Source of the DNA: Eledone cirrhosa
Taxonomy: Eukaryota
Direction of reading: 5' to 3'
Assembly (NCBI GenBank): GCA_964016885.1
Contig: OZ024740.1
Location: 156,178,001-156,242,000, forward strand
DNA: 64,000 nt
In this document: positions 1 to 64,000 of the stretch, in pieces
Numbering within the stretch: the stretch's first letter is position 1
How the letters are laid out: every line of letters begins with the position of its first letter
Made by a program: the position numbers and the translations under genes
Notes under the pieces: model-generated
The model's input: the letters and a program-made list of their open reading frames with translations, nothing else
Told to the model about the DNA's origin: nothing
Databases searched by the model: none

Positions 1-3000
1 TACCCCATCAATCCTGAACCACCCGACGCTTCGAGAGCATCCGTGAAGGGTACCCCCTCTGCTCGAATTCACCCACCTACAGGCGCATGATCAGAGTAGG
101 CCCATTCACACGGGCCATTCTCTCCACATTCACCCACCTTTCAGCAACTGTACTGGGAGGCAGCACTTCTCTCTCCACCCTTACCTTCCTTTCCAAGTGA
201 AACTTGAAAAAGTTGATGAGGGATTGACCGAAGAGAAAGGTGTCTGTCTTCAGTCCTTTCAACCTGGTCTACCATAAACCTCTTTCGTTACTGCCACCAG
301 ACAGAGGAATTTTGCCTAGCCTTCCTGGAAAAAAGAAGGCTGCGCGTCGATCTTCATTATGAACTCGGTCGTTAGCCGGATCCGTTCTACAGGCGACAAC
401 AGCTGTTCGACATAACTCTACAAGTCAGTGATGACGGACACTGGACGAGTGTGTGCAGAACGGTTTCGTCGCTTTGCGCGCATCTCGGGCAGGTCCGTCT
501 GACAGCACTTCCGCGCCTGTAGAGTTTATCTTGAACCAGCAGTGTCCTTTCCAGGAGCCTTTCCGAGTTGGCGAGGCGCGAACGGGGGCAAGGGATGACG
601 GTAAGGCCGTAGTAGATAACGGACGCGATGTACGCGTTCGCCACCTCCGCCCGACCTTTCAGTGATAGCTTCCACGCAACCCATTTATGGGTGAGACTGG
701 CTACCCTGCCCGTCACCTCGTCCAAATTCTTATCCAACTGGAGGTCTGGCTCGAACAAACCCCAAGCAACTTTGCCGGTCCGTCTGTCCAGTGCCCAACG
801 ACGCTGTTGGACGGCATGGACTTGCCTCTCTAGATGCCGAGCTGCAAGCCCACCGACTTTTCCGGGGTAAGTTTTGCTCCCGTCAACCTCTCATATTCCT
901 CCAATAAGTTGCCGACCATCACGGTGATGTCGTCCGCAAAAGCCGACACAGCCTATCCGCGTCCCGGTTCGAGAGGGATGCCCTGCAACAGCTCCAGCTT
1001 CCGCAGTAAAGGCTCGGGAGTCAGTACATACAGAAGGGAGGAGAGAGGGCACCTATGACGGACCGATCGGGAGATCTGAAACGGTTCCGAGAGGTGGCCA
1101 TTAACTTTGACTACTGAGCAGATGTCGCTGTGCATTGCAGCGATCCAGCTTCTGAAGACGGGGCCGAAGCCAGCTGCCTTGAGGACAGCCTCGAGGTACT
1201 AATGGTCGACCCTAACGAATGCTTTCGATTGATCTAAATTGATCAGAGCCCCACCGAAGCCAGGTTTACCCCAACCCTCTCTATGATGAATCACATGAGG
1301 TGGAGGTTGTCGTGTATGGACCTGGTCGGGATTGCGCAAGTTTGCGCCTCCCCAACCAAATCCTCGACGACAAGCGCCAACATCTTCGCTAACACCTTGT
1401 CCAAAATCTTAAACTTTGTGTTGAGCAGAGGTATGAGCCTGAAATTATCAAATGTGTCCCCTCTTGTTCTCGTCTTTCCTTATCACCGTCACTACGCCTC
1501 GGCTCACAGAACTGGGATTACTCCCGTTCTGCTGCCAGTTGCAGTAGAGCGCTTCGAGGAAATCGGAGAACAAGTCTGGCATATTTACGTAAAGCTCGTA
1601 TGGCAGACCATCCAAACCGGGTGACTTGCGCCTCGTGCAGCCGACAAGGGCATCCTGAATCTCGGCTGAAGTTATCGGCCTTTCGCAGCGCTCAGCGTCG
1701 GCCGTCGAGAGTTGCGGCAAGCCATCGAGGTAGGCACTGAATTCCACCACCGTCGCTGACCCGCCACTTCCTCCGACCAACCGAGGAAAATGTTGGCGAA
1801 AGGCCTCATACATCCGCCTGGAATTGCTCAGCTCGTGTCCGTCTCGGTCCGTCAAAGACCGAATTGTGATTTTATTACAACGCTGCGCCTTCGCTACGTG
1901 GGCCCATCGAACAGCTTTGGTTCCCCCGTTTCTCAGAGCACGTACCTTAGCACTACAAATAGCCTCATCTAATTTATCTACCAGCTCCCCATCCTTTCTA
2001 TTTTTCTCTAACGCTACTTCTTTGCTAAACCCCATCGACATTACTCTAGTCTCTCTTTTGTTAGTTCCCCACCATCTGTTGTTGACGACCCTACCCCCGT
2101 CAACTTTTGCTTAACTAAATTGTTGACTCGGTTCCAGTAAGCCTTACATGCCGGAAACGACACGTTCAGCTTCCAGTAACCAGGTCCTAACCTACGTGTC
2201 TTATCTAGATCGACCATACAGATCACAAACTTGTGGTCCTAATAGGCGACCGTGTGTAATTGTGGACACCCTATACTATCTTTATCCACTAATCTAATTA
2301 GAAACCTATCTAATTACGATCTAGATGTCCCTAAACGGTTTGTCCAGGTCCACACTGGTGCATTAGGGAAATCTAGTCGGTACCTGTTGGAAACGGCTGA
2401 TAAGGTACTTGAAGCTTTTGCAGCCCCCGTTCGAGTCCCAGAAGATCGACTTTACCTCGCGATCCAGGCCTTTCCTAAACAGCACTGCTACCCCACCTCC
2501 CATTGTCGGTCGACTAACAGATGCGAAGAGCTGATACTCGTCGAAAATGGGGGCTAGTGCACGCGTGTCGAAAATCCTGGTCTCGCTGACGGCAATTACA
2601 TCCATTTCTCGAGACCTGAGGTCGTTGAGCAGGTGACCCTGCTTCCACGACGACCCCAGGCCACGTGCATTTATGCTGCCTATCCTGAGAGAATCCATGT
2701 TGGCTAAGATAGGAGGAAAACAAGTCAGAGGGTAAAAGTAAAAAAACAAAAACTAAAAAACTGTACTTGTGGCTTTTTTTAGGAAGGGGATGTGAGATCC
2801 TTTCCTCCGACCAGTTGTAGATTTTTCCAAGAAAATATCAGAATATATTCTTTTAGTGAGGTTCTCTCGATAGCCTTCGATTGACGCAGGACACTTTTTC
2901 TTTAATGTGTAATTCTTTTGAGAGATTTCAATTATTTTTATGTGTATGGGAGATGCAATTTTGGTGGTCTGTATGTAGTTTCTTTCTGTGATGTTGGTGT

Positions 3001-3026
3001 GGTGTTGAATGTAATTTAAAAGCACT
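1..3026 (-). mobile_element. Tx1-type non-LTR retrotransposon copy A, 3' part (ORF1 C-terminus, ORF2 EN-RT-Zn finger, 3' UTR); decayed
   Basis: ORF2 starts MDSLRIGSINARG (APE endonuclease, ~2697). Also GPGYWKLN, KSPGLDGLPYE, xADD RT motif (~935), CPRC..ETVLH..C zinc finger and stop at 77. Multiple frameshifts and deletions. Confidence 0.93.
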
Positions 3027-3521
3027 AGCAGAAGAACCGCTCTCGGACGGTTTTCTGCTTGCATGTATAGTGTGCATATTGATATACTCAAATATATATG
3101 CACATAGATATGATACGTAAATTGACAATATGCACACAAACTGAACAAAGACTGTGTTACAATTACTTCTGTAATCAGTAAAGTAATCCACGATACATTA
3201 AAAAGAAGGCGATAATGGAGATGGAAAAGCGATGAAACTGTTGACGGAAAATGTTCATGAATCTTCACTTGAGAATGTCGATGGGAAGCTTCAATCAGTG
3301 AATTTGAAAATAGATGCTGCTGGTATGAATGAATTACATTTACCAATATGAAGAGTTGACCTTCGCTATATTCACATATAGACTTAAGTTTTTGTAGTGT
3401 CCCTTTTCTAGCAGTTAAAAAGAAACTGAAATGCATTTCAACTAAAAGAGAGTGATAGCTGTTTCACATCACTGTATAATTTCTTTATAGACACAGTGGT
3501 CAGCAAACAGACCCCTTTCAT

Positions 3522-6500
3522 TTAATATTTTAATATTTTCTTTTCTTTTTTTGTAACTCGTGATAATGCAACATACATCTGACCATGTGAGAAGAATTGT
3601 GTTGGTAGATATACACCTATCTTTTCAAATGTCTGCCCTTGTGCCTTGTTGCATGTAAGAGCAAAGGCTGGTTTGACAAGACATTGCTTGCGAGTAACGG
3701 TGAAAGGGAACTCAAGTTCTTGAGATACATGTGGTATTCTTGGGATTAGCAACCTTGTTCCAGCATTGGGACTCAAGGCGACTTCAGCTTCAATTACATG
3801 ATTATGTAAACTGATGAAGATGTAGCGTGTACCATTGCAATGCCCGTTTAGAAGATCCAGATTTCTCAGAAGCATGATGCAACTGCCTTTCTTCAGTTGA
3901 AGTATGTGTGTTTGGAAGCCTGATGGGGTAAGTTTGTTAATGAACTCAATTGGATATTGCAGTTCATTATCTACTGTATCAGAGCTTCTGTAGATTATTT
4001 CATGACCAGGGAACTTATTGTCCATGAACTCATTCACCAATCTTGCTGCATCATTTGTTGGAGTGATAATGGCTCTATTTGCAAGCCATAGTGGGTTTGT
4101 GTAGTTTCCTGGAAGATTTGTATACACAAAATCACACAGTCCAGACATATTACCATATTCAAGACAAAGTTCATTTGCCAGAAGAATTGTGAATGCACCT
4201 ACAGTTGGTACAGTTGGGATGTTACCATTTCCCACATCAAGAACGTAGTTTGTAAACTGTCTTTCATCAGAATCCTCTGCATTAATTAACCGTTGATTGG
4301 TTGTCATCTCCATGGTTCCCTTATAGTACCAGAGATAAGATCTCTTATTGGTTGTCTCAACTATTTGTGGTCTAGCACCCTGACGTACAACTGGAATAAT
4401 TTGCTTCCAGTCACCAGATAGTAATACTGTTAGACCACCAAACGACTTTTTCCAATCTCGAACATCTTTGAAGCTCCTGTCAAGGCATTCAAAGATATGC
4501 TTATGTCCCATACCTATCTCATCAATGATTAGCAGGTCAGCTTGCTGCATAAGTTTACTTGTGGCATGCCTATTTGTGAAGAAGTAAGTTGATTCAGCCG
4601 TCACATTGAGAGGAATCTTGCACTTGGAATGAAGAGTTCTACCTTTGTGAAGCAAAGTGGCTGCTATTCCAAGTGCAATTGTTTTTTAGATCGAGGTAAT
4701 CCAATATGATGTTGATGACATAGCTCTTTCCTGTGCCTGCACTTCAATTCAAGCAGAAAATTCTACTTTCATTTTCATTTACAGAGGTGATTACTTTGTG
4801 AAAAATAACCAGTTGCTCAGGATTCAATGTTGGCAGAAGTTCATTTATGTTTGCTTGCAGTTGGTGTGTATTGAACTAAGTTTCTGCCATAAGAACCCTG
4901 TTGATTTCTGGTATGGCAATAATAGCTGGGTCTGGCCGAGGAAGTCCATAGTTGGCATGAATGTCCAAGCCATCATGTTGAAGTCTTTGTTGGATCTTCT
5001 GTAGAACAATCTGCACGGTTTGCATGGACATGACTTGCACATGACGTTCATGCATGATATCCTCTGCAAGACAATTGTTCCATTTCTCACAGAACTGCAG
5101 AGGGTCATTTGGCATGCTGTACAATAAAATGGTGCAGAAGATCTCTCGCAGCTGAGGACCAAGCGTAATGGATGAGGTCTCTTCCATAGCTTTGTATTTT
5201 TATCCATCTTCATCCAACAGACCAAGTTTCCTGCATGCTTCTTGGAATGTTGGAAATTCAACTTCTTCAATTGTCCTCTAATCTTTGTATAAAGTTGACC
5301 CAGCCTTGTGATGTAGGATCATCCTGAGGTAATATAATTCAGATTGATGTCTACTGAGAGATACTGTTGGAATACGCCCAAGAGACTCACTCATAAATTG
5401 TTGATCACCATCCAAATGTCCCTTTTTTCTTCTTTGCCCCTTTTTGTTTGTCCAAGGGAAATATTTAGGAATAGCAATATACAATGTTTTGTGCCAGTGG
5501 GTCTCTAATATTCAGTTGAAAATATTCCGTCAACTTAGTCATTGGCTGTCCCCTAGAAACAATACTTTCTTCCTGCCCTCGCTCATACACGACCATTTGT
5601 TCCCAAGGTAAATGGTAAGGCAACTTTTCAACTGCCGGTTTCCGATGATGTAATGGAAATTTATAGATTCTCCAGAATGCTTCACTGGCTGAGATGTTCC
5701 ATGCGTTGATATAGGTCTCAATCTCATTTTGGGTATGGACACAATTTCCTTGATCATCCTTAATAGTGAAAGTGATCTTGTCTGATCCTTTTGTGATGTA
5801 CTTATATAAGTACTTAACAACCTTGACACTGTGGACAACCTCACAATTGATGTGGCACTGATATCTCAATGAGAGGAAAGGGTTGTATGGAACAATCCAA
5901 TGATCATCAACAGTTGACCTTTAAGTTGGATTGTATGGGTGTGACCACCATGCTGCCTATCCCTTCTTCTATATCCCGGAAAGGAATTTTCGGCAACAAA
6001 TGTGGTTTGTCTGAATGCATTAGGATAACTTTTTGAGCAATAGCGTTGTTGACCCAGCTCTTCCATACATGAGCACATCATATTAGCTTGTCCACGTGGG
6101 CCATGAATGTTGCAGGATATGATGATCTTATGCAGAATTGGATTGGTCTCTTTATCAGGAATCTCACAGTACACTACCTGATCAATGTCATCAGCAGTTT
6201 TGGGCTTGCTATCTTCAGCCATTATCAGCAGAATATGAGCATGAGTGAGGTCTCGTTTCTGCCACTCTATTGGAGCAGAATGAGCCACAACTTTTCCGAG
6301 CACATATTTTTCCAGTATGTCATCCACGAGGCTGTCATACTTGATCTTGAAGACTCTTGCACAAATATCAGGACGGTCTCTAGGTTCTTCACCAGGGTGC
6401 AAAACTATTTTTATTTCATTCCAGTTAGAGTTAGTTGTTACCGCGATGAAATAAGATGGCTTTCCCATGTGTCGAACCACAGTCATCGAATTCTGAAAGC

Positions 6501-7759
6501 ACTCACTGTAGAAGCGTGGGGAACCATAGATTGAAGGAGGAAGAACAATTCTACGGTCTGCATTTACTGAATCTCCTTCAGCCACAGCATCATACAAACT
6601 CTCATACTTTTCGGCTCGTATCATGGTTTGATTGTTGCGGGCCCATTTGAGGCGACAATGTTCTATTTTTGCCTGGGCATCTACAGTATATTGCTGCTTC
6701 AGCCGCCTGTTCTCCATGAAACCGATAACAGTAGAAATCAGTGGGTGTGAGTGTATGGTTGTTGTCAATCTTTTTCAAACCAACCTGAAACCCATCATTC
6801 CCCCAAGGAAACAGTAGCACATAATGCAGAGGATCATTAGAACTGTGCAACTGATGAATTCTCTGAAGACCATCTCTTTTATGAATGACGACACCCAAGA
6901 GACCTAATGCTGTATCAGGTTGAATAATAGCAATCGCAGATTGTGCGACAAAATCAGTGGGTTTTACTTTGTCAGCATGTAGGACAATATTCACATTTTC
7001 AGAGATTGGCATTTCAATGACTGCTTTAAAGCTTCTTATATAAGTGTTGCAGTAGTGCAAGTCTTGTTGCAGGTCCTGCAGGGCAGCAGCATCTAAATTA
7101 GCATGATGCAAGTGATTCTGAAGCTCATGATCTGTTTCATAGAAGTAAAGCTTCGCAAACTTGGGTGAAGTTGGAAGTAGTGATCCAATAATAAGACAAA
7201 TCTTACCTTGGATCTTAAATGTGGAACTAAATCCTGGTGCTTTAATCTCTTTGCAACTAATTGAAGCTAAGGCAAGCACATTGTTATATGCACGTATCTT
7301 AAGGACAAAAGAATTTCCTGCTTGTGTGATATCGAAATATTTCAGTATATTTGATGGAGGAGGAGGAAGTTGAGGGAGTTTCACTTTTCCCTGGAAGCAG
7401 CACAGAGATGTGGGCTCATGTGGCCAGCGATAAGCTTTGCAGTGCGGTCAAACAGAGGCAAAGAGACTCCCTGCATTATGTTGTGGCATTATGGAAAGAA
7501 CAGTTTTCTCATGGCAAGGTTCATGCGTAGGATTCTTTGCCAGACCTTCAATTGACCTGTTCCTTCCTCTCTGAACGTTTGGTGTATTTGTTGCAAGTTG
7601 TTGTTGGTGTGTTAACTGAATTACATTTGTAGAAATTTGTTGGGATGTTGTAGAGCGATTATTGTTTGATTGATTTGCCCTCTTCTCTCTTTGTCGTTGT
7701 GCGTTTGCTGCCATTCGTTGGGATTTAGATGAGAAATATTTTCTGCGTCCCATATTCAC
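3522..7759 (-). pseudogene. Helitron RepHel (Zn finger, HUH Rep, PIF1-family helicase); frameshifted
   Basis: PHCKAYRW..CC..GKV zinc finger, EWQKRDLTHAHILL (HUH motif), KYLYKYITKG (catalytic Tyr), IIDE, GDWKQI, MLLRNL..GHCNGTR, KAQGQT, HGQMYVALSRV. Confidence 0.95.
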
Positions 7760-8140
7760 TTTCTGTTATGTATGTATAAATATATGTTATCTCTACGGTG
7801 AAATGTTAAAACAAAAAAAAAAAAAACAAAAAAAAATAACAAAAAACAACAACAACAACAACCACAACAAATATGTATAGATAGCTGACTCGGAGAAAAG
7901 AAATCTTTGAAATAAATATATGTTTGAAATAAATGAGAGACGAGATATTATAAACGTTATGAAAGAACGATAGAAATATATGAACGTTTATATATATATA
8001 ATGATATAGATTTTGCGTGATTATATTTATACATATAAATGTATGATCGTCTGCTATTTCATACATCAGACATAGAGAGAGAGTAGTATGAGGTAGTCAT
8101 AACAATAGTGGTAGCAGCAAAATGCGTATGAAAATAATAT

Positions 8141-9301
<1,161 letters not shown>

Positions 9302-9481
9302 GTATCTCTCTCTTCATATACTCACACACAATCTCTCTCACTTTCTTTCTCGCTCTAGCAATTGTATAAAATCAAAGAACAACAACATACACACACGCAT
9401 ACACATACACATCAGCGTGTTGAAAAAATCCAAATCGCTTCATCTTTCTCTTTCACTCTACCTCTCTCTATATAGTTTAGA

Positions 9482-9627
9482 CTAGCAGAATGGCCCGGCG
9501 TTGCTCGGGATTTGCTCTAGGGTTCTTATATATTTGATACATATTTATCCTTATCGAGCCTCGTGAAATAAATACGTTTGTTTATATTTTGTAATTGTGT
9601 ATGCAAAAATATCTGTACACGAATATA

Positions 9628-9696
<69 letters not shown>

Positions 9697-10130
9697 ACAG
9701 ATTAAAGTTTAAGCAAAGAATCGTTGCTTTCACCCTTAACGGGATCTTCTGAAACTAAAAAATCAATCTGTGAACGCAGAAGTAAATATTTCGAAAAACG
9801 TTACACACTATATATACTGATATACACACACATAGTGAAGTCATAATGTCGTAATGCAGACAGCCAGACATACAGACAGATATTATAAGGGCGCAACGTT
9901 ATATCTATGTATCTATCTAAAAAGAAAGACTAAGAATTATAGAGCGAGATTGCTAAATCGCCTAATGCGGTACCTAGGGCATTGCAAATTTGAAATAGTT
10001 TTTGCTCGAAACACTCACATGACCATAAGTATTACATGTGTAAAGTTTGAAAACAATCGGTTGGGTGGTTCTCGAGTTTTAGTGAGTTGACAGACATACA
10101 GACAGACATTCTCTGTTTTTGATATATAGA
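9482..10130 (-). mobile_element. Non-autonomous Helitron
   Basis: Minus strand begins A|TCTATATATC...(GTCT)n and ends cccgagcaacgccggg hairpin ...CTAG|T; A|T insertion site without TSD. Confidence 0.8.
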
Positions 10131-10303
10131 TGTACCGGAAGTATTGAAATTGGAATCTTTTAAAAGAAGTGAATCTTTAAATAAGCAATACAATTATTTA
10201 TATTTAATCAAAAGTTATGAAATTTAGTAGTCAAATTCTGTATTATTCATTCATTATTTTTTCAAAATAATCCAACTTATTTTACTTATCTAGACGCAGT
10301 TCC

Positions 10304-12135
10304 GCACTCCATTCTTTATTATAGTTAAGATTGTGTTTTTTGTGTCAAAAACTGTGTATTGTGTCTACTTTTAGGATGCTGGTGCTTTCTGTGTTTGCTG
10401 TGGTGTTGCTGGAGGTGACGATGGGTTAGATGATAATGTTGGCGGTGGTGGTGATGGTGTAGGTGGTTGTTGGAATGTGGCTGTTGATGGTGATGGCGGT
10501 GGAGTCGTTGGCTTTTTCATTTTTTTTGTTTGTTTTCCAGCTCTTTTTTTTTTGGAGGGCGAAGGTAAGGAGTTCTTTCTTTTTTTTCTTCGCTGCGATG
10601 GTTTTTTCCACCTTTCAACATCATCACACTCCCTCTCCGATTTAGCTATATCGGGAAGGGGCATGCTCTCCATTGTTCTTGTTGGTGCTGTAGTTGGTGG
10701 AGGAGATGGTGTTTTTGTCGTTGGTGCTGGTAATTTTTCTGCCACTGCGGCCTCGAGTCGTTCGGCCACTCCAGCCGCGGGACACAGCGTAAGGAGAAGG
10801 GGGAGCGCGTGCCCGCCTTGGTGAGATTGCGGCAGAAGATCTTAAGATCCTGTCACTGCACCTGTGACACCTTGGGCGCCTACCTTCGACAGTCACAGGT
10901 AGATGGCTACCGTCGTCCAGGTCGATCACATCGGTGATGGTCTCTATGCTCTCGTGGTCTGCTTGGATGATTAGTTCCATCCCCGAGCCTGACCAGTTTT
11001 CCGCATGACGTCTGTGATTGTTGTCGACTCCTCGACGTCAGTGAGGATGGCCGCCATCAGCCAAGCGATCTTCACTGAGGGCGGAACCTGGGTCACTCGG
11101 ACCCTCGTGACTCTCTGGCCTCAGTATGTGGACACCGTCACTATTTCGTCACTGCGGAGTGGCGTAATGTAGTGTGCTCTGTCTTCGGGTGTAGCGAAGA
11201 GAACATCCACCTGTGCCATACTTCGATCCTCGGGCTATGTAGGTTTTCTGTGCCCAGACGGCAACCATAACCCTTTGGACCTGCGACTCGGTCGCTCGTT
11301 CCACTCGGCGCGATTTCAGTCCAATTGTGCTGTAGGAAACCGAACACAAACGCCGGTTTTTCATGAAGTCGGGTGGATGAGTAAGACTTACTCTGTGTCC
11401 GGTTTTTTTTACCAACACCTTGGCCTACCTCATCTCCGTGTCACTGATGTTACAGGTTCGACAGTTTTGGTAGCCTTTGCGAATGATGTAGCTTGGGCTG
11501 CTCCTGTTTGCTGTGTCGATTCGTCGTTACTTTTATTTTTGTTGTTGTTGTTGTTGGTGGTAGTCTTGTTAGTTTTTTTCTTCTGTGTTGCTGCTGTTAC
11601 AATTGTTGTTTGGGTTTTTTCGGCTGTTGTTGTTGTTGTTAAGATGGTGGTGGCGCTGGTGCTAGTGTTGTCTTTGTAATTGATGTAGTTGATTTTTCTA
11701 GCGACGGGAAATTATCGAAATAATCTGGCGCTGTGTTGCTGCTGATAATATTAAAGTCGTTACTGCTGGCGCTGCTGTTTCTACTGTTGTTGTCACTGCT
11801 ACTGCCACTGTTGCTGCTGCTGCTTCTGTTGTTGTTGCTTCTGTCATGTGATTGGACGAAATCGGCTGATCCATTTCCTGAACAACCCGCTGTTCTTACC
11901 TGCGGACAATTTTTCCCGTCCACCATGTTTTTTTTTCAAAACGAAATTGAGGGGGTGTGATTGTAAATAAACACAAATTCAGCCCTTAAGGGCGACAGAT
12001 ACAGTTAAAAAACCCATCTCCACTGAAAGAGGGTTTCTTCAGCTACACAACAATGTATAATATTCTGTATGAAAATTTCATTAACACATAAAAAATCAAC
12101 TGACTTACTGGTCGTAGCTACACACGTCTGGAGAG
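10304..12135 (-). mobile_element. Tx1 copy A, 5' part (5' UTR and ORF1)
   Basis: ORF1 motifs shared with other copies (RRVERATESQVQ, VEGRRPRCHRC knuckle, Pro/Thr-rich tail). Rejoins the ORF1 C-terminus at 3026 once the insertion is removed. Confidence 0.85.
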
Positions 12136-12151
12136 ATAACAATAACAATTA

Positions 12152-15100
12152 TAATAATAGTTTCTTTATTGGCCACAAAGGCTAACACGAAGAAAAACAT
12201 TACAGACGGCACAATGGTACAGGACGATACAATACTAATTGGGTTTTGACCCATGAAAAAAAAAAGGTTATAACAAAAATCATAGAAATGTGTATAAACA
12301 AATTAAAAAATTCAAACAACAAAAATTCCCCAAAAAGGGGGAAACCTCCGAGGGTCACTCGTGGCGAAAACCACACAAAAGACCTCGACTACCCTGATCA
12401 CCAGAGCAAGCACTCTCTCTCACTTTTCCCACTCCTCAGTCTACAGGCGCATACTCAGAGCGGGCCCGTTCACTCGGACCAGACTCTCCACTTTCACCCA
12501 CTTTTCAACAAACTTACTAGAAGACAGCACATGCCTCTCCACCCTGATTTTCCTCTTCAAGTGAAACTTGAAAAAGTTAATCAGGGATTGGCCGGAGAGG
12601 AAAGTCTTCGTCTTTAATCCTTTCAATCTTGTTCACCACACAATCTCTTTCGCCATGGCTACCAGGCAGATGAAAACTGCTTGCCCTTCCTTCTCCTTAA
12701 AGGAGGGTGGTGGACCTATCTGCACAATGGACTCAGTCGATAACCGGATCCGTCCTACTCGCAACAGCAACTGTTCAACATAACAATGCTCGGAGACTGA
12801 ACGAGTGCGTTCACGACGATTTCGTCGCCCTGCGCACATCTGGGACAGGCTCGGCTGACAGCACTTCCGTGTCTGTAGAGCTTATCTCGAACCGGCAACG
12901 CTCCTCGGTACATTCGGGAAATCCAGACGGTATCTGTCAGTTCAAAACGTCTAAGCAGGTTTGTGAGGTCTTTACATCCTTCTCCCCTATCTACTATCCC
13001 CACATAATCCCAGCGTGCATCTAAGATACCGTTCCAGTCGCCCACTAACATTAAAGAGCGGGACGTTCCCAGAAAATTCTCTAGACGTCTTAAGAAATCT
13101 GGCCGACCTGCCCCTGTTGGGGCGTAGATGGCTACTAGCCTGAAAGCATTGCCTTCGCTGCCGGTCACGTCCAGCACCGCCAACTTAGCTTCTGGGTCCA
13201 GGAAGATGGCCCGTATAGCGAGATCGAAGCCTCTCCGAAAAAGCACAGCAACTCTGCCTCCCGCTCCCGTACGGCTGGGAGATGCGGTATACATCATAGC
13301 CGCCGAAGATCGGTGCAAAAGCTCGTGCTTCGGAAATGCTGGTCTCGCTGATGGCTACCACATCTATGTTTAGTGACCTGAGGTCGTTAAGCAGGCGGCC
13401 TTGTTAACAAGATGACCACAGGCCACGTACATTTACACTGCCTATTCTAAGTAAGGCCATGTTGGATGAGGAACGGTGTAAGTGAGAACCGATCACTTAC
13501 CTTGATCGTGTGGAAAAGGGACCGTCGAACCGTCCCTTCGTCCGGTCATGGGTGTCTCCAAGATAATATTCGTGTATATCCTCTTGGTAAGCGACCATCT
13601 GAAGTCCCCAACTGCGTTGGGGAATTTTTGTTTGAACTGTTTGTATTGTTCCAGTTTGAGCTCAACGATTTTTATGTTTTTCGGTAATGTTCTTGGTGTT
13701 GGTGGGGTGTAGTAATTGTTGTCTGTAATGTCTGAGAGTTGCTTTATATGTTCCATGAGTTCTTTATTTGCAATGTTTATGGCTGTGTAATTTTTGGGGT
13801 GGGGTTTGGTTTTGTTGCTGCTGTTGGGTGTGTGTGCCTTGTTGTGTTTGCGATGTTTGTGTTTGTGGTGATGCTGGTGGTGGTGTGATTGTTGTTGGTG
13901 GTGATGCTTGTGGTGGTGGTGGTGTTGCTGTAAGTCGCCTTGAAGCCTTTACACCTGTTTGTTTGCCCTCGCTTTTGGAGTGCGAAGCTAAGGGGTCTTC
14001 CTTTTCTTTTTATAGCAGACCTTTTGCCACTCCACTCCTGCTTCACACTCCATGTCGGATTCCGTGGGGTCTGGGAGGGGTATGAGCTCCAAGGCTGTTG
14101 GTGGTGGTAGTGGAGCCCACTCCGGCGATTTTGTCGCCGGTGTAGCTACTGCGACTGTTGGTGTTGCCGCCACTGCTGCCGCTGTTTTAGTTGTCCGTGA
14201 CCTTGGTATGGGTGCCACGGACGTTGAAGAGTTGTACTCCTTCTTCGAGGTCTATAATGTCCGGGATTGCCTCGATACACAACTGGTTTGTTTTGATTAG
14301 CATTTGCATTCCAATACCTGACCAGTTCTCCCGCTCTATCCTCTGCACTTGCAGCGTGGTCATCCTTTCCTCGATTCCGGCGAGGACAGACGCGGCCAGC
14401 CAAGGTATGGGCACGTTGGGCGGGACCTGGGTCACTTTGACCTTCACAATCTTCTGTCCGCAGTAGGAGGGTACCAACACTATCTCCTCACTCTTTAGGG
14501 TTACCAAGGAGTGAGACTTCGCCTCTTGCAGCGTGGCAAAAAGCACGTCCACAGTGGCATACGTATAGCCTCGGATGATGTGGGTTTTATGTGCCCACAC
14601 GTATCGCAAGGCCTTTTGAATTTGAGCCTCCGCTGCTCTCTCCACCCGATGTGATTTTTTGCTTATCATACGATACGTCACCGTAAGCAGCTGTTGGTCT
14701 TTGAAAAAAATCGGGTGGAGGTTTCAGGGAGATTCGATTGGCTTTTCTAGTCACCATGGCCCTTGCGACCACCATCTTTACATTCCGGACCACCCCCGCA
14801 AAAGAAATGGTCCCTTTTTCAGCGGCACCTTTGTTGCTGCCGCTACTGCTGCTACTGGTCTTGTTGGTGGTGCTGTTGCTACTGCTACTACTGATGTTGT
14901 TGGTGTTGCTGCTGATGCTGCTACTGCTGCTGATGCTGCTACTGCTGCTGGTCTTGTTGTTGGTGCTGTTGCTGCTGCTACCGCAGCTACTGCTGTTCTT
15001 GCTGTTGCTGTTATTGTTTTCAGAATTTTGGCTGTTCCACTCTATGGACAGCTAGCCATTCTGTTTAGCGGTGGTGGTATTGTTGTTATCATTTATGTTG

Positions 15101-15620
15101 TTGCTGTCGTGTGTGTTCATTTTGTTTTTAGTTTCCGTTGTTTCAGTGGTGGTGGTGGTGGTGGTGATGTTGTGTGTGATGTTGACCGCGCCTACCGTCG
15201 TTGTGGTAGGGGTGGAGGCATTCAGCATAGTAAACATTGCAAAGCTGGAAAGTCCGCTTTGTTTTCACGAAATAAATTTGGGTCGCTGCTGCTGCTGCTA
15301 CTGCTGTTCTTGATGTTGCTGTTATTGTTTTCAGAATTTTGGCACTTCCACTCTATGGACAGTCCGCCATTCTGTTTAGCGGACGCAATATTTTTGTCCA
15401 TCATTTTAATCTTCGTAGAAAATTGAGGGGCGTGTTTCAAAAACAAACACAGATTTGGCCCCTAAGGGCTTCAAGTGGAGCAAAAAGAACCATCTCACAA
15501 GGATACTGGCTTACTTAGTTACAAAACAATATCAACATTTCAATGCAAAAGGTTGAATAGCAGTAAAAATAGAACAAACTTACAGGAGCGAAGTGAACCA
15601 CGTCTTGAAAGACTGAACCA
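12152..15620 (-). mobile_element. Tx1 copy B: both ends present, ORF2 internally deleted (EN joined to C-terminal Zn finger)
   Basis: 3' end gcctttgtggccAATAAAgaaac(TAT)n at 12152-12185. ORF2 ATG at 13460; EN motifs LVAIYAP and VGDWN join YRGALPVRDKL at ~12905. ORF1 remnants at 13493-15400. Confidence 0.92.
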
Positions 15621-15659
15621 TGATAATAATAATAAGAAGAAGAACTTGTTAAAGAAACA

Positions 15660-16325
15660 AAAACCAGATGATAATGGAATTACAAAACATTCTAAAGGAG
15701 AACTGGAGAGAATAAATACTCCACGGCCAATATCCCACAAGGTTCAACAGAGCAGATGAAGTCAACAAAGTGAAAGTCAACAATCGCTTAGAAGCCCAAG
15801 ACGAAATGCGGAAACGGAAGGACTGATGTTCACAGCACAAAATCAATGTCTAACCACCAGAGCACAATGAGATAGTTCACCACATCACTTTAGGCCGCTC
15901 ATTCCTAGCTAAGTTTGTATATATAGATAGACATGATAAAGTTGGTAGCTACATCCACTGAACACAATCAGAAATGCCTGTCGAAACTGATAATGAATTT
16001 AAACCAAACTACCTAGACATAACCACCAGGGACTGGAAAATACATATGCATACAGATAGACATGGAAATCCCTTCTGAGCAAAATATTTCCCGAAAAGAA
16101 GTGGAAAATCTGTTTAAATATAAGGATCTAAAAATTTAATATACAATTGTGAAGCATTAAGTTAAAACAATGCTAATAACAAACGTGGTGCAGGGTATGA
16201 TAAAAATAAAGAGAACAAAAAATTAGAAGCCATACCGGGGTACTTTACATTACATAATATCCATAACTAGCTCTGCTAGGAACGGTCCATAGCCTGCACA
16301 AAACATTACCGATTCAATAACAAAG
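15660..16325 (+). mobile_element. 3' fragment of RLE-type non-LTR retrotransposon (R4/Dong-like)
   Basis: Degenerate HHITLG..RHDKVGSYIH, EVE..KYKDL and ALLGT motifs; begins after (TAA)n. Confidence 0.65.
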
Positions 16326-16415
16326 CTCAAATAGAACAATATTCATATATTACCCACAATAAGCACGGAATAAAAAAAAAAAAAAGCAAAACAAACTCAT
16401 ACTCTATAAGATTAA

Positions 16416-16800
16416 TCTCTATATATATATAAACGAAAATGTCTGTCTGTCTGTATGTATGTATGCAGGCGATGCATTTCCACAGTTTCCACCGAATTTG
16501 ATCAAATTTGATACATAGGTTATTTAGCTCCTGGAGCATGTCAACATATAGTTTAAATCTCGCTCACTTCTAAACTAGAAGAGTTCTGGGGCTATTTAAA
16601 AACAGCCATGTTGAGGAGTGGTCTTTATTGAGGAGATAGGGTGGTCTTTCATTCACCATAAACAGAATAAAAACTAAAAGAACTCAAAACGTACATGCCA
16701 ACAGGAGGAATCTATTATACTCACCCAACCCCAACAAAAAAAGAACACACTTTTGCGCACACTTCAAGAACACATGATGTACATAAAACTACTGAAGGAA
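16416..16800 (+). mobile_element. 5' portion of a non-autonomous Helitron-like element
   Basis: A|TCTCTATATATATATAAAC..ATGTCTGTCTGTCTGTATG start resembles the 5' end at 10090-10130; no 3' end found. Confidence 0.5.
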
Positions 16801-16810
16801 CAACAAAAAT

Positions 16811-17035
16811 AATTATTGTTTCTGATTTAGGCACAAGACCAACAATTTTGGGGGATGGGAAAGTCGATTAAATTGACCACAGTGTGTTACTGATACCTTA
16901 TTTTATCAACCCCATGGGCATGAAAGGCAAATCTAACCACGGCGGGATTTGAACTCAGAACGCAAAGAGACGTAACTACATGCCGCAATGCATATTTCTG
17001 ACGATCTACCGATACTGCCAATCCACAGCTACCTA
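16811..17035 (-). mobile_element. tRNA-derived SINE (diverged copy)
   Basis: A box TGGCAGTATCGG, B box GAGTTCAAATCC, core GCCTTTCAT..GATAAAATAAG, tail ..CTTGTGCC..GAAAC(AAT). Confidence 0.85.
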
Positions 17036-17044
17036 CCGTATTAA

Positions 17045-18290
17045 TAATAATAACCGAAGTGTGGTACACTTTCATAAAAGGAGAGAATGCAGTGTTACCT
17101 GGTGGTGAAGTAATGAAAGTTATTGAGGAAAATGGATATAAGTAGTTAGGAAAACTAGAAATAGATACGATCAAAGAGACTGAAATGTAGGCAATTTTTG
17201 GAAAAAATACAATATAATATTGAAATTTGTACTAGAAACATAATTAAATGGAAGAAACAAATTTGTGATAAACATATGACCGATATCAGTAATAAGTTAT
17301 GGAGAAGGTATACTCAGATCGACTAAGGAAGAAATATACAAGTTAGGCAGAAAGACATGAAAAAATAAACCGAGGAAGAAGTATAATAAGCTTTGAAGAA
17401 GGCATAAGAAGTGAAGAGAACAATATGGGATGGCATGTAACAAATAGTTCTGAAGAATTGTTGGTTGGTGTAAAGGTCTCTGGTAGGATTGTGACTACAG
17501 GTTGCATTGATAAGAATTACAAGAGAACCAGAATAGAGGAAATGGAGATATGGTTGTGAGAAAAAATGCAATTACGGACAATTTACAGATTTCATTGTTT
17601 AAAGATTGTTTTTATTTAATGAGGCAATAAGTATTTATGATAAAATTACATAAAAATAATGAAGGATTTAATATTTAGTCAAACATATAGCAAAAGAAAG
17701 TGGCACAGATAGAGGAGTCATAGCGGGGGAAACAAGAAATGTATGTGAAAACTAAATGTAAAGACTGGAACTGAAGCGTTGATCTATCAACACAAAAACG
17801 TGCAGGTAGAACAGATTTTGTGAAATATCGAATGGAATCGCGTCGAATATGAAATCTCCCTTATGTAGACTTTGTAGAGAAAGAGGATAAAAGCATTAGT
17901 AGCAAATTCAGTAAATTTGCACGAAAATATCGTACGCATTGTTATTTGGGAACTATGGCAAATATAATTACCACTAAACCTAGTGAAACATAAACAAAAA
18001 ATAGTTGTAGGATTTCAACATCCAGTAGGATCAAGTGATTGACGTTAGAAAACGAAAAAAACAAAACAAAAAACTATACAGTAATTGATATAGACAAAAG
18101 GGTGTGAAAAAGAACAAAAATGATTGAAATTGGGATAGTGATAGTGGGCACTCTTAGTACAATCACGAAGAAAATGAAATCATTGATGAAAATAATTGGG
18201 GCCAAAGTACTAACAGAACTATTACAGAAAACTGCATTACTAGGAACCGCAAAAATACTGTAGGTACTCAAAAATTGAGCATAAGCCAAA
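17045..18290 (+). mobile_element. R4/Dong-like RLE non-LTR retrotransposon, 3' fragment
   Basis: LPGGEVMKVIEENGYK.LG, NGRNKF..ISVISYG and terminal LQKTALLGTAKIL; follows (TAA)n. Confidence 0.75.
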
Positions 18291-19843
18291 AAAAAAAGAA
18301 AATCATTAATTATAACTTGCTAAGAAGAAAGTAGTTTTTAGGACTTTCGTCCAAGAACGACATGAGAGAGAGAGAGAGAGAAACATGTAAGGCTGTTAGA
18401 AAATTTGAAGCAGAAAGAATGAGCTTGACACGATGGAAAAGGAATGACGAGAGAAAGAAACGGAGTATGTTGTGAGACGGTTACTGAGAAAGCATTACAA
18501 GCGTTAAATACCTACAATTCCTTGCTTTCAGTCGAAAGACGCTATTGTATATATTTTTGAGTATCTGTCATTATTCACAGCTATTGACAAACAAGAAAAC
18601 GGTCGCTCTACTTCCCTTCGTGTTGTAATCCTTCCAGTGACACTTGACGAGAGAGTATTGGTGCTTTATTTTGGCTTTGTTCCGTTTCATTGCCCTCTGC
18701 ACTTTTTTCTCATTATATTTTTCTCCATGTTCCCTTGTAATCCCCCCCCCTCCCCCATATATTTATTTGTTTATAATCCTCTTCTTTCTGGTCTTATTTT
18801 GTTTACTCCTTATCATATTTGTTTATATATATATACATATTACCCACCTTCATATATACGGTAGAAATCGATTCCGGGTAGTCGCCTTGAATGGTTTTCG
18901 TGATTGTAATCTCTTCACCAGATTTATTTATTATATATGTAGAGGACGGACTGGGATAGTCAACTGAAAAATAAAGTAAAAAGAAAATAAGATGAAAGGA
19001 TATTGTCATATGAATATGAAGTCACTTCAATTAAGATATATGACAAACTACTGAACGCACAAATAAAAATGTTCGTTAATTCGATATTTCTGAACATTTT
19101 CTTAATATAAATATTACCCTCCGATCTGTATTATTTAGATACACCGCAATAACCCCTAGGAAATATGTACAAGATCACTTTGTCTGCTAGAAATACCAGC
19201 TGATGTTCCGTTTCAACCATACCATAATGCTTAAAAAGGGACACTGTAATATATATATATATATACATTTTCATAGAATTGTAGTATTTTTTAGCACGAA
19301 GGGTAATTGTAAACAACTGGATTCTATATGTATAGTAAAAAGTCGGGTTAAGATATAACCACATATTGAACAAAGAGCGGGAGAGAAAGGAAGAAAGAGA
19401 GTTTAAAGTATGAGATGAGAAATGAGAGGGGTATAGAGAGAGGAAAAAGAGGAGAGGAGAAAAGCAGAAATGAGACCGATGGAGTAGAACTTTTGGAGAA
19501 TTGCGAAAAAGGATAAAAAGAATGGAGAAAGGATGGGGTAAGTAAACTAACAAGAAAAATAGAACTTTAGCGTCATATGAATCATCAACTTCTTTCAAGA
19601 CTAACATAGTTTCTCGCGGGATATTGGCTGTTTCAATTGATGAAATTGTAAGTACTTTAACGTTTTTCCTATGTTAATCTGCCGATACAATAATTACATT
19701 GCTTTCATAGATTTAGTTCTCAGGCTGGGATGTGGTTGAACAATTACTTCTTTGCGTATGCTACAAATGAATTTGTTGAGCAAATTGTAAACAACAAGAT
19801 CGAAATCCCTGGATATCGATCTAAACCCATATTATTATTATTA

Positions 19844-19960
19844 CTAGCAGAAAAACTACCCTTCAGGTGGTTTTCTGCTAGCATATGTAGTGTGCATATT
19901 GGTATTATACACAAATATATATGCTTATAGATATATGTAAATTGAACAGTAAATTGACAA
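19844..19960 (-). mobile_element. Helitron 3'-terminal fragment (same family as 3025 end)
   Basis: ctagcagaaaaactaccc..ggtggttttctgctag hairpin plus ~100 bp homologous to 3025-3130. Confidence 0.75.
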
Positions 19961-19962
19961 TA

Positions 19963-20640
19963 TCTTCTTCTTCACTCACTTATATATGTGAGGGTCGTGG
20001 GGGCAGAGTCCTCAAACACTCCTTCCAGCGAGTCTGTCAGAAGCAAACATCTCTAACTGATCCAGCTGGATCCCAAAGCGTGATCCCAAGCTCATGGATG
20101 TTATCCAGCTATCTTGCTCAGAGTCTACCTCTGGGCCTCTTGCCCGTTGGTTTTTGCCTGTAAAATGTATCCAGCGATCCTTTACTGAGATATTCTAACC
20201 ATATGCTCATAATATCGGAGTTGTGATCTCTCAATTCAGAGAAGTAGCGGCTCTACCAGGAGTGACTCTCTGGTCTCTGAGTTATGCACTTTATCGAGTA
20301 ACGTTACTCCAAAGACCCTTCAGAGGAATCCCATTTCTGCCACTTTTATTTGCAATTGTATTCTTTTGGTCATTACCCAAGATTCATGATCCTCGGTAAG
20401 AGTTGGCAGGAATACCAGGAAGACAGCGAGTTTGTCTTTTACACCCCCCCCCCCTTCTGATTACTGAATGCTGAGGCTGGTACATTACTGCATCAGCTTT
20501 TGCAATTCTTACACTTAATTCAGCCTCCTGCATTCCATCACTCATGAACACGGCTCCAAGATACTTGAACTTCTCTAACTGTTTCAGTAGAACTCCATTC
20601 ACATGTATCTCAATTTGAGGGACATCTGTCAACCCGTCCA
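19963..20640 (-). mobile_element. RTE-clade LINE 3' fragment
   Basis: NGVLLKQLEKFKYLG..ELSVRIAKA, GKRPRGR C-terminal motif and (GAA)n tail. Confidence 0.85.
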
Positions 20641-20849
20641 TCACGCAATGTGTATGTGTGTTTCTGTGAATGTATGTGTGTGTAAAAGGAAGGAAAGGGA
20701 TACACACATATATGTCTCTAACTTAAAAAACAGTGACACACACACACGTGTCTCTAATTTAAGAACGCCGACAAACTCACGCGCACGCACATATACACAC
20801 TGTCCTATTACCACTCAAGAGCTTTGGCTCGGGCAAATATCCCCTCAAT

Positions 20850-20946
20850 TTTACTTTTCAATTTACATATACATATTTGCGTATAATACCAATATGCACA
20901 CTACATATGCTAGCAGAAAACCACCCGCGGGCGGTTTTTCTGCTAG
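20850..20946 (+). mobile_element. Helitron 3'-terminal fragment, inverted relative to 19844
   Basis: gctagcagaaaaccacccgcgggcggtttttctgCTAG|T. Confidence 0.75.
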
Positions 20947-21496
20947 TTATATTAAATGAGTTTTAAATAAAGAGTTAATAAATAAATAAAACGTTATACT
21001 TGTTTTACCCTCCCATTTCCAATTCACCGAACGCTGCTATTATGACTGTATGTGTGTGTTTGTATATGCGTGAATGTATGTGTGAAAGTATGTGTGAATG
21101 TATGTGTATTTGTGTGAATGTATGTCCGTGAGCGTGTATTTTTATAAGTTTGTGTTTGCGTGATTATTGTTATATACTCATAATAGTTATATACTCATAC
21201 ATATAGATGTATGTATGTGCCCAATCATATGCGTCAGCGTGTAGAAAATCATAATCTGTCTATCTCTTTCATCACACACTCTCTCTTTTTATATATATAG
21301 TAGTTGAAGTGGTGATGGTAGCCACGATATACAGGAAGTGTAGACATTTGAAACTTTGAAAAGAAGTAAATTTTAATTTATCTGTTTACGAAATTTAGTA
21401 GATACATTATGTAATATTCATTCATTATTTATTCAAAGTAATCTAATTTATTTTACTAACTTTATCATAGTTTAAATTATTATTATTATTATTATT

Positions 21497-21900
21497 GTGG
21501 ATTGGCAGTATCGGTAGAGGGTCGGACACCATGCTTTGAAGCATAAAGTTACCTCCCTTTATGATCTGAGTTCAAATCCCGCTGAGCTTAACTTTGCCTT
21601 TCATCCTTACGGGGGTCGATAAAATAAAGTACCAGTAATGTATTGGTTAATTGCAGGCCTTGTGCCAAAGGTAGAAACAATAGTTATATATATATAAAGG
21701 GCGTTGGATTGGCAGTATCGGTAGAGGGTCGGACGCGATGTTTTGACGCATAGAGTTAAGGCCCTTACCATTCTGAGTTCAACTCCCGCCGAGGTTAACT
21801 TTGCCTTTGATCCTTACGGGGTCGATAAAATAAAGTACCAGTAATGCACTGGGGTAATTGCTGGCCTTGTGCAAAAAGTAGAAACAATTATTATTATTAT
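21497..21900 (+). mobile_element. Two tandem tRNA-derived SINEs (core resembles Deu/Nin-type domain)
   Basis: Units at 21497-21682 and 21698-21900, each with A/B boxes, AACTTTGCCTTT(C/G)ATCCTTACGGGGTCGATAAAATAAAGTACCAG core and GGCCTTGTGC..GTAGAAAC tail; the second ends in (ATT)n. Domain name is from recall. Confidence 0.9.
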
Positions 21901-22083
21901 TGGTTTGATAGGACGTCTTTTTGATCGCTCTATTTACTTGTTATAATTATTTGTTGTTAATTTGTTCTTGTTGTGTAAGTTATATAAGCCCTTGGACTTT
22001 ACCCTGTGAAGGGGAAAGTATAATATTTGGGCCTTTTGGCCCAAATATTTGAACATTTTACTTTTTAAAATTATAAAAAAAAC

Positions 22084-24064
22084 ATGGCTGAGCCACGCCC
22101 CCCAGCTATATGTCTGCTGTCGTGTGACAACGGCTAAAAGTTGAGAGGAGGGTTACAGAAATTGATACAACAAACACCACCACAAGCAACGTGAACAAAG
22201 ACAACAATGACAACAACACTGAGAACACTAATTTTGAAAAAATTACCACACTAACTACAACAATTAGTTAAATACCATTCTTTCATCTGATACAACACAA
22301 TAAAGACTAAAGTGTTTAAAAAAAAAAAATTATGTTGAAGACTACAACAATAACAGCGACAACAAAAATACAGACAACATAAAAAAATGACAACAAATGC
22401 AACAACGATATTAACACAACTAACAAGAAAATAAACAACGACAACACCAACAGCAACAAGAACAACAACTACGGTGGAAGCAATAACACCAACAACACGA
22501 CCAGTAACAGCAGTAGCAGCAGCAATAATGGTGCCGCTTAAAAAGGGACCACTTCTTTCGCAGGTGTGGCTCGAAATATAGAAACAGTGCTAGTCACGGA
22601 GGGGGAGATGGCAGTCGCAAGGGCCATGGTGACAAGAAATGATAATAGAGTTTCCCTGAAACCTCCACCCGATTTTTTCAAGGAGTAGCAGCTACGCACG
22701 ATGACTTACCGCGCCGTAAGCAAAATGTCACATCGGGTGGAGAGAGCCACAGAGGCTCAAATCCAAAAGGCCTTGGGGTGCGTCTGGGCGCGCAAAACCC
22801 ACATCACCCGAGGCGAAAAGTATGCCACAGTAGACGTACTTTTCGCCACCCACCAAGAGGCGAAGTCTCACTTTTGGAAACCCTAAAGAGTGAAGAGATA
22901 GTCTTGGTGCCTTCCTACTCTGGGCGGAAAATTGTGAGGGTCAAAGTGACCCAAATCCCGCCGCGTCCCTTGGCTGGCCGCGTCTGTCCTAACTGGAATC
23001 GAGGACAGGACCACCATACTGCAAATACAGAGAATGGGAAGAGAGAACTGGTCAGGTATAGGCGTGCAAATGCTAATACAAACTGACGAGGAGTGTATCG
23101 AAGCCATCCCAGATATCATAGACCTCGAGGAAGGAATCCAACTCCCTATAAGCGTGGAAGGAAGGCGTCCAAAGTGCTATCTCTGCGGGCAAAAGGGTCA
23201 CATCAGGGCCTTTTTCCAGCAGAAGACAGCCAAGAAGAGGCCCCTTCCCTCCTTCCGACACCTGATCCGCTGCTACCAAGAGCAGGGCAGGCAACAGAGA
23301 CAGAAGACTCTTCCACGGTGAGTAGGAGGGCAATGTCCATGGTACCCATACCAAGGCCACGGACAACTAAAACAGCGGCAGCAGTGGCGGCAACACCAGT
23401 AGCTACATTTGGAGTAGCTGCACCAGCAACAAAATCACCGCAGAGTGCTATACTACCACCACCAACAGCCGTGGAGCACATACCCCTCCCAGACGCCACG
23501 GAATCCGACATGGATTATGAGGCGGGAGTGAAGTGGTAAAAGGTCTTCCACAAAAAAACAAAAACGAAAGAACCACTTAGCTTCGCCCTCCTAAAGCGAG
23601 GACAAACAAAGGGTAAAGGCTGCAAGGCGACTTGCAGCAACGCCACCACCATCACCACCACAAGCACCACCACCAACAACAACCACACCACCACCAGCAT
23701 CACAAACACAACAAAGCACACACACCCAACAAGAAAAAAAGCAACAAACCACCCTCCCCTCAAAAAGTACACAGCTATAAATATTGTGCACCAAGGACTA
23801 ATGGAACATATAAAACAGCACACCAATATTTCAGACGCAAATTACCACACCCCACAGACACCAAGAACATTACCACAAAATATTAACATTGTGGAAATTG
23901 AACTCGAAGATTACAAACAAATAAAACGAAAATTCCCCAACGCAGTTGGGGATTTCAGATGGTCGCTGTCCAAGAGAATCTATACAGATATCATCTTGGA
24001 GACACCCATGACCAGCCGAAGGGACGGTTCTACTGTCCATTCCCCACATGATCAAGGTAAGTGA
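22084..24064 (+). pseudogene. Tx1 ORF1 (Asn/Thr-rich N-terminus, putative RRM-like core, CCHC knuckle, Pro/Thr-rich C-terminus)
   Basis: VEGRRPKCYLCGQKGHIRAF knuckle; homologous segments in copies A, B, D and E; stops and frameshifts. Confidence 0.85.
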
Positions 24065-24095
24065 TCCTTTCTCACTTATCCTGTCCTCACCCAGC

Positions 24096-27000
24096 ATGGC
24101 CGTACTTAGAATAGGCAATGTAAATGTACGTGGCCTGAGGTCATCTTGGAAGCAAGACCACCTGCTCAACGACCTCAGGTCACTAAACATAGATGTGGTG
24201 GCCATCAGTGAGACCAGAATCTCTGAAGCATGAGCCTTCGCACCGATCTTCGGCGGCTACGATGTATATGCATCTCCCAGCCGTCCAGGATCGAGGGAAG
24301 GAATTGCTGTGCTTTTTCGGAGAGGCTTAGATCTCGCCATACGGGCCATCTTCCTGAACCCAGAAGGTAAGTCGGTGGTGCTGGACGTGAGCGGCAGCGA
24401 AGGCAATGCTTTCAGGCTAGTAGCCGTCTATGCCCCAACAGAGGCAGGACGGCCAGATTTCTTCAGACGTCTAGAGACCTTTCTGGGAACGTCCTGCTCT
24501 TTAGTGTTAGTGGGCGACTGGAACGGTATCTTAGATGCATTATGTAGGGCTATTAGACAGGACAGGAGGGTGTAAAAGCCTAAACAACCTGCTCAGACGT
24601 TTTGAACAGTCTGACAGGTATAGACTGGATTGTCCGAATGTGTCAATGTGGACATGGGCAAACTGCATCGGGTCATCCAGATCGTATTTAGATAGGGTAT
24701 TCTGTAGGGAAACAGATAAGGCTGTCCACAATTTATAGTAGTCGACTACACTAACCACAAATGTGTGATCTGCGAAGATGACTTAGATAGACTCCATAGG
24801 CAAAGGCCCGGTTACTGGAAGCTGAACGCGTCGTACCCGGCGCGCAAAGCTTACAGAGACTGGATTAGCGAATTAATTTTAACATTACGTTGACGGGTGC
24901 GATCGTCAACAACAGGGGGTGGTTTACCCTGAAAAGGGCTATTAGAGTAGAATCGATAAGGTCTAGCAAAGGAGTAGTGATAGAGGAAAATAGAGTAGAG
25001 GGAGAGTTAATTAGAAAGCTTAGAAGAGGCGTTTAGGACAGGCATCGCAACCGACATGCTTGCGGCGAGATTGGCACTCGACCAATTCTTCAATGCAAAG
25101 CACAAAGGCTGCGTTGTCAGAGCTAGAGCGCGTGCTCTAAGACTTGAGGGGACGAAAGCCGTTGAATGGGCCCGGGTGGTAGAGGCGCGACGTGACAACA
25201 AGTCCACAATTCGGTCTTTGCCTGATCAAAACGGGCGCATGTCGCTCGAACCCGTACAGATGTGTGCGGCTTTTCAACAGCACTTTGCTCCAATTTTCAG
25301 GAGCGGCGGCGGGCCGGATCGGAGTATGGTCTACGGTGCATACCTCGACGGACTGCCGCGGCTCTCGATGACAACAGCGCATTGCTGCGAAAAGCCGATA
25401 ACAACAGGTGAAATACGGGAAGCGATGTCTGACTGCACGAGGAGTAAATCGCCAGGTTTGAATGGTCTGCCCTACGAGCTTTATGTGTATATGCCAGACT
25501 TGTTCGGCGACCTCTTGGCAGATGTCTACTGCAACTGGCAGCAGAACGAGAGCATTCCCAGTTTTGTGATCCGGGGAGCGGTGGCGCTGCTGAGAAAAGA
25601 CCCGAACAAGGTGGACGTTATAGACAACTTCAGGCCCATAACTCTGCTAAACACAGAGTCTAAGATTTTGGCCAAGGTGTTAGCAAAGAGACTGGCGCTT
25701 GTTGTCGGTTATCTGGTGGGAGAGGCGCAGATATGCGCAATTCCGGACAGATCCATCCACGACAACCTCCATCTCATGCGATACATCATAGAGAGGGTGG
25801 TTACGAAACCTGGCACGGGTGGGGCCCTGATCAACTTGGATCAATCTAAAGCATTTGATAGGGCTGACCATCAGTACCTGGCTGCAGTCCTCGAGGCGGC
25901 CGGCATCGGCCCCGTTTTTAGGGGCCGGATCGCTGCGATGCACAGTGACATTTGCTCGATTGTGAGGGTAAATGGTCACCTGTCGCAGTCATTCAGCATC
26001 TTGCGCCCTCTTGTACATATTGGCCCTCGAGCCGTTACGGCTCAAATTGGAGACGATGAGGGGGGGGGGGGGTCATACGCGAACTGGGATGAGGGAGATC
26101 CGTGTCAGCTTACGCCGACGACGTCACCGTGATGGTGTCGAGCACCAAACACGTTCAGATGCTCGGCGCCGCTTTCAAGGAATACGAAGCGGTGACAGGA
26201 GCAAAAATAAACCAGGAAAAGTCGGTGAGCTTGCAACGGCACCTGGAGAGGAAAGTCCATGCCGTCCGACAGTGTGGTGGGGCGCTGGACGGAAGGACCG
26301 GTTGAATTGCTCGGGGTCTGGTTCGGTCCGGACCTCCAGATAGAGAAAAACTGGAGCGAGGTGACAAGCAGGGTGCCCTCTCTCACACAGAAATGGGCCG
26401 AGAGAACGCTGTCTCTGAAAGGTCGGGTGAAGATGGCGAATGCGTACATAGCGTCCCTCATCTGATACCGCCTGACCGTCGTACCTTTCCCCCGCCCAAC
26501 TCTGACCAAAATGGAGCGCCTTCTCTTCCTCTTTTTGTGGAAGGGACGTGCTCCCATGTTCAGACGATCCATCTGCTGACGGTGAACAGGTGTGGAGCCG
26601 TTTGCCAGACGCGCTTTTCCCCAGCTCGTCTCGTTGACGGAGCTGCAGTCCTGGATCAGGAAAAGACCGAGGGATAACCTTGGAAGCTGGAATGTCGCTA
26701 AGCGCCCTCTACCAGCTGGGCACTAGTATCGGTGGAACATCCACCTCGGCGTTCTATAGAGGGCTAGTGGAGGGGAAGAGCAACAACTTTCTCGTGGAGA
26801 CCCTGGGCGTAGAAGACGATCAGCTGTTCGCTCTCTTCAAGAGAACTTTCTGCCCAGGGCCTATGGACAACTTCAAGAAATCCCTGGTCTGGCAGTGCTA
26901 CCGGGGAGCGTTGCTGGTACGGGATAAGCTCTACAAGCACGGAGGTGCTGTCAGCCGAGCCTGTCCGAGATGCGCGCAGAGCGACGAAACCGTCCTGCAC

Positions 27001-27304
27001 GCACCCGTTCAGAGTCCATTGTGCAGATATCCCCACGATCCTCCTTTATGGAGGAGGAAGGGCAGGCAGTTTTCATTTGCCTGGTGACCATGGCAAAAGA
27101 GATTGTGTGGTGGACAAGGCTGAAAGGGTTGAAGACGGACACTTTCCTCTCCGGCCAATCCCCGATTAACTTTTTCAAGTTTCACTTGAAGAGGAAAATC
27201 AGGGTGGAGAGCAAGTGCTGTCTTCTAGTAAGTTTGTTGAAAGGTGGATTAAAGTGGCGAGTCTGGTCTGAGTGAACGGGCCCGCTCTGAGTATGCGCCT
27301 GTAG
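24096..27304 (+). pseudogene. Tx1 ORF2 (APE endonuclease, reverse transcriptase, Zn finger)
   Basis: NVNVRGL, AISET, VGDWN, SYLDR, PGYWKLN, FRPITLLN, DQSKAFD, AYADD, CPRC..ETVLH. Confidence 0.93.
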
Positions 27305-27575
27305 TGTGAGGAGTGGGAAAACTGAGAGAGGGCGCTTGCCCTGGTGGTGAGGGTGGCCGTGGTTTTTGTGTGGCTTTCGCCACGAGTGACCCTCGGAGGT
27401 TTCCCCCTTTTTGGGGAATTTTTGTTGTTTGAATTTTTTGATTTCTATCCCGATTTTGTTATAACCTGTTTACATAAACAAAACCCACTTTGTATCGTCC
27501 TGTACTGTTCTGTGCCGTCTCCACTGGTTTTCCTCATGTTAGCCCTTGTGGCCAATAAAGAAACCATTATTATTA

Positions 27576-27685
27576 CCTGAGTTCAAATCCCGCCGAGGTC
27601 GATAAAATAAAGTACCAGTAATGCACTGGGTAATTGCTGGCCTTGTGCCTAAAGTAGAGACAATTATTATTATTATTATTATTAA
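27576..27685 (+). mobile_element. Partial SINE between Tx1 copies C and D
   Basis: B box, core remnant, tail and (ATT)n. Confidence 0.85.
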
Positions 27686-30600
27686 TGGCTGTCAGTCAGT
27701 AAAGACGTTTTTCTGGAGCTCCGCAAAAGTAGGCAATTTTCTGTTCATTTTCATTTATAATAATTGTTGTATTCTTTGAAAAGGGTCGTAAGACTCCCGC
27801 CTTTGCCCTCTGAAGGGGTGACTGTGTAATATTTGGCCCAAATATTTGAACTTTTTTGTATTTTAAAAAATTCTCGAAAAAAACAAAACAAAAAAAATCA
27901 CGCCCCCCAAATTTAAATCTGCTGTCATGTGATAGCAACCTAAATGTTGAGAGGAGGGAAGCGGCAAACACATTGATCTATAGTACAAATACATTTAGCA
28001 ACACCACCACAAATAGCATAAACAGTTGCAGCAGCAACACCAATAGTGAGAACAATAACCTTAAAAAAAAAAGAAACAACAATAATACCAACCACAGCAG
28101 TAACAGTGACAACCAAAAGACAGACAACAGAAATGATGACAACAACGAAATTAACACCACTAACCAGAACATAAACAGCACCAACAGCGACAATACCAAC
28201 TGCACCGAGAACAACAACAACGACGGCACCTAAGATATAACCAACAGTGATAAAAGCAACAAGAACAACAACACCAACGACAACAACAAGTACACTTTCG
28301 TTGAGGCAGCAGCCAAAAAATGGTCATGCTTCAACATGGACTTGACAGACAAGGAGACAAAGTTGGCCCAGGCATGGAAGCTCATCAAACAGGAACAAAC
28401 CTGGGCCAACTTAACGGTCCCGGCAGAAGCCATATAAGCGGTGGAGAAGAGAACTCTGGTCTTCAGATGCATCTCAGCTGAGACGAAAAGAGCCACAAAC
28501 TCTCTAAGCAGACGTTGAGGCTGCGCTGAGGTGCATCAGGGGAGATACAGAGTTCGTAGCGAGGGGTCGACAGTACGGCACCATCTCGGTGCTGTTTAAG
28601 TCGGAGGCCCTTGCTTTGAAGCACTCGATGACCCCTTGCAAAACCAGCAAGGTTATTATGTACCCCTCCCATATGGGAAAAATAATGATTAGAGTCCGTA
28701 TTTCCAGGATTCCACCTGGACTAGATATGTGGTGGCTCTTGGGATGCGTGATTGTGGAAGGGTCAGATGCCGTCTCAATAGATGTAACCAGGACACGAAA
28801 AGGGGACTGGTCCGGGATTGATCTGGAGATACTTCTCCAGATCAAGGGGTGACTGCATAATATTTGGACCTGTTGGCCCAAATATTTGAAATTTGTGAAA
28901 AAAAAAAAATTTCGAAAAAACAACAACAACAAAAAACATGGCTGAGACACGCCTCCCCCCTTCTCAGTCTGTCAGCGACCTAAACGTTGAGAGGAGGGAA
29001 ACGGCAAACACATTAATTTATACTACAAACACATTTAGCAACACCACCACAAACAACATGAACAACTATAGCAATAACTGTTTAAAACAACAACAACAAC
29101 AGCAATAGCTGCGACAACTAAAAGACAGACAACAGAAATAATTACAACAAAAACAACAACGAAATTAACACCACTAACAAGAACATAAACATTGACACCA
29201 CCAACAGCAACAATACCACCTGTACCGAGAACAACAACAACGGTACCAAAGATATAACCAACAGCAACAACACCAACAATAACGACGACGACAACAACAA
29301 AGGCAACACCAACAACAACGACAACAACACCAAGAACGACGACAACACCAACAACGATATAGTCAACGAAAAACAGCAAAACAGTAACAACAAAAAGAAC
29401 AACAACAGCATCAACAAAAAAGTACTTTCGCGGCAACAGTAGCAAAAAGCCAAAGGCTGTACGATTTCGATCTTACGGAGAAAAAAGAACGTTTGGCCCA
29501 AGCGGAAAAAATTATAACAAGAGAGAAAGGCTGGGCCAATTTAAACGTCCTGGCAGAGGTAATGGCAGCAAAGGAGAAGAGAACTTTAAAATATCGATGC
29601 ATTTCAGTCAAATCTGAAATGCGTCGGTAACGACGAAATAGACCATATAACAAGGGCCAGACAGTTTGGGAGCATCTTGGTGCTTTTCAAAACTGAGGCC
29701 CTTGCTATAAAGCATTCTGTGGTCCCTTGCAAAACGGACCAAATCATTCTGTACCAGTCCTACACGGGGAGGAGAACAATAAGGGTCCGTGTTCTCAGGA
29801 TTCCACCAGGACAGGATTTATGGTGGCCCCCTGGGATGCGTGGCGGTAGAGGGCCCTGACACCCTCCTCGACGTTAAATTTATAAAGAGAGAGTGAAAGA
29901 TGGTCTGGAACTGGTTTGGAGATTCTTCTCCAAATCAGACCTGAAGACATAAAAAAAACATACCGGACAACATCAAACTACAGGACGGGTATGAAATCTA
30001 GGTAGTCACGGAGGGCAAATGGTCGCGTTGTTTCGTGTGTGGTGAAGCAACACACCTGAGAGCTTTTTGCCCCAATTTGAAAACTGCAGGGGCCGCAAAC
30101 CTCCGTTGCTGCCAACACCGGTGTCGGGAGGAGGGACAACACCAGCAGCAAGAGTAAAATGAAACAGCGCCATTAACAAGGACAATTAAATCCACCCAGG
30201 TGGTCGCTGAAACAAGCTCTCCTTCTCCACCTCTTTCAAACACATACACACAGAGCAAAACGCACACACCCGTAAACACACTCCAACTCCCCTCTGACAC
30301 AGAGTCCCCAGATACCGGGTTCCTCCATTTCTCCGAGTGAAAATGAGGGGCAACCCCAAAACCCCAAAAGAAAGCACAAAAAGAAAACGAAGAATCCAGT
30401 TCCACACACACAAAAAGTACGCAAAACACCCACAGCAAATACAGACACACCCACAGCAACACCAACTCCACAACCGCCATCAACACCGGCACAAGCACAA
30501 GTCATCCCAAACAAAAGAAAACACACGCAGATACCAACAACAACAGACACACCAAACTTCTTGTTACTAAAGAGGGCCAACAAACAACTATTGGCCCTTG

Positions 30601-31233
30601 TAACATGAAGTAAAGACATTGAGAAAGAGGGAAAGATTTTTGGCACCAGCACCCTCAAAGGGCCCCAAATACTGCGATTGGTGCGGATGCCAATGTAAAC
30701 TTATAAAGATATTAGGGAGAGCTTTCCCAACTTCGTGGGAACCCCTAATGTAAAAGCCACGAGTAGGCTGCTACAGGGGTTCACAATGGAAATCCCACCA
30801 ACGATAGAGGTCAAACCACTCGACCTCCACAAGACTCCGGAAGGTAAGTAAACATTTCCTCTCTCCTTTAGCCTACCAACATGGCCATATTAAGAATAGG
30901 ATATTTAAATGTGCGTGGCCTGGGGTCATCCTGGAAGCAGGGTCACCTGCTCAACGACCTCAGGTCTCTAGAAATGGATGTAATTGCCGTCAGCGAGACC
31001 AGGATTTCCGACACGCGCGCACTAGCCCCCATTTTCGACGAGTATCAGATCTTCGCATCTGTTAGTCAGCCAGGATGGGAGGTGGGGTGGCAGTGCTGTT
31101 TAGGAAAGGCCTGGATCTCGAGGTAAAGTCGATCTGCCGGGACCCGAACGGTAAGTTGGTAGTCCTGGACGTGAACAATAGCGAAGGTGGTGCCTTTAGA
31201 CTTGTGGCCGTCTACACCCCTAAAGGGGCCGGA
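27686..31233 (+). mobile_element. Tx1 copy D: doubled 5'UTR/ORF1 start, truncated in EN domain
   Basis: 5'UTR motif aaggggtgactg..aatatttgg at 27812 and again at 28844. ORF1 ends GK* at ~30851; ORF2 ATG at 30881 (MAILRIGYLNVRG). Confidence 0.88.
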
Positions 31234-34200
31234 CGTTCATCCAGCGCCCAATGATGCTGTTGAACAGCATGGACTTGCCTCTCCAGGTGCCGATCTGCAA
31301 GCCCATCCACTTTTCCAGGTTAAGTTTTCATATTCCTTTCATATTCCTCCAATAAGTTGTCGACTTATTGTCGGAGAGAGGACATCCTCGTGCAGCCGTC
31401 AAGGGCATCCTGAATTTCAGCTGAAGTTATCGGCCTTTCGCGGCTCTCAGCGTCGGCCATCGACAGGCACGGCAAGCCGTCGAGGTGGGAACTGAAGTCC
31501 GCAACCGTCTCTGACCAGCCAATCCCGCCGAACAACCGAGCAAAATGCTGGCAAAAGGCCTCACACATCCGCATGGAATCGCTCAGCACGTGTCCGTCTC
31601 GGTCCGTCAAAGACCGAATTGTAGTTTTATTACCACACTGCGCCACTGCCACGCGGGCCCATCAAAAAGCTTTGGTTCCCTCGTTTCTCAGAGCACGCAC
31701 CTTAGCTCTGACAATGCTACCTTCGAGTTTCGCATTGAAGAAATGGTCTAATGCCATTCTCGCCGCTAGCACGTCAGTTGCAATGTCACTACAAATGGCC
31801 TCGTCTAACTTATCTACCAGCTCCCCCATCCTTTCTATTTTTCTCTAACGCTACTTCTTTCCTAAACCCTATCGAAATTACTCTGATCTCTCTTTTGAGA
31901 GCCCCTCGCCCCACCACTGTTGTTGACCCCCCCCCCCGTCAACTTTTGCTTAACTAAATTGTTGACCCGGTCTCTGTAAGCCTTACGTGCCGGAAACGAC
32001 ATGTTCGGCTTCCAGTAACCAGGTCCTAACCTACGCGTCTTATCTAGGTCGACCATACAGATCCCAAACTTGTGATCTGAATAGGTCTTAAAACGTAAAC
32101 AGCCTAAACTATTTCTATCTATTTTCATTATGAAAATCCTCTCTATGTACGATCTAGATGTCACTATGCGGTTGATCCAGGGCTACACTGGCGCATTAGG
32201 GAAGTCTAGTCGCTACCTGTCAGACAGTTGGAACTGGCTGATTAGGTACTTGAGGCTTTTGCCCCGCTCCTATCAGCTGCTCCCACACAATCCCAGCGTG
32301 CGTCTAAGATGCCATTTTACTCGCCCGCTAATAGTAAAGGGCGAGACGTACCCAGAGAAGCTTCCAAGTGCCTAAAGACTATCGTTCGTCCGGCCCCGGT
32401 AGGGGCGTAGACTGCCACCAGTCTAAAGGCACCACCTTCGCTATTGTTCACGTCCAGGACCACCAACTTACCGTCCGGGTCCCGGAAGATCGACCTTATC
32501 TCGAGATCCAGGCTGCCCCGCACCATTCCTAACAGACTAACATCGAAAATGGGGGATAGTGCGCGTGTGTCAGAAATCCTGGTCTCGCTGACGGCAATTA
32601 CATCCATATCTAGAGACCTGAGGTAGTTGACTCTTTTCCAAGGGCGACCCCAGGCCACGAACATTTAAGCATCCTACTCTTAATATGGCCATGCTGGCAA
32701 CCTGAAAGAGAGAGAGCGAAGGTTTACTTACATCCCGGGGGCTTGTGAAGGTCGGGTAGTTCGACTTCCATGGTTGCTGGGGTTTCTTTCGGGAATTCCT
32801 TTAAAAGTTTCGATGTTGGTTTCAAGTTCGGAGTACCCACGTCCTGAGGAAAGCTCTCTCGAAATTCCATTGTAGGAATCGAGCGACATACGCACCAGAA
32901 ACAAATCTTCCGGCATGAAAATGTGCTCAATTAAAAAATCTCCACCTCTGTTTGAATTTCTTTGCTTCGTGCTAAGAGGGCCATCAATTTCTCTTTGGCC
33001 CTTCTGACAAGCACGAAGTATTTTATGTTTTGCTGGTGCAGTTTTATTTGTTTGCGTTTGGGCGACTGTGATGTTGATGGTTTTGTTGGTGTTGTTTCGG
33101 GTATGTCTGTGTTTGTTGTAGGTGTGGTGTCTGTAATTTCAGGTGTCTGTGTGTTTATTTGTTCTTGTGTCTGTTTAATTTGTTTGCGTTTGGGGGATTG
33201 TGGGAATGGTGTTGGTGTTGGTGTTGTTGGGGAAGTGTTTACGTTGTTGGTGTCTGTAGTTTTTGTCGTGGGTGTTTTTGTATTTTGTGGGGGCTTTTTC
33301 TTTGTGTGTTTTCTTTTTTGCTTTTTGGTGGATTTGGGTTTTCCCTCATCTTCACTACTGGAATATAACGGGTCTGTGGCTGTAAGTGTATCTGTGTGCG
33401 TTTATGTTTTTGTCCATGTGTATATATTTAGGGGGAGGAGGAATGGGAGAGCTTTCCTCGTTTTCCCCTAGGTTAATTTTGGTGGTGGTTAGACTGTTTT
33501 TGCTGTTGGCGGGGCTGCCGGTGTCAGTGTTGGTGGAACTTTCCATGCTGGCACTGGCGTTGGCAGCAAAGGAGGTTTGCGCCCCCTGCATTTTTGAACT
33601 GAGAGCAGAAGGCTCGCAGATGCGTTGCTTCACCGCAGACGAAGCATTGCGGCCTTCCTCCCGCAGTAATCAACTGAATCATTGTCTTGTTATGCAAGCG
33701 GACAACGTCCGGGATGTTATTTAGGTCTTCTGGTTTTATTTGGAGAAGAATGTCCAAATCTATCCCGGACCAGTCTTCTCTCTCTGTCTTTTTGATATCT
33801 AGGAGGGTAGTGTCTGTCCCCTCCTCGATTACACATCACAGGTGCCACCATAGATTTATTCCTGGTGGGATCCTAGAAATGCGGACCATCACTCTTTTTT
33901 CGCTCATGTAGGACGGGTGCATAATGATTCGTTCTGTTCCGCAGGGAGGGGGGGGGGGCATTGAGTGCTTAATAGCAAGAGCCTCGGTTTTGAACAGTAC
34001 CGAGATGGTGCCGAACTGTCTGGCTCTTGCTTTGTATTCAATATCATCTTTAATGCATTCCAAAGCAGCCTCAACTTCTGCCTGGCTGGCGAATTACACC
34101 TTGCGAGTCTGCACCGAAATGCATCGAAAATGTTAAGTCCTCCTCTGCATAGTCGCTATTGCTTCGTCCGGGATGGTTAGGTTGGCCCAAGATTTCTCAC

Positions 34201-34845
34201 GTTTAATTAATTTCCACGTCTGGGCCAACTGTTGCTCCTTGTCTGTAGCAATGACCTTAAAAAATCGTTTTGTATTCGCAACCGCCGCCGTGAATGTGTT
34301 GTTTAGTTTGTTGCTGCTCTCACTGTTGCTGTTGTTGTTGGTGTTGTTATTATTGTTTTGTTTGTTGTTGCTGCTGCTACCGTTATTAATGTTTATATTG
34401 AGGCTGTTGATGGTGTTGTTGTTGTTGTTGAAGGGATAATGGCAGTGGTGGTGACGGTGTTTGAGGTGGCCAAGTGGAACGCTTACTGTTTATAGTTCCC
34501 TTTCCTTGTATCATTTTCTCACATGCAGCAGCATTGACCACAGTCGTATCACAAATGTCTGTGGTAGTAGTAGTAGTAGCAGTAGTTGCAGTTTTTAACC
34601 TTTTGAACAGCAAGTTAAATTCTTTCATGTTTTTTTTTTTAACATGATTTTTCAAAGTTTTTAAAAATAAATCTGAATAAAGCCCGAATATTTGAAAGTT
34701 CTCCCTTCCTGGGAGCCAAGGTGGTTACCGTATGCCCCGTTATCAACAACACAATACACAATGTAACACTTTAAAACAACTTAAAATTATGAACCTTTTC
34801 TCTCGCAGACTTGTAACGTCTTCACACATGTGCGAATAACAAATA
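31234..34845 (-). mobile_element. Tx1 copy E: 5' intact, 3' truncated and internally deleted
   Basis: ORF1 with RPQCFVCGEATHLRAFC; ORF2 ATG at 32692; GPGYWK; deletion at ~31370 joins the pre-RT linker to the post-RT region. Confidence 0.9.
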
Positions 34846-34857
34846 ACAATGATAAAA

Positions 34858-35038
34858 ATAACTGTTTCTACTTTAGGCACAAGGCCAGCAATTACCCAGT
34901 GCATTACTGGTACTTTATTTTATCGACCCCGTAAGGATGAAAGGCAAAGTCAACCTCGGCGGGATTTGAACTCAGATCGTAAAGGGACGTAACTATGCTG
35001 GAAAGCATGGCGTCCGACCCTCTACCGATACTGCCAAT
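34858..35038 (-). mobile_element. tRNA-derived SINE
   Basis: A/B boxes, core and tail; its tail runs into the Tx1 copy E 5' end. Confidence 0.9.
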
Positions 35039-35059
35039 AAAAATAACGAAAGCAAGTTA

Positions 35060-36945
35060 TTTTACATATTCACTTCATTGTTTTACGATCGTTTCGGAGG
35101 GTTGATCATATCGATATATTGACGGATCTATAGTAGTTAGAGAATTGTATACTATCAGACATAATATACAGGTTCGATCATACCGTCGTCTTCGGAAACA
35201 ATGAAGTTAGAATTTTCATTGGTAGTATATAAACAGGGTAGATATAAGAATAGACATACCATACAAATATATATTCCAGATTACCTCTTTTGGTTGATAA
35301 AGACTATCATTTGAGGAGTAAGTGGACGAAGAAGCAGAAAAAGAAGAACGAGGAAGAGGTAGAATAAGAGGGATAAAGGAAGACTAGGGAAAGAAGAGGT
35401 AGGCTAAGAGGGGTAGAAGAAGAAGAAGAAGAAGAAGAAGAAGAAGACCATAAAAGTGGTGAGTGCATTGTGCTAGAGGTAATAAATCTTCTGAGGGATG
35501 TCTTAATTGAGGGATGGTAAGTGTTTGGTCGATAATAAATAAAGATGTTTTTACATGGGTGTTCTAATTCAAATATAGGGAAATTACTTGGTTATTGTAG
35601 ATTAATTCATAAGTTACTAGTTATTAGATTAATTTATAAGTTACTGTATTGCTAACTTGAGAAAGTAAAGTTTGATAAATAATATTAAGTAGATTAATAA
35701 TATTTAATAATAACCCAATTTAGAAGGCAAGCCTTGTTTCTTAATCGAAGTTATACGTGTATACATAAATACATATATAGTAAGAAAAAAATTAATTTTC
35801 AAATTCAATGTTGATTTAGGATTGGTAATAAAGTTTGGATAGAGGAAGAAGTTTGTGCTAATTGTGTAGGGTTATTTCATACGTCAAATAAGAAGTGAAT
35901 TGTGATTCCGGTAGGTGAAAAATTGAATGATATAAAGTTTTCAGGCTAAAATTATTGCAGGTTAGGTGGTATTAATACATGGTAATTTAAGTTGTATTTA
36001 AATATCAATACTGCTTTTGAATATTTATTATAATTTAGATAGAAGAGTATGATTTTTATTAAGTCAATTTGGTTAGTTATATTGTAAGTTATTTTGATTA
36101 GTTTAGAAGTCTATATTGTTATCGAAATGAGGAAATACTATATCCGCTTTTGAAGGATCAGATTAATGTTGATTTAATTAATTACCGACATTCATTTATT
36201 TTATATGTAGATTATTTGGGTAAGAATATGTTATTTCTAGTTATGTCTCACTTGGTTGAAGAAACTAGTTCTTAGTTCTGACCATAGTGATTTCAAGTCT
36301 TTAGGATTTTATGATTACATGAAATAATTAATTCCTGCTTTTAATTTAGTAACCCTTCGATTTCATGATTTGGAATAGCTCCTGAGAACATAATTGGCAC
36401 TACCTGCTTTCGCCTTGATATGAGTTAGTTTTCTTTAGGACACTCCATTTTAGGTAGTATGCTATATTTTTCATTTTAAAATTGTTGATAGTTTCCGCTA
36501 GTGAGGTGGTGTTAGCTAATTTAGGATTTTTAAAAGAATGGGTATGGAAATAGAATCTTTTCTTAAACGAATTAGAGGTAGCCCCGATGTAGGATTGTGT
36601 ATTGTCCCTAATAATTACTTTACATTTATATAGTATACTGCTGAGTAAGTATGTTTTGAAACAGTGAGCAGTTTTGAAATTAGAAAATAGAATAGCTTTC
36701 ACCATATTTTTGACTAAAGAAATTTTAGCCTGATAATGGGGTTTAGAACTCTCAGACATGTACACGTACATCAATACTCATCTTTTTCCATTTCTTTAGT
36801 AAAAAAAACGGTGAAAGCTATACTATACTGCTAATTAAACAATTGCCATTACAGGGGCAGTAAGCTTTAATTCTACAGTTGCATCTGTTTGTTTGAGATG
36901 TGTTATGTGATCTAAGATTACTATTTATGCTATTACTATTATTTT
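35060..36945 (-). mobile_element. AT-rich Penelope-like element, 3' part (GIY-YIG endonuclease and pLTR)
   Basis: ILYKCKV...YIGATSNSFKKRFYFHTHSF..LKWSVLKK (36400-36774), followed by CQLC; hammerhead-like motif at 35072-35207. Confidence 0.85.
35072..35207 (-). ncRNA. Type I hammerhead-like ribozyme with long stem II insert (core C-C-GAAGA variant)
   Basis: Minus strand: acttcattgttt CCGAAGA ..~90 nt.. GAAAC gaTC gtaaaacaatgaagt; 12-bp stem I. Confidence 0.55.
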
Positions 36946-37356
36946 TGTTAGTGGAACTACGTCGTACCTCGCAACATTTTCATATGCAATAATGTTAAAC
37001 TGACCAATAGTAAATCGCGTATGAATACATGGTCACTCTCTCTCTCTCTGGTGATAAATCCAGAGTACAAGAGGAGACAAGGAGATGACTACGGAAGAGT
37101 AAAGAATTATAACAGAATGACTCCTACTATATTCTTTTCGACAATAAAAATTATATTTATAGAGGATTGAGCGTTATAGAGATATTTATTTACACCCTGG
37201 AAGTCAGAAGCATGTTACTACCAATAAGAAGCAACCAACTCATCGACTAAGGTATTTCCCTTATATCGTTTGTAAAAAAACAAGAACCTTAGAAGATTTT
37301 AACTTGCAGTTATAAAAAGATATAGGTAACATTTAACTTCTCATCCTTTCTATAAA
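36946..37356 (+). repeat. 5' LTR
   Basis: Direct repeat of 41599-42012; about 17 differences counted by eye. Confidence 0.95.
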
Positions 37357-37357
37357 A

Positions 37358-37369
37358 TGGTGACCCGTC
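37358..37369 (+). promoter_or_regulatory. Primer-binding site, tRNA-Trp-like
   Basis: TGGTGACCCGTC just after the 5' LTR, near-complementary to tRNA-Trp 3' end (..GGGGUCACCA). Confidence 0.7.
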
Positions 37370-37699
37370 TTTAAAGAATGCATCCTTCTCACGAAAAAAA
37401 AAAAATGTCGACACGACAATAAGAAACGATTTTTTCTTCGCACATGGCATCCTTGTCCAACATGGCGCCTCACCTTCTTCTTCTTCCTCAGTGGTTCCCA
37501 CGCTTTAACTTTGGTCTACACAAGCACACTCTCTACTGTAGCAATGACACTACAGAACTTTGACATTTTTTTTACATGTTTTGTTCCCAACTATTGCGGT
37601 GAAGTAATGGTAAGTAATTCACTACCGGTGTTTAGCGGTGATGGCTTGCACAGATAGAATCGTTTTTCTTCGCACATAATATTTCGTCCGACTCTAGAC

Positions 37700-40600
37700 A
37701 GCTCCATCTTTTACTGAGTGCCATTGCTGCTTCCTTAACATCAACGGTTAAGGACTTAATTACCGACCCGTCTCCGGAGGCTACTTATAGCAGCGTAAAA
37801 AAGGAAATTCTCAACCGTACTTCTGTCTCGGCGGAAAGGAGGTTTCGTGCTCTAGTGAACAATGTGCATCTAGGCGACTGTAGACCTATGCAGCTCTTAC
37901 AGAAGATAAGAGAGCTTTCGGAAGACGCACCAGCTGACAGCGCCATGATCAAACAACTTTTCTTCTCTAGGCTGCCTCCTAATGTTCAAGCCATTTTGGC
38001 AGCAATGACAGAAACCAGTTCGGTAGATCAGTTGGCTTCATCCGCTGATAAAATCTTGGAGTACTCCGGCAATTCTACCACTGCTACCCCATCACGACTT
38101 GCAACAAATTATTCACCTTCGTCTGTCGCATCGGTTTCAGCTAGCGCCACCTCGACCAACTAAGCAGCACTCAAGGCCATCCATGTCCTAACGAAGGAGG
38201 TACAACTTCTTCGTTTACCCAGATCACGATCTCCCCGACAACGGTTGCGAAATCGCTCGCAATCTTCACATTGTCGTTTCCAGCCTTCACCATCGCGATC
38301 GTGCTGGTACCATAGCAGTTTCGGAGCCTCTGCTCGTAAATGTATCCAGCCTTGTTCCTTTACACACCAGGGAAACGAAGTAACGGAGAATTAAGCACGA
38401 CGTCTTCTCCGCAATCCTGTACTGAAAATCGTGCATTTTTCATTACAGATTCCTTCTCGCACGTACGCTGCCTCATCGACACGGGTGCGTCTTGCAGCAT
38501 TTGGCCTTTAAAACTCTTGATAGAGAAACCTCCTCTCTCACAGATATCACTATAAGCTATAAACCATTCTGCTATCCCTACGTATGGACAAATCTCTCGT
38601 TCTTTGGACCTGGATTTACGTAGAGATTTTTCATGGATTTTCACCATAGCTGATTTGCCATATCCTATTTTGGGTGCCAATCTTTTGCATCATCACAATC
38701 TTATGGTTGATATGCTGACACATCGTTGGACGCAACTACGAATCTTTCTGCGTCTGGACGTACTTCAGTAATCCAGTCCATCAGTCCAGTCTTCTACATC
38801 GCTGCTTCGGATGACCCGTATCATGCGCTTTTGCATTCCTTTCCGGAATTAACTAATCTGAACTTTGCGGTACTCCTACTCACTCTACCACGAATTTTAT
38901 TGAGACTAAGGGTGCTCCAGTTTTTTCACGCCCACGTCGCCCACGAAAAATTGAAAGCGGCTGAGGCAGAGTTTAATCATATGCTATAGTTGGGTATCAT
39001 TCGCCATTCTTCCAGTCCGTGGGCCTCGTCTTTGCACATGGTACCGAAACGTTCGGGAGACTGGCGACCCACTGGAGATATTCGGCGATTAAATTCGATC
39101 ACCGTGCCGGACCGTTACCCAATTCCTCACATCCAGGATTTCGCTTCTTCGCTTCACGGATGTACTATCTTTTCGAAATTGGACTTGATCAAAGCATATC
39201 ATCAAATTCCTGTGAATCCTGCGGACATTCCTAAAACTGCGGTCACTACACCTTTCGGTGCATTCGAGTTTTTAACAATGCCTTTTGGATTACACAATGC
39301 TGCTAGTACCTTCCAGCGATTTATTGACGGAGTCGTCCGTGACCTATATTTTGTATATTGTTACATCGACGATATTAACATCGCGAGTGCTTCACCGGAG
39401 GATCATGTCTCGCACCTCCGCCAACTGTTTGAGCAATTTAAGCAGTACCAAGTTCGTATTAATCCTGCGAAGTGCATTTTCGGCGCTGCTTCACTCGTCT
39501 TTTTAGGCCACGTGATTAACTCTGAAGGAATATTTCCACTTCCTGAGAAAGTGAAAGCTCTTCAGGAACTCCCTCCCCCTACTTCCTTGCGACAGCTGCG
39601 GCAGTTCCTGGGCCTCCTAAATTATTATCGACGGTTTATGCCCCATTGCGCAGAACTCTTAGCTCCACTATCTGACCTCCTACGTAACAGAAAGAAGAAC
39701 GAACCAATCGCTTTGGGACCCATGCAACTCGAAGCATTCTCCAAAGCTAAAGAAAATTGAGCAAACGCATCTCTGCTTGCACACTCTGTGTCTGGTGCCC
39801 AGTTTTCGCTGGTTGTGGATGTATCAGCCACAGCCGTAGGTGCAGTATTGCAACAGCATCACTAGCAACAGCTTCAACCTCTTGCTTTCTTTTCAAAGCA
39901 GCTAAAGCCCGCTGAATCCCGCTATAGCACCTTCGGCCGCGAACTGTTAGCCATTTTCCTTGCTGTCAAACACATTCGGCATTCACTGGAAGGCCGACAA
40001 TTTATGATCTATACTGATCATCGTCCACTTACGTTTGCACTTAGTTCCAATCCGGACAAATACCCACCTCGAGAAACTCATCATTTGGACTTCATATCCC
40101 AGTTTACGAATGACATTCCTGGGGAAGAAAATACAGCGGCGGATGCCTCATCTCGCCTACCAATCAATGCCTTGTCAGCACCTGCGAATATTGACTTGCA
40201 TCTTATGGCTGCAGAACAGCCCATCCTAGAATCGTTGGATCTCTCATCACCTGAATTAGCAACCTACAATTTAAATACTTGCCTTCAAATACCAGATTGT
40301 GTGTGATACTGCGACAGATTCACCTCGCCCTCTGGTCCCAGAGACTCATCGTCGAATAGTTTTCGACTCTCTACAAAGTTTCGCACACCCTGGAATTTCC
40401 GCATAAGTGAAACTCATTTCAGCTAGATTCTTCTGGCCGAATATGAGACGTGATATCACTGCTTGGTCACGTTCCTGTTTGTCTTGTCAGAAGTCGAAGG
40501 TGCATAAACATATTCGCGCACCTCTCGGCACATTTAGCACACCAGACGCACGTTTTTGCCACATACATATCGATATTGTGGGACGATGGCTTGCCAGTCG

Positions 40601-41300
40601 TGGTTGTTCATACATCCTAACCTGCATTGACCGTTTCACCCGATGGCCTGAAGTCATCCCTCTTAGTGATATAACTGCTGAATCAGTAGCGCGAGCTTGG
40701 TTTTAGGATGGAGTTCCTACCACTATTACTACAGACCGTGGTAGGCAGTTCGAATCTCAACTTTTCACGGATCTATCAAATACCACCGGCGCTCAACACC
40801 TCATGGCTACCAGTTACCATCCTGCATCTAATGGAATGGTAGAGCAATTTCATCGCCAGTTAAAGGCCACATTGCGTGCCTATCTTGATACTCTACATTG
40901 GAGCGACTACCTCCTCATAGTACTACTCGGTATCCGCACTTCAATTAAAGAGGACCTTGGATTCTCTCCAGCCGAGCTTTTGTACGGCACTACTTTATCT
41001 TTGCCAGGGCAGATGCTTGCTCCAGTCGACCTTTCTAATCAGGATCCTACACTCTATGTGACCCGTTTTTGTTCGTATTTTTAAGTGCTGCCTCCTATGA
41101 ACACTAGGCAATAAGCCATTAAATCTTCGGTTCCGAGGAACATTGCCTCTTGGACCCATGTTTTTGACAGAAATGACGCAGTGAGAAGTCATCTCACACC
41201 ACCATATTCTGGATCCTATCACGTACTTGCACGTACAAACAAACATTTCATCATTGACTTTAATGGACATAAAGACACAGTCTCTATTGACAGACTAAAG
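37700..41300 (+). pseudogene. Gypsy gag-pol (gag, protease, RT, RNase H, integrase)
   Basis: WYH..FG..ARKC..PC gag finger, LIDTGA protease, [31 protein letters not shown] RNase H, HPG/CLSC/HIDIVG/TDRGRQF/NGMVE integrase. Internal stops. Confidence 0.95.
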
Positions 41301-41585
41301 CGGGCCTACACAGATGATCTCACACCAGAACCTCATACTCCCCCCTCCTACAATGTGTCAATACAAACACTACCGCAAGCACCACAATCACATACAATCA
41401 CTCTTTTACCTTCAACATACGTCACGACAACTCGTAGTCGTCATGTTCATTGGCCCAAGAAACTTTGTAAAACAATTTACATATGAACTATTCTTTTCTT
41501 TTCTTCATTTTTGTATTTGCTTTGCATGACTTATGTTACCTTTGCAGACATTTTCTCCTCATTTTTATCGACTGCTTTCCAGTCT

Positions 41586-41598
41586 AAGCAGAGGGTGA
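41586..41598 (+). promoter_or_regulatory. Polypurine tract
   Basis: AAGCAGAGGGTGA immediately before the 3' LTR TG. Confidence 0.7.
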
Positions 41599-42012
41599 TG
41601 TAGTGGAACTACGTCGTACCTCGCAATAGCAACATTTTCATATGCAATAAGGTTAAACTGACCAATGGTAAATCGCATATGAATACATGGTCACTCTCTC
41701 TCTCTCTGGTGAAAAACCAGAGTACAAGAGGAGACAAGGAGATGACTACGGAAGAGTAAAGAATTATAACAGAATGACTCCTACTATATTCCTTTCGACA
41801 ATAAGAATTATATTTATAGAGGATTGCGCGTTAAAGAGATATTTATTTATATCCTGGAAGTCAGAAGCATGTTACTACCAATAAGAAGCAACCAACTCAT
41901 CGACTAAGGTATTTCTCTTATATCGTTTGTAAAAATACAAAATCCTTAGAAGATTTTAACTTGCAGTTATAAAAAGATGTAGGTAACATTTAACTTCTCA
42001 TCCTTTCTATAC
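41599..42012 (+). repeat. 3' LTR
   Basis: Starts TGTAGTGG; direct repeat of the 5' LTR. Confidence 0.95.
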
Positions 42013-42700
42013 TATCATTAATGGTATCACTGGTTGTATTAGTGTCTATTTCGTTGGTAATGCAACTACTTGAGGATGGTATTATGGATAGAGAATTGTT
42101 AGATATTAGGTTAGCGTTAGATTAGTTGGTGTTGGGCTGCATTTTCAATGATATGACCAGTCGAGGAGATTATTACAGCCTGATGGTTGCTTGATATTTC
42201 ATTTAGTTGACCTAAGTTAGCGGGTATTTGGCTGGTTGTGGGTATGTAGTTAGTATTATTAGATGTGTTTATGTTTACACTGTGAGTAATACTTGGTGTA
42301 AGACTAGTTCCGTCTATTTGTATGTGGAGGGGGGGGGGTTATGGGTGAATTTTCTACTATCCTACATTTATAGAAATTCATTGCACTTATTTTTTGCTGC
42401 AGATTGGTTGATGTCATGAAAGAGAGTTTAACGGTAAAGCGGTTAAGGATTTGGTAATATTCGTGGTTAGGTGGGAAGTGCTTATCTAAAATCTTAAACA
42501 ATTTTTTAGGTTCCTGTCCCTTAGTTTGTATGTTGAAAGGTGCATTATACCATGTGATGTTTCTTTTACAACATCTATTACTAGTTTTATCTTTATTTTT
42601 ATAGTTATTCTCAGTTTGATGAGGTGTGTTGGTGTAATTAGAGGAGTTGGAGGGAATACTATATCTATTATTATTGCTTATATGGTGTAGAATAGGTTTG
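42013..42700 (-). mobile_element. AT-rich Penelope-like element, upstream part (RT-EN linker), separated by the Gypsy insertion
   Basis: RNITWYNAPF and KILDKHFPPNHEYYQILNRFTVKLSF linker motifs; same strand as the 36.4 kb GIY-YIG. Confidence 0.8.
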
Positions 42701-43448
42701 TGATTGGTATTTTCATGTGATTCAGGAGTATTATATTGTTGTCTAGCTGTCTGTATGATTCGCTATGATGGCATTATTTTGCAGTTCGAGCACTCCATTA
42801 TTCACGCAAAAAAAAAATTACTTTTTGAAGTTTGGGAAGAATGGTCACGTCAATGCTTCTACGTTGGCTCAATGAATTTGAAAATAGATATATAAATTCT
42901 TTGAAATAAATAAGTAAACAAATACATGTAAGGAAAAAATTATTATCATTTTTTTTTTACTTACAAACAACCGCAGGTTTAACTCTTGCTATTACTTCAG
43001 ATTTCTTATTGCTAGCGATAGATATGGTCTGGGTTTTACTTATGAAGATCCTTTGAAAGTTTTCTGCGGTAATAAGTGTCTGGTATTTCAATGTGACTGC
43101 GAACTTAAAAAATGAAAAGAAAAAGAAACAGTTGTAAACACCTATACTCATATATATATATATATATATATGAAAACAGGGAGAAAGAGACGATTATTAG
43201 GAAGTAAAATATATTTTTTTCCTTTTTTATTTCTCTCTCTCTTTTTACTGGGTTACAAAATGATTAAAACGAAATGTTTTACTTTGTGTGAAGTGTTAAG
43301 GTATTAGTTGATTTATTTATTATTTAACAATGGCATTTATTTATCTATTTATATATTTACATATAGGAAAGTAAAAAACAACACAGGAGTACAAGTAACG
43401 AAAGGTATTAGGTTCACGCTTATTGAGGGCGGGATGTGTGGGTGTGGA

Positions 43449-43482
43449 CGCGACGTTTCGGGCATAAGCCCTTCATCAGGAG
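43449..43482 (-). ncRNA. Minimal type I hammerhead ribozyme (Penelope pLTR)
   Basis: CTGATGA aGGGC ttat GCCC GAAAC GTC; palindromic ACGT stem III. Confidence 0.8.
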
Positions 43483-43795
43483 AGTGGTGGGAAGGAGGAA
43501 CTCCGTGAGGGAGTGAGGGAGTTAGTGGAAAAAAAAATAAAAATAAAATATGAGTTGGAAAATAAAGGTTAAAAACAAGTGGTGAAAAGATGTGAGTCGT
43601 GTAGAGGTGGTGGTGCGTGGGGGTGGATGGAGGAGGAAGGAGTGAGGAAAAAAGGGGACCGAGTGGGGAGGGCGGAAGGTGGGATGTGTGTGTAGGTGTG
43701 TGTGTGTGTATGCGTGTGGATGGAAAGGGGTAGGATGGGGTGGGGGAGAGCGTGCGGAATCCGGAGGCGGAGTGGGTGTATGTGAGGATACATAC

Positions 43796-43841
<46 letters not shown>

Positions 43842-43927
43842 AAAATTAAAATTAAGGTTGTCATGTCTGAGAGACATGCGCCATATCCACCGTAGAATAA
43901 GCTCAAAGATTAGATCCGAGCATTACA

Positions 43928-44283
43928 TATCAACTAGAAATAGATTGACATATATATAAAATAAATACATGAAACAATCACAGGGAATAATTTGTAAAGA
44001 ATGTAAGCACACATAGCTAGGTAGGTAACTAATTAAAGTTTAACTAGAACTTCAAATATATGATTTTAAAATTATTCCCTGTGATTGTTTCATGTATTTA
44101 TTTTATATATATATATTATTATTATTAATATTATTATTATTATTCTCTACATTCCTTATATCAAACTAAAATATGTTGACAATCTTTTAATAATGTCTTC
44201 CTTGTGAAGTTTGGGGTCTTGTTTTGCTTAACTAATGAATATATATTATTATATATATATGTCAATCTATTTCTAGTTGATAT
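43928..44283. repeat. Interrupted inverted repeat
   Basis: 43928-43993 pairs with 44069-44110 plus 44255-44283. Confidence 0.8.
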
Positions 44284-44316
44284 CGCGAACTAAAGCTTCG
44301 TTAATGCTGTACTAAA

Positions 44317-44357
<41 letters not shown>

Positions 44358-45574
44358 AGTGTGTGTGTGTGTTTGTGTGGTGTGGATACGTGGGAATGTA
44401 TGGTTTCGTATGTGCGAAAATGATGTAAGTGTTTGTGTGTGTTTATGTTCCAGAATAGTTTTCTGGTGTGTGTGTGTAGAATGATGGCGTGGATTCGGGT
44501 AGTAATCTTCGTTGATATCCGCGCGTGTAAACAAAGTGGTCCGTGGAAATGAGGAGGAGGAAGTAGAAAGTTGGGGAGGAGGGAGGGCAACAGGAAGTGG
44601 TCAAGAAGGTCAAGACAAGGGGTGGAGATGGCAGGGCGAAGTGTGCGGAAGGGAGGAGAAGAGCAGTGAAGATGGTACGAAGCTGTCAGACGAGTAGTAG
44701 TAGGCAGGTGTGTAAGGGTGGCCTGTATGTGTGCGTTGAATGTCTGTATGTGTGTGCGGAGGTGAGGTGGACGGAGAGGAGGTGGGTCGGTGTGAAAAGT
44801 TGAAGGAGAGGGTGGTGGTGTGTATATTAGTGGAGGTGTTAGTAGGAGGTGGTGTTGGTAGTACGGGGGATAGAGAGAGAGAGGCGGGAGAGAGAATGTG
44901 CTGGGTACTGTGTCTGAGTAAGTGTATATATACTGGTGTGTGTGCGTGTTTTTGGTATGTGAGTGTGGTAGGGTGGGTGTTAGTATTATTAGTGGTGGGT
45001 GGTCGAATATGGGTGTTGGGGTGGGGGTTATTGGTGGTATTATGGGTGTGTTGTAGGGTGTGTATGGGTGTGAGTGAGTGTATATATGCTGGTGTGTGTG
45101 CCTGTGTGCGTTGTAAGGGGGTAGGTGGGTTGAGGGTTAGTATTATTAGTAGTGGGGTGGTCGAATGTGGATGTGTGGGTGCGGGTTAGTGGTGGTAGTA
45201 GGGTGTGTACATACTGGTGTGTATGCGTGTTGAGGGTGTGGGTGCGTGTGTGGTAGGGAGAGTGGGGGTGGGGGTGTTAGTATTATTAGTGGTGGGGTGG
45301 ACCAAGGTGAGTGTGGGTGTGGCTGAAAGTGGAGGGGACTGTTAATGTTGGGAGTGTTTTAGTGGTGTTAGTATGGGGGAGGGGAGGTTGGTCGGAGGCT
45401 AAAGGAAGAGGGGGGGGGGTCTGTAATGTGAAGATGGAGCGTTGTTCGGCCCTAAGTCGGGCGTCGGGGGTCTCATGGCAGTCAATCAGGCCGCAGACGG
45501 TTAGGTTGCGAGCGGAGTGTCCGGCGGGGCCAAAGTGGCAGCGATGGGAGGAACTCCCGCCGAAACGAATGTCA

Positions 45575-46238
45575 CTATCTTCTCACTATCTTCCTGTTTC
45601 ATCTTTCATTTCTTATTCTATCTTCTGATGTGTGACATTGTCCGAAACGTAAATACACCTTTCGTACTATATCAAGCAGTACACTTCATTATACTGTGTT
45701 GTTTGCTTTGTTCTTTTCGTTTACGTTTTGCAAACATACATAAACACACACACACATATATATTATTTTTTCTCAAAACGGCTGATTGAATACTCAGCTG
45801 CTTTTTCTCAATTTGTTTTCGTTTCTTCCTCTTTTCACTCTTTATCTTTCTATTTCATCTTTTATTTTTCATTCTATCTTCTGATGAAGTCCGAAACATA
45901 AATACTTTGTCCTACTATATCAAGCGCTAAACTAATATATTACTTTATTGCATTGTATTATTTATTTGTTGTTTACGTTTACGTTTTGCATACATACATA
46001 TTATTTTCCCGCCAAATGGCTGACTGAACACACACGTGCTTTTTCTCAAAAATGTTTTCCGTTCCATTCTATTCTCGCTCTCTATCTTTCTAGTTCATCT
46101 TTTACTTTTTTAATCTATCTTCTGATGAAAGACTAGTTTCCGAAACGCAAAGACTCTTTTCCTACTATACCAAGCATTAAACTAATATATTCCTTCATTG
46201 TACTGTGTTGTTTGCTTTGTTGTTTCCGTTTTCTTTTT

Positions 46239-46242
<4 letters not shown>
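45575..46242 (+). repeat. Three ~250-bp tandem units, each with a hammerhead core (retrozyme/pLTR-like array)
   Basis: tcttCTGATG(A/T)..ccGAAAc at 45625, 45881 and 46122, each followed by ctata(t/c)caagc and tgtt(g/a)ttt motifs. Confidence 0.8.
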
Positions 46243-46307
<65 letters not shown>

Positions 46308-46310
<3 letters not shown>

Positions 46311-48540
46311 AACAGGTCACGGGGGTAGCCATAGGCACAAGAATGGGCCCAAACTATGCCAACCTTTTCGTTGGCCATGTTGAGGCACAAATCTTTGCCC
46401 AGTACACCGGCCCCACGCCCGAACTGTATGGTCGTTACATCGACGACTGTATCGGAGCCACGACCCTCACCCGAGAACACCTCGACTCCTTTCTCTCCTT
46501 CTTCTGCTCCTTCCACCCCTCCCTCCACTTCACCACCTCTATCTCCACCACCCACGTCCACTTCTTAGACATCTCTGTCGCCTTCGACCCCTCCCACCAC
46601 TCTCTCGTCACCTCCGCCTTCTTCAAACCCACCGACTCCCACTCCTACCTCGACTTTACCTCCTCCCACCCTACACACACTAAACATTCCATTCCCTACT
46701 CCCAACTCCTGAGGATCCGCCGCCTCTGCAGCCGAGATGCTGACTTTGAGTCCCAGGCCCTTTCCCTAGTCAACCATTTCATCCGCAGAGACCCCCCTCC
46801 CTCGTCCACACCGCCCTCACTCGCGCCCGTGCTGTCCACCGCTCCACCACCCTCACCCCACGCCACCGTACACCCACCCACCGTCTCCCCTTCCCCTTCC
46901 CCATCACCTACCACCCTCTTCCGACGCCTCCAGTCCGACCCCTCCACCTCCCACATCTTTCCAGCCCCACCACTCTCCTTCAAACGCGCACGCAATCTCC
47001 GCACCCTCCTCGTCCTCAGCTCCCTACCCCCCCGGTTCCCTTCCCTGTTCCAGGCCTCGTGCAACACCTGTCCCCACATCATCAACACCACCACCTTCCA
47101 GGGTCCCAACGGCCACTCTCTCTCTGTCCGGCACGCCTTCCGCTGCACCTCCTCCAACCTAGTCTATGGACTTCGCTGCACGGAGTGTAGCGCAATCTAC
47201 GTCGGACAGACTGGACGTCGCCTGGCGGACCGTTTTACCGAACACCTCCCGGATATTCGTCTCGGAGGTAGTTCCCCCATCGCCTGCCACTTTGGCTCCC
47301 CTGGACATTCTACGCACCACCCCACAGTCTGTGGCCTACTCCAATGCCACGGAACACCCGCCTCAGGGTCGAACAACGCACCATCTTCACCCTAAAGACC
47401 CACACTCCACCCGGCCTGAACTCCCCACCACCCCTATTTCTTTAGCCTTCGACCGCCCTGTTCCTCCCCCCATACACATATCCCCCAATAACACCACTAA
47501 CACAACTAACAATACTAACACCCCACCCCACCACCGATCACCCTCCCCAACTAACAATACTAACATCCCTCCGCCCTCCCCCTCCCGCTATCACGCACAC
47601 ACCCACCGGTTCATATATACACGCACTCACACAAACCATACACCCTACTACCACCACTAACCCTCACCCACACATCCACTCCCACCACCCCACAACTAAT
47701 ACCACTAACATCCCCCCGACCCCACGCACACGAACACACCCACCCAACACCCACTGACCACCACTAACACACCCGCATTCAACCCTTTCCCCACACCAGT
47801 ATACTAACACCCATTAACACCCCCTTCACCACACACACACTCATCCAAACACACACACACACACACCAGTACACTACACTCCCTCCACCTTCCCCCACAC
47901 CTTTCTCTCCCTTTCCCTGCTCCACCCACACCCTTTCACACACACACACACACATCCCACTAACACCTCTACTAATACACACACCCTCCCCCGCACAACT
48001 CCCTACCCACTCCACCTTTCACATCTACCCATCCACTGCACCTCCGCACACACTGACACACCGACTTTCTCCACCTGCCATTCTCCTCTACTGCTGCTAT
48101 GCCCTGACCCTCTGACCACCTCTCCGCACAGACACACAGACCTCTCCACCCGTTCTTCTCCTCTACCCTCCTCCTGCCTTGACCCTCTGACCACTTCCTG
48201 TTGCGCGCGCACCCCACATCTCCTCTCTTCCGACCAACCCAACCCAACCACGGATTACACACATTGGACATCGCTCCCACCAATCAACTCCATCACAAGG
48301 AAAATATCCGGCAACTCACCACACCCTCTACGGAACTACCTTAGGAACTTACCCACGGACATACACTCACAAAAAATGTTTTCCCACACGCCACCTACAT
48401 CCACAATACGTGTAAACACTACACACACGTGCGTACCCCCACATATTTACACACTCAGCCTCCGGAATCCTCTCCCCCCTCCTCCACTCGCCACCACCCC
48501 TACACGCCCCACATTCTTCTACCACTTGTTTATCTTCATG
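46308..48540 (+). mobile_element. GC-rich Penelope-like element (5'-truncated RT, GIY-YIG, C/A-rich 3' region)
   Basis: GVAIGTRMGPNYANLF, RYIDD, FLDI, KPTDSHSYL..SSHP, CTSSNLVYGLRCTEC..YVGQTGRRLADRFTEH (46308-47395). Confidence 0.93.
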
Positions 48541-49017
48541 TTTATTTATATATATGTTTATTTATATATATTTCTAATATGAGTTACGAAGGGTTTTCAT
48601 TTTGCATTTTACATAAAAAAACATGTTATTCAAGTTGTAAGAGGAGAACAATTTGTAGATTCGAATATTTTGTTCCAACATTGAAAATGTTTTCAGAATA
48701 TTGTTAATTTAGCGAAGTTATATAGTTTATCGTACATATTATTATAATATGTTTATGTTTGCACAATTGAAAAGGGAAAGATAACTAAAATCTTGTTTGT
48801 TAACCGTTAAATTTGATGAATCATTTACTCAGAAAATTATATATTATTTTGTGTGAGCTTAATTATTTTAGTCGAAAGATGTGTAAATAGTTGCTCTTTT
48901 TATAGATATATAGTTGTTTATTACCCATTCTTTCTAACATATCATATATGTAAATACCACAGATTTGGGACTTATATCATTCTCTGCTATCTTTCATTCA
49001 TATAGTCATTTCTTTTG

Positions 49018-49125
49018 CCCGCCGAAGTTAACTTTGCCTTTCATCCTTACAGGGGTTGATAAAATAAAGAACCAGTAATGTACTGGGTAATTGCTGGCCT
49101 TGTGCCAAACGTAGAAACAATTATT
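49018..49125 (+). mobile_element. 5'-truncated SINE
   Basis: Core and tail present. Confidence 0.85.
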
Positions 49126-49221
49126 TCTTTTTGCTTGTTTGTTTGTTTCTTTCTTACTTTTTCTATCTATCTATCCTTTTTCTTTTTTCTTAATTTCTTT
49201 CTTTCTTTCTTTCTTACTTTT

Positions 49222-49298
<77 letters not shown>

Positions 49299-49310
49299 TT
49301 ATCCATTCAT
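49126..49310. repeat. (TTTC)n/(TATC)n microsatellite
   Basis: Directly visible. Confidence 0.95.
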
Positions 49311-50855
49311 CCCGATCGAACCAGGACTGCGGAAAGCAGCGTCCGCCTATGCCGACGACATAACCGTAATGGTGTCGAAAACTTCGGACATCGGGGTAAT
49401 CGGCAACCTATTACAGGAATACGAAACGTTGACAGGAGCAAGACTAAATCCAAACAAGTCTGTCAGTTTGCAACTCGGCACATGGAGAGGCAAACCCATG
49501 CCTTCTGACCGTATCGTTGGACGCTGGACGGAAGGACCGGTGACATTGCTCGGGGCCTGGTTTGGTCCAGACCTCCAGGTGGACAAGAATTGGAACGAGG
49601 TCACGGCGAAGGTGTTTGCACTTACCTAGAAGTGGGCTGAGTGCAAACTCTCCTTCAAAGGTCAAGAGGAGGTGGCGAACACTTACATAGCGTCCGTCAT
49701 CTACTACAGCTTGACAGTCGTGCCTTGTCTCCACGAATACCTCACCCAAATGGAACGCCTACTCTTCAAGTTCCTCTGGAAGAAACAGGCTCCATTGGTG
49801 AGGAGATCCATCTGCTGTCAACACCCTTCTAGCGGAGGGCTGGGTCAAGCGAAGACCGAAAACGGGCACCGGGCACCTCGAGCGCCTTTAGGCGCTCACA
49901 GCCCTCTACCAAACGGAAACGGCAATCAGCGGAGACTCCACTTCGACATTCTATAGGGGATTAGTGGAGGATAAGTGCGACGATGTTCTCGAGGAAACTC
50001 TAGGCATCGAGGAAGACGAACTGACCAGTCTGTTCGGGAGGACTTTCCGTCCAGGGCATATGGATAACTTCCAGAGGTCTCTGGTCTGGCAGTGCTACCG
50101 AGGAGCTCTACCAGTTCGAGACAAAATATACAGGCACGGACGCCCTGGCAGAGATCCTGCCAAAAAGACCTGTCCAAGATGCGAGCAGGACATCGAAAGC
50201 GTTCTGCACGCAATTGTTCAGTGCCCAGGGGTGACCGACCTGTGGAATTGTGTCGAACAGCTACTGTCACGTGTAGGACGCATCCAGTTATCAACCGAGT
50301 CCATCGTGAGGATCACCCCGCCGCCTTCATTTAAGAATGAAGGAGAGGCGGTCTTCCTCTGTCTGGTGGCTATGGCCAAAGAGGTAATATGGTGGACGAG
50401 GTTAAAAGGATTGAGGGCAAGCACCTTTCTCTCCGGACAACAACTCATCCCCTTTTTTAAGTACCACTTCAGAAGGAAGGTAAGAGTGGAGAGAGAGGTG
50501 CTACACCCCAGTAAATTCACTGAAAGGTGGGTGAATGTGGCGAAAATGGCCCGAGTAAATGGGCCTTCTCTGTATATAAACCTGTAGGTTGAGGAAGATA
50601 AACAGAGGGAAGAGGGGAACACCTACAAAACGTTCCTGGTGTTTAGGGTTGTTCTATCCACGGTGTGTAAAACAACCCCGCAGTAGCGTTACCCCCCCCC
50701 CACCTAATGGGGATTTCAATTGTTTTATTTTTATATAGTTTATTGTTATTTATCATTGTTAAAGATTTTATGTAAAACCCCCACCGTCACGTCTTGTAAT
50801 GTCACCTTTTTGTGCGCCTCTGTGACAAATAAAGAAAGATATTTATCTATCTATC
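49311..50855 (+). mobile_element. Tx1 copy F, 5'-truncated (RT C-terminus to 3' end), divergent subfamily
   Basis: AYADD..GRWTEGPV..CPRC..ESVLH..C, stop at 50587, AATAAA at 50828, then (TATC)n. Confidence 0.92.
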
Positions 50856-51076
50856 TTGTTTCTTTTTTCCTTCTTTCTTAATTTCTTTTTTTCTTTTTTA
50901 ATTTCTTTCTTTATTTTTTATTTTTTCCGTATATCTATCTATCCATTCATCCTATCTTTTTTCTTTTTTCCTTCTTTCTTAATTTCTTTCGTGTTCTTTC
51001 CCATATCCTTTCTCCCTTTCTCTCCCCTACCTTAATCCCACGTGTCAATATGTCAACATACAAATACTTTACTTAC

Positions 51077-51258
51077 CAGATGTCGCCGAGCAGGTCCACC
51101 CTTATAGCAATAAATGCACTTGCAGCCGTTGCATGCCAGCTTGTAGAAGTCACTGTACTCATTCCACGTGGTTATAGAACATTCATTGGAAGAACAGTTG
51201 ATATTTATGATTATACAGTTCATATCAATATTAAGCGTACTCCGTTGACAGCATGTTG
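51077..51258 (-). CDS. Candidate host exon, Cys-rich (TCCQRS..NCSSNECS..ACNGCKCIYC)
   Basis: ttttcaacAG acceptor, GTAAGT donor, single open frame of 60 codons. Confidence 0.45.
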
Positions 51259-51414
51259 CTGTTGAAAAATAAAATACGATGACAAGAGAGACTTATTCGG
51301 AATATTATTAGTACTTGTTTCGAAGTACACGCAATGCATACACATATACAAATATGTAAAGTACATATCTATCTATCTATCGTTGTTAATTTTCCTAGGT
51401 TTATTACACACACT

Positions 51415-51467
<53 letters not shown>

Positions 51468-51977
51468 CCTTCAATACATGTGAAGGTTGGATTCAAATAA
51501 TTTCTTTTATTGTTGCATGATATGTATTTTTGTAGCCAACTAATTACGTAAACAGATATGGAACAATACAATCGGCGATGTCATCAGCTGGTATGAACAT
51601 AATAGACATAGCTAAGCAATTATTACTGAGACACATCAAAAATAAAGACAAAAAAAAAAATAATGATACGGAAGAAGCCGAACTAGTGTTGTTATCGCTT
51701 GGACGGGTTGCCACAGAAATACGTATTATGCAACAATAAAATAAGTTATTGGAATCTGACCTTCACATGTTTTTCATTGAAGTATTTAACTCCGTTCCTG
51801 TGCCAGCCACTGTTACCACATCTATGATTGAAGATACACATGTCATTGGGTTTTTTATTTGCTTATTACACCACGGTCTGCTAATCGGCATGATAGGATC
51901 ACAAACCCTGCTACCTACTATTAAATAATAAAACTTAAAGAATACACACACATACACACACACACATATATGTGGGA

Positions 51978-52030
51978 GGGACCGTTCTGACGAAGGCCAG
52001 TCAAGCCTGAAATGCATAGACGGTTGTCCC
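51978..52030 (+). ncRNA. Type I hammerhead ribozyme
   Basis: gggac-cgtt CTGACGA aggc..gcct GAAA tgca TA gacgg-tt-gtccc; stems I and II pair and the core is intact. Confidence 0.75.
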
Positions 52031-52432
52031 CCTTGCTTCTGCTGGACACCACCAGAGGGCGTTAGCCCCCCCCCCCGGTGTTTGCATAGCTACGGCTTCT
52101 TAAAACCGCATTTCTTTAGAAATACGAAATTTCTATACATATTGTATAAAGCTATGCTTGAAGCGAAATCTTATTTCTTTTATATATATATATATATTCA
52201 CAGCACTTAGATTATCAAAGTAAAGGATTTTAACATAGTCCCAAGCACATGAACTTTGATTAAATGAGCCCCATTATTAAACTGCTATTTATTTCATGGA
52301 CACAGGAATCATGAAATACAAAATGGTCCACGATGGTGTTTAAAATCAGAACATCAAAGAACTTAACTGTAAATCGCAAAGCATTTTGCCACCCACCGCC
52401 TGTTTTGTTAAAGATATTAACGCATATTGCAC

Positions 52433-52760
52433 GGACGCAGCATAGCTGAGTGGTTCAGAAGTTCAGTTTGCAGACTCTATTCCAGCGCATGACATCGTGG
52501 TCAAGTGTCTGTTACCATAAGCTTGGATCGAGTTCAATTGTGTTGACGAAATTGGGTCGACGAAATTAGTCTGGAAGCCTATAAGATGGACTGTTCTTGT
52601 AATTCTTAGGGCCAGACACGCCACACACTGAATTTCTCTGTTTGTGGAATACTCAACATAATGACACATGCCCGATATGTTGTTCGAGAGAATGTATAGC
52701 ACCTACAAATATTCTAAGATAAGAGAAAAGATCATTGCTGCTATTCACATCGATAACGTC
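52433..52760 (+). mobile_element. Old SINE-like repeat, second family
   Basis: tRNA-like TAGCTGAGTGGT head; body similar to 55700-55960. Confidence 0.5.
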
Positions 52761-54105
52761 TCGGAGATGTAGTTCTGTATACAATATGGCCAACACCCTA
52801 ACAATGAGGCGAATACATAAAGTAAGAATCGGAGGCAAGAATACATGTGGTGATCTGCATCGGCAAAAGTTAATCTATAAAAATTTATTGAAGAAAAATG
52901 AATTAATTTGTCTTGAAGATGAAAAAAACGTTTCAACGTTTCCGTCACTTTTCCTTTTTCGGAGAGAAAATATAACACTAGTGCTGGGACTCCAATACTT
53001 TTATTTTTGAACCTTTACGCAAATAAATAGTTTCCTTTGAGAATGAGAATGACAGCTTTAGTATTTTATTACCTCCTGTGATATGGTTTATCTTAGTACT
53101 CTGATTTCCACCCTATTTTAGTGCTTTGAAGTTGTTGTATTACTCTACATACTTGAAACATTTTTTACGTCGTTATCACTGACTTAAAAATAAGGCAGTA
53201 ATTATGTTGTAGTAAAACCATCTAAGTATTCATTGCCTAAATAAGGTGGTTACCCATGATATTATAAAATTATATGATAATACATTTAATCCATACGAAC
53301 GAAATAAGCGCTTGATAAAAAGACACTTTTGATAGGTCAGTCTAGCAACAATGTTATTCAATAGACATATTCGCTTCAGAAATCTAATGTTTCTCTTCCA
53401 TACTTTGCCAGTGAGCCCTTATTTTGAAGCGAAGGTATACGAGATAATATATTTTGTATGCTCTATCGTTTTCCTAGCAGCTATTTCAACGATATATCAT
53501 CATAGTCTTCTCATTTAATAATATATCCGGATAAAGTTTATTATTTACAGAACGGGATTGTCAGGATATGTATATAAAATTAATACACATTAGACATAAA
53601 TGTGACAACTTCATATTTCTTTTACTAAAACTCTTTCTAATGCTAAACAAATCATGCGTATATGAAGTTTAACTCTTCTTTTAATCCCATATTCAAGATA
53701 AAAGAGCAATGCCAATAACCGTTTTCAGTAACCTAAGATTTGTGGGAGGGAAGAAGTTATCCTCAAGCAGGATATCTGACCTGAATGCTTGCAACAAACA
53801 CACAAAGGTCAAATCGTGGTTTTAAGCAGGACAATGGATTAAATCTTTTATGCAAGTGGACTATGGCGTAACTTGAACTAAGAACGCAAGAATCCTTGCC
53901 TGGCACTTTATTTATATACCCTAGATAAACAAAAGAAAAAGTTGATCTCGACAGAATTTGAATTGAAAAGGCAAGGAGCCGGAATAAATGCTTTACGGCA
54001 TTTTGTGTAAAACTACCGATTCTGCTAATTCGCCGACTACATTGTTCTGAAAATATGTAAAATTAATAACAAATACCATTAAAATTATGTAAATGTTTAT
54101 CATAC

Positions 54106-54321
54106 CTGGAGGTGGTTTGGTATATGTCTTTTTAGATGATTGGTAACTTACGTTCCATAATATTGTATTATTTGTCAGCGGAAGTGTATAAACTATTGGA
54201 AAATTTGATACACTTTTGAATAAAGTTATATCTAAATTGGCATTCTTCAATGTCACTAGAGTAGACACGTTTGTAATGTTTGTAGTAAACAGTGATTCAC
54301 AGCCATACTGTGTGTAATGAA
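54106..54321 (-). CDS. Candidate host exon (phase 1-1, several N-glycosylation sequons)
   Basis: tattttcAG..CCAG|GTATGA; 216 nt open: HYTQYGCESLFTTNITNVST..NNTILWNVSYQ..KPPP. Confidence 0.45.
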
Positions 54322-54646
54322 CTGAAAATATACAATTGTTTTAGTGTTCCGCCAGGAAAAATAAAGCAGAAATAAATATAAACAAATTTTGTAGGAAAAA
54401 ATCATTAGAAAATATGAACTATGTACTTAAAGATTAAATATATAATGTAAAACTCTGCAGGAAAATGTTGATTATTTGAAATAGATTGCAATTATTTCTT
54501 AGCTAGGCATGTCATGTTGGTATCATTCATTGCTATAGGTTATTGGTACTGATGCATCTACCTAGAAATAAGTTGTTCACTGATGCAGTACATTAATAAA
54601 ATGGTTAAAAGAACATAAACTTTTAAGAAGCATTATCATAAATAAT

Positions 54647-55061
54647 TGTTTCTACTTTTGGCACAAGGCCAGCAATTACCCAGTGTATTACTGGTACTTT
54701 ATTTTATCGACCCCGTAAGGATGAAAGGCAAAGTTAACCTCGGCGAGATTTTAGTTCAGATCATAAAGGGACGTAACTCTATGCTTCAAAGCATGGTGTC
54801 CGACTCTCTACCGATACTGCCAATCCACCGCCTATCATAAATAATGGTTTCTTATATAGGCACAAGGCCAGCAATTTTGGGTGGAGAGGAAAGTCGATAA
54901 AATCGACCCCAGTGCGTGACTGGTACTTTATTTTATCGACCCCGTAAGGATGAAAGGCAAAGTTAACCTCAGCGGGATTTGAACTCAGATCATAAAGGAC
55001 CGTAACTCTATGCTGCAAAGCATGGCGTCCGACCCTCTACCGATACTGCCATTCCACCGCC
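54647..55061 (-). mobile_element. Two tandem full-length SINEs with triplicated target site
   Basis: Units at 54647-54832 and 54846-55061; tatcat(a/c)aataat at 54634, 54833 and 55062. Confidence 0.93.
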
Positions 55062-55127
55062 TATCATCAATAATGTTTGCTAATATATTCACTACTACAT
55101 GTGGTAACTAGTAAGTCAGGTCCTTCT

Positions 55128-55228
55128 CGAGGTTAACTTTGCCTTTCATCCTTACGGGGTCGATAAAATAAAGTACCAGTAATGTACTGGGTAATTGCTG
55201 GCCTTGTGCCAAAAGTAGAAACAATTAC
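55128..55228 (+). mobile_element. 5'-truncated SINE
   Basis: Core and tail present. Confidence 0.88.
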
Positions 55229-55699
55229 TTGATATAAAACAATTGGTCCACCAATAATTTGATAGTTGTTATTTAGTATAATAAATACAAAAGCCTCTTT
55301 TGTGAACAGTTCTGGGCGCTATCGTTCACTAGTACAAAACATTTAATATCTGAAACTTTAATAATCAAATCTGAAAAACATTGTTCACTGTAAACCTGCA
55401 CATGTCCCTTTGTGCACTGACAAACAGATCTGCTGTTAAATACAAGAGGCAAATGGAAACCTGATTTAAATATCATTTGTCGTTCTTTTAAATGTCCATC
55501 TGCTTCGAGGGTAATCAATTCTAACAAAATTTGAATTACAGAACAATTTGTCTTAGTATGACACACTACCGTGATTTTTAGAGGATATATTCGTATGGTG
55601 TATTGGGAATATTGTGAATGTAGATATATCTGAGTGACTAAGAAGTTCCCTTTACAGTCATCAACTTTCGATCTTGGTCCCCTACTGTGGAATCTTAGG

Positions 55700-55960
55700 C
55701 AAGCGTATTTTACCATAGTTTCGGATTAACTTAATTCTTGTGAGTGAAATTGGTTAGACACAAACTGTTTAGAAGTCGCTTGGATGCACTGAACTTGTAA
55801 TTCAAAGGGTTAGCCTTGTCACACACTGTGAGGTGATGAATTTCCTTAAGAATTATGTTAAGAGCACACGTGGCTGTGGAATACCTAAGTCACTTACATG
55901 TTAATTTAACGAGCAAGCCGTTCCATTGACTAAACAACAGGAGCACTCATCGTCGAAATA
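55700..55960 (+). mobile_element. Old SINE-like repeat, second family
   Basis: gaaattgg..cttgtaattc..cacacactg..gaattt..tgtggaatac shared with 52550-52660. Confidence 0.5.
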
Positions 55961-56372
55961 GACCAAGGTTCAGTTAGCTCAACACACCACTCTAAGAGTT
56001 AATTTGAGTCATATTTTGTTTTCCTCTCCTGAGCGGAAGAAAGATTCCAACTAATAAAAAAAAAATCGTAAACGCTAAAACACTCATAAATTATACGCTG
56101 CTTCTGTTAACGTAATTGTGAATTTAACAATGACATTTTCATGGTTTTATTACCTGTTTACTAGCAGATATTTTCGTGGATTGTACCAGCAAACGGCTAA
56201 ATGTCTTGACTATGCATCTATAATGGGATATTGGACAATCAACTATCTCGGATAGCTACAATTGTTATTAGAGGGGAAAAATCTTAAATATCATTACTAA
56301 TTTAATGCTTCTACAACTGGAGTATAACACCAATTTATCCATCTACCACTCTTACTGACGTGAATAATAATG

Positions 56373-56590
56373 GTTTCTTATATAGGCACAAGGCCAGCAA
56401 TTTTGGGGGAGGGGAAGGTCGATTAAATCGACCCAGTGCGTGACTGGTACTTTATTTTATCGACCCCATAAGGATGAAAGGCAAAGTTAACCTCGGCGGG
56501 ATTTAAACTCAGATCATAAAGGGGCGAAACTCTATGCTGCAAAGCATGGTGTCCGACCCTCTACCGATACTGCCAATCCATCACCCTACC
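56373..56590 (-). mobile_element. Full-length SINE with 16-bp TSD
   Basis: gacgtgaataataatg at 56357-56372 and 56591-56606. Confidence 0.93.
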
Positions 56591-57061
56591 GACGTGAATA
56601 ATAATGATGGCATGTGTCGACAAGTATCAACTGAGCAAGTAGTTAATTTTATAATTTGTGAATGTACCATGAAACGAAAAAAAAAAAAAAAAAAAAGTAA
56701 ACGTGTAAACAGGCTACTTCATCGGTAGTTTAAGGATATGTTTCAATAAAAGGTCTTGCCCAAAATAGATAGGTATTTCCTCAAATACTGACTTGCAAAC
56801 ACATATCGCATAACGCTCTAATATTTTTGTATAAGTTTACCTGAAAAAGATGAAGAACCACTTAAGGTAGCCAGTAGAAAAATCAAAGGGAAAATCAATC
56901 TCTCCATATTTTCTTTATCTTCTCATTAACCTGAAAAATAAGAGGGAAAATAAAACAAAGAATAAACATATATTTTTTGATCGATCGACTTTCGTCAAAT
57001 CGGACCGAGGAAACAATGTTTTCGGCGGTCTTTCCAGTTGCTAATACTATCTATCGGTCGC

Positions 57062-57192
57062 AACTCCAGGTAGAAGGAGCAACGTGAAATAAAGTGTCTT
57101 GCTCAAGGACATAACGCATCGATCGGTCCAGGAATCGAACTCACAATCTCAAGATTGTGAATCCAATTCTCTAACCACTCAGCCACACGCCT
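57062..57192 (-). mobile_element. tRNA-derived SINE head with CORE/V-like segment
   Basis: TGGCTGAGTGG A box, GAGTTCGATTCC B box, then CCTTGAGCAAGACACTT. Confidence 0.7.
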
Positions 57193-58784
57193 TCACTAAA
57201 CATATATATATATCTTATTTAAAACACATTTTCCTTACATAGATATGTATAAATACTCATTCGTGTGCATCATATCGAAGGCGGCTCAACTATGAATCAT
57301 CTACATGTTTGTTTGACCTGCTACAAATAGCAATCAATTCTACTCACAGCGTATCATTTAAAAAGTAGGAGATATTTGAAAAAAGTAGATCTGAGAAGAA
57401 AATGTTCAAGATTGGAAAGTCTTTCTTTTTTATTTTCCGGTACAGCATGGATAGGCAGTGTTCATGGATTTGACTCATCTCCAACAGAGTATGGTGAGGC
57501 TGTGTGCACGGATTTGACTCAGAACATGTGATCGATTGAGTATTATATGAAAATCAAAGCTCAGATGAATTTCGAAAGCCACAAGGTTATCAAGATTATC
57601 CTTATTGAAAAAGCAGATAGGAGATCAATCAGACTGGTGGTACAGTGCATAAAATCTAGTTATTACACGTGTGATAACAAAGGCTGTTTAAGAGCGTACT
57701 CTACCGATAAAAGAAAATAGCGAATGACAAACAACATGAGAGGCAACGATAACAATAGACATTTGAGGTGCACACCAATGTTGTAGCTGCTGCTGCCCCT
57801 GTTTCTAGAATTTTATCGAATACAGGTACAGTAGGACCCTAGAAATAGAGCATCTTGCTTCCTTTTATCTGTGAACAAATGGACCATGGTTGATTAATAA
57901 AGAAAAGATTATTATCATTATTAATTGACTGACTAATTCAAATGTACGTACATTTGTCGCAAGATTTCTCACGTGTGTACTTTCAAACAAAAGAACCCTA
58001 GACATGAAGCATTTTGCCGTAAGAACCAAAATATATTTGTATTATGTTCATCAGACATGATTCTGACTGGTAGAATTTACAGAAGCACATAAAAACAATA
58101 TATTTGTGTCTTGCTTGGCCTTGCCAATCCACAAAGGCCATCCAAGAACTTCATTAGATGTAATTAGTGGTAACCACTTAGAATGAAATCTATTTTATTG
58201 AGAGATATAAAGTATATAAAAAGATATACGTCATCTTAAAATAGAGAACGAAACGAAAACACAAGCCTATATAAAACAAGATACACCTGCGCATAAACTA
58301 TCACCAAAATATTTGGGAAAGCAAAACTCGAGGTTTACAGTAAAGTGACAGTCATTAATGTGACGCAATATCGCCAGATGGTTAGTGCCGACTGAACGTT
58401 TAGTGTTATATGGGGGTATCCCTGGGCATACAGATTCTCATGTTCTAACAAGATTATAAAAAACTATCCCAGATTTGTATCATTTAATAGAAATCAAAAT
58501 CTCTCAGATTGACCATTAAGGTAGAAAGTCCGGCTCGCGGCAGACAACACAAGTACGCGCAGGTGCACGACGTAAAACAGAGCCATGGGAGTCGTGTGAT
58601 AGGAGTGACAAGGACGAGATTATTTGCTCTTGAATCTCCAGAGTTGCGTCAGGTGTCGCAATAGGAACAACAACCTCCGTAATTTGTTGCTGTTGTTACT
58701 TTCTCCTGTTTAAGTCTTCCAGTCCAAAAGCCTTTTAAATGACATTTTTTAAATGACATTTTTCAAGTGTGTACAAGCTGCATT

Positions 58785-58907
58785 GTAGTAGTAACAGCAA
58801 CAGCAGCAGTAGTAGTGTAGTAGTAGTATCATCATCATCATCAGTAGAGTAGCAGCAGCAGTTGTAGTGTTGCAGTAGTAGTAGTAGTAGTTGTAGTAGT
58901 AGTGGTG

Positions 58908-58947
<40 letters not shown>

Positions 58948-58976
58948 TTGTTGTTGTAGTAGTAATAGTAGTAGTG
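58785..58976. repeat. (TAG)/(CAG)/(TGG) trinucleotide microsatellite
   Basis: Directly visible. Confidence 0.95.
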
Positions 58977-59644
58977 GAGAAAGTCGTGTGTTCATTTTGG
59001 TATTAGATACATAAATCAATTTAGCTTGGATCAAAATGAAAACTGAATCTCGGTCCCTGATTGACAAATTTAAATCTTTTTCGCTCGTTCATCCATTTGC
59101 CAGAGAGCAAGACAAAGCTATAAAATTTGTGATTTTGATCTTAAGTATATAATCTTTGAGATTTTTAACGATTTTTGACAATAGGAGAAACCATACGAGC
59201 GTTGTATATGCATTTCAATTTATCAATAAAGATTTATATTATTTTCTCAGAGGCGTAACCTCATCGAGCAGACAAGATCTAGCATTAAGGACATCCAGCC
59301 GTTACCACACGTTTTTACGAGTATAATAGACCTCATTGAATCAAAGCTTTGTGAAGAGGGAGAAGGTTTAAATTTTAAAGCTGCTTTGCATGAAAAAGGG
59401 CATGATCGTGACAAAATACCATTTCAGATCAGTTCAAACCTTTGAAAATCTGCAGGTTTATTGTGAGTCTTTATTCATACCAGCTCTACGTGCAGCATAC
59501 AAATACACGGTCGGGTTTTTCGATTTTCTGTCATAGTAAATTCAGGGTAAAATCCCGAATCTGGAACTGGTATTAATTTGCATCGGTAACATTAAGTTCA
59601 TAGCGTAGTTTCCGAAAGAAATTCGTAGGGAACGAAGAATTTAA

Positions 59645-59822
59645 ATAATTGTTTCTACTTTTGGCACAAGGCTAGCAATTATCCCAGTGCATTACTAGTG
59701 CTTATTTTATTGACCCCGTAAAGATGAAAGGCAAAGTTAACCCCGGCGGGATTTGAACTCAGAGCGTAAAGGGGCGTAACTATGCTGAAAAGCATGGTGT
59801 CCGACCCTCTACCGATACTGCA
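59645..59822 (-). mobile_element. tRNA-derived SINE
   Basis: A/B boxes, core and tail. Confidence 0.9.
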
Positions 59823-60056
59823 AATGTTTCAGGATTATACACTTTGCTTGACGGTGAGGAAGAGAAAACGAAAAAGAGCGAAAAAAAATTGACTTAAACC
59901 CTAAATAAACTTTGATAGTACTCCCAGGAAAAGTATGGATATCACACAATTCCAGGAAACATTTTACATCATCTGTTCTAAAGAAACTTTACTCATAATA
60001 TCACCGCAGTAGCAGATGTATGTTATGTTTCTTTAAGAATATTGTAATGGAACGTC

Positions 60057-60412
60057 AGAGACATACACAGGCGCAGATATCCTCCCCACACAGACACACT
60101 CAAATACACAGACACACACAAACACACACAGGTATATACAAACGCACACAGACACAAATACACATACAGACACAAACACACACACAGACACAGACACACA
60201 CATACACACACAGCCACAGATATAAACACATACACAAACACACACATACGCACACAGACACAGATACACACACAAACACACACAAATACACACTGACACA
60301 CACATACACACTAACACACACATAAGCGCACACTGACAGAGATACACACACGCACACCACACAAACATATATAGACACAGATACACACACACACCACACG
60401 CATATGCACGCA
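60057..60412. repeat. CA-rich degenerate microsatellite
   Basis: Directly visible. Confidence 0.9.
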
Positions 60413-60439
60413 TAAAAAGCAACCAAATAGAATTTTCCA

Positions 60440-60870
60440 AGTCACTGCTAATTTTCCCAACTGGAGCCAGTAGGCCTCTACCGTGGTGGACCCCGACGGA
60501 ATTATCCTTTTCACTTTCGAAGTAGATAAATCCCTCATCTGGCACGCAATATACTGTGACACGTTCTCCGCCTCCAACTTAGTCGCCTCGGCCACAAACC
60601 CCGGTACCTCGACTCGTAATGCAGAGGACAGGAAGACAAGCAAATGTTGGAGCGTGTCCGATCGCTTCCTCTTTGCACCGGTCACCGTCGAGACCTTAGG
60701 CGTCGTCGGACCCTGGACAGCTGACCTCCGCCGTAAAATCAGAACGATAGTAGACCGTCTGAGGGAGTAGCCTCACGAGGTGGGGTGGCTGTTGCAGCAG
60801 GTATCGCTGGCCATAGTTCGCGGCGTGCAACCGAAACACCGCTCTAACCTAGATGTAGAGTCTGTCACCT
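60440..60870 (+). mobile_element. CRE-clade non-LTR retrotransposon 3' fragment (restriction-like endonuclease)
   Basis: PDG..LIW..CDT..AEDRK..FAPVTVETLG..LLQQVSLAIVRG matches the PD..D..AE..K..P..VET.G..QR.S.AI.RGN pattern. Confidence 0.75.
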
Positions 60871-61071
60871 TCTCCCTTTCTTTCTTCCGTTGTCTAGTAG
60901 TACTTGTCCTTCTGTTCCTCTTCCTCTCATTTATGGCAATGCTGCTTTCTTTTTCTGTATGTTTAACCAATTTATAGTTATATCGATAGATAGTATTAGC
61001 AATTGGAAACATAGTTTCCTCGGTCCGATTTGACGAAAGTCGATCGACTGACGACGGTATATATATATATA

Positions 61072-61170
61072 CAGGGTGTCCCAAAACATGTATAATTACT
61101 TCAACAGCATTCTAATCAATAGAGCCTGTACAGGTAATCAAAGTATTATACATTTTTGGGGGGCACATTG
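61072..61170. mobile_element. ~100-bp Tc1/mariner-type MITE
   Basis: TA|CAGGGTGTCCCAAAA..TGTATAAT ... ATTATACATTTTTGGGGGGCACATTG|TA. Confidence 0.7.
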
Positions 61171-61455
61171 TATATATATATATATATATATGGAAGTGAT
61201 TACACAACAGTTAGTTCACCATACCGATGAACTAACTGTTGTGTAACCACTTCTACCTAACTCGTCCCTTGGACTGAGTGCTCTACCACTACGGATATTA
61301 CCTTCCAGTGTTCCACCACTATATATATATATATATATATATATACAGTATTTTCCGTTGTGTTGTAATATAAATATTACACACAGTAGATTATCAGCTC
61401 ACGTAGAGTTTGCTCGACGGTTCCAGTTGTAGTTCCAAAAGTAATCCGGAGAAAA

Positions 61456-62080
61456 ATAGAAAGATTTGAATGGATACAGTTTAGTTGAAAGGAATTTATT
61501 GACACGTGTTTCTATAACAGTTACATAACCTAAAACAGCTATCTACAAACTTTTAGTTATGCAGACATTCAATATTTCAATGTTATTATTTACTGTCATT
61601 TCATCAGAATAATATTACTGAGGATCTATTTAGTTTTTATAGAGAATATTAGGAGGAAGGGGTGAAGTTGTTAGAAGAATAGTTGAAGGAGTGGTTTTTC
61701 GATAGCAGTGAGAATTCTTGGTGGCAGTGAGTAATTAGATTCCCATCTGTTGTTTTGACATTTTTTATAGAATATAAAAAATGTCAAAACAACAGATGGG
61801 AATCTAATTACTCACTGCCACCAAGAATTCTCACTGCTATCGAAAAACCACTCCTTCAACTATTCTTCTAACAACTTCACCCCTTCCTCCTAATATTCTC
61901 TATAAAAACTAAATAGGTCCTCAGTAATATTATTCTGATGAAATGACAGTAAATAATAACATTGAAATATTGAATGTCTGCATAACTAAAAGTTTGTAGA
62001 TAGCTGTTTTAGGTTATGTAACTGTTATAGAAACACGTGTCAATAAATTCCTTTCAACTAAACTGTATCCATTCAAATCT

Positions 62081-62086
<6 letters not shown>
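61456..62086. repeat. Near-perfect palindrome, 314-bp arms, 3-nt loop
   Basis: Centre GAA at 61770-61772; one mismatch seen. Confidence 0.97.
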
Positions 62087-62136
<50 letters not shown>

Positions 62137-62208
62137 CGATTGTGTTGTTATTTCTGTTTACCTTTTATATATATATATATACATAAATATATAAATATAT
62201 ATATATAT

Positions 62209-62578
62209 ATAAATTAATAAAAACAATGAATAAAAACAAAGAAACAGTTCCTTATATTAAAAAATTCATCATTTTACGATCGTTTCTAGGATATATATGT
62301 GTGTGTTGGTATGTATATCATATAGATCTATGTAAAAGTTTTACAAACTATCAGAGGGAATATACATACCTACACATATATATGCTGTCTTCAGAAATAA
62401 TGCATATATATGTGTAGGTATGTATATTCTCTCTGATAGTTTGTAAAACTTTTACATAGATCTATATGATATACATACAAACACACACATATATATCCTA
62501 GAAACGATCGTAAAATGATGAATTTTTTAATATAAGGAACTGTTTCTTTGTTTTTATTCATTGTTTTTATTAATTTAT
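62209..62578. repeat. Near-perfect inverted repeat, ~177-bp arms, ~15-nt loop
   Basis: The ORF track shows the same peptide on both strands; outer IR at 62133-62190 / 62798-62858. Confidence 0.95.
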
Positions 62579-62705
62579 CTTGACTCTGCTTTCCTGTGTT
62601 TTTCATCGAAAAAATTTTGAATACATCTTCTCTTTTCATGATATTTGGATTACATTGAGTTCTTCATACGGATTGGACACTACCGTATATTTTGGTAGAT
62701 TTATC

Positions 62706-62791
<86 letters not shown>

Positions 62792-62910
62792 TTTAATATA
62801 TTTATGTATATATATATATGTATGTAAAAGGTAAACAGACATAACAACACAATCCGTACAGTATATGGAAAGTATATATTAGCTTAACGCTTGATATAGC
62901 AGGAAGAGGG

Positions 62911-62946
62911 TCTTAACGTTTCGGACGCTAGGCCTTCATCAGAAGA
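62911..62946 (-). ncRNA. Minimal hammerhead, same family as the 45.6-46.2 kb units
   Basis: tctt CTGATGA aggc ctagc gtcc GAAAC GTT aaga, then ctatatcaagcg..ctaatatat. Confidence 0.75.
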
Positions 62947-63009
62947 AAGAATGGGAAATAAAATAGATTAAGGGGATGGGCGGGATGGAATTGGAAAAAT
63001 GTCTTTAGA

Positions 63010-63362
63010 TAAAAATGACAGCAGTCAAAACTCAGCACCTGTTTGAGCTACATGGCCTCCATCAAATCATCAAATTCATGATGAAGCTATGGTGGGAAAG
63101 TAGCCAAATCATTGACGTCCTGGAGCAAGTTTATGGGAACAATGCGCCAAAGAAATCAACAACCTACAAATGGATGTCGTTTTAGAAGTGAAAGAGATGA
63201 GCTGCTTTGACATGGATTAAATCGCATGATGGACTTAAAGGCTGGTATCAATGCTTAAAGAAAGTGTATTGACCTAGATGGAGCATATGTAGAAAATTAA
63301 ACATCATAACTTAAACCGTTTTTTCCAACTGTCCTTTTTCCTCGAATTTTTTGAAGCCCCTA
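63010..63362 (+). mobile_element. Internally deleted mariner (irritans/Hsmar2-like) relic
   Basis: IIKFMMKL.W..QIIDVLEQVYGNNAPKKSTTYKW; C-terminal KCIDLDGAYVEN*; 3' TIR-like ttttttgaagcccc. Confidence 0.8.
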
Positions 63363-63439
63363 GGTATGTATATATATGTATATATTGTCTGGTACAGATC
63401 ACCACAACACAGTTGAAGGGTTATCCTTTTGATAAATAA

Positions 63440-63522
<83 letters not shown>

Positions 63523-64000
63523 AATACTATTGCCAGAAATAATAACAGAACACACTCACTGTTTGGTTGGTTTTCGCTTCTGTATCTTCTATGTCTCCAT
63601 GGTTAATTCAATTGGCCATCAATGTTTATCATTAACTGACCAACGGTCAAAAATATATATATAAATATATATATATAGTCTAACAAAGTTCTTTCGTTCC
63701 ACATCTGCAACATCATCAGTGGTACTATTATCATATTCCCCCTACTGTATTGTATTGTATTGTAATGTCTACGCCATTATATATATATATATATATATAT
63801 ATACTGTTGAGTTTTTTCGTAATGTTTTGACTGGTGTTTCTTGTAAACAGATTTTCATCTCATCCCGGAATCACTAGCGTGTGTCCACGTGTGTTTTGTT
63901 ATTTCAACTCTACAGGCTGTTCGCTTGCCTGCTTTTAATTCCCCTCCGGCATTTTAGCAGTATGATTTAGTTAACGCGTTGAGCACTACCAAACGTGACT

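Follow-up and report, generated by a model that had tools for sequence, protein, structure and literature searches.

Tx1-type LINEs that insert into microsatellites and SINEs driven by Tx1 are both already known. Kibi targets (TC)n, Koshi targets (TTC)n and crocodilian Tx1 elements are found in (TTCC)n or (TTTC)n (Kojima 2015, PMC4494074; PMC3812793), and in the Tx1-Mar/SINEU system it has been proposed that the SINE is moved by Tx1 through a shared target (PMC4494074). In the window, by which we mean the whole 64,000-nucleotide stretch of DNA analysed here, a Tx1-like LINE family and a SINE are found together in (ATT)n tracts. We consider it quite probable that the window is a pile-up of Tx1-like LINEs of several ages, inserted in (ATT)n on a fixed strand, and that the SINE travels as a passenger of the same enzyme and not as a promoter of the LINE. 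What the window adds is the order of the insertions.

The original prediction described five Tx1 copies within 35 kb. All five (A to E, Table 1) are present, and a sixth copy at the start of the window had been missed. Copies A to E differ in their 5' ends and represent five separate subfamilies, and ORF2 and 3' UTR sequence makes up 26% of positions 1-35040 compared to 2.2% of 560 kb of random loci. Every SINE-LINE pair in the window is co-oriented. The 5' ends of C (21902) and D (27687) follow directly after a SINE and ATT, as had been described; at E the upstream SINE, the tract and the shared orientation also held, but the copy starts at 34834, 11 nt away from the predicted 34845. Likewise, the tail of B adjoins the 5' end of A, and the 5' end of B adjoins (TAA)n. 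The Dong/R4-like fragment on the far side of this tract points away from B, with the same tract in opposite sense. Copy C still has an ORF1 with a CCHC knuckle and an APE-RT-CCHC ORF2 with stops, frameshifts and small deletions, while the 3' ends are missing from A, D and E, the latter two having lost theirs at the D/E join.

Table 1. Positions of LINE copies, SINEs and ATT tracts in the window
Feature	Position	Strand	Details
Sixth Tx1-like copy	1..3022	-	ORF1 end and ORF2; 5' part gone, 3' UTR beyond window edge; found by tblastn with intact ORF1/ORF2 and by blastn
Copy A	10330..12137	-	5' UTR plus some of ORF1; 3' portion gone; ~7 first family bases absent; left edge approximate
Tail of B, adjoining A	12138..12159	-	Degenerate (ATT)n
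Copy B	12160..15620	-	Two ends kept; RT region deleted, join near 12910
3' hairpin of copy B	12172-12182		Loop variant by one base
(ATT)n followed by (TTC)n, upstream of B	15621..15644	-	(TAA)n on + strand at 15621-15635
Decayed Dong/R4-like LINE fragment	15645..15960	+	Weak match, tblastn E 0.014 and 0.032
(ATT)7 upstream of SINE pair	21476..21496	+	
Tandem SINE pair	21497..21886	+	Copies 21497-21681 and 21700-21886; hairpin of second copy 21863-21873
(ATT)5 between SINE and C	21887..21901	+	
Copy C	21902..27565	+	Full-length, decayed; T5 at +17; 3' hairpin 27542-27552
Tail of C	27566..27575	+	Short (ATT)n
SINE between C and D	27576..27662	+	5'-truncated
(ATT)n between SINE and D	27663..27686	+	ATT run with one substitution
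Copy D	27687..31235	+	Two 5'/ORF1 parts, join near 28845 (duplicated 5' part); stops within endonuclease region
Copy E	31236..34834	-	5' end to mid-RT; fused directly to D
ATT tract between E and SINE	34835..34862	-	Degenerate, 28 nt; includes, at 34852-34862, the 11-bp target duplication of the SINE (downstream copy)
SINE upstream of E	34863..35036	-	
Upstream copy of 11-bp duplication	35037..35047	-	Encloses SINE alone

The intact 1139-aa ORF2 of one family member (L272) matches Pfam PF03372, PF00078 and PF13966 and contains APE, RT and a C-terminal CCHC finger; its best solved relative is L1 ORF2p (E 3e-52), with R2 at E 1e-21. A separate ORF1 of 699 aa carries one CCHC knuckle at 374, an arrangement typical of Tx1, and gave no Pfam match and no significant match to P0087. 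The RT is 36% identical to an automatically named TX1 protein and 28% to a group read as classical-L1-like, in a comparison without curated Tx1L, Kibi, Koshi and Keno. In a quick RT tree with an open backbone, the LINE family forms a separate branch together with unnamed proteins. Dong and R4 elements have a single ORF without an APE domain, whereas copies A to E, like the young family, carry two ORFs together with APE. The Dong-like neighbour is without an APE domain and is closer to R2 than to L1; its name rests on this and on C-terminal motifs. It occupies the ATT tracts of the LINE in the opposite strand orientation.

Genome-wide junctions indicate (ATT)n as the target of the LINE. Among best-scoring matches, which are not a random sample, (ATT)n lies directly upstream of the 5' end in 129/145 old and 39/39 young copies, compared to an ATT-phase hexamer in 5.1% of 20,000 random 36-nt windows. 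Of 40 copies retrieved, 38 had been selected for open frames of 1195-1204 aa. The predicted strand-specific targeting is thus borne out by flanks strongly enriched across the genome, and the share of a single flank type greatly exceeds the >20% given for target-specific Tx1 in the accessible text of PMC4494074. Flanks of the Kibi/Koshi type, (TC)n or (TTC)n, amounted to one case of (TTC)n right at the junction (L145). Of 33 copies truncated in ORF2 or the 3' UTR, 17 had ATT upstream and 16 had none; since truncated copies also follow ATT, the tract is a target and not merely a part of the element. The target duplications of young full-length copies are pure ATT in all 37 non-array cases, so their length and extent are unreadable, and a single clean non-repeat LINE duplication was found (L017; automatic count 4 compared to 3 in the control). 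We think it unlikely, though worth bearing in mind, that full-length LINE RNA starts within the upstream tract and has a 5' (AUU)n leader, so that the 5' tract is partly made by the element and the true target is perhaps only ATTAT. Such a leader would suit the single phase at all 39 young junctions, the at least six perfect units at 37 of them and the 9 of 20 copies picked via the 3' end that reach the 5' end. However, six units also correspond to the common duplication length of 17-19 bp, and long pure tracts are often found ahead of truncated copies as well, even though these lack a leader. The leader modifies the pile-up explanation rather than excludes it. The old copies share an AGACG motif close to their 5' ends; the notion that it serves as a promoter element was dropped.

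The SINE occurs at a density of ~160 copies per Mb. ATT phase is found upstream of 36/91 random SINEs compared to 71/1060 local windows, with 3/91 in the opposite phase. Non-repeat target duplications flank 26/67 random SINEs and 0/67 of the shifted control, and mostly begin with ATTAT right after the SINE end. The head of the SINE has motifs resembling pol III boxes when compared by eye to the consensus, and Rfam gave only chance matches for the SINE, with none to tRNA up to E 10. SINE tails had been proposed as targets for the LINE. The SINE is indeed enriched upstream of old copies (46/129 compared to 11/81 random tracts, p 4e-4), but among young copies it was labelled in only 4/39, two of them clear by eye, and these automatic labels carry errors retained in the counts (L297 was wrongly called a SINE, the SINE of L287 is ~30 nt away, a LINE lies downstream of L307/L308, and several 'other' flanks resemble Dong ends or further Tx1 subfamilies). 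The 'Tx1_int' rows of the null set are low-complexity matches, and self-matches were removed before every count. Moreover, in those old copies whose order can be read from a duplication, the SINE is the later arrival: in six cases (L038, L054, L087, L088, L123 and L172) its duplication holds the first bases of the LINE, which means that the SINE inserted after it. About 40 of the 46 cases leave the order unfixed. A split duplication marking the reverse order was seen in none of nine two-ended copies with an upstream SINE; judged by age, the LINE is likely to have followed the SINE at L304 and L305.

The last ~27 nt of SINE and LINE can be aligned with equal spacing to the tail, and both ends carry a CUUGU-loop hairpin with compensatory pairs. 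At the second pair, 148/163 SINE ends have G-C and 93/104 LINE ends have C-G; at the third pair, LINE ends have G-C in 58 and A-U in 36 cases. The hairpin has only 3-4 pairs, its loop had been set by the search pattern for these counts, and the swaps represent about two evolutionary events. In the covariation analysis 96.7% of cells were paired, 0/500 shuffles reached the score and slid controls were lower (10 sequences). Folding of the hairpin was no better than that of shuffles (z -0.27 to 1.43), and one SINE end folds differently. SINE and LINE also have a common insertion signature, with the same-strand ATT phase and ATTAT-led duplications in SINEs and in one truncated LINE. Three of the features expected of a stringent pair were found: a shared 3' end, a compensatory stem-loop and a shared insertion signature. 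Based on the shared ~27 nt, the hairpin and the ATTAT start site, the SINE is likely moved, as a passenger, by the enzyme of the Tx1-like LINE, a reading drawn from sequence comparison of the Tx1-like family and one Dong-like element.

It is rather improbable that, although the LINE seeks ATT, a different LINE ending in ATT (RTE, CR1/L2) mobilises the SINE and the common hairpin is ancestral or due to chance. The usual SINE partners are CR1, L2, RTE and Nimb (PMC3747384; PMC11481361), in RTE the 3' repeats are correlated with the starts of duplications (PMC6007223), SINE and LINE have only ~27 nt in common, and the SINE takes short sites where the LINE prefers long tracts. Against this, the loop, the tail spacing and the compensatory pairs are common to both elements, and the Dong-like element ends differently, on the opposite phase. 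In addition, SINE-type stems lacking a recognised SINE body were SINE variants by eye in 12/14 cases, with 2/14 in another context.

The LINE sits in ATT and leaves long ATT runs, a median of 16 units on the 3' side of young copies, and copies therefore stack head to tail. A LINE tail lies upstream of 24/129 old copies (p 4e-4) and 17/39 young copies (p 3e-8), compared to 2/81 random tracts; as L307/308 and L309/310 each form one array, the young figure amounts to 15/37 independent cases. Self-feeding through LINE tails, as originally predicted, is thereby supported, but the view that the targets are specifically SINE and LINE tails was overstated, as 59/129 old and 18/39 young copies have neither upstream. 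Similarly, the suggestion that each insertion leaves a new (ATT)n target holds for the LINE but hardly for the SINE, whose random ends have 0-2 perfect ATT units in 44/52 cases, these units mostly being the start of the target duplication. Some tandems may be other than new insertions. An identical imperfect non-ATT spacer is repeated at L307/L308, 6/17 upstream neighbours are at least 99.1% identical, three are 98.7-99.1% alike, and L271, L276 and L282 have near-identical upstream partners. It is nevertheless doubtful that the arrays, of which four young ones were covered over 7 kb each, arose mostly by unequal recombination, read-through dimers or assembly error: 9/17 upstream neighbours are older (95.3% identity or less to the young copy, where young peers are 99.4% alike) and mostly distinct from one another, and the copies of the window itself are five subfamilies.

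That the upstream SINE is co-mobilised with the LINE as its promoter, as the original prediction alternatively proposed, is very improbable despite the SINEs ahead of C, D and E and the enrichment at old copies, because duplications enclose the SINE alone, including at E, or catch LINE bases, young intact copies are mostly SINE-less, upstream SINEs vary in subtype and truncation point, SINEs are about equally common downstream (8/29), and T4+ runs, which stop RNA polymerase III, lie 17-55 nt inside every 5' end examined and number 23 in a young copy.

In the pile-up explanation, the ORF2 protein is likely to nick immediately upstream of ATTAT and to prime at the AUU end of the RNA. Long-tailed LINE RNA would favour long perfect tracts, and the units left on the 3' side of the LINE would be the best target for the next copy. 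The SINE RNA would be recognised via the shared hairpin, and the SINE would land at short ATTAT sites and LINE-flanking tracts, duplicate 10-20 bp and add little tail. The Dong/R4-like LINE would use the same tracts from the other strand, and A, B, D and E would have been truncated by later deletions.

SINEs cover 11.6% of the Octopus vulgaris assembly, most of the recently active ones being unclassified, and Dong-R4 is abundant in the same species (PMC13282606). In the accessible text of the literature searched, no partner LINE was named for octopus SINEs, and a candidate partner with many intact copies makes this question directly testable. Local pile-ups can be explained as a product of targeting, and bases caught in duplications provide a way to order insertions. 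With somewhat more belief than doubt, we suggest that a Tx1-like lineage, active in an animal and with a tail identical to its target, recognises its RNA by the CUUGU hairpin and drives the dominant octopod SINE. RNA tail length would set target length, from long LINE tracts to short SINE ATTAT sites, and a single enzyme would produce ordered stacks in which a Dong-like element on the opposite strand also takes part.

No published description of an (ATT)n Tx1 target or of this SINE partnership was found in the papers searched. Compared to Kibi, Koshi and the crocodilian Tx1, the target here is (ATT)n, the LINE's own tail is its target, and the host is an octopod-like mollusc, with the nearest named relative in Argonauta hians (73%). 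Dong elements target (TAA)n, the same repeat on the opposite strand (PMC3812793). As in our SINE, the target preference of SINEU is weaker than that of its LINE and tandem SINEs arise by sequential insertion, but the Tx1-Mar/SINEU target is Mariner instead of a microsatellite, and the accessible text reports no shared 3' end for SINEU-1, in contrast to the shared hairpin here (PMC4494074). Compensatory 3' stem-loops are likewise shared in the L1 group by maize ZmSINE2/3 and LINE1-1_ZM and by Chlamydomonas SINEX-3 and L1-1_CR (PMC3472496; PMC3747384). PMC3747384 counts three SINE-LINE tail pairs in the L1 group, and the partnership described here would extend that list by one from an animal.

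An ATT-phase hexamer was found at the 5' junction of every copy that retains its 5' end (39/39) in the young family, an intact and near-identical set of 40 fetched copies of which one lacks the 5' end. For the relatives of the five old copies in the window (A-E), taken, with self-hits excluded, as the best 29 of 40 scored matches in each subfamily, the counts were 28/29 for C, 29/29 for D, 25/29 for E, 23/29 for B and 24/29 for A, against 5.1% of random windows, so the genome-wide enrichment for ATT tracts expected from the original prediction is present. Target and strand of the LINE are direct observations. ATT also lies directly upstream of 17 of the 33 copies truncated within ORF2 or the 3' UTR, which identifies the tract as the target; the 16 others may reflect later deletions or boundary errors. 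The median number of perfect units in young copies is 9 on the 5' side, where 37/39 have at least 6, and 16 on the 3' side. One truncated LINE (L070, minus strand) starts right after a telomere-like (CCCTAA)n repeat with one base triplet shared, and a short repeat of this kind lies near L278 too.

The young copies are about 6.05 kb long (median identity 99.4%) and encode an ORF1 of 699 aa with one CCHC knuckle and an ORF2 of 1139 aa with APE, RT and CCHC domains; among solved structures, the closest relative of this ORF2 is L1 ORF2p. Among the 150 copies scored in a protein search of the genome, many had an open frame 1195-1204 aa long. The nearest named source of an ORF2 relative is Argonauta hians (73%), which marks the host as octopod-like. 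The RT was nearer to proteins auto-named TX1 than to the group read as classical L1, in a tree with an open backbone. The sequences support the label "Tx1-like" and no finer one.

The junctions described for the window copies are present, with the start of E corrected from 34845 to 34834. The 5' ends of A-E differ, and a search with each copy recovers a different set of relatives in the genome. The 5' UTR starts of the five old subfamilies (window 12134, 15620, 21902, 27687 and 34834) are mutually unrelated; a GACGT-like motif 5-20 nt inside them is common to all five, and the young family differs. Among A-E both ends survive in B and C alone; D and E lie face-to-face, joined at 31235/31236, and both have lost the 3' end. 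ORF2/3'UTR sequence makes up 26% of window 1-35040 versus 2.2% of random loci (56 loci of 10 kb from nine large contigs). Most old C-type copies (L181-L220) have both ends, yet differ in internal deletions of 0.1-2.7 kb. Of those picked by their 3' end (L201-L220), 9/20 are 5'-complete, a high proportion for a LINE.

It had also been proposed that SINE and LINE tails serve as targets. Upstream of old copies the neighbour was a SINE end in 46/129, a LINE tail in 24/129, an opposite-strand Dong-like element in 16/129 and other sequence in 43/129; for young copies the counts were 4/39, 17/39, 6/39 and 12/39, and beside random tracts of at least three units 11/81, 2/81 and 3/81 for the first three classes. 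The proposal thus holds for LINE tails, enriched in old and young copies alike, whereas SINE ends are enriched only in the old ones (old vs young, p 0.002). The upstream partner is clearly older in 9/17 young tandems, indicating insertion into a tail and supporting self-feeding clusters to that extent; other tandems may have arisen by duplication or as dimers. L281 and L285, young copies separated by 2 Mb, are both preceded by the same Dong-like fragment of 366 bp, cut off at the same point, and differ in their downstream flanks. A third abundant (ATT)n-ending element, without the CUUGU hairpin, acts as target at L074, L104, L218, L221, L223 and L314. The Dong-like element, which ends in (AAT)n, encodes a single ORF of 1145 aa that lacks APE; weak fragments of such an element adjoin the tract upstream of B and are likely to account for (TAA)n at 15622.

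The SINE prefers ATT strand-specifically and more weakly than the LINE (36/91). Non-repeat target duplications were detected in 26/67 random SINEs and none in the control, and over all loci at 89/270 SINEs (control 8), mostly of 10-20 bp. They start exactly at the SINE end, so the SINE "tail" is largely target, and 47/89 begin ATTAT. The SINE at E carries its own 11-bp duplication, and in six of the 46 old SINE-before-LINE cases (L038, L054, L087, L088, L123 and L172; one mismatch in two of them) the duplication holds 4-10 bases of the LINE 5' end, so there the LINE inserted first. Two further cases are weak or ambiguous and the remainder pure ATT or undetected. At C and D either element may have come first; at L304 and L305 age makes LINE after SINE likely. 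An ATTAT-type duplication surrounds the LINE alone at the truncated copy L017. At L144, SINE 3' ends are repeated as a 65-bp tandem array. The alternative that the upstream SINE is co-mobilised as a LINE promoter is contradicted by these duplications, by the rarity of upstream SINEs in young copies and by T-runs in the LINE.

SINE and LINE ends are alignable over about 27 nt around a five-base loop. Hairpin pair 2 is G-C in 148/163 SINE ends and C-G in 93/104 LINE ends; at pair 3, 58 LINE ends have G-C and 36 have A-U. A covariation check of 10 sequences confirmed two compensatory pairs. The stem is short, with no excess stability against shuffles. We suggest that the LINE enzyme would recognise this shared hairpin, nick the target at a set position and favour long tracts via RNA-DNA pairing, and that it would mobilise the SINE in trans.

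The truncated copy within (TCTA)n/(TTTC)n repeats represents a sister lineage that targets a different microsatellite, and the palindromes are either a fold-back element or an assembly artefact.

Further features of the window (G000:C1:156178001-156242000; genome 3.0 Gb)
Feature	Window position	Remarks
Sixth LINE copy	1-3022	
Helitron-like region	3500-7450	PIF1 helicase
(TA)n-rich array	8189-9305	1.1 kb; periodic TAAA interruptions
LTR retrotransposon	36949-42011	412-bp LTRs, 94.7% alike; RT decayed
Inverted pair	44742-48061	65% alike; flanks coding remnant, presumably Penelope-like from its motifs; no Pfam match
5'-truncated Tx1-like copy	49309-50840	differing 3' end
Three tandem SINEs	54640-55061	
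Near-perfect palindromes	61456-62086; 62209-62578	99%; 96%

Literature searches, with comparison of passages from PMC4494074, PMC13282606, PMC4824008, PMC11481361, PMC4758252, PMC8967140, PMC3812793, PMC3472496, PMC6007223 and PMC3747384, turned up neither a Tx1 family that targets (ATT)n nor a pairing of an octopus SINE with Tx1; Kojima's supplementary target figures and Table 1 of PMC3747384 may bear on novelty. Overall, the observed junctions stand and their original interpretation is right in part: this LINE is a known kind of element with a new (ATT)n target and a probable SINE passenger.

Follow-up and report, generated by a model that had tools for sequence, protein, structure and literature searches.

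A SINE of Eledone cirrhosa shares its 3' end and ATT target sites with an L1/Tx1-type LINE, its probable mobilising partner

In a 64,000-nucleotide stretch of the Eledone cirrhosa genome (contig OZ024740.1, positions 156,178,001 to 156,242,000; hereafter the window), a full-length LINE copy has copies of a short interspersed element (SINE) on both flanks. LINEs of the L1 superfamily are the textbook 'relaxed' type, which reads poly(A). SINE copy 1 (short form, 21498..21679, plus strand), identified by blastn to the window SINE, has an (ATT)n run in front, and SINE copy 2 (short form, 21705..21886, plus strand) has an (ATT)n tail at 21887-21901 that runs directly into LINE copy C (21902..27565, plus strand), a decayed full-length element of the L1/Tx1 superfamily recognised by its head motif and Pfam pieces. 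SINE copy 3 (27576..27684, plus strand), which is 5'-truncated and carries an internal deletion, abuts the tail of copy C; behind its own (ATT)n tail (27663-27684) lies the 5' part of LINE copy D (27686..31300, ends approximate, plus strand), which belongs to another subfamily and has blastn matches of 65-78% to the L081 element. On the minus strand, the 3' end of LINE copy B (12151..12186) carries the same predicted hairpin as copy C, with the loop TTTGT, plus (ATT)n. A long-form SINE (56362..56590, minus strand) has a 19-nt target-site duplication with one mismatch that starts ATTATT, and a head-to-tail SINE pair (54641..55056, minus strand) has an ATTAT-led duplication at all three junctions. 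Further short SINE tails are found in the sequence at 21863, 27639, 49096 and 55200 (plus strand) and at 34886, 54670 and 59673 (minus strand). The ends quoted in the initial annotation are in place, at 27542-27575 (plus strand) for copy C, 12182-12151 (minus strand) for copy B and 56395-56366 (minus strand) for the long SINE.

Pfam matches in the broken ORF2 of copy C (24234..27305, plus strand) comprise an AP-type endonuclease (24234-24572), a reverse transcriptase (RT; 25011-26129) and the C-terminal cysteine-rich domain zf-RVT (26638-27084), and the open ORF2s of relatives match Exo_endo_phos, RVT_1 and zf-RVT. The best solved-structure match is human L1 ORF2p (E 1e-51, versus 4e-21 for R2). 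On the basis of this domain set, closest to that of L1, we assign the LINE to the L1 superfamily. In the Tx1 clade, ORF1 carries a CCHC zinc knuckle; the ORF1 remnant of copy C (22950..23318, plus strand) matches the CCHC zinc knuckle weakly, at E 0.004 and below the Pfam cut-off, and the motif CX2CX4HX4C is intact in the open ORF1s of two LINE relatives. The 5' head motif of copy C was also found in 11 of 20 other LINE copies fetched. All 11 sit behind (ATT)n, including 4 preceded by a SINE tail, and they exceed the more than 20% of flanks given as the rule for a Tx1 target-sequence preference in the accessible portion of Kojima's study (PMC4494074). One full-length copy of an ATCT-type subfamily sits behind (ATCT)n. 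Architecture and target habit, in place of a tree with named references, suggest the narrower name Tx1; no named Tx1 protein is present among the best 120 of 358 homologues, the cluster members or the atlas clusters.

The 3' end of this LINE is conserved in a way that the rest of its untranslated region is not. Between seven subfamily representatives, identity is 31-59% over the UTR and rises to 83% in a terminal 25-column block; diverged subfamilies conserve the 3' end while the remaining 3'UTR drifts. The terminal motif lies 235-331 nt downstream of 16 of 21 ORF2 ends and is present in all LINE subfamilies seen, the ATCT-type included; at the protein level, identity between their ORF2 ends is only 55-79%.

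The SINE and the LINE have in common 24 nt followed by (ATT)n, ungapped and in register. The LINE end is identical to the long SINE at 24 of 30 ungapped positions (18/24 without the repeat) and to the short SINE at 23 of 30 (17/24). The shared stretch is short (24 nt plus repeat, 71-75% identity), and the likeness stops at the hairpin, with none further 5'. Scored against a profile built from 100 SINE tails, the LINE end reaches 19.7 bits, or 25.6 bits once the repeat is counted, in exact register and 0 nt from the repeat. Some ATT-type LINE subfamilies reach 8-12 bits ungapped, below the 19 bits of the ATCT-type. When the last 60 or 150 nt of the LINE were shuffled, 0/20,000 mononucleotide and 0/5,000 dinucleotide shuffles attained 19.7 bits. 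Because the best shuffled matches across a 2-Mb search space reach 16-21 bits, the significance of the match holds for a LINE terminus and not for a free genome-wide match. The initial annotation had claimed that the SINE 3' end matches that of the Tx1-like LINE, with the proviso that a match of about 30 nt might be no better than shuffled controls; the in-register tail lies above those controls, and the claim stands. The SINE 3' sequence with its terminal repeat corresponds to the LINE terminus. In copy C, this terminus consists of a predicted 3-bp hairpin, GCC-CTTGT-GGC (27542..27552, plus strand; SINE counterpart GGC-CTTGT-GCC), and a linker (27553..27575, plus strand) identified from sequence and alignment, with AATAAA (27554-27559), AGAAACC and (ATT)3.

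The predicted core, a 3-bp stem with a CTTGT loop, spans 11 nt. The middle pair of the stem, G-C in 134 of 155 SINE tails, is C-G in 56 of 61 LINE-type tails, a set that includes one false hit and 29 loci chosen for one subfamily. The outer pair of the same 61 tails (G-C 48, A-T 7, G-T 4) changes between LINE subfamilies. RNAalifold finds the same helix unprompted; 93% of stem cells are paired, and covariation is 0.389 versus at most 0.077 for slid partners, equivalent to about two evolutionary events. Shuffled controls do as well on the pair-type measures (198/500 and 107/500) and on the folding energy of the hairpin (z +0.55 to -1.27). The long SINE at 56362..56590 favours a different fold.

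Both elements insert at ATT sequences. Of 74 near-full-length SINEs, 42 have ATTAT in the 5' flank (background 5.6%) and 7 have the opposite-strand ATAAT there. Single ATTAT sites suffice for SINE insertions, with (ATT)3 in only 3 of 74 flanks, and LINE copies occupy longer ATT runs; LINE junctions lie inside these runs, where LINE duplications are inseparable from the microsatellite. A SINE lies directly behind 11 of 30 selected LINE tails (background 1.4%) and, in an unselected sample in which one row's label was set by eye, behind 5/10 ATT-type versus 0/12 ATCT-type tails. SINE and LINE adjoin each other's tails, forming head-to-tail chains as in the window. The comparison of targets that the initial annotation had called for finds ATTAT common to both elements, on the same strand.

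We detected 141 tail-bearing SINE copies in 990 kb, which extrapolates to roughly 400,000 copies in the genome. The element is short, non-coding and of high copy number, with 5'-truncated copies and target-site duplications of about 9-21 nt, the latter in 33 of 92 copies, a few of which are local tandem repeats; mispaired controls gave 2-7 of about 91. Its head contains box-like strings seen by eye and no cloverleaf fold, and neither ARAGORN nor Rfam found anything in the window. The SINE may resemble the Deu/Nin superfamily; string searches of the searchable supplementary files of two papers for a Deu/Nin or CORE central domain gave no match. Median divergence is 7.3% for the short form (n=67), 12.6% for the long form (n=16) and 4.4% for LINE subfamily C (n=30, best hits, hence biased young). 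Copies of Dong-A, an R4/Dong-like LINE, diverge by 0.8-9.4%, overlapping the SINE. Age profiles had been put forward as a further test of the pairing; those of SINE and LINE overlap, yet they do not single out the Tx1-like LINE.

The two elements have a common in-register end, paired stem changes, the ATTAT target with its orientation, and mutual head-to-tail adjacency. Because of the near-identical 30-nt end, the same ATT sites and the same strand, the SINE likely borrows the LINE enzyme. We consider it probable that this is a stringent-type SINE/Tx1 pair in which the SINE is copied in trans by the LINE ORF2 protein. Such a pair with an (ATT)n tail had been proposed initially, and the tail, covariation, retention of the end across LINE subfamilies and ATT target support it; 'stringent' and 'mobilised by' are what we infer from them. 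The LINE endonuclease would nick the AAT-bearing strand, base-pairing of the RNA's terminal AUU units to the nicked end would prime reverse transcription, and ORF2p would bind the small CUUGU-loop hairpin. Every insertion would regenerate an ATTAT site, so that chains would build up. The tail would have passed from LINE to SINE with the loss only of AATAAA, which would be a Pol II signal dispensable for a Pol III transcript. RNA recognition and target choice may evolve separately, because the hairpin stays while subfamilies swap (ATT)n and (ATCT)n as target and tail.

Alternatively, the LINE might move the SINE via terminal AUU pairing alone, the hairpin being a template-switch relic and the LINE end being kept mainly for AATAAA. 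The weak hairpin, the few covariation events and the acceptance of single ATTAT sites by the SINE are consistent with this, as is the location of AATAAA inside the conserved LINE block. However, in the alignment the SINE retains stem, loop, AGAAAC and exact spacing yet lacks AATAAA, all three stem pairs are intact in 135-141 of 155 SINE tails, and the ATCT-type subfamilies retain the hairpin despite their different repeat; we regard AUU pairing alone as unlikely. The reverse transfer, in which the LINE took the SINE tail by read-through and the homology entails no dependence, would fit the SINEs found directly behind LINE tails (the 11/30 and 5/10 above). It is the least probable explanation that we weighed, and a highly improbable one, as the motif occurs in every LINE subfamily seen, including the ATCT-type with no SINE-followed tail among 12, and the ORF2-end protein identity of 55-79% is far deeper than the SINE divergence of 7-13%.

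Another LINE could also be the partner. Our survey covered 990 kb (about 1 Mb of 3 Gb) plus targeted loci, in which six other families (Dong-B, Dong-C, three RTE-like and one CR1-like) scored at most 8.8 bits against the SINE-tail profile. Dong-B, from an unrelated clade, occupies the same microsatellite, but it has no tail match (2.8 bits) and lies in the opposite orientation; the (AAT)n-tailed Dong-B meets the SINE at 3 and the LINE at 3 of 14 loci, always tail-to-tail. Dong-C has no tail match, and the RTE-like (GAT)n and (TAGA) families and the very young CR1-like family were rejected on their scores. Penelope-like ends, viewed with no separate score, are not among the matches that the profile scan named. 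A partner LINE from a different clade (e.g. L2, Nimb/I or a further Dong), unsampled or now extinct, with the Tx1-like LINE sharing the microsatellite niche only, gains some room from the extent of the survey, from a CR1-like fragment (L126) whose 3' end was not located, and from the example of Dong-B. Against it, all non-SINE matches of at least 15 bits with the repeat in 990 kb were, by eye, SINE remnants or Tx1-like ends, and chance would have to account for the strand as well as the in-register tail; we give this only a very slim chance. Dong-A as the source of the tail and a present or past mover of the SINE is nearly as improbable. It holds a 24-mer look-alike that scores 19.1 bits versus the LINE's 19.7, has the same 9-nt spacing and is matched by 2/20,000 and 0/5,000 shuffles; the 24-mer is identical to the long (older) SINE form at 19/24 positions (LINE 18/24) and to the commoner short form at 16/24 (LINE 17/24). 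Most loci with a Dong-A 3' end also contain an R4-type ORF end, and the divergence of its copies overlaps that of the SINE. A better match in a family such as R4/Dong had been named at the outset as grounds for abandoning the Tx1 reading, and Dong-A does equal the LINE's 24-mer match. The look-alike, however, ends 49 nt before the repeat, inside the 3'UTR, where it folds into the loop of another, long stem, and the Dong-A tail is (CATA)n, not a SINE target (CATACATA is present in 0/74 near-full-length SINE 5' flanks). Terminus, repeat and target orientation thus do not point to an R4/Dong partnership.

Comparison with known systems draws on the accessible portions of the papers cited. SINEU of crocodilians, a proposed Tx1-clade (Tx1-Mar) LINE-driven SINE (Kojima 2015, PMC4494074), likewise has a target preference in common with Tx1 LINEs and tandem insertions around a duplicated site. 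In contrast to the present SINE, which has its 3' end itself in common with a LINE and targets (ATT)n, SINEU has U1/U2 heads, ends in poly(A) and targets a Mariner element, and no LINE with the same 3' end is reported there. ZmSINE2/3 with LINE1-1_ZM and SINEX-3_CR with L1-1_CR (Ohshima 2012, PMC3472496; Ohshima 2013, PMC3747384) resemble our pair in that an L1-clade LINE ends in a conserved block, with a hairpin whose changes compensate each other, and that a partner SINE shares it. They come from plants and a green alga, share 50-80 nt, end in T- or A-repeats and have hairpins of -10.8 to -17.7 kcal/mol, whereas the present pair is from an animal, shares 24 nt, and combines a 3-bp stem with insertion at a microsatellite. 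Table 1 of PMC3747384 (58 pairs) contains no animal L1/Tx1 pair, and among more than 800 families surveyed there just three SINEs have L1 tails, all from plants or an alga. Kibi, Koshi and related Tx1 families show subfamily-specific simple-repeat insertion as well (PMC4494074), their targets being (TC)n, (TTC)n, (TTCC)n and (TTTC)n versus (ATT)n and (ATCT)n here, compared by description only. A stem-loop with a short terminal repeat has been proposed as the recognition unit of UnaL2/ZfL2 and their SINEs, as here; these belong to the L2 clade and were demonstrated by assay (Hayashi 2014, PMC4176376, in which 'TX1' is the name of a mutant, not of the clade), whereas ours is a sequence-based pair from the L1 superfamily. 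Mollusc tRNA-type SINEs have LINE-like tails of 35-61 nt, and the partners named in the portions seen are CR1, CR1-Zenon, L2 and Nimb, not L1/Tx1; the octopus SINEs OR1 and OR2 are named in the same literature (PMC11481361, PMC4824008, PMC4758252).

We found no paper on the present pair, which Repbase, Dfam or SINEBase may already record, and the available parts of the octopus repeat literature name no partner for the major octopod SINE expansion. On balance we lean towards this being the first animal stringent L1/Tx1-type partnership, with a SINE of some 400,000 copies, a microsatellite-homing Tx1 LINE, an ORF2p that reads an 11-nt hairpin, and separate recognition and target modules. If so, the likely engine of that expansion would be named and the SINE/LINE chains at ATT microsatellites explained, and, with so small an RNA signal in an animal pair, a few base changes would suffice to test how relaxed recognition arose.

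In the contigs of some other organisms, the middle of the LINE 3'UTR is covered thinly or not at all; contig depth does not equal copy number. The terminal 31-45 nt are also found in contigs of three other organisms, mostly at least 90% alike, as LINE or SINE ends.

The full-length, decayed LINE copy C (21902..27565, forward strand) ends in GCC-CTTGT-GGC-CAATAA-AGAAACC-(ATT)3 (27542-27575), and the SINE, which occurs in a short and a long form, ends in GGC-CTTGT-GCC, six variable bases, AGAAAC(A/C) and ATTAT. The tail strings quoted in the initial annotation are present in the window, and the (ATT)n-type tail that it described as common to both elements is confirmed: gap-free, in-register alignment gave 24/30 identical positions with the long SINE (cited at 56362..56590, reverse strand) and 23/30 with the short form. 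Alignment upstream of this end revealed no LINE/SINE similarity. With the repeat left out, the LINE end scored 19.7 bits against a profile built from 100 SINE tails and lay precisely in register; none of 20,000 mononucleotide and none of 5,000 dinucleotide shuffles reached that score. Because the best shuffled scores over a 2-Mb space are 16-21 bits, the significance of the match comes from its terminal position. We conclude that the feature is real. The SINE differs from the LINE end chiefly at AATAAA, with the spacing kept; loss of this motif would be expected for a Pol III RNA.

LINE copy C is broken, with detectable endonuclease, RT and zf-RVT pieces, and its relatives contain open ORF1 and ORF2 frames. 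The best solved-structure relative of their ORF2 is human L1 ORF2p, and the LINE is a member of the L1 superfamily. Among the matches listed, the named protein closest to the RT region comes from the octopod Argonauta hians, at 73% identity, which makes an octopod host probable. The ORF1 of the open-frame LINE relatives contains a CCHC knuckle, which we take to be a Tx1-clade feature. Membership in the Tx1 clade is likely, judged from target habit and ORF1 type; the 120 homologues listed out of 358 include no named Tx1 protein. Besides the window, which belongs to a 3.0-Gb assembly, we analyzed an unselected sample of 99 stretches of 10 kb at round coordinates (990 kb), to which further loci were added, each set chosen for one single family. 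The unselected sample contains 141 tail-bearing SINE copies, or about 400,000 by extrapolation. ARAGORN and Rfam identified no tRNA-type head for the SINE in the window, its head folded without a cloverleaf, and string searches of the supplements of two papers gave no match to its central domain. One sampled locus (L037:670-1600, forward strand) carries seven or more truncated SINE units in an array that is in part a 115-nt local tandem duplication.

The LINE end is conserved. The motif lies 235-331 nt past the stop in 16 of the 21 ORF2 C-termini with room downstream; among the other five, one has a decayed hairpin, two are truncated short of the end, and the last two show neither feature. Across seven subfamily representatives, UTR identity is 31-59% and that of the terminal block 83%, and the last 31-45 nt also occur in contigs of three other organisms, mostly at least 90% alike. 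Subfamilies differ in their tail, (ATT)n or (ATCT)n, with an identical hairpin. The ATCT-type sister subfamilies (L080, L068, L158, L163; 50584-50850 in the window, forward strand) have (ATCT)n both as their tail and as their insertion site, and represent a target switch within one LINE lineage. At L068:1178-1290 (forward strand), the last ~35 nt of such an end are re-copied in a short tandem, with an unpaired stem variant.

Targets and chains also connect the two elements. ATTAT lies at most 28 nt upstream of 42/74 near-full-length SINEs (background 5.6%), its opposite-strand word upstream of 7/74 and CATACATA upstream of 0/74. Duplications flank 33/92 SINE copies, whereas mispaired controls gave 2-7 among about 91. 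The SINE duplications span 9-21 nt, and most begin at the ATTAT that follows AGAAAC. The locus itself is a one-strand chain of (ATT)n, two SINEs, (ATT)n, LINE copy C from 21902, (ATT)3, a truncated SINE, (ATT)n and then a second LINE, of another subfamily, represented by its 5′ part. Among 20 fetched subfamily-C copies, (ATT)n precedes all 11 that keep their head; of these, four come after a SINE tail and one after the tail of another LINE. In the unselected sample a SINE follows 5/10 ATT-type and 0/12 ATCT-type LINE tails, and among selected LINE tails 11/30 (chance 1.4%). ATT runs are longer around LINE copies than around SINEs, the duplication lengths covering SINE copies only. An abundant young R4/Dong family (L091-L104; selected copies diverge by about 1%) also occupies this ATT/AAT microsatellite, on the opposite strand, so that a single class of site accumulates three types of element.

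The in-register tail, the ATT targets and covariation in a predicted hairpin agree with the initial proposal of a stringent-type SINE/Tx1 pair, and we consider that the SINE is probably mobilized in this way by the Tx1-like LINE. RNAalifold yields only this helix from the tail alignment. In it 93% of cells are paired, and its covariation is 0.389, a measure that stays at or below 0.077 for slid partners. Of 155 SINE tails, 134 have G-C as the middle stem pair, versus C-G in 56/61 LINE-type tails (one of the 61 is a false hit, and 29 are loci picked for subfamily C). At the outer pair, A-T marks a single LINE subfamily (7/61) and G-T occurs in 4/61. Counting against the hairpin, the stem has three pairs, the swaps amount to roughly two events, pair-type counts are no higher than in shuffles, folding energy is ordinary, and the long SINE at 56362..56590 prefers another fold. 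Alternatively, the same LINE may move the SINE by recognizing the repeat only, which we regard as unlikely.

The initial annotation also considered that another LINE family might match the SINE tail better. No better match came from Dong-B, Dong-C, three RTE-like families or a young CR1-like family (clade labels, here and for the R4/Dong-like Dong-A, based on Pfam domains and motifs); Dong-A is a real rival, nearly equal at 19.1 versus 19.7 bits, with 19/24 identities to the long SINE and a score reached by 2/20,000 shuffles. However, its motif stops 49 nt short of the (CATA)n tail and sits inside a different long stem, and the SINE avoids CATA sites, leaving Dong-A a slim chance of being the source or partner. 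The look-alike occurs at L053:7300-7380 (forward strand), L141, L156 and L160, its enclosing stem reaching -20.4 kcal/mol over 80 nt. Dong-B carries (AAT)n on its sense strand and lacks the tail match; it meets the SINE and the LINE (3/14 loci each) tail-to-tail only. Dong-C and the RTE-like and CR1-like families score at most 8.8 bits. Age comparison does not decide the partner, as ages overlap: the SINE has median divergences of 7.3% (short form) and 12.6% (long form), subfamily C has one of 4.4%, with a bias towards young copies, and Dong-A ranges over 0.8-9.4%. An unseen LINE as partner has a slimmer chance still. Capture of the SINE tail by the LINE is most improbable, because the motif is present in deeply split LINE subfamilies, which points to transfer from LINE to SINE.

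Starting from the observed sequence sharing, targets and chains, and by analogy with the L2 model as outlined in the accessible part of PMC4176376, we propose that ORF2p of an ATT-type subfamily would nick the AAT strand and bind the predicted hairpin, terminal AUU units would pair with the nicked end, and ORF2p would copy either its own RNA or, in trans, SINE RNA. Every insertion would place a new ATTAT behind the new tail, and therefore SINE/LINE chains could grow.

Shared-tail SINE/LINE pairs are of an already known kind. The accessible text of PMC3747384 describes just three SINEs that carry an L1 tail, in maize/sorghum and Chlamydomonas. As the available sections of PMC4494074 present it, SINEU has a poly(A) tail and owes its assignment to Tx1 solely to its target, whereas the SINE studied here shares its 3′ end with a Tx1-like LINE and carries (ATT)n. 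Bivalve SINE partners are CR1, CR1-Zenon, L2 and Nimb in the portions consulted of PMC11481361, PMC4824008 and PMC4758252, and Tx1 does not occur in PMC5786205. Cephalopod repeat papers report L1-Tx1 and abundant SINEs, with partners unnamed in the accessible parts (PMC13282606, PMC8967140). We did not find the present pair in the literature searched; repeat databases, subscription papers or supplements may hold it.

A second SINE family (L037, L043, L073, L085, L136, L138, L153) has the same body and a longer, different tail that ends close to (CATA)-like repeats; its partner is possibly a Dong family, and at L037 two copies lie tail-to-tail. The CR1-like family (L171-L176) is very young, with more than 120 hits identical over 165 aa, and ends in (AAAGAGT)n, always running into (TA)n. 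In the window, another repeat with a tRNA-like head lies at 57080-57200 (reverse strand), its body presumably resembling a CORE domain, and broken frames at 3522-7447 (reverse strand) appear by eye to be Helitron Rep/helicase-like.
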